A program made the position numbers and the translations under genes. Positions 1 through 64,000 of a stretch of 64,000 nucleotides of DNA are shown one piece after another (position 1 is the stretch's first letter; each line of letters starts with the position of its first letter). Source of the DNA: Haliotis rufescens (taxonomy: Eukaryota); the NCBI RefSeq assembly GCF_023055435.1, contig NW_025964223.1:24986001-25050000 (forward strand), written 5' to 3'. A model generated the notes under the pieces. That model had not been told where the DNA came from, ran no database searches, and saw nothing but the letters and a program-made list of their open reading frames with translations.

Positions 1-9
1 CCACAAGAC

Positions 10-325
10 AGAAAAAATGTGTTGCCATTTTGATTGACTAGTCAATGATCAATTGATCTGGATCCAGAAGTCTTGCCTTTTGTCCAATAATAAACTGAAG
101 AAATATTTCGCTATTTTGATTGACTCATTAATGGTTAAATCCGAATCTGGAAGTCTTGCCTTTTGTGCAAAAATGAACAGGAAAAATATGTTGCTATTTA
201 TATTGATTCATTCATGATGAAATCCATTTCTGGAAATCTTGACTTTCACGCACAATTGAACAAGAAAAATATGTTGCTATTTTGATTGACTCATTAATGA
301 TGAAATCTGGATCGGGGTCTGGAAA
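10..325. repeat. Degenerate tandem repeat of about 85-90 bp, about 3.5 copies
   Basis: Recurring gaaaaatatgttgctattttgattgactcattaatg...ggaagtcttgccttt. Confidence 0.75.
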
Positions 326-1712
326 TTGGTACGAGAAAGTGTCGTAACTCTGACAGATACGTCAGTCAGTCAAGAGAAGCGGCAACATGAACAGCTATGA
401 TCACCTTTGTTTCTCAGCAAGTCACTGTTCTCTGACCAACTAATATTTATTCTGGCCAATAAACTTAAAAACAATGTGTCCATATTAACAGGGTTCCACT
501 GTACAGATTTCCCTCTGTGACATTCTCAACAAGGGAGACAACTAGTGGTAATCAGTCCGTGCTGGAACTAAAGTCAGTTCAACATACATCAAAGTCAGGG
601 AATGTCAAGTAAAATGTTCTGATTTTATTCTTCTCTTGAGTAATAACGTTCAACCTACCAGAGAGTTATACTGTCAGCATGACCAATGTTTTGCTTTGTT
701 GGACTTTGTTACAAAGGACATTACAAATAATTCCATAAAAACAGACTAAGTCTGCCAAATTCTTAAAAGCAGGCCTAGATGACGCTGAGTTGTTAACTCT
801 ATGCTGGTCTGATTAACTCCCTGAGTTGAAGCTGCTAAAACAATTCAGTATGTTTGTTTCTTTCAGCTTAACTGGTTTACCACAGTTTCTGCTCTGTAGC
901 AAACAAATATTGATTGCTTCTGTATTTAGCCAAAACAGTCTGCTATGTAGGTTTGCTAAGTTGAAACAGACAGGATTAGCAGCAGCAAGCTTAGACAATG
1001 AAATGACAACATCATGTTTGGCCATAAATGGAAAGTCTTCATCATTTGTAGTATCTTTTCACAGAAAGCAATGGAAGGTATACTGCTCAACTTTTGCCAA
1101 GAACCACACCTTTGACAAAAAATTAAAATTTTGGCCTTTAGCAAATGTTGAGCGGTATACAAGCCTTGTTCTGTTCCAGCTTGCTCATGTCTGACTTTCT
1201 TCTTGTATGGTTCATTCCAAAATCTGTTTTCATCTTTTGGGGTATTTTTGATAACTAAGCAATTTTTTGCAATATGATAAAATGATGAAGAATGGATTGA
1301 GTGATGTCATATGACAAATCACCACATGATGGTAAGGTGACATGAGACTGCAGAATGATGCAGATGCTGTAGATAGTTGGAACAACAATCATTAATGATG
1401 GAGTGTGATTTATCATCCAAAACTGACTTCCTCGGGAGATATCATTTGGGTGAGATGAAGTGATAGCTCCTAGGAGATATTGGCACAACGAAATTGCATC
1501 ACAATGTTTTGCAGACTATTTTGACGTGCAAACCAAATGTCATCACTAATCTGTCTGCCACTGGAGCTGGTCAGCTGTACTGACTACGCTCAAGACACTG
1601 CTGTACTTATTACTGTTTACAAGCTAAAAAAGATGGAGGAATGATATTGGATGATGAATAGCATCTCATCCTCGTGACTTAGACATAAAAAATGTCAACA
1701 CTCTTTGATAAA

Positions 1713-1886
1713 AGGAAGATAACTTATGGGTGTCAACGTCTTTATGATGAGGACCACAGGAGTATATGCTTCCCCCTTCATCAGGTGGACTCCGAAACGT
1801 TGTGTTCCTCATTATAAAGCAGTTGATATCCATAAATTATCTATCTACCGTTTGTGTATCACTTCTAAATGCCTTTCAAAGACTTG
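1713..1886. mobile_element. Fold-back Penelope-like (PLE) mini-insertion with split hammerhead motif and 13-bp TSD
   Basis: Inverted arms (about 1724-1758 / 1801-1835), CACCTGATGAAG on minus, ACTCCGAAACGTTGTG on plus, TSD actctttgataaa at 1700-1712 and 1887-1899. Confidence 0.7.
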
Positions 1887-2371
1887 ACTCTTTGATAAAG
1901 TTTTTAAACCCCTCGGCAAGCCTCGCAGTCTTTAACTTTGATTGACTTGTGTTGACATATTGGATATCATAAGACCCTCCAGTGAGATCCTTTATAAACC
2001 AGGTACAGTCACTCTAGGGAGGATGTAAATGAAGTATATCCAGTCAGTGTGTAGCTCTGGTTGATAGCATGAAGTAGAGGTATTCTCTCACAGATAATAT
2101 TTCAGATTTTAATCCCAATCTCCATGATTAGTGTCTGTTTTCAGTTGATGTCTAGACATTGTAATTAGAGACAACTGTCAACTTGACTGATATACATTGT
2201 CAAATTTCAGTTTGTAGTCTGAAGTAATTTGAAATCTGTTGTGACCGCCAGTTGGTTAGAGCCTGTTATGCTTTTGGAATTCTATGTATTTCCTAGTATG
2301 GAAATCATTAATGCAAAGATCTGATCTAGTTTTTGAATCACCTTTAGAATTGATACTCATAAGAGAGAAAT

Positions 2372-2440
2372 AAGGATGTCAACTTCTTTATTACGAGGAA
2401 AACAACATTTTAGAGTAATACTCCTTCATTGGGTGAATGA
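2372..2440 (-). mobile_element. Degenerate PLE tail and hammerhead remnant
   Basis: Minus strand CACCCAATGAAGGAGTATTACTCTAAAATGTTG...AATAAAGAAGTTGACATCC resembles the 1713-1886 element. Confidence 0.55.
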
Positions 2441-4117
2441 TTGCCAGGGTGCAGAGAGAATATATGTACTGGTACATGTAAAAACAATGAAAGGAGTACG
2501 ATAACAAAGGTGGAAACTAACACGGGAAGTCAACAGTTAATTAGCGGCTATTGGTGATTAGCAATAAACAAATAAATGGAAACCAGGGGTGCTAAGTTTC
2601 CACTTTTATTGTTGGCATCCATAAATTCTCTCACTTAAGTCTGATCTACGAAAAAACTTATTAATAGTATCAGACAGAAGCATGGATCCAGGTGGGGGTA
2701 AGCAGGTGTACACACCTCTCTTTTTGAAACATACTGTAGATTTGGAAATCGTGGAGGTGATAGGGTGTATAAGGGTGTAACAATTCTATGACAAACTCAT
2801 TTTGGGATATACTTGCAAAAAAGTAAATGACTAACAAATGGAAATTGCTTCATCAGGTTATTTGCTTTCATCTCACACTTGTACTTGCTAAATGCATCCC
2901 TCCATTTCCAAGTGTGTGTCCATGCTTGGACATACATCATGGCAGGAAGGAGGTTGAACCAGTTAGACTACCTGTGTGAAAAGGTAACGGTCTACAGAAT
3001 TCGCATGATGACCTTTTTTAGGTTATCTGCTCTTAGTATATGTTATCCAATCAGAGGCAAGAATACAGAGCAAAAGACTTCAGATCACTTGAAAGATCTT
3101 CTGATTGGCCATGATCAAACACAGGTGGCAGATTCTTTTCTTAAATTATCAGTATTGGTTGGTTATCATGATGGCCACTGTTTGTCTCTGAATCTTTCAC
3201 AGGTGTAAAGAGTATGTTATGACGTTCAAGTTAAAAGAAACTGTTGTATTTTGGAAGGAAACACAACTATAGCTTTTTGCTTGTTTACTTGATGTTATTT
3301 AGAGGGAAACTTTGCCTGCATATTTCAGTGTTGTAACATTGTTGTTTAGTTTCAACACGTTTATGGCTAAATAATTACTTGATTCTGCCTACTTATAATA
3401 CTACATACAGAAATATTGTATACAGAAATATATGTACACATTTACATGATTAATAGGCAACAAATCATTTGTCGGAGCTGTTTTAATACTTTCTTCATTG
3501 ACTAGAAGGAAAGACATGAAGCTATGTATCCATGTTTCCGGGGCTTTGTTCATGATGTACCTTATCAGAATAGGTTTATTTGATGCATGGAGCTGAATGT
3601 TTTCGATGGTTTCACAGCCATGAGGGTACTTGTGGTTCTTCAAGACATCAAAATATAATATTAATTTTTATCTCCAGAGTTTTTAACTTTTCATTTTTAA
3701 TGTTAAAATATCTGTTTTTCTGACTCTCAAGATGACCATAAGTAGTTTCAGGTTTGTTTGATCATTGATATAGAAACTTCACTTCAGATGTTGTAGTGAC
3801 CAAATGTAGGCCTTGGATTTATGATTGCAATTAGATTACCTAACATTTGTTTTTAAGGCTTAGTGAGCTACAATGCCCTTGGGAATATGTCTTAAGGACC
3901 GTTTGGGGTAATGAGACTCATAATTGTTGCCATTGTTACTTATATATTTGTTGAATTCACACAGTTGAAACTATTCTGTCTTGAAAAGAGGTATGTTCAC
4001 AGCATGTAGAAAGCAAAGGTTATGGTAGAATTGATGAGTTTAACTGAACATGTTCAAGATATTTTCATTAAAACTGTATTAACAGTGTATCTATTTAAAG
4101 GCCACAACAAATGAACT

Positions 4118-4190
4118 GTTTGATTGGCACTCTAGAAGTTGGTGAGGAAGTAAGAAAACACACACCTTAATGGATAACAACATCTTCTTG
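4118..4190 (-). mobile_element. PLE-like tail fragment
   Basis: Reverse complement matches 49597-49660 (caccaacttctagagtgccaat). Confidence 0.6.
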
Positions 4191-5346
4191 TTCTGGTTCT
4201 GTTGAATAATAAATTAAAAATAACATTGCAAAAAGTGATATTTAAGTATTTGAAACTGATAAAAATAAACTACTGTTTCAAACTTTGCAAGATTTTATCC
4301 CACATTTTTGACAATTTGGATCAGTAGGCCTGTAAACCTGGTGTCGGATGTAGCCCACATGGATGTAACTAACACTGTTCACAGCAGCCGTGAAGAGATT
4401 CAGTGTTTCATGGTTCATCCTGATTATATGTACCAGGTTGAGATGTTACTGCATCTTATGTACATGTTCATACTCAGAATTATGTATTTTTAATGCTATA
4501 TTTGGATTTAGAAACGTTAATGCTAACGTCCTCTGTTCGAAAGTTGTATATCATGTAACCTAGATATATAAAACTGGTCTTGGTAACAATGCTTGGGGTT
4601 GACAGAATGTATTCTGATGTATTGTTAGACAAACCTACTTGATTCTCTAATCTAATATCAATATGTAATTTATAAAAGAATCTGCTAAATTTAATTTTAT
4701 AAATAAAAATGATTTGACATTATTTCAATTGTGAGATGACAAATGTTTACATAATATTTGATTGTATGCATGTGTATGTGTATTTGTTAAACTAAGTCAA
4801 GTTTCTATTGAAATATGTGTGGCCTTCACTACAATCTTGCCATGATGAAGAGCTTTTAGGAATCTAGAAGTATTTTGTTTTCATTTTGACTTTGTATTGG
4901 ATATTTTTGACATTGTTATCCCCAAACCATTAAAATGGGCATGTTAAGATTTGAAATATTTCTATTATTTTGAGACCTTTGAAGAAATTTTTTATAAAAT
5001 TGAAATGTTACCATGGTTACCATCTTGTTTTGAAGTAGATACTCACACAGATTCATGAAGATTTACATCTTGTTACCTATATCAATGTTTGTTAGAGTAG
5101 AAGTCTTCCAAGCGAATATAACTCATCATTAACATCAGTTAATATTCAAAACTCAAATAAGGCAATTTATTCCAGATTTTATGTTTTTCTCTGTTAATTG
5201 ATGTTATTTGATATTCAATAAATATATTTCTGATCAAAAAACTGTTCTGAAGTGTTTGTCATTAATGAATGTTGCCCAACACAGCAATATTCCTGAAAAT
5301 AGTCAAATCTTGACCTGGTAGTCCAGCAGTTGATAGCATGATCATC

Positions 5347-7304
5347 CACATTGTTGGGTACAGTGACACACAATCAGCCAGGTCACACATTGTTGGCTAC
5401 AGTGTCACACAATCAGCCAGGTCACACATTGTTGGCTACAGTGTCACACAATCAGCCAGGTCACACGTTGTTGGGTACAGTGTCACACAATCAGCCAGGT
5501 CACACATTGTTGGCTACAGTGACACACAATCAGCCAGGTCACACGTTGTTGGCTACAGTGTCACACAATCAGCCAGGTCACACATTGTTGGCTACAGTGA
5601 CACACAATCAGCCAGGTCACACGTTGTTGGGTACAGTGTCACACAATCAGCCAGGTCACACATTGTTGGCTACAGTGACACACAATCAGCCAGGTCACAC
5701 GTTGTTGGCTACAGTGTCACACAATCAGCCAGGTCACACATTGTTGGCTACAGTGTCACACAATCAGCCAGGTCACACATTGTTGGCTACAGTGACACAC
5801 AATCAGCCAGGTCACACGTTGTTGGCTACAGTGTCACACAATCAGCCAGGTCACACATTGTTGGCTACAGTGTCACACAATCAGCCAGGTCACACATTGT
5901 TGGCTACAGTGTCACACAATCAGCCAGGTCACACATTGTTGGCTACAGTGTCACACAATCAGCCAGGTCACACGTTGTTGGCTACAGTGTCACACAATCA
6001 GCCAGGTCACACATTGTTGGCTACAGTGTCACACAATCAGCCAGGTCACACATTGTTGGCTACAGTGACACACAATCAGCCAGGTCACACGTTGTTGGGT
6101 ACAGTGTCACACAATCAGCCAGGTCACACATTGTTGGCTACAGTGACACACAATCAGCCAGGTCACACGTTGTTGGCTACAGTGTCACACAATCAGCCAG
6201 GTCACACATTGTTGGCTACAGTGTCACACAATCAGCCAGGTCACACATTGTTGGCTACAGTGACACACAATCAGCCAGGTCACACGTTGTTGGCTACAGT
6301 GTCACACAATCAGCCAGGTCACACATTGTTGGCTACAGTGTCACACAATCAGCCAGGTCACACATTGTTGGCTACAGTGACACACAATCAGCCAGGTCAC
6401 ACGTTGTTGGCTACAGTGTCACACAATCAGCCAGGTCACACATTGTTGGCTACAGTGACACACAATCAGCCAGGTCACACGTTGTTGGGTACAGTGTCAC
6501 ACAATCAGCCAGGTCACACATTGTTGGCTACAGTGACACACAATCAGCCAGGTCACACGTTGTTGGCTACAGTGTCACACAATCAGCCAGGTCACACATT
6601 GTTGGCTACAGTGTCACACAATCAGCCAGGTCACACATTGTTGGCTACAGTGTCACACAATCAGCCAGGTCACACGTTGTTGGCTACAGTGACACACAAT
6701 CAGCCAGGTCACACTTTGTTGGGTACAGTGTCACACAATCAGCCAGGTCACACTTTGTTGGCTACAGTGTCACACAATCAGCCAGGTCACACATTGTTGG
6801 CTACAGTGTCACACAATCAGCCAGGTCACACATTGTTGGCTACAGTGTCACACTATCAGCCAGGTCACACTTTGTTGGGTACAGTGTCACACAATCAGCC
6901 AGGTCACACTTTGTTGGGTACAGTGTCACACAATCAGCCAGGTCACACATTGTTGGCTACAGTGACACACAATCAGCCAGGTCACACATTGTTGGCTACA
7001 GTGTCACACTATCAGCCAGGTCACACTTTGTTGGGTACAGTGTCACACAATCAGCCAGGTCACACTTTGTTGGGTACAGTGTCACACAATCAGCCAGGTC
7101 ACACATTGTTGGCTACAGTGTCACACAATCAGCCAGGTCACACTTTGTTGGGTACAGTGTCACACAATCAGCCAGGTCACACTTTGTTGGGTACAGTGTC
7201 ACACAATCAGCCAGGTCACACATTGTTGGCTACAGTGTCACACAATCAGCCAGGTCACACATTGTTGGCTACAGTGTCACACTATCAGCCAGGTCACACA
7301 TTGT
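5347..7304. repeat. 39-bp minisatellite, about 50 copies
   Basis: Unit cacattgttggctacagtgtcacacaatcagccaggtca. Confidence 0.98.
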
Positions 7305-8161
7305 GACCAACAGATCCTCATTTAGTAACCTTGTATGGGATCTAGTACATGCCTCTGTGTCCCCAGAGTCAATTACCTGTTGATGTCACATTTAGCTAGA
7401 ATTCGGTATCACAAGTGTTTCATTGCACAAATCCTCTGTAAACGTTTCAACAAGGGAGACAACTGGTGTTAATCATTCCCATTCAGAACTAAAGGCAATT
7501 CAAAGCCTGCAGTTGGAAATTATCTGATGATGTCATAGTGCAGACTGACATATAGTCCCAGAAATAAAATTATCTTACTTGAAAAATATATTTCTACAAA
7601 ATAAAACATAAATTCCAAATGTAGCTCAGAACGATCCTTAATATCAACTAGGGCAATCTAGACTTGTCAAATCATTCTAGACTTGAGTTGGACTTTCTAA
7701 CGCGATGTCCAACTCCGTGTCCACGTGAGTGAAAGGCAAGGATGTCACCTGCCATATCAACATAATCTAATACATCATAGCTGCATGCCTGGTAGCCTTG
7801 CTCCAAGGTTACACTGATAGAAAGGTCCATGGATGTGTTATAATTCTATCCTGATAATAGGCAAGTCTGGATAAGCGGACAGTTCTAAGGAAGCCAGTTG
7901 TATGGGGACAACTTGTTCTTATTATGTATATAATTTAGAAATTATTATTTAAAACTAATAGATATTGCCTTAGAGACTTGCCTGGGTGATGTTTTACATA
8001 ACGACCTTAGCGCAACAACTGCCGTAATTCAATGTTAAGGAATGGAAGTTACGATCACCTTATCGCTAAGATCGCTTTGTACAACGGCACCCACAACATT
8101 AGGCAGGGACAGACTGACCAGTTATGTTTTCCTGTATATTTCTGAGTCAATATTAAATTAT

Positions 8162-8163
<2 letters not shown>

Positions 8164-8250
<87 letters not shown>
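8164..8250. repeat. (CA)n microsatellite
   Basis: Direct reading. Confidence 0.99.
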
Positions 8251-8252
<2 letters not shown>

Positions 8253-8422
8253 CCCCATCCTCTGCAAGATTATCAAATGGTAGGTCCATAACGTTCCAAA
8301 ATAAGTTTTCTATGGGTCGATGAGTCCTTATACGAACTTGACAGAATTTCTCTATGGTAAATGGAACAGTTTGCACTGAATGTGTACTCATACGAGTTTC
8401 TACATAAATACTTCAGTTTAAT

Positions 8423-8684
8423 TGTTTGTTTGTTGTTTAACGCCGCACTCAGCAATATTCCAGCTATATGATGCCGGTCTGTAAATAATCGAGTCAGGAC
8501 CAGACAATCCAGCGATTGACATCATGAGCATTGATCCACGCAATTGGGATCGATGACATGTATCAACCAAGTCAGCGAGCCTGACCACCCGATCCCGTTA
8601 GTCGCCTCTAACGACAAGCATAGTCGCCTTTTATGGCAAGCATGGGTTGTTGAAGATCTATTCTACCCCAGATCTTCACGGGTC
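8423..8684 (-). mobile_element. SINE-like retroposon, family A
   Basis: Reverse complement starts GACCCGTGAAGATC and ends GGAATATTGCTGAGTGCGGCGTTAAAC(AAC/AAAC)n; 4 copies in the window. Confidence 0.85.
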
Positions 8685-8920
8685 AGATGTGATTCTTCAA
8701 TATCGTTTATTTTTCTTTAATCATATGATTGGATTAAAACTCTGCGTATTTCCGCAATGTAAACGTGATAGATCAGGAATGATACAAATATGCTGTGCTC
8801 ACAATGGCGCGCAGTATAGTTTTTCATAACATATGATACATATTATGATACGGATCAAACACACTCGGCAACAGAACAGACACGTGCGCCTTCATACAAT
8901 TTACGTTTCAGGTCTCAAAT

Positions 8921-9182
8921 GAGTTAGTGAGTTGGGTTTAACGCCGCTTTTAACATTATTCCAGTTATATGACGGCGTGTCAGCTTAATGTTGGAGGAAA
9001 GCCCGAAGTGATGCAGGTCCTTATACCTTTGCCTCTCCGGTGAAACCCACGAGCACGGGTATGGTGCTGATAAACCTAGAAACATAATCGGGGCGAGCCG
9101 GGATTCGAACCCACAGTCATAGGTTTCTGGCGTGCCCAAGGGAGGCAATTCTGCACAGACGACTGGGCCACCCGTGCCCCCT
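8921..9182 (-). mobile_element. tRNA-derived SINE, family B
   Basis: Minus strand has A-box-like TGGCCCAGTCG, B-box GGTTCGAATCCC and an (ACTC)n tail; homologous to 42510-42784. Confidence 0.85.
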
Positions 9183-9570
9183 TACAGGCCTCGAAAACTA
9201 CTGACCTTATAATTCTCATTTTATTCCACATTTCTTTAAAATTGTGCAAGCTCCTCACAGGTATACATCATTCTCTGCAGATAAATGAAAGCTGCACGCT
9301 TCGTAATGGAGCTTATCTGGACGAACGGGAGACAACTCTGGGCGAACTCGTTTTTCTTGAAACTTGAAACACAACAGTATTATAGGAGCTCATTGATCAT
9401 ATCAAACTTTGGTGTATTAACGCCCGGCTCACATGTGTCACCTTGAAAAAACTTGCGAATTTACATCGTCACCTACATTTTCATCACTCGTGACCAACTC
9501 TCGTTATTCCGGGACAGGCAGGTTACGGAAAGAGGCGAGAAGTGACGAATGAAATTTTGATATGTTACAA

Positions 9571-9714
9571 TGACGTCATAATATCGTGACGTCACAGTTC
9601 AAAGTTCATCACATCGTAGTATTGTTCTGCTAGCCCGCTGGAACAAAGACCGCTCTTGTGTTTTGAGACGTTTCATCAGTAAATTGCTCCACACAGGAAT
9701 CGGACGCCGTCAAG
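9571..9714 (+). promoter_or_regulatory. Putative promoter and non-coding exon 1 of paralog A: two CRE palindromes + DR1
   Basis: TGACGTCA at 9571-9578 and 9587-9594, AGTTCAaAGTTCA at 9596-9608, donor AAG|gtgagc at 9714. The block is conserved in B and C within diverged flanks. Confidence 0.6.
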
Positions 9715-10985
9715 GTGAGCACAAGAGAATACCTGGTCTTTTTAGACTTCCTGTGATTATATTTACCTACTTTACCACACTGAAATCTAAAAAAATGTTT
9801 CAAACCTGTGAGGCGGGAGGCATTGTATTTTACAGACATATATTATTTTTCAACAAACTGTTCAACGCATGTGGTTACATGAAGCGTGATTGTTTGGTAG
9901 TTCTATTGTATGGTTATATAAGAAACAAGACAAAACACGTAGCGATTTTCTTCGCCGTTGGTACTTAGGGACAGTAAAAAATTGTAAGTTGGGGTGATTG
10001 TGTTTTCAGTGAGGCGGTCGGGGATGAAAATCTAAACATTAATGTGTCAGCCGTTTCTGAATCAACGGTCTGATTCATTAATGAGGCCACACCAATTAAT
10101 CTCTGGTTCATAGATACTTATTTATTAATATTTAAGTAAATAAATATTAGCATCCGCCACGATAACCTATTAAATTCTCAAACCTTCCAAAAAGTGTTAA
10201 TTTCAAAACAAACTTTAAACTGATTAAATAATGAATTCGTTTTAACGAGGGCCAACAATGATCCCAGCGCTGTTGTATCTAAAATACGTTCACATAAATT
10301 TACAATCGTTGTATTCCGTTATGGTCACAAGTGTAAGTGTTTCCTTATATATACCTGGGTGCCGTTATACTAAACACCCACAGCGCTACGACTGTCGTAA
10401 GTCTATGTTAAAATGTGGGAGTTACGATCACCTTAGCGCTATAGAGGTCCAAACACATGTACAGTGTTTACAGGGCGAGTAGAACCAAATACCAAGGATT
10501 AAAAATATGGATTGAAAAGTATATTTTATGGCGCTGCACCTCTTTTCTCTAGCAAATCAACAACTTTAACTACTATTAATGGTCTGAAAATACGAAAACA
10601 TAGCGTTAATGATGCTCACGTTTCCATTATAACATATATCTATACTGAGGTATAGTTTTTACACTTGATATGCTTTGAATTTATGCATATGCATGCTTTT
10701 GTGTAATTACATAATAACTCAACACATCATGTGGTTCATTAATTCAGTCACCAAGTTATTTTCTTTTCGGGAGGGTGGTTGGATGTAAACAGCAACATTT
10801 TTTACTGATTGGCGCAAACTATTGCGAAGCGACATGCCACACTCTATAACATATTAATCTACATGCTAACTAGCTTTTATGAATAAAGCATATGTCATAC
10901 ATATTTAACTGATCAAAACATTGTTGATTTTTTTAATAACTGAAACTATTTTTTGAAAACAGTGTGACATCCAGGAAGCTAGGAA

Positions 10986-13228
10986 ATGTCGACAGTCGTA
11001 CCTGCAGCGACACAAAAGGACATCTTGTCCTCGTCGTCCTCGGTCTTGTCCCCTATTTCCTCTCCTGAAAGCATTACTCGCAAAACAAAACAGCCTTCCA
11101 AAGTGAAGACCCGGTTAGACACGCAGCCACACAATGTTGCGTCACGTGAAGATGCAGTAATTAATTCCGAGGACTACCGTTACATCATGTCAACATCGGC
11201 ATCTGACTTAAGTTCCTCTCAATCGTCATCCAAGACTAGTCCTGGGAGACCTAAAGCCAAAAAGCAAGCACGGGTAGATAACTCCATCAAACCTGGAGAC
11301 TACAAATATATCATGGAGACATCGGCGTCTGACTTAAGTTCTTCCCCATCGTCATCCAAGACTAGTCCTCGGAGACCTGAAGCTTCCGCCAAAGAGCCAG
11401 CACGGGTAGATAACTCCATCAAACCTGGAGACTACAAATTTATCATGGAGACATCGGCGTCTGACTTAAGTTCTTCCCCATCGTCATCCAAGACTAGTCC
11501 TCGGAGACCTGAAGCTTCCGCCCAAAAGCCAGCACGGGTAGATAACTCCAACAAACCTGGAGACTCCAAATATATCATGAAGACATCGGCGTCAGACGTG
11601 TCGTCATCTCCATCATGCAAGATTCTTCGTGAATCTGTCGGAGCATCTGCTTCGCCCTCTAGGCGCTCTCACAGCAGTCCTCGTGAATATGAAAGAGGAT
11701 CTGACAAACCAGATGGCAGTTGCTGCACATCACCAACGTCATCTCCATCGCCATACCCAAGGTCTCTTACAGGGTCCAGGGAATCTGTCTTGTCGTCTGA
11801 AATTCTAAGCAGCGTCTCCTCTGATTCTGAGAAAGTATTCGACCCCTTCGCGAAGGACCACCTTCAGCCCAGACTTTCCCCGAGGGAGCCATCTGTGGAC
11901 GTTCATTTCCCAGTCGCTGAAACAGTGTCCGAGGTATCCCTGGCAAACAGGAGCGATGAATCATGGTTTACCGACTCCAGGGAGTCGAACAGTTTCCACC
12001 AGGACGCACTACACATACGTAAGCTGATGCTGGACCTGGCCTGGGTCTGTGACAGGCAACAGCCCATGTCGGACTGGGTGTCCTCTGTTATCGTGTGGGA
12101 TGATGACGGTAAGTGATTCCATCAGTAGTTGGAACATCATCAGAGTAGTATCGAAAGAGAGTGAGTGAGTCGTTTTTAACAATATTCCTGCTTCATCACA
12201 GAGAGGACACCAGAAATAGGCACCACACATTGAACCAACACTACATGGATGAGCTGAAACATTTGTGAATTATATTGTGTATTGTCTTTTCTAGCTTTGC
12301 CATTATTTTTCTAAGTAGCAAATATGTTGATAACGAAGTTACATATGTAGTAGATGTAGTAGACGTAGTAGATATGTTGTAGATTTGATCATTCTTGTTT
12401 CTGTCTCAAAAGTTGCAAGCAACTTGGGTGTGGACTCTCTCCTGATCAGACTGAAGAACCGGTTTCAGGTGAGTCCAGTGATGTCTCTTGTCCATCTCAG
12501 TGATGGCCAGCTTCCTTACAAATACCAAGGCTTGGCAATTTAAAAAAGACAGAATATGTTTTCGCCCATTGCATCATGACATAGCATTTCTTTCTATGAC
12601 AGGCAGAGCCAAACGGTTTTTGGTGATCCAAAACACATTTTATTTCAGGGCTTCCAGAAAACAATACCTTTTTGGTTAAAACTTGAGACTTAATTATCTT
12701 AAACTAAGTTTAAATGCCAGGATTTAGGAGAACGACATATATTATTTCAAAATAATCCCAGAATATCAAATGGTGTGTATATTTCCCCTACCCAATGATA
12801 TTTTCCTTGTTGATTTCATCACTGTAATATCCGCTGAAATATCAACCTACTTTTCTTACCAGAGCACTTGGTGGCGCCTGACAAGGGGGAGGGAGACTCG
12901 GGTCCAGATCCTCAAGAAATCCAGCTCAGCATCCGGAGGCGGCATCAGCGGTGAGTACAGGGGTATTTGTTTAGCTGTTCGACAAGTTTAGAACGCCCCA
13001 TTGAGGCGAATTCGAACGAACGAAACCAAGGATACCTTTGTTGAACAGTAACAACAAATAGTTGAATATTAACATTACGTGTCAATGAAACGTTCTGTTG
13101 TCCTGAAGTTGCATTTCCTGTCTGTAGGTGGAGACGAGGACAAGACACCACATAAAGAGAAGCTGCAGAAGAGAGTGCAGAGGTTCATGTCCCGGTTCTT
13201 CATTTGTGGAGGACCATCACAGGCCTAG
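10986..13228 (+). CDS. Uncharacterised Ser-rich protein, paralog A (about 455 aa); coding exons 10986-12108, 12413-12468, 12863-12950, 13128-13228
   Basis: 1.1-kb ORF ending at G|gtaagt. Three small GT-AG exons join in consistent phases (1, 0, 1) without stops to ...VASNLGVDSLLIRLKNRFQ STWWRLTRGRETRVQILKKSSSASGGGIS GGDEDKTPHKEKLQKRVQRFMSRFFICGGPSQA*. Exons are conserved in 3 copies while introns 1-3 diverge. Confidence 0.75.
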
Positions 13229-14652
13229 ACACAGTCAGTGTTCGGCCCAGACTAAGTGCAGGTGTCTCTATCAGGCCGAGACACAGTGCCGGTGTCTCTG
13301 TCAGGCCCAGACACAGTGCCGGTGTCTCTGTCAGGCCTAGCCACAGTGCCGGTGTCTCTGTCAGGCCCAGACACAGTGCCGGTGTCTCTGTCAGACCGAG
13401 ACACAGTGCCGGTGTCTCTGTCAGGCCCAGACACAGTGCCGGTGTCTCTGTCAGACCGAGACACAGTGCCGGTGTCTATGTCAGGCCCAGACACAGTGCC
13501 GGTGTCTCTATCAGGCCCAGACACAGTGCCGGTGTCTCTGTCAGGCCTAGCCACAGTGCCGGTGTCTCTGTCAGTCCCAGACACAGTGCCGGTGTCTCTG
13601 TCAGTCCCAGACACAGTGCCGGTGTCTCTATCAGGCCGAGACACAGTGCCGGTGTCTCTATCAGGCCTAGCCACAGTGCCGGTGTCTCTGTCAGGCCCAG
13701 GCACAGTGCCGGTGTCTTTGTCAGGCCCAGGCACAGTGCCGGTGTCTCTGTCAGGCCCAGACACAGTGCCGGTGTCTCTGTCAGACCGAGACACAGTGCC
13801 GGTGTCTCTGTCAGGCCCAGACACAGTGCCGGTGTCTCTGTCAGACCGAGACACAGTGCCGGTGTCTATGTCAGGCCCAGACACAGTGCCGGTGTCTCTG
13901 TCAGTCCCAGACACAGTGCCGGTGTCTTTGTCAGGCCCAGACACAGTGCCGGTGTCTCTGTCAGTCCCAGACACAGTGCCGGTGTCTCTGTCAGTCCCAG
14001 ACACAGTGCCGGTGTCTCTATCAGGCCTAGCCACAGTGCCGGTGTCTCTATCAGGCCTAGCCACAGTGCCGGTGTCTCTGTCAGGCCCAGGCACAGTGCC
14101 GGTGTCTTTGTCAGGCCCAGGCACAGTGCCGGTGTCTCTGTCAGGCCCAGACACAGTGCCGGTGTCTCTGTCAGACCGAGACACAGTGCCGGTGTCTCTG
14201 TCAGGCCCAGACACAGTGCCGGTGTCTCTGTCAGACCGAGACACAGTGCCGGTGTCTATGTCAGGCCCAGACACAGTGCCGGTGTCTCTGTCAGTCCCAG
14301 ACACAGTGCCGGTGTCTTTGTCAGGCCCAGGCACAGTGCCGGTGTCTTTGTCAGGCCCAGACAGAGTGCAGGTGTCTTTGTCAGTCCAAGCCACAGTGCC
14401 GGTGTCTCTGTCAGTCCCAGACACAGTGCCGGTGTCTCTATCAGGCCTAGCCACAGTGCCGGTGTCTCTGTCAGGCCGAGACACAGTGCCGGTGTCTCTG
14501 TCAGTCCCAGACACAGTGCAGGTGTCTCTGTCAGGCCGAGACACAGTGCCGGTGTCTCTATCAGTCCCAGACACAGTGCCGGTGTCTCTGTCAGACCGAG
14601 ACACAGTGCCGGTGTCTATGTCAGGCCCAGACACAGTGCCGGTGTCTCTATC
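13220..14652. repeat. 30-bp minisatellite, about 47 copies, 3' of paralog A
   Basis: Unit caggcccagacacagtgccggtgtctctgt. Confidence 0.98.
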
Positions 14653-16540
14653 GTGTAGCTACATCCTGTGTATATTAAATTGACGTGCTTTATGATGTAG
14701 CCACATCCTCTGTATACTAAATGGGCGTGCCTTATCATGTAGCTACATCCTGTGTATATGAAATGTTCGTGCCTTATCGTGGTTATATCCTGTGTATATT
14801 AAATGGGCGTGCCTTATCATGTAGCCACATCCTGTGTATATGAAATGTTCGTGCCTTATCGTGTAGCTACATCCTGTGTATATTAAATGGGCGTGCCTTA
14901 TCATGTAGCTACATCCTGTGTATATTAAATGGTCGTGCCTTATCATGTCGCTACATCCTGTGTAAATTACATGGGCGTGCCTTATCATGTAGGTACATCC
15001 TGTGTATATGAAATAGGCGTGCCTTATCATGTAGCTACATCCTGTGTACATTAAATGGTCGTGCCTTATCATGTCGCTACATCCTGTGTAAATTACATGG
15101 GCGTGCCTTATCATGTAGGTACATCCTGTGTATATGAAATAGGCGTGCCTTATCATGTAGCTACATCATGTGTACATTAAATGGTCGTGCCTTATCATGT
15201 CGCTACATCCTGTGTACATTAAATGGGCGTGCCTTACCATGTAGCGACATCCTGTGTATATTAAATGGTCGTGCCTTATCGTGTAGCTACATCCTGTGTA
15301 TATTAAATGGGTTTGCCTTATCATGTAGCTGCATCCTGTGTCCATTAAATGGTCGTGCCTTATCATGTAGCTACATCCTGTGTATGTTAAATGGGCGTGC
15401 CATATCATGTAGCTACATCCTGTGTATATTAAATGGGCGTGCCATATCATGTAGCTACATCCTGTGTATGTTAAATGGGCGTGCCATATCATGTAGCTAC
15501 ATCCTGTGTATATTAAATGGTCGTGCCTTATCGTGTAGCTACATCCTGTGTATATGAAATGGGCATGCCTTATCATGTAGCTACATCCTGTGTATATTAA
15601 ATGGTCGTGCCTTATCATGTAGCTACATCCTGTGTATATTAAATGGTCTTGCGTTATCACGTAGCTACATCCTGTGTATATTAAATGGTCGTGTTTTATC
15701 ATGTAACTACATACTGTGTATATTAAGTGGTCGTGCTTTATAATTTAGCTACATCAAATGGTTATTTAATGGTCTTGTTTTATCATGTAGCTACACACTG
15801 TGTAAATTAAGTGGTCGTGCCTTATTATGTAGCTACACTCTGTCTATATTAATGGTCGTGCCTTATCATGTAGCTACATCCTGTGTATATTAAATGGTCG
15901 TGCCTTATCATGGAGCTACATCCTGTGTATATGAAATGGGCATGCCTTATCATGTAGCTACATCCTGTGTATATAAAATGGTCTTGCGTCATCACGTAGC
16001 TACATCCTGTGTATATTAAATGGTCGTGTTTTATCATGTAATTTCACACTGCGTATATTAAGTGGTCGTGCTTTATAATTTAGCTACATCAAATGGTTAT
16101 TTAATGGTCTTGTTTTATCATGTAGCTACACACTGTGTAAATTAAGTGGTCGTGCCTTATTATGTAGCTACACTCTGTCTATATTAATGGTCGTGCCTTA
16201 TCATGTAGCAACATCCTGTGTATATTAAATGGTCGTGCCTTATCGTGTAGCTACACTCTGTCTATATTAATGGTCGTGCCTTATCATGTAGCTACATCCT
16301 GTGTATATTAAATGAGCGTGCCTTATCATGTAGCTACATCAAATGTTTTTTTAATGGTCGTGCCTTATCATGTAGCTACACCCTGTGTATATTAATGGTC
16401 GTGCCTTTTCATATAGCTGTAGCTGGTGTTTATCAAATGTTATCTTGTAGCTACATCCGATGCATGTTATTTGGGCGTGTCTCCTCATGTACCTACATCT
16501 CATGTATATTTAGTGGACGTCCGTCTTCATGTAGCCTGTG
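14650..16540. repeat. 42-bp satellite array A
   Basis: Unit tcatgtagctacatcctgtgtatattaaatggtcgtgcctta. Confidence 0.97.
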
Positions 16541-17463
16541 TATCGTGAATAGGGTAATCTATTTACCTTGAGGTTGTGTGCCTGATCCCGTAAATACTAG
16601 TATCATATTACCTGCTTTATTCTGAATGTATTACACATACATTAATTTGTTTTCCAAATGTACCTGTCATGTGGTTTTAAATGGTAATGAAGGGTCTGTT
16701 AAAAAGAGTTATAAAAAAACTTAATAATCAAAAGAGGAAAAAAATTAATTCATGGGTTAAAAAAAAATCAATTGAGTTTAAATGCTTATAAATATAAAAC
16801 TGAAAAATATGAAAATATAGATAAAAAGAGGAATACAAAAGCTTCAAAACATAAATATACTGAAATAAGGGGGGAAAACTAATGCGCGGATAAAAAAATC
16901 AAATTGAGTTGAAATGCTTATAAAAATATAACTAAAATATCTGAAATTATTAATAAAAAACCCATCTTATTTATGAATAAAAAGACCAACAATATAGAAT
17001 ATATTGAAATATACCCTGAACGTATAGTAAGCATAGGGTCACCTAGACTTATTTGTAATCGGTTGTACACCCTATATGAATAGCTTAGAGTGATTTGTCC
17101 ACCTTAGTTGTGGGAGAGATGTAATCCCAACATAATTAGTTGTAAGAGAGTTGTGAACCCTATATTTATAATTTGTTGTGAGAGACATGTTCACCTCGGT
17201 TGTGAGAGAGTTGTCTACCTTAGGGCTGAGAGCGTTGTGCACCGTGGATGATTATACTGTGAAGTAGTTATACTTCTATAATAGTTGTTAGAGAAAAAAG
17301 GAAACTTGGTCTAACTGTAACGGTATTCGGCCACAATCTTTCTTAAGTTCCCGATTGTCAACACAAAATTCAATATGCAATAAAAGTGCTGATGGGCAGA
17401 CGGTGTTATTGTCTTAATTCTGTGATATAATTACACTGCAAGATTCGTTGTCTGCAGTACCAG

Positions 17464-17570
17464 GGACAACTTGCACAAAACGATCTTAGAACTAAGATGA
17501 TCATGACTCCCATACTTTAACATAGGCTTACAATAGTCGTAGCACTAAGATCGCTTTGTGCAAGTGGGCC
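17464..17570. mobile_element. About 107-bp MITE, PIF/Harbinger-like (also about 26993-27099, 7985-8091, partial 10357-10445)
   Basis: TIRs ggacaacttgcacaaaacgatcttag / ctaagatcgctttgtgcaagtgggcc, flanked by a 3-bp CAG duplication. Confidence 0.7.
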
Positions 17571-17716
17571 CAGATGAAGTGGTAAGTAGAGCACCTCGGT
17601 ACAACACGTGACTATGAAGCAGGTGATTGTATACATCCGATGAGGGAGTTACACGTGTTTATTTGTTTGTTGTTTGACGCCGCACTCAGCAATATTCCAG
17701 CTTAATCCAGCTATAG

Positions 17717-18604
17717 GCCTGTGGGGTACCTGTCTGGGGGAGGGTGCAGGCCACGGCTACATGTTGACGTTGCTGGCTACAAGGTGGTTCTGTACGATTC
17801 GGGCTGGCGTTGTCGTGCTGATAAAGAACACCGCGTGGTAGCTGTTTTAGGAATGTTTGGACAATCGGACGCAGAATGTCATCCACGTAACGCTGAGCTC
17901 TTAACGATGACCAGTGGTGTTCTTTCCTGCCAGCAAATTCCTCCCCACATTGCATCCCCTCCACCACACTCCACCCTCTGACGACGATGTTGCTCTGTCA
18001 ATAACTGTCCTCTATAAGGACTGTAAGCCCTATATCCTTGAGATCCGAGTCGCCTGGTCACTGTCTGTTGACTTACCATACGCCCAAAGGCATTCGTCGC
18101 TGATGACGTCACTGTCAAGAATCGATTCCAGAGATGCAAAGTTCGCAAACACCGGTCTTCATTGGGCGTAGTTACTCTGGGTCTGCGTGTTGCCTGTCTG
18201 GTGTCTGCCCGGTCCATCTGTAACGTTGCATCAGGTTAGTTACAGCAACACGGGAGCAACCCCAAAAGTTCTAGCTACGTGGGCCTGGGTGGCTTCCATC
18301 TGTACCATACTCAGGGGACCCGTGAAGATCCAGGGTAGATTAGGTCTTCAGTAACCCGTGTTTGCTGCATAAGGCGATTATGCTTGTCGTAAGATGCGAC
18401 TAACGGGATCGGGTGGTCAGACTCGCTGACTTGGTTGATGCATGTCATTGTGTCTAAATTGCGTGGATCAATCTCTGGATTGTTTGGTCCAGACTCGATT
18501 ATTTACAGACCGCCATACATATAAAGTGTGTCGTTAAACAACAAACAACAACGACATACTAAGAGCCCTTCTCGCGTTGTTCGGGTCTGTTTACTTGAGC
18601 GCAT
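17717..18604 (-). mobile_element. Decayed Tc1/mariner transposase remnant, interrupted by a SINE
   Basis: Minus-strand frames give RPRVTTPNEDRCLRTLHLWNRF...VSQQTVTRRL...LTEQHRRQR (DNA-binding region), GGGDAMWGGIC and AQRYVDDILRPIV...YQHDNASP (DDE region), with frameshifts and deletions. Confidence 0.85.
18317..18553 (+). mobile_element. SINE-like family A inserted in the Tc1 remnant
   Basis: Homologous to 8423-8684; flanked by imperfect TSD catact(c/a)ag. Confidence 0.85.
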
Positions 18605-19231
18605 GAATTGAATGGAAATTAATGGTTAATACTTGTGAGTGAGAGAGTTACAACGGCAATGTATCAGTCATATGTGGATGAGAACAAATTATGTATTCAT
18701 TAAAACACTGCGCAGTAAAGAAACAAGGTAAATATCACAGATTTGATATAAAACAAACCAGATTGATTAAAGTTAAAAATCATATAGATAAACAGTTATT
18801 TTCGACACATGTTCACAATTTATGATACAGACCAATTCATGGTCAACTTCTTCCAGAATCATCAGTGTCAACGATCGGGGTTTATGTTATTTCTTTTAGT
18901 CCGACTGAACTTCATGAAAATGAAACAAAGGACACCAACTTTCTTATTTACAAGCTCCATACACCCCTTACATCGTTCTCTTGTTCCTAATATACCGGGA
19001 GGAAACGAAGGTGGCACGCGCTGAACTGCAGTTTGCTTGTTTTGATGTCGAACGAAGGGAGATAACTCTAATGGAACACGTTTTTCAAACATTTTGTTAA
19101 ACACCAACAGAAGATGACCAGGGGTCATTGATATTATCAATCAAAGGAACGTTGATTATGAACACCCGACAGCCATCAACTAAATTAGTTTCAATATTGA
19201 AAACACCTTATTGTCGATTTTCATGTTACAA

Positions 19232-19375
19232 TGACGTCATAGTAGCATGACGTCACAGGTCAAAGTTCATCACTTCGTAGTATTGTTCTGCGAGACCGCT
19301 GGCACAAAGGCAGCTCTCCTTTTTTAAGAAGTTTAATCAGTATATTACACCCCGCAGAGATCGGACACCTTCCAG
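19232..19375 (+). promoter_or_regulatory. Putative promoter and non-coding exon 1 of paralog B
   Basis: TGACGTCA at 19232 and 19248, AGGTCAaAGTTCA at 19257-19269, donor CAG|gtaagt at 19375. Confidence 0.6.
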
Positions 19376-19649
19376 GTAAGTACCAGAGTATACTACTTTC
19401 TTTTCTAGGCTTCCTGCGGTTGTATTTAATAGCTCCATATTGTTTCCCTAAAACACGACCGTGTCTGATGTGAGGTTGCGGTAAGAAAATGTTTGATGTG
19501 TATTAGGATCAACGGTTTTATCCATTTCTGAGGCCACATCAGCTGAGAACCGATTAATCTGTTCTATCTTTAACATTTTGTCCTCGTGTTCCAACTGATT
19601 AAATGGTTAATTTGCTTTAACCAGATCTTTTAAAACGCTATATAAGCGC

Positions 19650-19835
19650 GATAGTTGGTTTTAACCCCACTTTTAAAAGGATTCCAGTAATTTCACTGCG
19701 TGTTAGCTTACTGTGGGAATGTCCGAAGTGATGCAGGTCTCAGACGTTTACCACTTTGGTGAAACACACGAGCACGGGCATGGTGCCGAAAAACCTAGAA
19801 ACATAATCGGGTCGAGCCGGGATTCGAACCCAAGA
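19650..19835 (-). mobile_element. SINE family B, 5'-truncated, in intron 1 of paralog B (second copy about 28745-28930 in C)
   Basis: Homology to 8921-9182; not seen in intron 1 of paralog A. Confidence 0.75.
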
Positions 19836-20422
19836 TCATATACTATACTCCAATACCCCAACACAGACTTACACATGCGCGGGTCCGGATATCTATTTGT
19901 AAGGTTTCTTTCAATGGTGGCAGTAATAAACTTCAAAGATGGTAGAATGCCAGCGATAAGATAGTGTTTATTAATGAAACTTATTTTTTATGACACTGTA
20001 CCTATTTTTCTAGCAAAGCAGGTACATTCGTAATTATAGTTACCTGTAAATCAGAAAATACGAAGACATATACACTCTTTAACATATTAATATGCTGACG
20101 TATAGTTTTCGCACTTGATATGCATTGAACGTATGCATACACATGGTACTTGATTTTGTGTAATCTTTTTTTCCGATTTTGCAACATGTAATTAACTTTT
20201 TTCGGTTCTGATTTTCTTGGGCCAAGACTACACTTTTTACTCACTGACGTAAACTTTGTTATGCAGATGACTTTTTAAAAATCTATGGCCTAACTAAAAT
20301 TTATTAAAATATATCTTACGTAATACAGATTTAATTGCTTGATCAAACCGAGCCGAAAACTGATGTTTTTTTAATTTTCAAATACTATTTTTGAAAACAG
20401 TGTGACATCCAGGGATCCCACA

Positions 20423-22192
20423 ATGTCCTCTGTCGAACTTGCTGAAAGACAGAAGGGCGAAGATGCAGTAATTAATTCCGAGGACTACCGTTACATCATG
20501 TCAACATCGGCGTCTGACTTAAGTTCCTCTCCATCGTCATCCAAGACTAGTCCTCGGAGACCTGAAGCTTCCGCCAAAATGCCAGCACGGGTAGATAACT
20601 CCATCAAACCTGGAGACTACAAATATATCATTGAGACATCGGCGTCAGACGAGTCATCATCTCCATCACGCAAAGGTCTTCGTGAATCTGTTGGAGCATC
20701 TGCTTCACCCTCTAGGAGCTCTCACAGCAGTCCTCGTGAATCTGACAGTGGATCTGACAAACCTGATGACAGATGCTACACTTCACCAACGTCATCTCCA
20801 TTGCCACACCCAAGGTCTCTTACAGGGTCCAGGGAATCTGTCTTGTCGTCTGAAATTCTAAGCAGCGTCTCCTCTGACTCTGAGAAAGTATTCGACCCCT
20901 TCGCGAAGGACCACCTTCAGCCCAGACTTTCTCCGAGGGAGCCATCTGTGGACGTTCATTTCCCAGTCGCTGAAACAGTGTCCGAGGTATCCCTGGCAAA
21001 CAGGAGCGATGAATCGTGGTTTACCGACTCCAGGGAGTCGAACAGTTTCCACCAGGACGCACTACACATACGTAAGCTGATGCTGGACCAGGCCTGGGTC
21101 TCTGACAGGCAACAGCCCATGTCGGACTGGGTGTCCTCTGTTATCGTCTGGGATGATGACGGTAAGTGATTCCATCAGTAGTTGGAACATCATCAGAGAG
21201 TGAGTGAGTGAGTGTTGTTTAATATCAGAAATAGGCATCACACATTGTACCAACATTACATGATGAGCTGAAACATATATATGAATTATGACAGGTATAT
21301 TCACATAAAAGTATTTTCTCTAAGTAGCTTTGCTATCATTTTTTTCTTCCATTGAAGCAAATTTGTTAATAACGAAGTGACAGATATATATATATATATA
21401 TATATAATAAAATAATAAAGATATATATATATATAAGATTCTTGTTTCTGTCTCAAAAGTTGCAAGCAACTTGGGTGTGGACTCTCTCCTGACCAGACTG
21501 AAGAACCGGTTTCAGGTCTGCCCGTGATTTCCGTGTTCTTGTCACTCAGCGACCTCTCATTGCTTCAAGACATACAAGACATCTTTCTTAACGACAAACG
21601 GAACAACTCTAGGGGTCAATTATAGTGAACGCTCCAGTGAAGAATTTCATTTTTGAGGGGTAAAACTGGAAACTTAATTATTTTTAGGCCTTTTCCAAAG
21701 ACTCTGGGGAAACGTTTTTAGAATACTCCCAGAAGAGCCAATGGTCGGCCCCAACTAAGTGATATTTTCCTTGTTGTTTTCGTCATAATGATATCCGCTG
21801 AAATATCAACCTACTTTTCTTACCAGAGCACTTGGTGGCGCCTGACAAGGGGGAGGGAGACTCGGGTCCAGATCCTCAAGAAATCCAGCTCAGCATCCGG
21901 AGGCGGCATCAGCGGTGAGTACAGGGGTATTTGTTTAGCTGTTCGACAAGTTTAGAACGCCCCATTGAGGCGAATTCGAACGAACGAAACCAAGGATACC
22001 TTTGTTGAACAGTAACAGCAAATAGTTGAATATTAACATTACGTGTCAATGAAACGTTCTGTTGTCCTGAAGTTGCGTTTTCTGTCTGTAGGTGGAGACG
22101 AGGACAAGACACCACACAAAGAGAAGATGCAGAAGAGAGTGCAGAGGTTCATGTCCCGGTTCTTCATTTGTGGAGGACCATCACAGGCCTAG
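20423..22192 (+). CDS. Uncharacterised Ser-rich protein, paralog B (about 327 aa); coding exons 20423-21161, 21460-21515, 21827-21914, 22092-22192
   Basis: Same exon sizes (56, 88, 101 nt) and phases as A. The donor after 21515 is degraded (gtctgc versus gtgagt). Confidence 0.68.
21384..21435. repeat. Interrupted (TA)n microsatellite in intron 2 of B (shorter copy 30476-30497 in C)
   Basis: Direct reading. Confidence 0.9.
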
Positions 22193-23372
22193 ACACAGTC
22201 AGTGTTCGGCCCAGACTAAGTGCAGGTGTCTCTATCAGGCCCAGCCACAGTGCAGGTGTCTCTGTCAGTCCCAGACACTGTGCCGGTGTCTCTGTCAGGC
22301 CTAGCCACAGTGCCGGTGTCTCTGTCAGGCCCAAACACAGTGCAGGTGTCTCTTTCAGTCCCAGACACAGTGCCGGTGTCTCTATCAGGCCCAGACACTG
22401 TGCCGGTGTCTCTGTCAGGCCAAGCCACAGTGCCGGTGTCTCTGTCAGTCCCAGACACAGTGTCGGTGTCTCTGTCAGGCCGAGACACAGTGCCGGTGTC
22501 TCTATCAGGCCCAGACACAGTGCCGGTGTCTCTGTCAGACCGAGACACAGTGCCGGTGTCTATGTCAGGCCCAGACACAGTGTCGGTGTCTCTATCAGGC
22601 CCAGACACAGTGCCGGTGTCTCTGTCAGGCCTAGCCACAGTGCCGGTGTCTCTGTCAAACCCAGACACAGTGCCGGTGTCTCTGTCAGACCGAGACACAG
22701 TGCCGGTGTCTATGTCAGGCCCAGACACAGTGCCGGTGTCTCTATCAGTCCCAGACACAGTGCCGGTGTCTCTGTCAGTCCTAGCCACAGTGCCGGTGTC
22801 TCTGTCAGACCGAGACACAGTGCCGGTGTCTCTGTCAGTCCCAGACACAGTGCCGGTGTCTCTGTCAGACCGAGACACAGTGCCGGTGTCTCTGTCAGTC
22901 CCAGACACAGTGCCGGTGTCTCTATCAGGCCCAGACACAGTGTCGGTGTCTCTGTCAGTCCCAGACACAGTGCCGGTGTCTCTGTCAGGCCCAGACACAG
23001 TGACGGTGTCTCTGTCAGTCCCAGACACAGTGTCGGTGTCTCTGTCAGGCCCAGACACAGTGACGGTGTCTCTGTCAGGCCTAGCCACAGTGCCGGTGTC
23101 TCTGTCAGTCCCAGACAGAGTGTAGGTGTCTATATCAGGCCCAGACACAGTGCAGGTGTCTATGTCAGGCCCAGACACAGTGCAGGTGTCTCTGTCAGGC
23201 CCAGACAGAGTGTAGGTGTCTATATCAGGCCCAGACACAGTGCAGGTGTCTATGTCAGGCCCAGACACAGTGCCGGTGTCTATGTCAGGCCCAGACACAG
23301 TGCAGGTGTCTCTGTCAGGTTCAGATACAGTGCAGTTGACTATGTCAGGCCCAGACACAGTGCAAGTGTCCA
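22184..23372. repeat. 30-bp minisatellite, about 39 copies, 3' of paralog B
   Basis: Same unit. Confidence 0.98.
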
Positions 23373-23377
23373 TGCCT

Positions 23378-26070
23378 GCCTTATCATGTAGCTATCATCC
23401 AGTGTAAATATCTTGGACATGCCTTATCATCGCTATATTTTGTGAAACTATTATGGGCCTGCCTTATTGTGTTTACGCTATTATCGCTATTGTGGGCGTG
23501 CCTTATCGTGTCGCTACATCCTGTGTATTCCAAATGGGCGTGCCGTATCATGTAGCTACGTTCTTTCTTTTCTGAATAGGCGTGCCTTATCGTGTAGCTA
23601 CATCGCGTGTATATTAAATGGACGTGCTTTGACATGTAGCTACATCCTGTGTATATTAAACAGACGTGCTTTAACATGTAGCTACATCCTGTGTATATTA
23701 AAAAGGCGTGCCGTATCATGTAGCTACACTCTGTGTATATTAAAGGGACGTGTTTTATCATGTAGCTATATCCTGTGTATATGAAATGGGCGTGCCTTAT
23801 CATGTCGCTACATCCTGTGTATATTAAATGGGCGTGCCTTATCATGTAGCTGCATCCTGTGTATATTAAATGGGCGTGCCTTATCATGTAGCTACACTCT
23901 GTGTATATGAAATGGGCGTGCCTTATCATGTCGCTACATCCTGTGTATATTAAATGGGTGTGCCTTATCATGTAGCTGCATCCTGCGTATATTAAATGGG
24001 TGTGCCTTATCATGTAGCTACATCCTGTGTATATTACATGGGCGTGCCTTATCATGTAGCTACATCCTGTGTATATGAAATGGTCTTGCCTTCTCATGTA
24101 GCTACATCCTGTGTATATGAAATGTTCGTGCCTTATCGTGTAGCTACATCCTGTGTATATTAAATGGGCGTGCCTTATCATGTCGCTACACCCTGTGTAT
24201 ATGAAATTGGCGTGCCTTCTCATGTAGCTACATCCTGTGTATATGAAATGTTCGTGCCTTATCGTGTAGCTACATCCTGTGTATATTAAATGGGCGTGCC
24301 TTATCATGTCGCTACATCCTGTGTAAATTACATGGGCGGGCCTTATCATGTAGCTACATCCTGTGTATATGAAATGGTCTTGCCTTCTCATGTAGCTACA
24401 TCCTGTGTATATGAAATGTTCGTGCCTTATCGTGTAGCTACATCCTGTGTATATTAAATGGGCGTGCCTTATCATGTCGCTACACCCTGTGTATATGAAA
24501 TTGGCGTGCCTTCTCATGTAGCTACATCCTGTGTATATGAAATGTTCGTGCCTTATCGTGTAGCTACATCCTGTGTATATTAAATGGGCGTGCCTTATCA
24601 TGTCGCTACATCCTGTGTAAATTACATGGGCGGGCCTTATCATGTCGCTACATCCTGTGTAAATTACATGGGCGGGCCTCATCGTGTAGCTACATCCTGT
24701 GTATGTTAAATGGGCGTGCCTTATCATGTAGGTACATCCTGTGTATATGAAATAGGCGTGCCTTATCATGTAGCTACATCCTGTGTACATTAAATGGTCG
24801 TGCCTTATCATGTCGCTACATCCTGTGTATATTAAATGGGTTTGCCTTATCATGTAGCGACATCCTGTGTATATTAAATGGTCGTGCCTTATCATGTAGC
24901 TACATCCTGTGTATATTAAATGGGCGTGCCTTATCATGTAGCTACATCCTGTGTATGTTAAATGGGCGTGCCATATCATGTAGCTACATCCTGTGTATAT
25001 TAAATGGTCGTGCCTTATCATGTAGCTACATCCTGTGTATATGAAATGGGCATGCCTTATCATGTAGCTACATCCTGTGTATATTAAATGGTCTTGCGTT
25101 ATCACGTAGCTACATCCTGTGTATATTAAATGGTCGTGTTTTATCATGTAACTACATACTGTGTATATTAAGTGGTCGTGCTTTATAATTTAGCTACATC
25201 AAATGGTTATTTAATGGTCGTGTTTTATCATGTAGCTACACACTGTGTAAATTAAGTGGTCGTGCCTTATTATGTAGCTACACTCTGTCTATATTAACGG
25301 TCGTGCCTTTTCATGTAGCTACATCCTGTGTATATTAAATGGTCGTGCCTTATCATGTAGCTACATCCTGTGTATATGAAATGGGCATGCCTTATCATGT
25401 TGCTACATCCTGTGTATATAAAATGGCCTTGCGTCATCACGTAGCTACATCCTGTGTATATTAAATGGTCGTGTTTTATCATGTAACTTCACACTGTGTA
25501 TATTAAGTGGTCGTGCTTTATAATTTAGCTACATCAAATGGTTATTTAATGGTCGTGTTTTATCATGTAGCTACACACTGTGTAAATTAAGTGGTCGTGC
25601 CTTATTATGTAGCTACACTCTGTCTATATTAACGGTCGTGCCTTATCATGTAGCTACATCCTGTGTATATTAAATGGTCGTGCCTTATCGTGTTGCTACA
25701 CTCTGTCTATATTAATGGTCGTGCCTTATCATGTAGCTACATCCTGTGTATATTAAATGGTCGTGCCTTATCGTGTAGCTACACTCTGTCTATATTAATG
25801 GTCGTGCCTTATCATGTAGCTACATCCTGTGTATATTAAATGAGCGTGCCTTATCATGTAGCTACATCAAATGTTTTTTTAATGGTCGTGCCTTATCATG
25901 TAGCTACACCCTGTGTATATTAATGGTCGTGCCTTTTCATATAGCTGTAGCTGGTGTTTATCAAATGTTATCTTGTAGCTACATCCGATGCATGTTATTT
26001 GGGCGTGTCTCCTCATGTACCTACATCTCATGTATATTTAGTGGACGTCCGTCTTCATGTAGCCTGTGTA
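23378..26070. repeat. 42-bp satellite array B (chimeric)
   Basis: Same unit; start matches array C, end matches array A. Confidence 0.97.
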
Positions 26071-27245
26071 TCGTGAATAGGGTAATCTATTTACCTTGAG
26101 GTTGTGTGCCTGATCCCGTAAATACTAGTATCATATTACCTGCTTTATTCTGAATGTATTACACATACATTAATTTATTTTCCAAAGGTACCTGTCATGT
26201 GGTTTTAAATGGTAATGAAGGGTCTGTTAAAAAGAGTTATAAAAAAACTTAATAATCAAAAGAGGAAAAAAATTAATTCATGGGTTAAAAAAAAATCAAT
26301 TGAGTTTAAATGCTTATAAATATAAAACTGAAAAATATGAAAATATAGATAAAAAGAGGAATACAAAAGCTTCAAAACATAAATATACTGAAATAAGGGG
26401 GGGGAAACTAATGCGCGGATAAAAAAATCAAATTGAGTTGAAATGCTTATAAAAATATAACTAACATATCTGAAATTATTAATAAAAAAACCATCTTATT
26501 TATGAATAAAAAGACCAACAATATAGAATATATTGAAATATACCCTGAACGTATAGTAAGCATAGGGTCACCTAGACTTATTTGTAATCGGTTGTACACC
26601 CTATATGAATAGCTTAGAGTGATTTGTCCACCTTAGTTGTGGGAGAGATGTAATCCCAACATAATTAGTTGTAAGAGAGTTGTGAACCCTATATTTATAA
26701 TTTGTTGTGAGAGACATGTTCACCTCGGTTGTGAGAGAGTTGTCTACCTTAGGGCTGAGAGCGTTGTGCACCGTGGATGATTATACTGTGAAGTAGTTAT
26801 ACTTCTATAATAGTTGTTAGAGAAAAAAGGAAACTTGGTCTAACTGTAAGGGTATTCGGCCACAATCTTTCTTAAGTTCCCGATTGTCAACACAAAATTC
26901 AATATGCAATAAAAGTGCTGATGGGCAGACGGTGTTATTGTCTTAATTCTGTGATATAATTACACTGCAAGATTCGTTGTCTGCAGTACCAGGGACAACT
27001 TGCACAAAACGATCTTAGAACTAAGATGATCATGACTCCCATACTTTAACATAGGCTTACAATAGTCGTAGCACTAAGATCGCTTTGTGCAAGTGGGCCC
27101 AGATGAAGTGGTAAGTAGAGCACCTCGGTACAACACGTGACTATGAAGCAGGTGATTGTACACATCCGATGAGGGAATTACACGTGTTTATTTGTTTGTT
27201 GTTTGACGCCGCACTCAGCAATATTCCAGCTTAATCCAGCTATAG

Positions 27246-28133
27246 GCCTGTGGGGTACCTGTCTGGGGGAGGGTGCAGGCCACGGCTACATGTTGACGTT
27301 GCTGGCTACAAGGTGTTTCTGTACGATTCGGGCTGGCGTTGTCGTGCTGATAAAGAACACCGCGTGGTAGCTGTTTTAGGAATGTTTGGACAATCGGACG
27401 CAGAATGTCATCCACGTAACGCTGAGCTCTTAACGATGACCAGTGGTGTTCTTTCCTGCCAGCAAATTCCTCCCCACATTGCATCCCCTCCACCACACTC
27501 CACCCTCTGACGACGATGTTGCTCTGTCAATAACTGTCCTCTATAAGGACTGTAAGCCCTATATCCTTGAGATCCGAGTCGCCTGGTCACTGTATGTTGA
27601 CTTACCATACGCCCAAAGGCATTCGTCGCTGATGACGTCACTGTCAAGAATCGATTCCAGAGATGCAAAGTTCGCAAACACCGGTCTTCATTGGGCGTAG
27701 TTACTCTGGGTCTGCGTGTTGCCTGTCTGGTGTCTGCCCGGTCCATCTGTAACGTTGCATCAGGTTAGTTACAGCAACACGGGAGCAACCCCAAAAGTTC
27801 TAGCTACGTGGGCCTGGGTGGCTTCCATCTGTACCATACTCAGGGGACCCGTGAAGATCCAGGGTAGATTAGGTCTTCAGTAACCCGTGTTTGCTGCATA
27901 AGGCGATTATGCTTGTCGTAAGATGCGACTAACGGGATCGGGTGGTCAGACTCGCTGACTTGGTTGATGCATGTCATTGTGTCTAAATTGCGTGGATCAA
28001 TCTCTGGATTGTTTGGTCCAGACTCGATTATTTACAGACCGCCATACATATAAAGTGTGTCGTTAAACAACAAACAACAACGACATACTAAGAGCCCTTC
28101 TCGCGTTGTTCGGGTCTGTTTACTTGAGCGATT
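27246..28133 (-). mobile_element. Duplicate of the Tc1/mariner remnant
   Basis: Near-identical to 17717-18604 at offset 9529. Confidence 0.85.
27846..28082 (+). mobile_element. SINE-like family A (duplicated copy)
   Basis: Matches 18317-18553. Confidence 0.85.
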
Positions 28134-28326
28134 GAATTGAATGGAAATTAATGGTTAATACTTGTGAGTGAGAGAGTTACAACGGCAATGTATCAGTCAT
28201 ATGTGAAGATGACCAGGGGTCATTGATATTATCAATCAAAGGAACGTTGATTATGAACACCCGACAGCCATCAACTAAATTAGTTTCAATATTGAAAACA
28301 CCTTATTGTCGATTTTCATGTTACAA

Positions 28327-28470
28327 TGACGTCATAGTATCATGACGTCACAGGTCAAAGTTCATCACTTCGTAGTATTGTTCTGCGAGACCGCTGGCAC
28401 AAAGGCAGCTCTCCTTTTTTAAGAAGTTTAATCAGTATATTACACCCCGCAGAGATCGGACACCTTCCAG
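28327..28470 (+). promoter_or_regulatory. Putative promoter and non-coding exon 1 of paralog C
   Basis: TGACGTCA at 28327 and 28343, AGGTCAaAGTTCA at 28352-28364, donor CAG|gtaagt at 28470. Confidence 0.6.
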
Positions 28471-29515
28471 GTAAGTACCAGAGTATACTACTTTCTTTTC
28501 TAGGCTTCCTGCGGTTGTATTTAATAGCTCCATATTGTTTCCCTAAAACACGACCGTGTCTGATGTGAGGTTGCGGTAAGAAAATGTTTGATGTGTATTA
28601 GGATCAACGGTTTTATCCATTTCTGAGGCCACATCAGCTGAGAACCGATTAATCTGTTCTATCTTTAACATTTTGTCCTCGTGTTCCAACTGATTAAATG
28701 GTTAATTTGCTTTAACCAGATCTTTTAAAACGCTATATAAGCGCGATAGTTGGTTTTAACCCCACTTTTAAAAGGATTCCAGTAATTTCACTGCGTGTTA
28801 GCTTACTGTGGGAATGTCCGAAGTGATGCAGGTCTCAGACGTTTACCACTTTGGTGAAACACACGAGCACGGGCATGGTGCCGAAAAACCTAGAAACATA
28901 ATCGGGTCGAGCCGGGATTCGAACCCAAGATCATATACTATACTCCAATACCCCAACACAGACTTACACATGCGCGGGTCCGGATATCTATTTGTAAGGT
29001 TTCTTTCAATGGTGGCAGTAATAAACTTCAAAGATGGTAGAATGCCAGCGATAAGATAGTGTTTATTAATGAAACTTATTTTTTATGACACTGTACCTAT
29101 TTTTCTAGCAAAGCAGGTACATTCGTAATTATAGTTACCTGTAAATCAGAAAATACGAAGACTTATACACTCTTTAACATATTAATATGCTGACGTATAG
29201 TTTTCGCACTTGATATGCATTGAACGTATGCATACACATGGTACTTGATTTTGTGTAATTTTTTTCCGATTTTGCAACATGTAATTAACTTTTTTCGGTT
29301 CTGATTTTCTTGGGCCAAGACTACACTTTTTACTCACTGACGTAAACTTTGTTATGCAGATGACTTTTTAAAAATCTATGGCCTAACTAAAATTTATTAA
29401 AATATATCTTACGTAATACAGATTTAATTGCTTGATCAAACCGAGCCGAAAACTGATGTTTTTTTTATTTTCAAATACTATTTTTGAAAACAGTGTGACA
29501 TCCAGGGATCCCACA

Positions 29516-31254
29516 ATGTCCTCTGTCGAACTTGCTGAAAGACAGAAGGGCGAAGATGCAGTAATTAATTCCGAGGACTACCGTTACATCATGTCAACAT
29601 CGGCGTCTGACTTAAGTTCCTCTCCATCGTCATCCAAGACTAGTCCTCGGAGACCTGAAGCTTCCGCCAAAATGCCAGCACGGGTAGATAACTCCATCAA
29701 ACCTGGAGACTACAAATATATCATTGAGACATCGGCGTCAGACGAGTCATCATCTCCATCACGCAAAGGTCTTCGTGAATCTGTTGGAGCATCTGCTTCA
29801 CCCTCTAGGAGCTCTCACAGCAGTCCTCGTGAATCTGACAGTGGATCTGACAAACCTGATGACAGATGCTACACTTCACCAACGTCATCTCCATTGCCAC
29901 ACCCAAGGTCTCTTACAGGGTCCAGGGAATCTGTCTTGTCGTCTGAAATTCTAAGCAGCGTCTCCTCTGACTCTGAGAAAGTATTCGACCCCTTCGCGAA
30001 GGACCACCTTCAGCCCAGACTTTCCCCGAGGGAGCCATCTGTGGACGTTCATTTCCCAGTCGCTGAAACAGTGTCCGAGGTATCCCTGGCAAACAGGAGC
30101 GATGAATCGTGGTTTACCGACTCCAGGGAGTCGAACAGTTTCCACCAGGACGCACTACACATACGTAAGCTGATGCTGGACCAGGCCTGGGTCTCTGACA
30201 GGCAACAGCCCATGTCGGACTGGGTGTCCTCTGTTATCGTCTGGGATGATGACGGTAAGTGATTCCATCAGTAGTTGGAACATCATCAGAGAGTGAGTGA
30301 GTGAGTGTTGTTTAATATCAGAAATAGGCATCACACATTGTACCAACATTACATGATGAGCTGAAACATATATATGAATTATGACAGGTATATTCACATA
30401 AAAGTATTTTCTCTAAGTAGCTTTGCTATCATTTTTTTCTTCCATTGAAGCAAATTTGTTAATAACGAAGTGACAGATATATATATATATATATATAAGA
30501 TTCTTGTTTCTGTCTCAAAAGTTGCAAGCAACTTGGGTGTGGACTCTCTCCTGACCAGACTGAAGAACCGGTTTCAGGTGAGTCCCGTGATTTCCGTGCT
30601 CTTGTCACTCAGCGACTCTCATTGCTTCAAGACATACAAGACATCTTTCTTAACGACAAACGGAACAACTCTAGGGGTCAATTATAGTGAACGCTCCAGT
30701 GAAGAATTTCATTTTTGAGGGGTAAAACTGGAAACTTAATTATTTTTAGGCCTTTTCCAAAGACTCTGGGGAAACGTTTTTAGAATACTCCCAGAAGAGC
30801 CAATGGTCGGCCCCAACTAAGTGATATTTTCCTTGTTGTTTTCGTCATGATGATATCCGCTGAAATATCAACCTACTTTTCTTACCAGAGCACTTGGTGG
30901 CGCCTGACAAGGGGGAGGGAGACTCGGGTCCAGATCCTCAAGAAATCCAGCTCAGCATCCGGAAGCGGCATCAGCGGTGAGTACAGGGGTATTTGTTGAG
31001 CTGTTCGACAAGTTTAGAACGCCCCATTGAGGCGAATTCGAACGAACGAAACCAAGGATACCTTTGTTGAACAGTAACAGCAAATAGTTGAATATTAACA
31101 TTACGTGTCAATGAAACGTTCTGTTGTCCTGAAGTTGCGTTTTCTGTCTGTAGGTGGAGACGAGGACAAGGCACCACACAAAGAGAAGCTGCAGAAGAGA
31201 GTGCAGAGGTTCATGTCCCGGTTCTTCATTTGTGGAGGACCATCACAGGCCTAG
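29516..31254 (+). CDS. Uncharacterised Ser-rich protein, paralog C (about 327 aa); coding exons 29516-30254, 30522-30577, 30889-30976, 31154-31254
   Basis: Near-identical to B, with all splice sites canonical. Confidence 0.75.
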
Positions 31255-32314
31255 ACACAGTCAGTGTTCGGCCCAGACTAAGTGCAGGTGTCTCTATCAG
31301 GCCCAGCCACAGTGCCGGTGTCTCTATCAGGCCCAGACACAGTGCCGGTGTCTCTGTCAGGCCTAGCCACAGTGCCGGTGTCTCTGTCAGTCCCAGACAC
31401 AGTGCCGGTGTCTCTGTCAGGCCGAGACACAGTGCCGGTGTCTCTATCAGGCCCAGACACAGTGCCGGTGTCTCTGTCAGACCGAGACACAGTGCCGGTG
31501 TCTCTGTCAGTCCCAGACACAGTGCCCTTGTCTCTGTCAGTCCCAGACACAGTGCCGGTGTCTCTGTCAGGCCTAGCCACAGTGCCGGTGTCTTTGTCAG
31601 GCCCAGGCACAGTGCCGGTGTCTTTGTCAGGCCCAGACAGAGTGCCGGTGTCTTTGTCAGTCCAAGACACAGTGCCGGTGTCTCTGTCAGTCCCAGACAC
31701 AGTGCGGGTGTCTCTGTCAGGCCGAGACACAGTGCCGGTGTCTCTGTCAGACCGAGACACAGTGCCGGTGTCTCTGTCAGTCCCAGACACTGTGCCGGTG
31801 TCTCTGTCAGGCCCAGACACAGTGCCGGTGTCTCTATCAGTCCCAGACACAGTGCCGGTGTCTCTGTCAGGCCCAGACACTGTGCCGGTGTCTCTGTCAG
31901 ACCGAGACACAGTGCCGGTGTCTCTATCAGGCCTAGCCACAGTGCCGGTGTCTCTGTCAGTCCCAGACACAGTGCAGGTGTCTCTGTCAGGCCCAGACAC
32001 AGTGCCGGTGTCTCTGCCAGGCCCAGACAGAGTGTAGGTGTCTATATCAGGCCCAGACACAGTGCAGGTGTCTATATCAGGCCCAGACACAGTGCAGGTG
32101 TCTATGTCAGGCCCAGACACAGTGCAGGTGTCTCTGTCAGGCCCAGACAGAGTGTAGGTGTCTATATCAGGCCCAGACACAGTGCAGGTGTCTATGTCAG
32201 GCCCAGACACAGTGCAGGTGTCTATGTCAGGCCCAGACACAGTGCAGGTGTCTCTGTCAGGTTCAGATACAGTGCAGTTGACTATGTCAGGCCCAGACAC
32301 AGTGCAAGTGTCCA
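31246..32314. repeat. 30-bp minisatellite, about 35 copies, 3' of paralog C
   Basis: Same unit. Confidence 0.98.
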
Positions 32315-32319
32315 TGCCT

Positions 32320-35300
32320 GCCTTATCATGTAGCTATCATCCAGTGTAAATATCTTTGACATGCCTTATCATCGCTATATTTTGTGAAACTATTATGGGC
32401 CTGCCTTATTGTGTTTACGCTATTATCGCTATTGTGGGCGTGCCTTATCGTGTCGCTACATCCTGTGTATTCCAAATGGGCGTGCCGTATCATGTAGCTA
32501 CGTTCTTTCTTTTCTGAATAGGCGTGCCTTATCGTGTAGCTACATCGCGTGTATATAAAATGGACGTGCTTTGACATGTAGCTACATCCTGTGTGTATTA
32601 AACAGACGTGCTTTAACATGTAGCTACATCCTGTGTATATTAAAAAGGCGTGCCGTATCATGTAGCTACACTCTGTGTATATTAAAGGGACGTGTTTTAT
32701 CATGTAGCTATATCCTGTGTATATGAAATGGGCGTGCCTTATCATGTCGCTACATCCTGTGTATATTAAATGGGCGTGCCTTATCATGTAGCTGCATCCT
32801 GTGTATATTAAAAGGGCGTGCCTTATCATGTACCTACACTCTGTGTATATGAAATAGGTGTGCCTTATCATGTAGCTACATCCTGTGTATATGAAATGGT
32901 CGTGCTTTATCATGTAGCTGTATTCTGTGTATATGAAATGGGCGTGCCTTATCATGTAGCTAAATCCTGTGTATACTTAATGGTCGTGCTTTATGATGTA
33001 GCTACACCCTGTGTAGATGAAATGGTCGTGCCGTATCATGTAGCTCACTCTGTGTATATTAAATGGTCGTGCCTTATCATGTAGCTACATCCTGTGTATA
33101 TTAAATGGGTGTGCCTTATCATGTAGCTACATCCTGTGTATATTAAATTGGTGTGCCTTATCGCGTAGCTGCATTCTGTGTTTATTAAATGGGTGTGCTT
33201 TATCATGTAGCTACATCCTGTGTATATTAAATGGGTGTGCCTTATGATGTAGCTACATCCTGAGTGTGTATATGAAATCGACGTGCTTTATCATGTAGCT
33301 TACTCTGTGTATATTAAATGGTGGTGCCTTATCGTGTAGCTACATCCTGTGTATATTAAATGGGTGTGCCTTATCGTGTAACTACATCCTGTTTTTATTA
33401 AATGGTCGTGCCTTATCATGAAACTACATCCTGTGTATATGAAATGGACGTGCTTTATCATGTAGCTACATCCTGTGTATATTAAATGGTCGTGCCTTAT
33501 AGTGTAGCTACATCCTGTGTATATTAAATGGCCGTGCTTTATGGTGTAGCTACATCCTGTGAATATCAAATGGTCGTGCCTTATCGTGTAGCTACATCAT
33601 GTGTATATTTTAATGGTCGTGCCTTATCATGTAGCTACATCCTGTGTATATTAAATGGGTGTGCCGTATCGTGTAGCAGCATCCTGTGTATATTCAATGG
33701 TCGCGCCTTATTGTGTAGCTACATCCTGTGTATGTTAAATAGTCGTGCCTTATCATGTAGCTTCATCCTGTGTATATTAAATCGTCGTGCCTTATCATGT
33801 AGCTACATTCTGTGTATATTAAATGGCGTGCCTTATCATGTAGCTACATTCTGTGTATATTAAATGGCGTGCCTTATCATGTAGCTACACCTTGTGTATA
33901 TTAAATGGTCGTGCCTAGTGTAGCTACATCCTGTGTATATTAAATGGCCGTGCTTTATGGTGTAGCTACATCCTGTGAATATCAAATGGTCGTGCCTTAT
34001 CGTGTAGCTACACCCTGTGTATATTTTAATGGTCGTGCCTTATCATGTAGCTACATCCTGTGTATATCAAATGGGTGTGCCGTATCGTGTAGCAGCATCC
34101 TGTGTATATTCAATGGTCGTGCCTTATTGTGTAGCTACATCCTGTGTATATTAAATAGTCGTGCCTTATCATATAGCTACATCCTGTGTATATGAAATTG
34201 GCGTGCCTCATCATGTAGCTACATCCTGTGTATTTTAAATGGACGTGCTTTTTGATGTAGCTACATCCTGTGTATATGAAATGGTCGTGCTTTATGATGT
34301 AGCTACATCCTGTGTTTATCAAATGGTCGTGCCTTATCATGTAGCTACATCCTGTGTAGATTAAATGCACGTGCTTTATGATGTAACTACATCCTGTGTA
34401 TATCAAATGGTCGTGCCTTATCATGTAGCTACATGCTGTGTATATTAAATGGGCGTGCCTTAATCATGTAGCTACATCCTGTGTGTTTGAAATGATCGTG
34501 CCTTATCGTGTCGCTACATCCTGTGTATATGAAATGGGCGTGCCTTATCGTGTAGCTACATCCTGTGTGTTTGAAATGGTCGCGCCTTATCATGTAGCTA
34601 CATCCTGTGTATATGAAATGGGCGTGCCTTATCATGTAGGTACATCCTGTGTATATTAAATGGGCGTGCCTTATCGTGTAGCTACACTCTGTATATATTA
34701 AATGGTCGTGCCTTATCATGTAGCTACACCCTGTGTATATTAAATGGCCGTGCTTTATGATGAAGCTACACACTGTATATATTAAATGGTCGTCCCTTAT
34801 CGTGTTGCAGCATTCTGTGTATATTAAATGGACGTGCTTTATGATGTAGCTACACACTGTGTATATGAAATGGGCGTGCCTTATCATGTAGCTACATCCT
34901 GTGTATATGAAATGGATGTGCTTTATCATGTAGCTGTATTTCGTGTAGATTAAATGGTCGTGCTTTATCATGTAGCTTTATCCTGTGTATATTAAATGGG
35001 TGAGCCTTATCATGTAGCAGCATCCGGTGTATATTAAATGGTCGTGCCTTATCATGTAGCTACATCCTGTGTATATTAAATGGGCGTGCCTTATCATGTA
35101 GCTACATCCTGTTCATATTAAATGGGCGTGCCTTATCATGTAGCTACATCCTGTGTATATGAAATGGTCGTGCCTTATCATGTAGCTACATCCTGTGTAT
35201 ATGAATTTGCTAGTCTTATCATGTAGCAGCATCCTGTGTATATGAAATGGGCGTGCCTTATCATGTAGCTACATCCTGTGTATACTAAATGGACGTGCTT

Positions 35301-38300
35301 TATCATGTAGCTGTACCCCGTGTATATTAAATGGTTGTGCCTTTTTATGTAGCTACATCCTGTGTATATTAAATGGGTGTGCTTTATCATGTAGCTGTAT
35401 CCTGTGTATATGAAATGGGTGTGCCTTATCATGTAGCTACATCCTGTGTATATGAAATGGTCGTGCTTTATCATGAAGCTGTATTCTGTGTATATGAAAT
35501 GGTCGTGCCGTATCATGTAGCTCAATCTGTGTATATTAAATGGTCGTGCCTTATCATGTAGCTACATCCTGTGTATATTAAATGGGTGTGCCTTATCATG
35601 TAGCTACATCCTGTGTATATTAAATTGGTGTGCCTTATCGCGTAGCTGCATTCTGTGTTTATTAAATGGGTGTGCTTTATCATGTAGCTACATCCTGTGT
35701 ATATTAAATGGGTGTGCCTTATGATGTAGCTACATCCTGAGTGTGTATATGAAATCGACGTGCTTTATCATGTAGCTAACTCTGTGTATATTAAATGGTC
35801 GTGCCTTATCGTGTAGCTACATCCTGTGTATATTAAATGGTCGTGCCTTATAGTGTAGCTACATCCTGTGTATATTAAATGGCCGTGCTTTATGGTGTAG
35901 CTACATCCTGTGAATATCAAATGGTCGTGCCTTATCGTGTAGCTACATCATGTGTATATTTTAATGGTCGTGCCTTATCATGTAGCTACATCCTGTGTAT
36001 ATTAAATGGGTGTGCCGTATCGTGTAGCAGCATCCTGTGTATATTCAATGGTCGCGCCTTATTGTGTAGCTACATCCTGTGTATGTTAAATAGTCGTGCC
36101 TTATCATGTAGCTTCATCCTGTGTATATTAAATCGTCGTGCCTTATCATGTAGCTACATTCTGTGTATATCAAATGGCGTGCCTTATCATGTAGCTACAT
36201 TCTGTGTATATTAAATGGCGTGCCTTATCATGTAGCTACACCTTGTGTATATTAAATGGTCGTGCCTAGTGTAGCTACATCCTGTGTATATTAAATGGCC
36301 GTGCTTTATGGTGTAGCTACATCCTGTGAATATCAAATGGTCGTGCCTTATCGTGTAGCTACACCCTGTGTATATTTTAATGGTCGTGCCTTATCATGTA
36401 GCTACATCCTGTGTATATCAAATGGGTGTGCCGTATCGTGTAGCAGCATCCTGTGTATATTCAATGGTCGTGCCTTATTGTGTAGCTACATCCTGTGTAT
36501 ATTAAATAGTCGTGCCTTATCATATAGCTACATCCTGTGTATATTAAATTGGCGTGCCTCATCATGTAGCTACATCCTGTGTATTTTAAATGGACGTGCT
36601 TTTTGATGTAGCTACATCCTGTGTATATGAAATGGTCGTGCTTTATGATGTAGCTACATCCTGTGTTTATCAAATGGTCGTGCCTTATCATGTAGCTACA
36701 TCCTGTGTATATTAAATGCACGTGCTTTATGATGTAACTACATCCTGTGTATATCAAATGGTCGTGCCTTATCATGTAGCTACATGCTGTGTATATTAAA
36801 TGGGCGTGCCTTAATCATGTAGCTACATCCTGTGTGTTTGAAATGATCGTGCCTTATCGTGTCGCTACATCCTGTGTATATGAAATGGGCGTGCCTTATC
36901 GTGTAGCTACATCCTGTGTGTTTGAAATGGTCGCGCCTTATCATGTAGCTACATCCTGTGTATATGAAATGGGCGTGCCTTATCATGTAGGTACATCCTG
37001 TGTATATTAAATGGGCGTGCCTTATCGTGTAGCTACACTCTGTATATATTAAATGGTCGTGCCTTATCATGTAGCTACACCCTGTGTATATTAAATGGCC
37101 GTGCTTTATGATGAAGCTACACACTGTATATATTAAATGGTCGTCCCTTATCGTGTTGCAGCATTCTGTGTATATTAAATGGACGTGCTTTATGATGTAG
37201 CTACACACTGTGTATATGAAATTGGCGTGCCTTATCATGTAGCTACATCCTGTGTATATGAAATGGATGTGCTTTATCATGTAGCTGTATTTCGTGTAGA
37301 TTAAATGGTCGTGCTTTATCATGTAGCTTTATCCTGTGTATATTAAACGGGTGAGCCTTATCATGTAGCAGCATCCGGTGTATATTAAATGGTCGTGCCT
37401 TATCATGTAGCTACATCCTGTGTATATTAAATGGGCGTGCCTTATCATGTAGCTACATCCTGTTCATATTAAATGGGCGTGCCTTATCATGTAGCTACAT
37501 CCTGTGTATATGAAATGGTCGTGCCTTATCATGTAGCTACATCCTGTGTATATGAATTTGCTAGTCTTATCATGTAGCAGCATCCTGTGTATATGAAATG
37601 GGCGTGCCTTATCATGTAGCTACATCCTGTGTATACTAAATGGACGTGCTTTATCATGTAGCTGTACCCCGTGTATATTAAATGGTTGTGCCTTTTTATG
37701 TAGCTACATCCTGTGTATATTAAATGGGTGTGCTTTATCATGTAGCTGTATCCTGTGTATATGAAATGGGTGTGCCTTATCATGTAGCTACATCCTGTGT
37801 ATATGAAATGGTCGTGCTTTATCATGAAGCTGTATTCTGTGTATATGAAATGGTCGTGCCGTATCATGTAGCTCACTCTGTGTATATTAAATGGTCGTGC
37901 CTTATCATGTAGCTACATCCTGTGTATATTAAATGGGTGTGCCTTATCATGTAGCTACATCCTGTGTATATTAAATTGGTGTGCCTTATCGCGTAGCTGC
38001 ATTCTGTGTTTATTAAATGGGTGTGCTTTATCATGTAGCTACATCCTGTGTATATTAAATGGGTGTGCCTTATGATGTAGCTACATCCTGAGTGTGTATA
38101 TGAAATCGACGTGCTTTATCATGTAGCTAACTCTGTGTATATTAAATGGTCGTGCCTTATCGTGTAGCTACATCCTGTGTATATTAAATGGGTGTGCCTT
38201 ATCGTGTAACTACATCCTGTTTTTATTAAATGGTCGTGCCTTATCATGAAACTACATCCTGTGTATATGAAATGGACGTGCTTTATCATGTAGCTACATC

Positions 38301-40275
38301 CTGTGTATATTAAATGGTCGTGCCTTATAGTGTAGCTACATCCTGTGTATATTAAATGGCCGTGCTTTATGGTGTAGCTACATCCTGTGAATATCAAATG
38401 GTCGTGCCTTATCGTGTAGCTACATCATGTGTATATTTTAATGGTCGTGCCTTATCATGTAGCTACATCCTGTGTATATTAAATGGGTGTGCCGTATCGT
38501 GTAGCAGCATCCTGTGTATATTCAATGGTCGTGCCTTATTGTGAAGCTACATCCTGTGTATGTTAAATAGTCGTGCCTTATCATGTAGCTTCATCCTGTG
38601 TATATTAAATCGTCGTGCCTTATCATGTAGCTACATTCTGTGTATATTAAATGGCGTGCCTTATCATGTAGCTACATTCTGTGTATATTAAATGGGCGTG
38701 CCTTATCATGTAGCTACACCTTGTGTATATTAAATGGTCGTGCCTAGTGTAGCTACATCCTGTGTATATTAAATGGCCGTGCTTTATGGTGTAGCTACAT
38801 CCTGTGAATATCAAATGGTCGTGCCTTATCGTGTAGCTACACCCTGTGTATATTTTAATGGTCGTGCCTTATCATGTAGCTACATCCTGTGTATATTAAA
38901 TGGGTGTGCCGTATCGTGTAGCAGCATCCTGTGTATATTCAATGGTCGTGCCTTATTGTGTAGCTACATCCTGTGTATATTAAATAGTCGTGCCTTATCA
39001 TATAGCTACATCCTGTGTATATGAAATTGGCGTGCCTCATCATGTAGCTACATCCTGTGTATTTCAAATGGACGTGCTTTTTGATGTAGCTACATCCTGT
39101 GTATATGAAATGGTCGTGCTTTATGATGTAGCTACATCCTGTGTTTATCAAATGGTCGTGCCTTATCATGTAGCTACATCCTGTGTATATTAAATGCACG
39201 TGCTTTATGATGTAACTACATCCTTTGTATATCAAATGGTCGTGCCTTATCATGTAGCTACATCCTGTGTATATCAAATGGGTGTGCCGTATCGTGTAGC
39301 AGCATCCTGTGTATATTCAATGGTCGTGCCTTATTGTGTAGCTACATCCTGTGTATATTACATAGTCGTGCCTTATCATGTAGCTACATCCTGTGTATAT
39401 TAAATCGTCGTGCCTTATCATGTAGCTACATTCTGTGTATATTAAATGGCGTGCCTTATCATGTAGCTACACCCTGTGTATATTAAATGACGTGCCTTAT
39501 CATGTAGCTACACCCTGTGTATATTAAATGGTCGTGCCTTATAGTGTAGCTACATCCTGTATATATTAAATGGCCGTGCTTTATGGTGTAGCTACATCCT
39601 GTGAATATCAAATGGTCGTGCCTTATCGTGTAGCTACACCCTATGTATATTTTAATGGTCGTGCCTTATCATGTAGCTACATCCTGTGTATATTAAATGG
39701 GTGTGCCGTATCGTGTAGCAGCATCCTGTGTATATTCAATGGTCGTGCCTTATTGTGTAGCTACATCCTGTGTATATTAAATAGTCGTGCCTTATCATGT
39801 AGCTACATCCTGTGTATATTAAATCGTCGTGCCTTATCATGTAGCTACATTCTGTGTATATTAAATGGCGTGCCTTATCATGTAGCTACACCCTGTGTAT
39901 ATTAAATGGCGTGCCTTATCATGTAGCTACACCCTGTGTATATTAAATGGTCGTGCCTTATAGTGTAGCTACATCCTGTGTATATTAAATAGTCGTGCCT
40001 TATCATGTAGCTACATCCTGTGTATATTAAATCGTCGTGCCTTATCATGTAGCTACATTCTGTGTATATTAAATGGCGTGCCTTATCATATAGCTACACC
40101 CTGTGTATATTAAATGGTTATGTTTTATTATAGGTGTATCACATGTATATGAAATGGGTGTACTTTATCATGTAGCTGCATCCTGTGTATAAATGGAAGT
40201 CGTTTTTTTATGTAGGTATATCCAGTATACATGTATGTTAAAGGGGCGTGCGTTTTCATGTAGTTTCATCCAGTG
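32320..40275. repeat. 42-bp satellite array C (about 8 kb, about 190 monomers) with about 2.35-kb higher-order repeat
   Basis: Same unit; variant patterns recur at offset 2351. Confidence 0.97.
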
Positions 40276-40784
40276 TTTTCCAAAGCGGAATGCCTTGCTT
40301 TTGGACCCAACATGTGTATATGTATTTAGCAAATAACCTGCTTCATTCGAAATAGTTTGTACAGATTATATATCTATGTATTTTCCGAATGTGCCTGTCA
40401 TACTATAGTATGTGTCCGTAATTGGTGTTATATAAACAGAGGGAATACAACAGTTTCAAAGCATAACAGCAACATACTTAAACCACGGGGGAAATGCTTG
40501 GATAAAAATCAAATTGAGTTTAAATGTTTAAAAAAAAACACTGGAAAGATCTTAAATTGTGGGGAGAAAAAATCTATATCATTTATAAATAAAAAAATCC
40601 AACAATATAGAATATACTGAATTATACCCTGGTATAGTGTTGAAAGCATACGGTCCTGCGTATTTTATTGAGTCATTGTACATTGATTGTTAGATGAAGG
40701 AACTCCGGAACCTTCGATACCGATGTTGCTGATTTTTAGAAAAATAGAAAAGGAAAGGTTAAGATTGTCTAGCACCTCATGTAA

Positions 40785-40987
40785 TTAGTTGTAAGAGAGT
40801 TCTGCGCCTTATTTACTCAGCTGTGAGAGAGTTGTCCACCTTAGTTGTAAGGGAGTTGTCTACCTTAGTTTTGAGGGAGTTGCCTACCTTAGTTGTGGGG
40901 GAGTTGTCTACCTCAGTTGTGAGGGAGTTGTCTACCTCAGTTGTGAGGGAGTTGTCTACCTTAGTTGTGAGGGAGTTATGAACCCTT
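40785..40987. repeat. 24-bp tandem repeat, about 8 copies (decayed homologs at about 17090-17240 and 26620-26770)
   Basis: Unit cctcagttgtgagggagttgtcta. Confidence 0.9.
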
Positions 40988-41157
40988 ATTCGACCGCAAT
41001 CATCTGTATCTGATTGCCAATACAATGTAATAAAGTAGTTAATATGAGACCAGTGTCATTGTCTTTATTATGTGATACAATTACACGTTGCCTGACGTAC
41101 CCGCTACTGATGCCAATGGAGCGCCCAGGACACGCCAGGAGCGCAACAGGAGCGTGT

Positions 41158-41806
41158 GAAGCAGCTAGGTGGCATTGTTGTACACATCCGATGAGGGAGT
41201 TACACGTGTAAGATAGGTTGTCTGATGTACCTGATACTGCTGCCAGTACAACACGTGCATGTATGAAGCAGGTGACATTGTTGTACACATCCGATGAGGG
41301 AGTTACACGTGTAAGAGAGGTGGTCTGAAGTACATGATACTGCTGCCAGTAGAGAGGCCAGTACAACACGTGCCTGTATGTCTGAAGCAGGTGGCATTGT
41401 TGTACACATCCGATGAGGGAGTTACACGTGTAAGATAGGTTGTCTGAAGTACATGATACAGCTGACAGTAAAGAGCCCAGGGCAACACGTGCCCGTATGT
41501 CTGAAGCAGGTGGCATTGTTGTACACATCCGATGAGGGAGTTACACGTGTAAGAAAGGTTGTCTGAAGTACATGATACTGCTGACTGTAAAGAGCCCAGG
41601 GCAACACGTGCCCGTATGTCTGAAGCAGGTGGCATTGTTGTACACATCCGATGAGGGAGGTACACGTGTAAGATAGGTTGTCTGAAGTACATGATACTGC
41701 TGACAGTAAAGAGCCCAGGGCAACACGTGCCTGTATGTCTGAAGCAGGTGGCATTGTTGTACACATCCGATGAGGGAGTTACACGTGTAAGATACATTGT
41801 CTGAAG
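41158..41806. repeat. 119-bp tandem repeat, about 5.5 copies
   Basis: Recurring gaagcaggtggcattgttgtacacatccgatgagggagttacacgtgtaag. Confidence 0.95.
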
Positions 41807-41934
41807 AAATTATACACTTTAAAATTGGATCTGACCAAGAAAGTTGGAATGTTACGATATATACTATAAGATGAACAAAGTCGCGGAAACACTGCGGACG
41901 TTTGGTACAAAACACAACTATGATACCCGTGAAG

Positions 41935-42220
41935 TAAGACGAGTTCTATGGATGTACAACTTCTTTATTACAATTAGTGCGACGTTTCGGTGTAGATCCT
42001 AACACCTTTATCAAGCAAGTGATGGATAGGGCTAAACAACATAGGTATATATACACTTATTGACATCTAACTTGTTACAGTGACTAGTTGATGGACACAG
42101 AGAGGTGATTCAGCTAATTGGAAGCCAGTGGATGACTAATGAACACAGAGTATACTAGCAGAGTAAACAAGCAGACTGATGGAGATGACTGCTTGTTTAC
42201 TCTGCTAGTATACTCTGTGT
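41935..42220 (-). mobile_element. PLE terminal-repeat fragment ending in a perfect 32-bp hairpin
   Basis: Shares the AATAAAGAAGTTG..ATCCATA tail with the other PLE-like pieces; arms 42143-42174 and 42189-42220 are exact reverse complements. Confidence 0.7.
41978..42017 (-). ncRNA. Candidate minimal type I hammerhead ribozyme (short stem III, dimer type)
   Basis: Minus strand reads UGC-UUGAUAA-A-GGUGU-uaggaucu-ACACC-GAAA-CG-UC^GCA: U3/A8 core variant, 5-bp stem II, palindromic ACGU stem III, 3-bp stem I. Confidence 0.65.
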
Positions 42221-42509
42221 ATACCTGGCGACCTGCAAATAAAACCGAAATGGGCCATGAAGATAACAAAGGATCCTTCGGAAACATGTTTAGTTCTTAA
42301 CAACGACCGGAAGTCAGTCTGTTGTAAGCAGTAACTATGACTGAAAAAAAAGAGTATTACTATCCGCAGTGCACTCGCCCGAGTATTGTTTTCATCAAGA
42401 AAAGATACACCAATGAGTTAGAATTTGACAGCCAAATGGTTTGTGTTTTGAATAATGCCACTACCATTTTAATCAAATTGTCTGGTCGGCTTGTTTTATA
42501 AGGCTATTA

Positions 42510-42784
42510 GGGGGCACGGATGGCCCAGTCGTCTATGACGCCGCGATTCGCTGTGCAGAGTTGCGTCCCTTGGGCACGCCAGAAACCTAGAATTGGTTCG
42601 AATCCCGGTTAGTCTCGATTATGTTTCTAGGTTTGTCAGCACCATACCCGTGCTCGTGGGTTTCACCGAAGTGGTAAACGTCTGAGACCTGCATCACTTT
42701 GGGCTTTGCTCCCACATTAAGCTGACAAGCCGCGATATAAATGTTATACTGTTAAAAGCGACTTTAAAACCAACCCACTCACTC
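42510..42784 (+). mobile_element. tRNA-derived SINE, family B, with about 15-bp TSD
   Basis: B-box GGTTCGAATCCC; TSD tttataaggct(a/g)tta at 42495-42509 and 42785-42799. Confidence 0.9.
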
Positions 42785-42927
42785 TTTATAAGGCTGTTAA
42801 CTTCATAGAGAGGTTTCCCGTGAGAACTTAAAGGGAAATAAAACATCCACTGTCTCTCACAAAGCTATGTCATTGGTTCTCATCCGTCTGTCAAACAGTC
42901 GTTAGCAACTTCAAAACAACTTTCAAT

Positions 42928-43091
42928 GGCGGTGGGGTAGTCTTGTGGTTAAAGCGTTTTCCCGTCCCGTCGAAGGCCCGGGTTCGATTCCCAACATGAG
43001 TACACAGTGTGGAGCCCATCTCTGGTGCCCCCTGCCGTGACATTGCTGGATTTTTGCTACACGTGGCGTATACCACACCCATTCACTCACT
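42928..43091 (+). mobile_element. Short tRNA-derived SINE, family C
   Basis: GGCGGTGGGGTAGTCTTGTGGTTAAAGCG...GGTTCGATTCCC head and (CACT)n tail. Confidence 0.8.
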
Positions 43092-43412
43092 GTCAATATC
43101 ATACATTTTAAACGATTTGCACACGGAGTGATCCATATGAAGAATACGAAGAAGTTTACGATTTAATGGTAAAAAAGTCCAATAAGATGCAAAAATAATT
43201 TAGTCACAAGAGCATTCAGATTTCGAGACTCGAATCCGTCTCTGATCTCATAGACATGTGTATTCAGTTATCATCTAACCAAGAGTTATTTCCCTTTGAT
43301 GACTCTTTTAACTATAAGTTGCGAAATCCATATTTCCGATTTGATTATTACGATGAGGAAAAACAGATTATAATTGGAAATATTTTCCGTCGTAGGACAA
43401 CACAGAGCAGGA

Positions 43413-43496
43413 ATGGCGACCTTTCCGAGTATTACAGGGATTCTCCAAATTACTGTTGCCATCATCATCGTCCTTCAGTGTGTTTCTCAAACAAAC
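43413..43496 (+). CDS. TMEM9: TMEM9-family protein, coding exon 1 (signal peptide MATFPSITGILQITVAIIIVLQCVSQTN)
   Basis: ATG at 43413, 28 codons with a hydrophobic core, donor AAC|gtatgt, phase 0 matching exon 2. Confidence 0.8.
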
Positions 43497-44573
43497 GTAT
43501 GTAGTTTACGAACGTACATCCGAAAATGCCTAGTAATGTCATGTGATCCAAAATGAATTGAACGCTGGTGCCGATACCATTTATGCGGGAGTTCTTATTA
43601 GCAGTAATGGCATGCGTATTTACTGTCAAGGCGCCCTTTACTTTATTGTTCACACTGAAACAATTAGAACGATACGCGCACTGAAAACATGGAAAGGGCC
43701 AAATTTGATGGCATGTTATCTCTTCAGTACAGAAAAATAATCAGGTGTTCATTTAACCTTTAAGTTGTTTAAAGGAAGTACTGCATTTTACAAGGCCCTC
43801 TTGGATAGAGGGGCACCTGACCCTCATGATCAAAAGGGGTCAGGGGTAACTGATTGGAAAGAGGGGGGCCAAGGATAGAGTTGGGGGTAAGCTACCCTAA
43901 CCCTAAGGATATCAAGGTAGATCAGTGAAGCGAGAGCCGGAGCGTGCACTGCAAAGGAATTTGCTCATACTATCAGTCACTGGTTTGTCTGGTCCATTCT
44001 TACATTATTTACACAGCTGGCCGCAGTTGTATGGCAGTATTTATCAACCAACAAAACAAACTTCTGAAAATGAACCTTCTTTTACCTTCCTTAACATATT
44101 CTCTTTGACTTGGCATTTAACGTCTCTGGAGCCATGTTTCTTTCTTGGTGATCAATGGTGTTTTGATCTACATGTTGCTGATCCAGGAAATAAATATCCT
44201 TGGAATGATCATCTACATTACTGTTCAAAACTGTTAATATTTTCTTAATAATGGTACTCGTCCATGCAGCCAAAAGAAGGAGCACAAATAAGTCTTGGTA
44301 TGTTTCAGCTAGTTTTCATTTGAATCCTGCATTATGTACTTTTTGACACCTAAGAAAAATCATTTGACCTGAACATGCAGGGGTAAGCATAATAGAACAT
44401 GAAAATGTCCATCATGCTCTTCACACAGATTCTATAAGCTAGCAAGCTACTAGCTGCTGCTTTTTGATGACATATTGAATGTAAGAAAACATTTTCCCTT
44501 GGACACGTATGGAAAATATTCCTTTGTTTAACAAGCATATTCGTTCAACAATGATGATGTTGCTATGTTGCAG

Positions 44574-44677
44574 GCTAGTTATGAAGATGCACGATGCAAG
44601 TGTGTTTGTGATTTAGAAAGAAATGGAACAAAACCAGAACGGACAGTTTATGTACAAACAGTAGGAAATCAGGAATG
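44574..44677 (+). CDS. TMEM9: TMEM9-family exon 2 (ASYEDARCKCVCDLERNGTKPERTVYVQTVGNQE+C)
   Basis: ttgcag| acceptor, TG|gtaagt donor. EDxRCKCxC is the N-terminal signature of TMEM9/TMEM9B. Confidence 0.92.
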
Positions 44678-45445
44678 GTAAGTTAATTTTCAGCATGGTT
44701 TATTTGATTTATTTTTAATTGTGGATTATGTTTAAACAGAAAGAGAATTACCAATACCTCATATAGCATGTGTATAGATTACTTTTTGTTGACATTTATA
44801 TTGAATGAGATCAGAGAGTCAGTGACCATGGTGACTTAAACATGTTTAAATTGAAAGTGACAACAGTATTTCTGCCATACTGTGACTTAGAATAGATGGG
44901 CAATACCAAGGGATTCAAGAATATCTAAAACAGGGGTAAAGATGGTAAAGTGATTGTCAACCATCTCTTATACATAAAGATGATTGTCACTGATACAAGT
45001 CAACAGAGTAAACATTGTAAATTTATGTAAACATGGTAAATATTCCCTGATGGGCCAAGTATTTTCTAACTTGGCTTTCCCTGTTTATGCTATTAGTGTG
45101 GTTTAAGGACAGGAATAGAACTTAACACTAGCCAGCTAGCCCGGGGCTAGTACACATTTACTAATTTCCCCATTGTTTTAACAATACAAGGGCATTTTAT
45201 CATTCCTGGGCTTGTGATTGTAGTTCTAACCCTAAAGGATGTCAGCTGGTGTGACTTTGTGTTCACTCCGCAACTTGACCTGTCATGTATCAGGAATCCT
45301 GTAAAATTGTTTAACAATATTTGTTAGAGCCAGTGTATCGTCACCCTGAAGTAATGAAGCTGAGAATCATAGACTAAAAGTCATATATGGCATAATAGTA
45401 TACCTAGCCTAAAGTTTATTAATTTTTTTGTGCTTATGTTTGCAG

Positions 45446-45539
45446 CAAGTGTGACACTGTGGCACTCCCAAAGAATCCTGAAATCTTTTGCCCACGATGT
45501 GAATGTTCCAAGGAGAGTAGAAACACGACAACCATCAAG
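45446..45539 (+). CDS. TMEM9: TMEM9-family exon 3 (C KCDTVALPKNPEIFCPRCECSKESRNTTTIK)
   Basis: tttgcag| acceptor, phase 2 completes Cys. CxxCEC...R(S/N)TTTIK matches TMEM9. Donor AAG|gtcatt is weak. Not in the frame shown by the ORF track. Confidence 0.9.
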
Positions 45540-46111
45540 GTCATTTGATAATTTCATTGAGTACAGCTTCCTGGACGTGTTGATCCAGCCAGATGTTACT
45601 CTTGTTCCTAAACAATTAGCACTGACAGAACAGAACAGATCTGTTGACAATAAGCATGATAAATTATGTTGACAATAATCAGGACAGATCTGTTGACATG
45701 GTTGACGACAAGCAGAAAAAATCTAGTGAAGATGTGTTAACAAAAAGCTTGTGAAGGCAAAAACATGACCTGATGACAATAGACTGTTGCCATCAAAATG
45801 TGATGACAATACGATATCTTGATACACATGTTATCATATGCTGAGAATATGATGTGATGACAATAAGATGTAGTGAGAAGAATGTATGATGAAAATATTT
45901 TAGCTGTCGGATATGATGATGACGATGACATATTATTATTATCATTATTATGACTCCTCATACATGTCATAAGTAAGACTTACAACATGTACAATGTTAA
46001 AAATGATTAACATTGAAGAGTCCTGATTGTAATTGTTTAGAAAATGAAGTACTGCTATTATGTTATCAGTCACTCAACAAAAGCCATCACTCTCTCCTCA
46101 TTGTGTTGCAG

Positions 46112-46234
46112 GTGGTGGTGATCTTCATCATCTGTGTGGTGTCCCTGCTGATGGTGTACATGCTGTTCCTCATGTGTCTGGACCCACTGATCGCACGTCG
46201 ACCCGCTCACTACCAGGAACATGCAGACGAGGAG
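46112..46234 (+). CDS. TMEM9: TMEM9-family exon 4, transmembrane helix (VVVIFIICVVSLLMVYMLFLMCLDPLIARRPAHYQEHADEE)
   Basis: gttgcag| acceptor; YMxFLMxxDPLI motif; donor GAG|gtgaat, or an in-frame alternative TTG|gtaaca at 46243. Confidence 0.92.
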
Positions 46235-47166
46235 GTGAATTTGGTAACAAGTTTTGGCTGCGGCTCTGTTCCTTGCTTCTTCAACACACTAACATTCAGC
46301 CTCAAGCATCAAACAGCATGGCATCAATACTGTTGTGTTTCCAATAGATGGAGCAAAGTCTTTTACTACTTGTGTACTCCAATATCTGTAGCATATCGCA
46401 TCTCCTAGTGAGTCAGATATTTGTTGTTTCATAAATAGTTGACAATTTTTAAGTGTGTGGGGGTTTGGTTTTTTGATAAATGAATGTTGAAATTCCAGCA
46501 AAAAACTTGTATGATAAATTCCAACTTATTTGACAATAGATTAAGAGGAAGATTTGAAAGCACTGTCAGTGACTATAGGGGAAATATACATGAACTACAT
46601 ATTAAAGATATTTCATCCGTTTAATTAGATTTAGGTCAATCCCAATTATGTCAAGTCTGTTAAGAGTAACCTCCCTTTGTTAATTTATAAGGTTTAGATG
46701 TTATGGATGCTGTTTGATGCTTAGGTTGAACAGAACATGTGTTCAGAATGAAATTGTTCAATGTTATTTTTCATAAGAGTGTTTTGCAGTGCTCTGTGTA
46801 CCTGTTTGAGATGTGTTGAACTTCAATAACCTCCTTGATATAGCATAACTGATTTAAGTTCATTATTGACCACAAAGTAAGGATTTATTTCATAATTAAT
46901 GAAAGGTACTTATACCAATCCACTGTGCCTAAAAGTAATCTAAGGACTGGCTCGTAGCCCCGCTCATTGAGGATATTAGCATGAGCATCCTGTATTACCC
47001 AGTGTATTATGTCTCCATTCTATTATGATTAATACCCTGGACTCATTTGCAACCAAAGGAAGTGACATCCTCATCTTCATCTCTCTTATCACAAACGTAG
47101 CAGAAGATTTCTCTCACTCATGGTGTAATCTGATTGGATGGCTATCTACAGTGCCATATCTTTCAA

Positions 47167-47392
47167 CAGTGTTTGAAATATAACAAAATGCTAGGCTGTC
47201 ATCAGGACCCAGAGACTCTGGAAGCTGCAGCCCCTGAGTAAACTCTTCAGGCCCTCACTTAAAAAACTGAAGCTTATTGTGACAAATAAATTGACCAGTA
47301 AATTTACTGAAGATCATAAGGGCCCATACAAATTTGAAACTACAGGCCCGACACAAGATCTGCCTATGGGCAGGCGCTTATTTCGAACACTG
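47167..47392. mobile_element. Possible hAT-like MITE
   Basis: cagtgtttgaaata / tatttcgaacactg termini; no clear TSD. Confidence 0.45.
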
Positions 47393-48222
47393 TCACAAGT
47401 ATGGTTGAAAACATATAAGATTATAAGATAAGATTAACTCAATTACTTTAACTGGCTTGTTTGCTCTCAACATGCTCAAAATGCTGAATTAAGATTATTA
47501 CCAAGTCAAAATTTCAAGGCATGTCAATGAAAAATGAAAGCTGTTTCGCCTCTGACTTGTCTAATCTGTCCTGATTCTCTTGATCCTTGGTCATGTTTAT
47601 TATGCTAATAAACAAAGATGGAACGGGTCTTTACACATTTGTCAGCTATATATTGACCATGTTGACATCTGTTTATCAACCCTGTATGTCCCTTTGATAA
47701 ATTACTTTCGGGTCATTCAGCTTCTAAATTATTCTAGACCTGAAGCTTTGAGACCAGCATTAATTTATATTTGAAACTTACCAGATTCATTTCTCAGGGA
47801 TTATTTTAAAGCTTAGAAAAATTACCTTGCTACCCATTGTCAGAGCACATAATGATAAGCAGATTGAATTCCTGATTGTTATATGAAGTTCAACATGTCT
47901 GAAATAGGCTATTAACTGAAACATTAAGTACAACATTTTCTAAACCAAATCAAGTTGTAAAATTAAGATGTCTTAAAGATATCAGTATATGTAGAATACC
48001 TGATCACATGTTCTGAAGCATTCTCTGTGCATGATGTATTATCTGTGTAAACTTAGTGTAGTGAGTCACTATGTCCTCATCACACTAGTCAGCATATCAC
48101 TCTGATACCGCTAATCACTGAATATGTAGCCATCCCCTTCAGTTTGCACTGTGTATTGATGGACCTGGGATAGTTATGGTGTGTCTGTGGTTGTTGTTGG
48201 TCGTGGATTGAGGTCAAGGGAT

Positions 48223-48369
48223 GAGGTCAAGGTCATTACACTGCATGTTATGATGGATGGAATGTTTCAGGTCAAGGTCATTACACTGCATGTTATGGGG
48301 GATGGAATGTTTCAGGTCAAGGTCATTACACTGCATGTTATGGGGGATGGAATGTTTCAGGTCAAGGTC
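48223..48369. repeat. 45-bp tandem repeat, about 3 copies
   Basis: Unit aggtcaaggtcattacactgcatgttatgggggatggaatgtttc. Confidence 0.9.
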
Positions 48370-49464
48370 CTTGTGGTTTAACTATTATAGTTCAGGGCAA
48401 ACCTATGGTTTATTACACTACAATGGGGAAAGAGCAAACTTTATTTCTTAAATATTGCAATACCTGAATCACAATATTACTCGATTTTTACACGAACGTC
48501 TCCATGTTCGATGTGGCCCCAGCTAACAAGAGGTAGTTCATCTGAACATGATGAACTAGTCCGTGGCTAGTACATGCTTGTTTTAATACTATTAGTATTG
48601 ATTCATGACAGGCAGTACGGTAACACAAGAACAAGTAGTTATCAGACCAGGCTTATTGGAAAATTTGGTAAATATTACTTTTTTGAAAATCAGTTTGGAA
48701 GTTAAACATGAATCAATACATGGTTAGGCATATTGTGTATCGCATCATCTGGTTAAAATTATGATATGTCGGTGAATTGTGACCCCTAGAGCTGCTACTG
48801 ATGTAGGTTCTCACCTGGAGTCAGGTACCTGTTTCATGTCTGCATCACATACAGTGTTGGCCTCAGGTACTAACTTGTCTCACACGTGTCGGTGGAGGTT
48901 CTCACACTGCATGAAGGTGTCAGTTACAGAAGAAATCAGCTCTTAATGTTATTTTGTTAGATTTGGCAATATTTCTTACGTGTAACCAAATTTTCAATTC
49001 GATGTAGGCTTTGAGTCAGTATTGTTGGTATTTCTCTGTACCATTCTCTTGGCATGGTTTGTGTCACATTTAGTAAATTCTATCCTTTAAATGCTTGTTA
49101 GATAATAAGTGCTCTCAAAATTAGAAATAGGGGGCTCTTATTAGAATATAATTTTGGTGAGAAAAAAAAGTTGAAAGATCATAAATTTTGTGGTTTATGC
49201 TGTCAGCCTGAAATGATACAGAAGAAAAGTAGTATTATACACGACAGATATATTTTCCAGAATTTAATTGCCCATAATTAAGGGTGCATATAACACACAA
49301 GTGTGTATTATACATGAATAAATAAGTCTTGTGTACATTGATCAATTGAAAGGGATGTTAATTGGGATTGTTCACTAGCCAATATATTAGCAAATATCGC
49401 CGTGGGCGCTTATTAGAATCGGGCGCTTATTACGTCGAATATGGTAATAGGACCATTGTAGTAA

Positions 49465-49671
49465 ATATAAAAAACATACAACGTTATGGATGACAACTTC
49501 TGGTTTATTGCGTTTAAAGACGTTTCAATGTAGATGGAGTCAGCTTGATAACGGTGTAAGAATCTACATGGAAACATCTCTAAATGCTGGGAACCAGAAG
49601 TTGTTTTCCATAAAGTTGTATGTTTTCTTATTTATTCACCAACTTCTAGAGTGCCAATAAAAAAGTTACTC
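49465..49671 (+). mobile_element. Fold-back PLE mini-insertion with degenerate hammerhead and 9-bp TSD
   Basis: Inverted arms of about 65 bp; TTGATAAcGGTGTaagaatctACAtgGAAACaTC; TSD ttgtagtaa at 49456-49464 and 49672-49680. Confidence 0.72.
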
Positions 49672-50477
49672 TTGTAGTAATCTGGCACATGGTCCTGTGC
49701 ACAGTGCAAAAGTCAAGTGAAGTTAAGTAATGTCAGTCTCGGAGAGTAGTTGGTTGGTTAAGCAGATTGATTCCTGAGAGTTTCTAGGGCTTCGGTCCTG
49801 CTCCAAACTAAAGCACATGTACCACATGTGGTGTCTCCACAGGCAAGTGTTCGAAATGTGCCTCTGTTCACCCAGCAGTGAGTGGGTACCCAGTAGGATG
49901 AGATGGTAATATGGCTGTTAAATTCTTGTCAAACTTTGCTAGTAGCAGAAAAAAAGTCAAGGCCACAGGATCCATGCAATATCACTGCACATTTCCACAA
50001 AATTGTCATTTTTGTAGAGGATTATTTGCACACAGATATGACCTGTCACTTATTTTTAGCTCACCTGACTGAAAGTCAAGTGAGTTTATGTGTTGGGCTG
50101 TTTGTCCAGCATCCAGCGTCTGTCCAATGAAGCTGAAACGTCACATGCTTGTTGCCACCAATGGTGACACCTGAATTTGTTCAACATGTTCAAGAGGTTT
50201 GAATCTGATTTTCAATTTGATATTAAAATAGATATTTTGACCTTTGCACATCAAACATCCTGAAAGCTATAACTTCCCAGTGCCGTAGCCACCCTGGTGT
50301 CACCCTGACGTGATAATGCTGGAATATCACTAAAAGCGGCTTACAACCATATTCACTCACTCAATTCAATATGGCTGCCGTAGCAGAGAGTTGGTTTCAG
50401 AGTCGAAACTTTGTATAAAGTAAATATAACTATTGTGTATTGCAACCATGGTATAGTACATTCATTTTTGCAGATTA

Positions 50478-50608
50478 AGCCTAGTGGTTAAAGCGTTCGA
50501 ATCCCGACATGGGTACAATGTGTGAAGCCCATTTTTTCTGGTGTCCCCCGCCTCGATATTGCTGGAATATTGCTAAAAGCGGCGTAAAACCATACTCACT
50601 CACTCACT
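50478..50608 (+). mobile_element. SINE family C with internal deletion (another tail fragment at about 50305-50362)
   Basis: agcctagtggttaaagcgttcgaatccc head fused to ggaatattgctaaaagcggcgtaaaac(CACT)n. Confidence 0.75.
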
Positions 50609-50956
50609 TAGAAACAGTGTCAAAATTTAGCTTCTTGTTTCATGTTTCTATATCTATCTAGTATCTATACTTATTATTTGTAAAGTGTCTGTCTTTGTTG
50701 ACATTTAATTCTGTTGACTACATATCCAGGTGAGCCAGAGTGCCATGGCTGTATTTTAAGTTGTGTAATGTGTGACAAATGGTCATTGAAACAATCTCCA
50801 AGGATACATGAAATAATTCCTATATGTTAACATGTGCCATTACAATTAATAAGGAAAAGGAAGTTTTTAAAGCAGCCAATATGAGAGTTTTTAACACTGA
50901 CGTCATGGTCCAATCACAGTGTGTTTCAAAGCAGAATAAATAGTTTAATGCAAGTG

Positions 50957-51520
50957 CAATCTCATTAAAATCTGAGGACATCCCATTTTGGGTCATGTCA
51001 GAATGACCTTTCATCCGACCAATCTAAGTGTTGCTTACCAGATCATAAAAGTGACAGTCGGAATGTGTTTTCTAATCATGCAACCTCGAAAATGTTAACA
51101 CGGGGTATTCCGAACAACAGTTACGGCCCGTACGACTGATTCCGTCAAAATTATCGTCCATCTCTCGCTTCCGTGGGATAAACATTTGTACGGAGAAGGC
51201 GTTTCACAGTATGTGGGAAGTACTGCCATACAATCTCAACCAAATATTAGACATTCCGGAAAGTTCATTTGTTTAGTTTTCAAAAACTTTAATCGAGAAT
51301 TGTGTCAACATATTTTTCAAGCGTAGTCTGAAATGAGAGTCGTTAGGTTGAAACGAGTGACGTAAAGCTTGAGAAAGCTGCTTTCTAATTGGCTGATGTC
51401 GACTTCTTGTTTGTCATTTCAGTGGTTGGTCAAAGTTCACAAAAGGTTGTTCCGTAATGGGATGTCCTCAGATCTTTATTTAGCGGCAGAGAGAACTTTG
51501 ATCTGATTTTAATGAGATTG
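50957..51520. mobile_element. MITE-like element with interrupted TIRs
   Basis: caatctcattaaaatc+tgaggacatcccatt is mirrored by aatgggatgtcctcagat (51456-51473) and gattttaatgagattg (about 51505-51520). Confidence 0.6.
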
Positions 51521-52010
51521 ATGCAAGTGATGGTATCAGTGTGGATGGTATTGGTCATCCTATTCAATTACTGCCGATGGTATTGTGACCAGATCATATC
51601 CGTCACATCACAGTCTGTTTTGACATCTGTAGATGGATTTATTTACAGTAGCACAGAACGGAGACTTGATGAGTATAAGAACTATTGTAGACAAACAAGT
51701 CAGTGTAAGATAAAGTCAGATGCAGACTGTATTGGATAGCTTGAAATTGTGCATCCCAAGGAACAACCTGTATTGTTATACATCTTGTAAAAATCTTGGA
51801 ATTCCATTGGTTAATCCATATCATGTGACGAGACAGTAAGTTTCAATGTAGACCCTAAAATCATGTGACTGACACTGTCATCGAATATTGACTCGTCACA
51901 TTATCAGTATTGACCTGTCACATGATGAATATTGACTCATCTGCAAGAAAACAAGATGGCGTCTGGTATGAACATTTCAAGCTTCGCAGCCAAGTTACTG
52001 TAATGAAACA

Positions 52011-52152
52011 CAGGGGTAGAAACTAACCCTTATAATGATAACATATAGCGAACCCCTTAAAAATGGCAAATTTCTACTAGTCCTTAGATACCTTTACTGT
52101 AAATTGGGCAGTTTGGCAAGGACTATAGGACTAGTGCCAGTTTCTAACACTG
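52011..52152. mobile_element. Short CAG...CTG MITE with 5-bp TSD (relatives at about 45110-45232 and 55060-55141)
   Basis: caggggtagaaact / agtttctaacactg termini, with aaaca on both sides. Confidence 0.55.
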
Positions 52153-52207
52153 AAACATGGGGGTAAGGACTTCATGAACTTAAAAGTTAAGTTCAGTATG
52201 ACAAATG

Positions 52208-52339
52208 AATGATTACTTTTGACGAGGTTAATATGCAAAAACAAGGACCCTCACAACCAACCACTTTGGTGGTCTGACCTCAGAAGTCGGGTCCTCGGGT
52301 CCTTGTTTTCACCTATTGACCTCGTCAAGGGTAATTATT
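52208..52339. mobile_element. Small inverted-repeat element
   Basis: About 43-bp imperfect arms ttgacgaggttaata...aaaacaaggaccc / gggtccttgtttt...tattgacctcgtcaa. Confidence 0.6.
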
Positions 52340-53119
52340 TGTGTAGTGTTTTCTTCAAAGGGAGCCAGTCAGAAGTTTCATCACTCTGAGAGGGGCATGG
52401 ATGGCCATGTTGTCATGTGCGTGCAACTCTCTGTGCAGAGTTGTCTCTTAGCCATTAGGACTTGCCCGGATTATTGATAAATAAAGTTAATAAAAATTAG
52501 GGTACACACCACGCTTTGGGACAGTAGGCATTCCACATGAAGTGGAAGAATCCATTTCCATAGAGAAGAGAATTGTGGTGGAGAGTCATTCTGTGCATGT
52601 GGAATTCATGATCTGTAGCTATTTCACTTGACACATGCACCGTATCCCACAAGCAAAACTTCCACTACTGCTATAGTTATTGACTACACAGATTACGCAA
52701 ATCTGTAGGTTCATTTGTCAGGACTTGATTATTCTTAGGTTTGTTTTGCAGTGAGAACCTTGTGTGTGTCTTTTCTTCTCATCTTAGGCTGTGATATGAT
52801 TGAATGGCATAAATATCCAGATAAGTTTGTGGGTTTTCCAGCTTCCAAGGTTGTAAATGCCATGGACCATGATGGACCTTTATCACTTTCGGCTTTCCTT
52901 CCACATTAGGCTCACATGTTGTCAGTCTAGTCCTGAGTGTCATTTGAATGGTTGATGTGTTTACCAGCTTTATTATTATTGTCATTATTGTGCCAGCTTT
53001 ATTATTGTTATCATTATCATTGCCATTATGATTATTGAGTGGGCCAACTACTGTGGTTGAATTAATTGTGGTTAAGCACTTCGCTCTGAGTACCGCAGCT
53101 ACCCCCGTCTCAAGAGGCC

Positions 53120-53366
53120 ATCTCACGTACCTGAGACAGTAATCCGTCTCACGTACCTGAGACAGTGATCTGTCTCACGTACTTGAGACAGTAGGCCGTC
53201 TCACATACCCGAGACAGTAGGTTGTCTCACGTACCTGAGACAGTAATCCATCTCATGAACCTGAGACAGTAGGCTGTCCCACGTACCTGAGACAGTAATC
53301 CATCTCATGAACCTGAGACAGTAGGCTGTCCCACGTACCCGAGACAGTAGGCTGTCTCACGTACAT
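53120..53366. repeat. 26-bp tandem repeat, about 9 copies
   Basis: Unit tctcacgtacctgagacagtaatccg. Confidence 0.9.
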
Positions 53367-53547
53367 TTCTCTGCCTGAATATTGTACCAGCTTCATTAAT
53401 GTCCACAAGCACCTGAGTATTATTTCAACCACTTATGATTTGTAGTCTGTTATTTTTCAGGAAACAAATAATCATTCTCTTATTTTCCTGCATGTGTTTG
53501 CCGTCTCCCTCTGTTCCCTATTTCTGATGGAAGACGTATATTTCCAG

Positions 53548-53718
53548 GATGACCTGTCTATACCTCGGATGTCGCCGCTTGAGACGGCAGCAGCAGCGTC
53601 AGCATCCGCACGGCAGAGGTCGATCCTCAACCGTGTGTCCGATGAGCAGAAGAAGTGGAAGGGGACTGTGAAGGAACAGAGGAAACACATATATGACCGG
53701 CATTCCATGCTTAACTGA
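53548..53718 (+). CDS. TMEM9: TMEM9-family exon 5, cytosolic tail (...SILNRVSDEQKKWKGTVKEQRKHIYDRHSMLN*)
   Basis: tttccag| acceptor. LxRV..Q..WK..VxEQRK..(F/Y)DRHxML is the conserved TMEM9 C-terminus. TGA ends at 53718. Confidence 0.93.
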   Translation, partial: DDLSIPRMSPLETAAAASASARQRSILNRVSDEQKKWKGTVKEQRKHIYDRHSMLN

Positions 53719-56700
53719 AGCAGTAGAAGAAGTGGAGATGTGGGTCAGAGTACATAGCTGAATCTCATGCAACAAGTATCAGGTCGCTCACCATCAACCT
53801 GGCTTAAATGTACCTTTGTTCTTTCTAGAAGGAGACAAATTGTTATCTTAGTTATCACTGAGGATAATATGAAGACAAGTTGAGCTATTTTCAGATTTAA
53901 TTTGAGGTGTTGATACACGGATGTAGGTCTAAAATATCTTGTGCATATCATTAAGTTGAGTAAATGTTACAATTCATTCTCACTGCTGAAGATAATATTA
54001 ATGTGGGTCCAGGAATTTTCAGTTTTAAGATCTTTGGGTTGCAGATACCAGTGTGTAGCCTTATAATTCCTTAATTATGTCTGGCAGTTGAACAAATGTT
54101 AATGTTTGTAATCGCTGCGGAGGATAATATTGGGCAGTTTTAGGATTTTTGACAGTTCTAAGATTGTGTGGTTTCCAGAGACTGGATCACAGATAGCTAC
54201 AGGCCTATGGTCTACAAACAGAAGGGGGGAGTCAGGATCTCCTTGCATCTGCCAGAGTTACGGGACTTTGTCATGACTGTGTTTCTATATGAGACTGTGA
54301 TACCTGACATCTTGTAATGAAAATATGATGAATATCATATAAGCTTATGCTGATATCCTAGTCATGGTTTACATAAATTTAAAAACAGATACACTTGTAC
54401 AACTTTTGATTGGGTGCATTACTGTTTTGAAGTTGCACTTAAAATAAATGCTAGACGAATTCAAATCATTCATTCGATATACAATTTGTGTTTGTAAGCC
54501 AAATTTAGTCATAATAAGTGTTAGCTTTAGCATAAACACAACCAAATGATTCAGTATGTGGTTTGTATATGTTAACATGTTTGTTATGCTTCAAAATGGG
54601 ACGGGTGGTGAAATGATATTGGATTACAGCCAGTTTTAGAACCCAACAAGACAGTCAGGGAGGTGACCCAAAGAGTTGCCTGCCCATCTTCAAAATTACC
54701 TGCCTGCATAGTCAGTATATACATAGAAAAATAACAAACAAAAAGAGACAGTTATTTTGGCCACTGATTACAGTTGGGTCTATATGAGAGTTTGTTATAC
54801 GTGACATTAAACATCATGAACAACACACATGAACATATAGACTACGTAAGCTTGTTATCATGTCTTATGTCAATGACATAATGTAAGTGTGTATATGTAT
54901 ATGCTTCGTTTATTACTTATATATTTTATCCCAATCATAAGTGTCAAATGAGTATTACTATCAAAATTACATCTCTGAAATTGAACAAGGCATGACTGTG
55001 ATAGTTATCCCGTTATTGCCCTTTAGACAACTGTATATAACCACAAAGATATTAACTCTCAGGGATAGAAATTAGCAGTAGCCTCCTATCCTGAGCTTGT
55101 TTCCCTAATGTTAAAGGTTTCCTGGTTGAATGTCTAACCTTTAGGGGCATGTTTCTGTAAGTTATCACTTTTCCTAGTGAGTTATTTCCTAGGTTAATCT
55201 GTATCCCTGACCAAAGGATCATTCATTGATAAAACCAATAAGATATTTACTCTGAAACCCAATCACCAGTAGAGGTGGGAAGCACCGGTGTGCGCTGTGA
55301 TATTGTCTGTAGCTAGCAGTTCATGTTGTTCTGCAGATGTTATGCTTGCCAGGAAGACCAGATTTTTTCTTAAATTTGGTTTATGAAACCCACCACTCCA
55401 AAAATTTGAAATGGGGGAAAAAATGAAAAGCAGTGTTTTTTTCATCTACTGACCAGAAAAAAGTAAAATGTTAAAAAAACCAAGCTCACTTACTGTCACT
55501 TCCTACATAAATAAATTGTTTACAACACTATAATTATCTTGATCAAAACCTATTTATTTAACTTACAAATTTGAAAACACAACAAAATCTGACGAATCCC
55601 ATTCCTCCAACCCACACTTATATTTTTCTCAAACCTAACTAACATTTTGAGGGAACAAAGAAAAATATTTGAGATTGCATGCTTTAAAAAAAATATATTT
55701 CACCTGCCGACCTGAATTTTTGGGCCAAAATTGGTAAAGCCCCACCCCCCACCCCAAAAAGTCTGTCTTATTCAGAGTAATAAATTATCTTTTTCAAAGG
55801 AATTTATTTTGTACTTCACGAATCTTGGAATGGGGTTTGTAAAATTTCTTAACAAGGAACAGATAATTACCAGTTATTCTATGAATAACCTTTTGTCTTA
55901 CTTCGTCAGAAACTTCAGTAAAACGTAGGTTTGCCAGTCACTTACAAATAAACTATTGAGCTATTCTACTGATGTCACATACAAATTGTATGTGATGTCA
56001 TTGCAACTGTTATTATGACTGCAGTGCTCTGTTATTTTGTCACATTTCTAACAGCCACTTGCAACAAATGGAACATATTTATTTACATTTTTCTCGTATG
56101 TGCCTAGTCATCTATGAAAGTTCTACACAGTATATTTTGTAGTTATCCAGTGATTCCTGTCTGTAGCAAGAAGCAAGACACTGTGTAGCTACATGAGCTT
56201 TGTCCATCACACAACTAGAGCTCTCTGTCTATGTTAAGACCCAAGCAACTATGCTAGTTTGCTCTGTGCAGTGTGATTCTGTATGTATATTACATAGCAT
56301 TATTAATAGCATACTAATCACTGAACAATGTGACAGCATTAGAAATGAACACTAGCCTAAGACTAGCAACAGTTTGGCAATTACATGATAGTTCAATGCA
56401 AAACATGTACCAGTAACCGTTATCACATAGTGACATATGATGTTTGTTACCCCGGTTGAAGATCTGTTATTTTGTTGACTAGGCTGGAAGCAGTTTTTTA
56501 TGATGTTGAACATAATTGTCATCAATGTATCTTTTCCATAGAGGTGTGACTAGTATCATGTAGATAGTAATATTTGGAGAGGTACTGAACACATTATTTC
56601 ATCTGTTTTGTACATTGATTGTGCTGGTTGTGACATTCCAAAGGGGGGAAAATTAATGTTTTTCTCCTTTCCTTCCCTGTTTAATACCTATTTTTCCATA

Positions 56701-56777
56701 ATGATGGTAATTGTTTGTTTCATAGATTGACAAAATGTAGTGAATATTTTGAATGAAGTGCTTGTTTATGGTGCACA

Positions 56778-57289
56778 TCTTCCCAAGGCAAGAGAGTTAA
56801 CTGACTATAAAAGTCCAGTTCCGCCTTTGGCGAACTAGGCTGGAATTTTGGGGCTCGATCGAGTCATGTCCCTTCTATGTCCCACCTATTGACCATTCAG
56901 ATTCCACCTATCTTATCATACTTGCATTTGCTTCAATGAAAATGGCGGCGCCCAGTCAAGACAACCTAATACATAATCAAGATCTAAATTGTCACGGGTC
57001 TTACCTAGCAAAGTACATAAAAGTAGTTGAGTGCCTTGATTAAAAACTTGAAAAGATTTGAAAAGTATCTGTCAATGCCCAGTTTACACTACACATGCTT
57101 TGCAAATCCTGCAATCAACCAAAATGTGCATGACAGTTTACGAACCGGATGTTGATTTAATTCGTAATTTTGATTGGACTATGCATAGAATCGTTATTTC
57201 AGCCAAAATATAACTCCAAAATTCCAGCCTAGTTCGGGACAGGTGGAAACTGGACTTTATAGTCAGTTAACTCCCTTGCCTTAGGAAGA
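56778..57289. mobile_element. MITE / non-autonomous DNA transposon with about 73-bp TIRs
   Basis: tcttcccaaggcaagagagttaactgactataaaagtccagttcc...gaactaggctggaattttgg is mirrored at about 57217-57289; no ORF. Confidence 0.8.
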
Positions 57290-57825
57290 CAAGGGTGCCT
57301 GATATTTGCAGAAATGTAAATAATGGATTATGTTAACTCCTTCTATTGTAGAACAGGGTTTTCCCTAGCACTTAACATCTAAGAGTTGAGATCCACATAC
57401 AAATTGAACTCATGATTCGAGTTTCGTTTAAACTAGATTTGCTTCAAGGGTTTCATCTTTAATATCTAAGAAATCCCTAATCGGTCATGAAGCCACATAT
57501 TCCTGAGGAACTTTGGTCATGATTTGAATCTGGATTCCTGTATGTGAGATTGTGTTAAATGTGTAGGATTCCTGGTGAGGGAGAACCCTTATAGATGTAT
57601 AAGCCCTAGCTACAGTTCAGTAACTGAAGCTTTTTGTTGTATAGTGTTTGTGTACATACAATGTATCTTGTATCATCTGAATGTCAGACATTTTGTAATA
57701 ATCCAAACATTCATTGAATAATAAATGTCAGTATTAAGATGATAAGAGTTTGTAATCAATGTTTCCCTACATGATGTAGGGAGTGCTTGCTGTATAGGAC
57801 TCCATGCATGGTGCAAGTGAATTTG

Positions 57826-58046
57826 CTGTGAAGAGTTGTGTCCCTTGGGCACTCCAAACACCAATGATTATGGGTTCGAATAACAGTTTGCCCAAGTTCT
57901 GTTTCTAGGTTTGTCAGCTTCATACCCCTGCTCGATGTATACAGCGAAGTAGTGAATGTCTGAGACCTGCATCACTTTGGGCTTTCTTCCCACATCATGC
58001 TGACATGCTGTGTCACTTGAATACTCTTCAAAGTGGTGTTAAACCG
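57826..58046 (+). mobile_element. SINE family B, diverged
   Basis: GGGTTCGAAT, tgtttctaggtttgtcagc and gagacctgcatcactttgggcttt blocks plus a (CACT)n tail. Confidence 0.8.
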
Positions 58047-58864
58047 AATTCACTCACTCACACTCAGTGACCAGGGGTGTGGAAATTGTAAATATTTTCA
58101 CTTGTCCTCTTGCATGTAAACAGATCAACAAGTCTGACAGAACACCTGTCAGAGTTGAAAGCTATTTTGGGATGAGATCCTCTTAAACCAGCTGGTGTGT
58201 TATATCAGCATTCTATTTTGCAAAATACCCAGGACCAAATAATGACCATGCTTTGTTTCAGAAGGGATGTGACCATCTCCATCTATTTTATCATCAAAGC
58301 ACAGAATTTCTCTCACTCATGAGCTTGAAATCGACAAAATTACTTTTGAACTTGAGTTGATCTGCTTAAAAAATAGGTGTCTAGTGCCACATGCATGAGA
58401 GCTACCCAAAGAGGTTTACAATGTATCAAAGGGATGTTATATATGAATTTGTGGCTGGAAAATATTGTTTCCTGAGTTTGAAAAGGAGCAAGAAGTCCTT
58501 ATGCTACCAGGCATCCCAATTATATTTTGTTTTTTACACCAGGTGAGGCGAGTAATTGTGACACCATGAAATAACAGTTCAATTTGATTAGAGAGTTATT
58601 TTAACATTGTGTCATTCAAACCAGACTCCCAAACGAAGATATGGTGGTATGTGTGTGACAGGTATTTATCATATGATAAGATATGATACACTGGAAAGTC
58701 AGGGAGGGATGTGCATATGCTGCGTATGCTGGATGATTGTGGGTCATAACATGACATCATTGATCTTTACTCATGCTATCTACCTAGGGAGTGACTCAGA
58801 CTTAATAATTCAAAGGCAGTAGTCACTACTAGTCAGGTAGCTGTAATACGACATACATTCACTC

Positions 58865-59129
58865 CCCCGTGAAGATCCAGGGAAGAATAAGTCTTCAGCA
58901 ACCCATTCTTGCCGTAAAAGGGACTATGCTTGTCATAAGAGGCAACTAACGGGATCAAGTGGTCAGGCTTGCTGACTTGGTTGATGCATCTCATCGTATC
59001 CCAATTGTGTGGATCGATGCTCATGATATCAATCACTAGATTGTCTGGTCCAGACCCGATTATTTACAGACTGCCGTCATATAGCTGGAATATTGCTGAG
59101 TGCAGCAAACAACAAACAAACAAACCAAA
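58865..59129 (+). mobile_element. SINE-like family A
   Basis: Full-length homolog with (CAAA)n tail. Confidence 0.85.
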
Positions 59130-59416
59130 CCACTTGAAATGCATGAACATAATGAATTCAAGATTCTATGCAAAACAAAAACCTTTTGGATCAATATGGT
59201 ATCTCAAATTACATGAACAAAGCATCAGCTGTCTGTTTTGAAAGTATTTTGGTTTAACATCCAACTTGGCAATATGACTGCAGCCTGTAAATAGTCTAAA
59301 CCAGACAATCCAGCTTTTGATATGTGCAGCGATTCACACCGTCGGGGAATAATATCACACAATCAACCAGGTCGCCAAGCCTGACCAGCTGATCCAATAC
59401 GTCACATCTTACGACC

Positions 59417-59893
59417 TGTTGTTGCAGCTCCTGTAAACCGACCAGCTTGGGACCTATCCTAGCCCGGAATCTCCACGGGGCTTGCATTTGTTGTTACAGC
59501 TTCTGTACACTAACCAGCACACGTTGCTAGTGACCAATCCTAGCCTGGATTACCCACAGGGTTATCTGCTGTTACAGCTTCTGCAAACCGACCAGCACAC
59601 AGTGCTAGTGACCAATCCTAGCCTGGATTACCCACAGGGTTATCTGCTGTTACAGCTTCTGCAAACCGACCAGCACACGTTGCTAGGGACCAATCCTAGC
59701 CCGGACTACCCACAGGGTTATCTGCTGTTACAGCTTCTGTAAACCGACCAGCAAACGTTGCTAGGGACTAATCCTAGCCCAGATTACCCACAGGGTTATC
59801 TGCTGTTACAGCTACTGTAAACCGACCAGCAAACGTTGCTAGGGACTAATCCTAGCCCAGATTACCCACAGGGTTATCTGCTGTTACAGCTCC
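59417..59893. repeat. 78-bp tandem repeat, about 6 copies
   Basis: Recurring ctgttacagcttctg...aatcctagcc.gattacccacagggttat. Confidence 0.92.
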
Positions 59894-60723
59894 TGGACAT
59901 CAACAAGTCAGACCACGTTAAGTTTGGATGCTTTATTCAACATGATGCTTACCATTATGTACATGACTTGATGGCCACAAACAGGTCAGCTTGCTACTAC
60001 CTCATCCTGCTGGAAATACTGGCTCCTCACAACATATTCCACATCTCCTCAAACACCTTCTCAGTAACAACATAGTCATCGGCCACTACACATAGGTCTA
60101 TCAGTCTTGGATTTGTTTGCTAAAATCATGAAATGACAAATTCATCCTGAAATGAATTTTTTTCCTTTACAATGTATTTTTCTGAACAAAAATATTCCTC
60201 AAACCCGACTGCCAGCTAGATCATTTGTGAGATTTCTTATGTTTAAGCTCCCAATTCCCAAACTTTTAAGTGTACACATTCACATTCCTTTGCTTTCACC
60301 ATTGAATGCAGAGACATCAAATTAGTGTGTCTTGTCAGACAGCAGTGGATAGACTATGAAATGTCAACAATTCAGGAATGTAATTAATTGTGGCTTCAGC
60401 ATATGTCAAAGACTGAGCAAATGTAAATAGCATGGTACACTAAGTACATTAAAACAGCTTAAATAAGTAACCTTAGCAAAAATTTCAAATCTGGGTATAA
60501 TTAATGATTCAATTATGTATAATATTGAACAACACTACCAAACGAAACATGGTTGTACTCATTTTCTTAAGGCGAAATCCCTTAAGTCTGAAATTAATGT
60601 ATTATATAACTGTATTACAAACATATTTTCAGCAGAATGATATATAAGTACTGCATACAAAAACACATAAGCACAAAGTTGTTGAATGACCTACTAAAAA
60701 TCTTACTGCATGATTACCATCAT

Positions 60724-60908
60724 CATGACACCATATGGAATGAAGGTCAAGGCCATGACACCATATGGAATGAAGGTCAAGGCCATGACACCATATGTTA
60801 TGAAGGTCAAGGCCATGACACCATATGAAATGAAGACCAAAGCCATGACACCAAATGGAATGAAGGTCAAGGCCATGACACCATATGGTATGAAGGTCAA
60901 GGCTATGA
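60724..60908. repeat. 30-bp tandem repeat, about 6 copies
   Basis: Unit catgacaccatatggaatgaaggtcaaggc. Confidence 0.92.
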
Positions 60909-63566
60909 GTCAAATAGGTAATATGACAATCCAGTGATCCACAATAACTTATTACCAGCCCTGCAGACTGGACAGAGGTTGAGGTTGTAACAAGCCGTAC
61001 ATGTGATGCTTGATGATAGGCCTGTGGTTAGGAATGATAACAACACAGGGACACGAGGCGTGGAGATTAAGCTGATATACCATAGAGCACTAACAAAGAA
61101 CCAACTGTGCTGTAACACATACATCAACAAACAGTAAGCAGCAGCCAATGAAAACAAGGATTTATATACAATACGGTCTCGTGACACCTCATGCATATGC
61201 ATGAGGCAGGGCATGTCTTGTGAGGACTAACACTGTTTGGAATATAAAATGTTTCAATGTTGACTTTTCAACTTTGAGTTCCATATTGAGTTTATAAATG
61301 TGTCATAATCTGATTTTTTCAGCTTTAATTCAAATGTGGCAAATCAACATCTGTTATATATTTTCGGGAGATACCTCTAACATCTGAATACTTCAAAGCA
61401 TAAATCTATCTCAAGACTACATGCCCTACCTTCACAGTGCTGTCAGAAGATGATGTTACAGAATCATATTTGGGGCCTTACAGTATTACTCTTCAGCTCT
61501 GATCAAGCATATTGTATCATCAGCTTCTGATGACGCTGTAACCTGCATATGAGCAGACGGCAGCCTTGTGTATTCTGGCTGTACACTATTGCCTCTATGA
61601 CAGAGAGCCAGGAAGATCACAGATGCAACATTGCGGATATTTATATACATAATACTACCAAGCCAGCACTTGCCAGGGTGTAGTTTTATCACAATTCATC
61701 CTCTCTCTACAACATGAAGCTGTCTTGTTGGGAGAGGGAAAAAGCTAAGAACACTGATGGCACAAAGAGTTTTTCTTCAGTGCAACTGTCAAAATCTTGG
61801 ATATTCAGCTCTTGCAAAATACCTCTTGCCATGCCCTAACATGACGTTCTTTTCATGTTCTTCATCAGAATATCATCAAACTGTGTTTGGCAACACCATA
61901 ATATTTAGCGGTTTATGGGTTCCTTTCAAAACGTTCACTTCTTTACATGAAAAGTAGTTTATTTAACAAGACATCATTTACTAATGTTCATTTTTTTCTG
62001 CAAATTGCAACATGAATCTTGTCTTGATTTTGGGTATTTTTATTAACTTAAACCACAAGAAAGTGTAGCAGAAACATGTTTAGAAAAGACATTTTAAGCT
62101 CTAGCCAAGCAAGACACTTCAGGCAGTGTACTTTTCACTCTGACAAATGGTAAATACCTTGATGTTATTTTACCATTAAACAAGTATAACACAGTATGCA
62201 AAATAAAACATAAAATTCATTTTTCACATTTAAAGTAAGCTTAAAATACAGTTTGTCACAAATGTGTAGTTATTTACCAGTAAAGGATTCTCCCATTACA
62301 AGAATCATTAGTTATCTCCCTTACATCCCATTCAGAGTTATCTCCCTTTGTACAAAAGTTACATTCACATAGATATGTTTTAAGGAATAAATTTAAATAT
62401 ACATGCACGTTTCTCTATCATATTTCTTTTGATTTATTACTAGAATATGCTACATATTCACGATGTAATCTGTTCATGTGTAATATGATGACCGAGTGTA
62501 TGTTTGTAGTAATTGCATGACATGTGACACACGACACATGACATTAACAATGTACATCTGATGGAATGTAACACAGCATGAGTATCATATGATTCCAACA
62601 TGAAGATGACAAACAACCGGCCGAGGCCTGAACAGAGCTATACAAGAAGCTGAATATGATACACCTCTAAATACAAGTGATCCAAATTGAGTAAATACAG
62701 ATCTAGATGGCTCATTCATGTCTTCTAAAGGCCAGACCAAATGGTCCTGTTTTAATTTCTCGTTTAACCAAATTTCTAAGCAAAGGTGCAGGAGATGAAT
62801 ATTTATGCCAGGACTAACTGATCACAATATATACATGTACACACGGAAACACTTTGAAAACAGATGTGTTCTCGTGCCCAATTCCATCTCCAAACACATC
62901 GAATGAGATTCGAACCCATATGACGACATTTTTGTGTTTGATTATCTCATGCCGAAATACCCAGAGCAACTTAATTTGATATTTTGGGGCCATTTTGCCA
63001 AATATTTCAAAACATTGTATATGTGTTTTCAAAGTGTTTCAGTAAACTAAAATTTGACATAATTAATAACCATAAAATATCATAATATATCTTTGTTACA
63101 ATGGTATTCTTTAACAGAAATAAAATAATTTGTTCTGATAACATGGGGCAAAGGTTAGAGCAAGCTCTTCCGAAATATATGGAACCACTTGGACTGGCCT
63201 GAGTTTCTCAACCGAAATCAAGAAGAAACCTGCCAAGCTTCCATGGCGCAGGTAATGATTGGTTAAACAATACAAACTCAATAGTACCAGTACAAACTCA
63301 ATAGTACCAGTTTATACAGTGTGTAACATGAAGTCAATATATAAGGTTAATAGGTCATCTGATTTTGTTCCTGTCAAGATATCAGCGTCTAATATCCAAA
63401 TCAAACATGATCTAAACATTAGACATACATCATGATATTTAAGTGCAAAACCAGGAATCGGTTCATAGCAATACCTTGTCTTTATCAACAATGAATGATT
63501 TAAAATCTCATAGTTGAACATTAGAACTCCATCCATCTTAACATCCATACTGTGAAACATCTGTCT

Positions 63567-63567
<1 letters not shown>

Positions 63568-63603
<36 letters not shown>
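63568..63603. repeat. (TCA)n microsatellite
   Basis: Direct reading. Confidence 0.95.
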
Positions 63604-64000
63604 GTCTTCAAACATCCATAAATCATCCAATATTATCAAATAGATACAACCTATTACTCGGACAAATCGATTGCCATCTAAACTGTCCAAATAAGGCTAT
63701 GATAAAAAAAAATATGAAACTTTTTATGCCTGTTAGGCTCATTTGAGAAGCCCCTGTCAAACCTTTCAGCCATAAAGGCCTTTCATTGCAGCCATACCAT
63801 GTAACCATGGTAACTGGCAAAATGGCTCATCCTGGAAAGACACTTTCAAATAAACAAGGTAACTTAAAAAAAAAAAGTTTATCAATTTTAAAAAATTTTT
63901 TATTGAAACTCTAGAAAAAACCACATTGAAGCCTAAAGGGTTTCAAGAATACTAAAACATGAACATAGAATAAGCCATTAATATTAACCAGGACAGTTAG

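What the first reader, a model, noticed from the sequence alone, without database searches (positions are those of the whole stretch)
9571..40600. Unrecognised triplicated gene cassette: twin-CRE promoter + Ser-rich protein + two satellite arrays fused to the stop codon
Seen: three tandem copies of the same architecture. Each has a promoter block, a non-coding exon, a large Ser/Pro-rich exon and three small phase-compatible exons, then a 30-bp array, a 42-bp array and AATAAA signals. The spliced product (455/327/327 aa) has no domain I recognise and no signal peptide. It ends in two basic-aromatic amphipathic segments (RLKNRFQSTWWRLTRGRETRVQIL; KEKLQKRVQRFMSRFFICGG). The ORF track shows only the big exon and misses the spliced C-terminus. 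Inference: a lineage-specific, fast-evolving, membrane-tethered disordered phosphoprotein family, plausibly germline-expressed.
Basis: partly seen in the sequence, partly recalled or inferred. Interest (0 to 1): 0.8.

Follow-up and report, generated by a model that had tools for sequence, protein, structure and literature searches.

The report
Abalone orphan gene with private minisatellites
This is a real, spliced and expressed gene family found only in abalones, for a floppy serine-rich protein of unknown function; each copy has its own promoter module and two minisatellites that start at the stop codon, and recombination between those minisatellites made the middle copy.

Summary
The window is Haliotis rufescens chromosome DNA with three tandem cassettes. 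Each has twin palindromic CREs, a 5'UTR exon, a large Ser-rich exon and three small exons. A 30-bp array follows, its first degenerate unit containing the stop codon, then a 42-bp array and AATAAA. All four predicted splice junctions appear as GT..AG joints in contigs of four likely RNA runs.

The gene is not unrecognised. RefSeq already models copy 1 (455 aa, LOC124112933) and copy 3 (327 aa, LOC124112385) as "uncharacterized protein".

A profile search of 1.84 billion proteins found relatives only in Haliotis (rufescens, cracherodii, rubra, asinina). There is no Pfam domain. AlphaFold gives mean pLDDT 36 with three short C-terminal helical stretches.

- The genome holds five more cassettes 0.83 Mb away and a decayed relic 17.9 Mb away.
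- Both satellites and the promoter module (CRE-N8-CRE plus a DR1-like element) occur nowhere else in 1.33 Gb.
- The middle copy is a copy-3-5'/copy-1-3' recombinant, with the crossover inside the 42-bp array.

Membrane tethering, phosphorylation and germline expression remain untested. This scan noted a stop-codon-born satellite before, at RSAD1 in this genome. Verdict: a real orphan family, moderately interesting.

The parts
9571..9608 (+). Copy 1 promoter module: CRE 9571-9578, CRE 9587-9594 and DR1-like AGTTCAAAGTTCA 9596-9608.
   Evidence: The module occurs 10 times in the 1.33-Gb genome, all at this family's loci.
9648..9714 (+). Copy 1 exon 1 (5'UTR). The 5' end is only a lower bound, taken from the contig's end.
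   Evidence: an X4 contig joins 9714 to 10963 (GT..AG) with 64 letters lying on exon 1.
10964..12108 (+). Copy 1 exon 2. The CDS starts at ATG 10986. It encodes the Ser-rich region with four DYxYIMxTSASD motifs and the conserved block.
   Evidence: 100% identical to XP_046329086.2 residues 1-374.
12413..12468 (+). Copy 1 exon 3 (56 nt).
   Evidence: joints 12108/12413 and 12468/12863 in X2, X3 and X4.
12863..12950 (+). Copy 1 exon 4 (88 nt), encoding the first basic amphipathic segment.
13128..13228 (+). Copy 1 exon 5 CDS, with stop TAG at 13226-13228. It encodes the second basic amphipathic segment and the FFICGG tail.
   Evidence: (joint 12950/13128 in X1, X3, X4).
13220..14649 (+). Copy 1 30-bp minisatellite, 47 units. 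Its degenerate first unit spans the stop codon.
14649..16418 (+). Copy 1 42-bp minisatellite, 42 units. The unit holds the palindrome ATGTAGCTACAT, and about half the units hold ATTAAA.
16952..16981 (+). First AATAAA hexamers after copy 1 (16952 and 16976).
19232..19269 (+). Copy 2 promoter module (CREs at 19232 and 19248, then AGGTCAAAGTTCA).
20401..22192 (+). Copy 2 coding exons: exon 2 at 20401-21161 (ATG 20423), exon 3 at 21460-21515 (donor GTCTGC), exon 4 at 21827-21914, exon 5 at 22092-22192.
22208..23370 (+). Copy 2 30-bp array (39 units).
23493..25946 (+). Copy 2 42-bp array (58 units). The crossover lies at about 23900-24100: copy-3-like before it, copy-1-like after it.
   Evidence: The flank 25947-28205 equals 16419-18676 at 99.4%.
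28327..28364 (+). Copy 3 promoter module.
29494..31254 (+). Copy 3 coding exons: exon 2 at 29494-30254 (ATG 29516), exon 3 at 30522-30577, exon 4 at 30889-30976, exon 5 at 31154-31254.
   Evidence: matches XP_048240201.1, 327 aa.
31270..32312 (+). Copy 3 30-bp array (35 units).
32435..40191 (+). Copy 3 42-bp array (185 units, 7.8 kb). AATAAA follows at 40588.

Best explanation
SHOWN. This is a real, expressed, five-exon protein-coding gene family confined, as far as sampled, to abalones (Haliotis).
- H. rufescens carries eight intact-looking cassettes on one chromosome: three in this window and five 0.83 Mb away. A decayed relic lies 17.9 Mb away.
- Each cassette is a private unit. It has a promoter with two perfect palindromic CREs 8 bp apart next to a DR1-type AG(G/T)TCA-A-AGTTCA element, then a 5'UTR exon and four coding exons.
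- From inside the stop codon onward it carries a 30-bp and then a 42-bp minisatellite.
- The protein (327-455 aa here, 658 aa in H. asinina) has no signal peptide or membrane span and is predicted mostly disordered.
- It carries 2-7 copies of a conserved DYxYIMxTSASD motif, a conserved C-terminal module of about 180 aa with three short helices, and an invariant Cys seven residues from the end.
- The middle copy in the window is a copy-3-5'/copy-1-3' recombinant whose crossover lies in the 42-bp array. The triplication therefore arose from a two-copy state by unequal crossing-over between the satellites.

INFERRED.
- The minisatellites drive the family's copy-number change and concerted evolution. 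Identity between copies 1 and 3 rises from 76-81% at the 5' end to 95-99% next to the arrays.
- They stay linked to the gene because every duplication copies them.
- Transcription is driven by CREB/CREM-type bZIP factors, so it would be cAMP-responsive, and is modulated by a nuclear receptor.
- The protein is an intracellular, multiply phosphorylated scaffold. It would present its repeated motif to a partner while the basic amphipathic C-terminus docks it to a membrane or another acidic surface.
For: Gene model:
- GT..AG joints lie at all four predicted junctions in contigs of X1-X4 (two studies, two organism labels). Introns have zero depth apart from dispersed repeats.
- 28 of 31 variant letters in those contigs are paralog letters, so several copies are expressed.
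- The exons are 100% identical to RefSeq proteins of 455 and 327 aa.

Coding constraint:
- All eight copies keep exon 2 open, with dN/dS 0.15-0.75.
- Orthologues exist in H. cracherodii, H. rubra and H. asinina, with indels in whole codons.

Lineage restriction and lack of a fold:
- Searches found no relative or domain outside Haliotis.
- AlphaFold mean pLDDT is 36, with helices at 208-226, 245-273 and 301-317.

Family census and private satellites:
- The gene copies are listed.
- The 30-bp and 42-bp units match only at the three loci.
- The promoter module matches exactly 10 times in the genome, all at those loci.

Recombinant middle copy:
- The k-mer diagonals switch from copy 3 to copy 1 between about 23900 and 24100.
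- The flanks are 99.4% and 99.7% identical to copy 1 and copy 3 respectively.
- The identity gradient between copies 1 and 3 is.
Against: - The runs are only guessed to be RNA and are Logan contigs, so they give no transcript ends, strand or level.
- There is no protein-level evidence.
- Tissue and stage are unknown.
- CRE and DR1 function rests on sequence conservation alone.
- Whether the arrays are transcribed is unknown: contigs stop at 13236, 8 bases past the stop.
- Intron 3 (82.6%) breaks the simple identity gradient.
- The protein's partner and location are pure inference.
- The relic locus keeps perfect CRE pairs although its coding exons are decayed. This fits constraint on the promoter poorly unless that locus is still transcribed.
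Confidence: 0.6

Rival explanations
1. The two minisatellites are functional parts of the transcript. They would form a multi-kb 3'UTR, or a tandem set of poly(A) sites, that controls mRNA 3'-end choice, stability or localisation, or that yields small RNAs. Selection, not mere co-duplication, would then keep them attached to every copy.
For: - Both satellites are private to the family and are present at all three loci, including the old relic.
- The array starts inside the stop codon in all eight copies.
- No AATAAA lies between the stop and the end of the arrays. The first AATAAA is 0.4-0.55 kb after them.
- About half of the 42-bp units carry ATTAAA.
- All three RNA contigs that reach the 3' end stop at the same base, 13236. 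A graph branch at a repeat would give that pattern.
- Another gene of this genome was noted with a stop-codon-born satellite (s1-818316, not checked).
Against: - Array length differs 10-fold between near-identical copies: 4-47 and 13-185 units.
- The order of the arrays differs at the relic locus.
- The units fold no better than shuffles, with z -1.6 and +0.65.
- ATTAAA is not kept in the relic's units.
- Minisatellites are common in abalone genes anyway (PMC6905558).
Confidence: 0.25
2. One reading: a germline-expressed, membrane-tethered (palmitoylated FFIC tail) disordered phosphoprotein.
For: - The protein has two strongly amphipathic basic segments, and Cys321 is invariant across four Haliotis proteins.
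- It is 21% Ser.
- From general knowledge, CRE pairs are typical of CREM-driven spermatid genes.
Against: - Nothing here bears on tissue, lipidation or localisation.
- There is no hydrophobic anchor.
- CREs are equally typical of somatic cAMP-induced genes.
Confidence: 0.12
3. The cassette is, or derives from, a mobile element or virus that carries satellites. On this reading the ORF is not a host gene.
For: - Homology between copy 1 and copies 2/3 begins abruptly about 10 bp upstream of the CRE pair.
- From general knowledge, satellites carried by mobile elements are known in molluscs.
Against: - No transposon or viral protein was hit in any search.
- There are no terminal inverted repeats.
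- Copies sit only in tandem at three places on one chromosome, not dispersed.
- The gene has spliced introns and orthologues in four species.
Confidence: 0.03

Closest known systems
RefSeq models LOC124112933 (XP_046329086.2, 455 aa) and LOC124112385 (XP_048240201.1, 327 aa) of Haliotis rufescens. Orthologues: XP_046553883.1 (H. rubra) and XP_067676225.1 (H. asinina, auto-named 'platelet binding protein GspB-like').
   Same: They are the same genes. The exons in the window are identical to these proteins.
   Different: The database entries are automatic models with no function, family, promoter or satellite annotation. The 'GspB-like' name reflects serine richness only.
Minisatellite (VNTR) in or next to a gene's 3'UTR, for example the 40-bp VNTR of human SLC6A3/DAT1 (general knowledge). 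In abalone, the 27-bp, 62-copy intronic minisatellite of TSSK1-like (PMC6905558).
   Same: Units of tens of bp, copy number varying strongly between copies, and a position attached to a gene.
   Different: Here there are two different arrays in series, up to 185 units (7.8 kb). The first unit contains the stop codon. Both arrays are private to one gene family and present at all its loci. Transcription of the arrays is not shown.
Tandem gene-in-repeat arrays ('macrosatellites') such as D4Z4/DUX4, CT47 or GAGE in humans (general knowledge).
   Same: Multi-kb units each holding a complete lineage-restricted gene, arranged head to tail, changing in copy number by unequal crossing-over and evolving in concert.
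   Different: There are only 3 and 5 units. Unit length (6.4-12 kb) is set by internal minisatellites, which are themselves the crossover substrate. The proteins share no sequence relation.
CREB/CREM target promoters with full palindromic CREs close to the start site (general knowledge).
   Same: Two perfect TGACGTCA octamers lie within about 80 bp upstream of the first transcribed bases seen. They are conserved in all 10 promoter copies.
   Different: Factor binding and cAMP response were not tested. The adjacent DR1-like element and the fixed 8-bp gap form a module found nowhere else in this genome.

Membership tests
Protein-coding spliced gene (as opposed to a chance ORF or lncRNA) | Introns removed at canonical sites in RNA | tested here: met
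   GT..AG joints at 9714/10963, 12108/12413, 12468/12863 and 12950/13128 in 1-3 runs each. No retrocopy in the genome.
Protein-coding spliced gene (as opposed to a chance ORF or lncRNA) | Reading frame conserved under purifying selection in paralogs and orthologues | tested here: met
   dN/dS is 0.15-0.75 and all 8 copies are open; orthologues are 74-95% identical, with indels in whole codons.
Any curated protein family (Pfam) or solved structure | A match above the curated threshold with at least one domain stretch | tested here: not met
   only a 'Lactococcin' sum-score of 27-28 bits with no single stretch, which is a repeat artefact, and SCAF11-like_C below its cut-off; best PDB E-value 1.5.
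Transposable element or viral cassette | Element-type protein, terminal repeats, dispersed copies | tested here: not met
   no such protein; no terminal inverted repeats; three loci on one chromosome only.
3'UTR minisatellite (VNTR) | Tandem units of 10-100 bp with variable copy number | tested here: met
   30-bp arrays of 4-47 units and 42-bp arrays of 13-185 units across eight paralogs.
3'UTR minisatellite (VNTR) | The array lies inside the mature transcript | tested here: inconclusive
   contigs end at 13236, just past the stop. AATAAA occurs only after the arrays, and ATTAAA within the 42-bp units. The reads tools were exhausted.
CREB/CREM-regulated promoter | Full palindromic CRE near the transcription start, conserved | tested here: met
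   The first transcribed base seen is at or before 9648, and the CREs are at 9571 and 9587.
CREB/CREM-regulated promoter | Factor binding and cAMP inducibility | not testable with these tools
   Needs a reporter assay, ChIP or treated-tissue RNA.
Tail-anchored or lipid-anchored membrane protein | A C-terminal hydrophobic span (tail anchor) | tested here: not met
   maximum Kyte-Doolittle 19-residue mean is 0.71. The C-terminal segments are amphipathic and basic, not hydrophobic.
Tail-anchored or lipid-anchored membrane protein | S-acylation of the conserved Cys | not testable with these tools
   Cys321 is invariant in four species' proteins. The modification itself needs an experiment.
Tandem gene array evolving by unequal crossing-over | A recombinant unit with flanks from two different parental units | tested here: met
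   copy 2 equals copy 3 up to about 23900 and equals copy 1 from about 24100, including the 2.26-kb flank (99.4%).

The most novel reading that the evidence does not exclude
A gene family and two satellites have co-evolved as one unit across abalone evolution. The 30-bp array was born from the stop-codon region, and both arrays are transcribed as a giant repetitive 3'UTR with a selected role in 3'-end choice, RNA localisation or small-RNA production. Stop-codon-seeded satellites would then be a recurrent way of building 3'UTRs in this genome (a second case was noted at RSAD1).
Probability: 0.2. Interest if true: 0.65.

Novelty: new member of a known kind. Interest (0 to 1): 0.4.

Why it matters
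This is a clean natural example of three things at once.
- A taxonomically restricted orphan gene family has a conserved, family-private promoter module.
- Minisatellites begin in a stop codon and stay attached to every paralog.
- A new gene copy can be traced to an unequal crossover inside such a minisatellite.

If the arrays prove to be transcribed and conserved in other abalones, the locus would allow a test of whether gene-attached satellites have function or only drive duplication. The CRE pair also makes the family a candidate read-out of cAMP signalling, which general knowledge links to abalone larval settlement. That link is speculative.

Tried and rejected
Searches that found nothing useful:
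- Pfam on the big exons and on four full-length database proteins. The Lactococcin score is a sum over repeats with no domain stretch, and SCAF11-like_C is below its threshold.
- ESM Atlas, whole protein and C-terminal half: no usable hit.
- PDB profile search: nothing.
- AlphaFold with a 4-sequence alignment: pLDDT 36, so no fold search was worth running.
- Rfam at gathering threshold on the whole window: 0 hits.
- Terminal inverted repeats around the cassettes: none.
- RNA folding of both array units: not better than shuffles.
- Papers naming the LOC ids: none.

I therefore could not fetch the H. rubra or H. cracherodii loci to see whether their genes carry the arrays.
I corrected the pattern search and resent it.
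- Two BLAST attempts to place the crossover failed because HSPs merged across the arrays. A k-mer diagonal count replaced them.

- I did not build, type or search a joined spliced model from the window. All window queries were single exons by reference.
- Full-length comparisons used only database proteins returned by the tools, by id.
Full report

Yes. Tandem Repeats Finder reports three 30-bp arrays (13244-14649, 22208-23370, 31270-32312). Each is followed by a 42-bp array (14649-16418, 23493-25946, 32435-40191; 42, 58 and 185 units).

With the arrays masked, self-BLAST shows copy 2 (from 19110) and copy 3 (from 28205) to be 99.7% identical. Copy 1 matches them only in a promoter block (9562-9765, 81%) and around the exons (11148-12149, 12391-12482, 12796-13243; 92-98%).

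TGACGTCA occurs 9 times in the window against 0.8 expected. Six of these form three pairs with an 8-bp gap at 9571/9587, 19232/19248 and 28327/28343.

**2. Is the gene model real?**

I laid Logan contigs of four runs (X1-X4; two studies, two organism labels; recorded only as 'RNA?') on 9500-13243.
- 9714/10963 in X4
- 12108/12413 in X2, X3 and X4
- 12468/12863 in X2, X3 and X4
- 12950/13128 in X1, X3 and X4

Intron bins have zero depth except where dispersed repeats lie. That pattern, and the absence of any intronless copy in the genome, argue that these are cDNA-derived contigs.

Minor forms were also seen:
- a skip of exon 3 (12108/12863, one X4 contig with a short side)
- an alternative 5' exon ending at 10647 (X3, depth 2.8)
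- two non-GT..AG 'skips' that are simply the shorter repeat number of the paralogs

Of 31 variant letters in the contigs, 28 are the letters of paralogs at the homologous place. Several family members are therefore expressed.

**3. Identity of the genome and the gene**

I searched the big exon alone. It hit four proteins, all from Haliotis. Cluster look-up and exon-wise tblastn gave these results:
- Copy 1 is XP_046329086.2 (LOC124112933, 455 aa).
- Copy 3 is XP_048240201.1 (LOC124112385, 327 aa) of Haliotis rufescens.
- Identity is 100% in every exon apart from residues split by splice junctions.

The entries are only 'uncharacterized protein'.

Exon lengths add up:
- Copy 1: 1123 + 56 + 88 + 101 nt = 456 codons.
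- Copy 3: 739 + 56 + 88 + 101 nt = 328 codons.

Copy 2 has the same lengths, but its exon-3 donor reads GTCTGC where copies 1 and 3 read GTGAGT. I found no database protein that matches it.

Full-length work used database proteins by id.

**4. Relatives and fold**

I aligned four Haliotis proteins and searched the profile with HMMER against 1.84 billion representatives. It found two proteins, both Haliotis. The new one is a 658-aa H. asinina protein with seven N-terminal repeats.

No other search gave a hit:
- Pfam gives nothing valid.
- PDB gives nothing.
- The ESM Atlas gives nothing.

AlphaFold gives mean pLDDT 36, with short helices at 208-226, 245-273 and 301-317.

The protein is 21% Ser and has GRAVY -0.8. 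It has no hydrophobic span (maximum 19-residue Kyte-Doolittle mean 0.71).

The conserved short motif D-Y-x-Y-I-M-x-T-S-A-S-D occurs:
- 2 times in the 327-aa form and in H. rubra
- 4 times in copy 1
- 7 times in H. asinina

The last 180 residues are about 85% conserved between H. rufescens and H. rubra, and Cys321 is invariant. Pairwise dN/dS on the alignable part of exon 2 in eight paralogs is 0.15-0.75.

The protein is therefore genus-restricted and disordered. Its repeat number is variable, but it is not uniformly fast-evolving.

**5. The family in the genome**

The window is C445:24986001-25050000. A six-frame search with exon 2 found five more copies at 24.148-24.177 Mb on the same chromosome and a weak hit at 7.129 Mb.

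I fetched the second cluster. It holds five cassettes 6.4-7.3 kb apart. Each has all four coding exons, a 30-bp array starting about 6-15 bp after the stop (4-20 units) and a 42-bp array (13-23 units).

The 7.13-Mb locus is a relic:
- It has an exon-2-like ORF with two motifs that lacks the conserved block.
- Its exons 4 and 5 are each shifted by one base relative to the window copies, with a stop codon in the shifted frame. They could also be homopolymer errors.
- It has two promoter modules.
- It has diverged 41/42-bp and 30-bp arrays (71-78% identity) in a different order.

DNA searches with 240-252 bp of each array matched only these three loci, with the caveat that only the best candidates are scored. 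The pattern TGACGTCA-N8-TGACGTCA-N-AGKTCAAAG matches 10 times in 1.33 Gb, all on the + strand at these loci, and 0 times for the reversed control.

Promoter, gene and both satellites are therefore private to one family. Next to the second CRE lies AGGTCA-A-AGTTCA (AGTTCA-A-AGTTCA in copy 1 and the relic). This has the form of a DR1 nuclear-receptor element. That is a direct reading plus general knowledge, and binding was not tested.

**6. Relation of array and stop codon**

The copy 1 CDS ends ...CCA TCA CAG GCC TAG at 13226-13228. The string CAGGCCTAGACACAGT differs from the array unit's CAGGCCCAGACACAGT by the single C>T that makes the stop. The first, degenerate unit therefore spans the last codons.

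The relic keeps CAGGCCTAG but is followed by other sequence.

The first AATAAA comes 0.4-0.55 kb after the arrays. No AATAAA lies inside them. About half of the 42-bp units contain ATTAAA.

All RNA contigs that reach the 3' end stop at 13236. This is what a de Bruijn branch at a repeat would give, but it does not show how far transcripts run. Whether the arrays are 3'UTR is open.

The units fold no better than shuffles.

**7. How the triplication arose**

The flank after copy 1's arrays (16419-18676) equals the flank after copy 2's arrays (25947-28205) at 99.4%. Copy 2's gene equals copy 3's at 99.7%.

Exact 45-mer diagonals show copy 2's arrays tracking copy 3 up to about 23900. From about 24100 they track copy 1.

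This is the product expected from an unequal crossover between copy 3's and copy 1's 42-bp arrays in a two-copy ancestor.

Copy 1 against copy 3 identity, by segment:

| Segment | Identity |
|---|---|
| Exon 1 | 81% |
| Intron 1 | 76% |
| Alignable exon 2 | 95% |
| Exons 3-5 | 98-99% |
| Intron 4 | 97.7% |
| Intron 3 | 82.6% |

The rise towards the arrays is consistent with homogenisation spreading from them. Intron 3 is an exception.

Window copies 2 and 3 are closer to cluster-2 copies (dS 0.015-0.03) than to copy 1 (dS about 0.075).

**8. Most likely working**

Shown:
- a real, spliced, expressed, Haliotis-only gene family in tandem cassettes
- a recombinant middle copy

Inferred:
- The minisatellites act as recombination substrate. 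This explains both the copy-number growth and their unbroken linkage to the gene.
- The promoter is read by CREB/CREM-type bZIP factors and a nuclear receptor.
- The protein is an intracellular disordered scaffold. Its repeated motif recruits a partner, and its basic amphipathic C-terminus docks it to a membrane or other acidic surface.

**9. Context and novelty**

Gene-attached minisatellites are common in abalone. One example is a 27-bp, 62-unit array in an intron of TSSK1-like (PMC6905558). This scan noted another stop-codon-born satellite at RSAD1 in the same genome (s1-818316, not checked by me).

The finding is thus a new, well-resolved member of known kinds: an orphan tandem gene family, VNTR-bearing genes and unequal-crossover duplication. 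It is not a new kind.

The unusual points are that two satellites and a promoter module are private to the family, and that they persist at all loci.

Noticed in passing
window 10382-10441 (intron 1 of copy 1): A piece of about 60 nt has contig depth of 7,000-20,000 in all four runs. It shows 'goes back ~53' joints, and the loose ends on its two sides are reverse complements of each other. It looks like a dispersed fold-back or SINE-like repeat that is very abundant in RNA.
   Followed up: no
window 12125-12249 and 9518-9551: Two further short stretches with very high contig depth (about 530-1650), in intron 2 and just upstream of the promoter. They are probably fragments of dispersed repeats.
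   Followed up: no
window 21516-21521 versus 30578-30583 and 12469-12474: Copy 2's exon-3 splice donor reads GTCTGC where copies 1 and 3 read GTGAGT. The youngest copy may splice poorly, and I found no database protein matching it.
   Followed up: partly
window 18104-18111 and 27633-27640: A single extra perfect CRE (TGACGTCA) sits in each inter-cassette spacer, about 1.1 kb and 0.7 kb upstream of the twin CREs of copies 2 and 3.
   Followed up: no
window 5347-7304: A 39-bp minisatellite of 50 units at 95% identity lies upstream of copy 1. It is open in two frames, unrelated in sequence to the 30-bp and 42-bp units, and its source gene was not examined.
   Followed up: no
G000:C445:7126285-7145000 (L016-L018): A relic locus of the family. 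It has two perfect promoter modules 7.3 kb apart, a truncated exon-2-like ORF and exons 4/5 each shifted by one base. It also has diverged 41/42-bp arrays organised in 82-, 120- and 122-bp higher-order units, interleaved with two 30-bp arrays.
   Followed up: partly
window 41259-41806 and 40822-40977: A 119-bp x 4.6 array and a 24-bp x 6.5 array lie just downstream of copy 3's cassette. The spacer sequence after copy 3 (40429-40868) is only 76-80% like the spacers after copies 1 and 2.
   Followed up: no
window 10647/10961: One low-depth X3 contig joins 10647 to 10961 with GT..AG ends. This suggests an alternative first exon inside intron 1 of copy 1.
   Followed up: no
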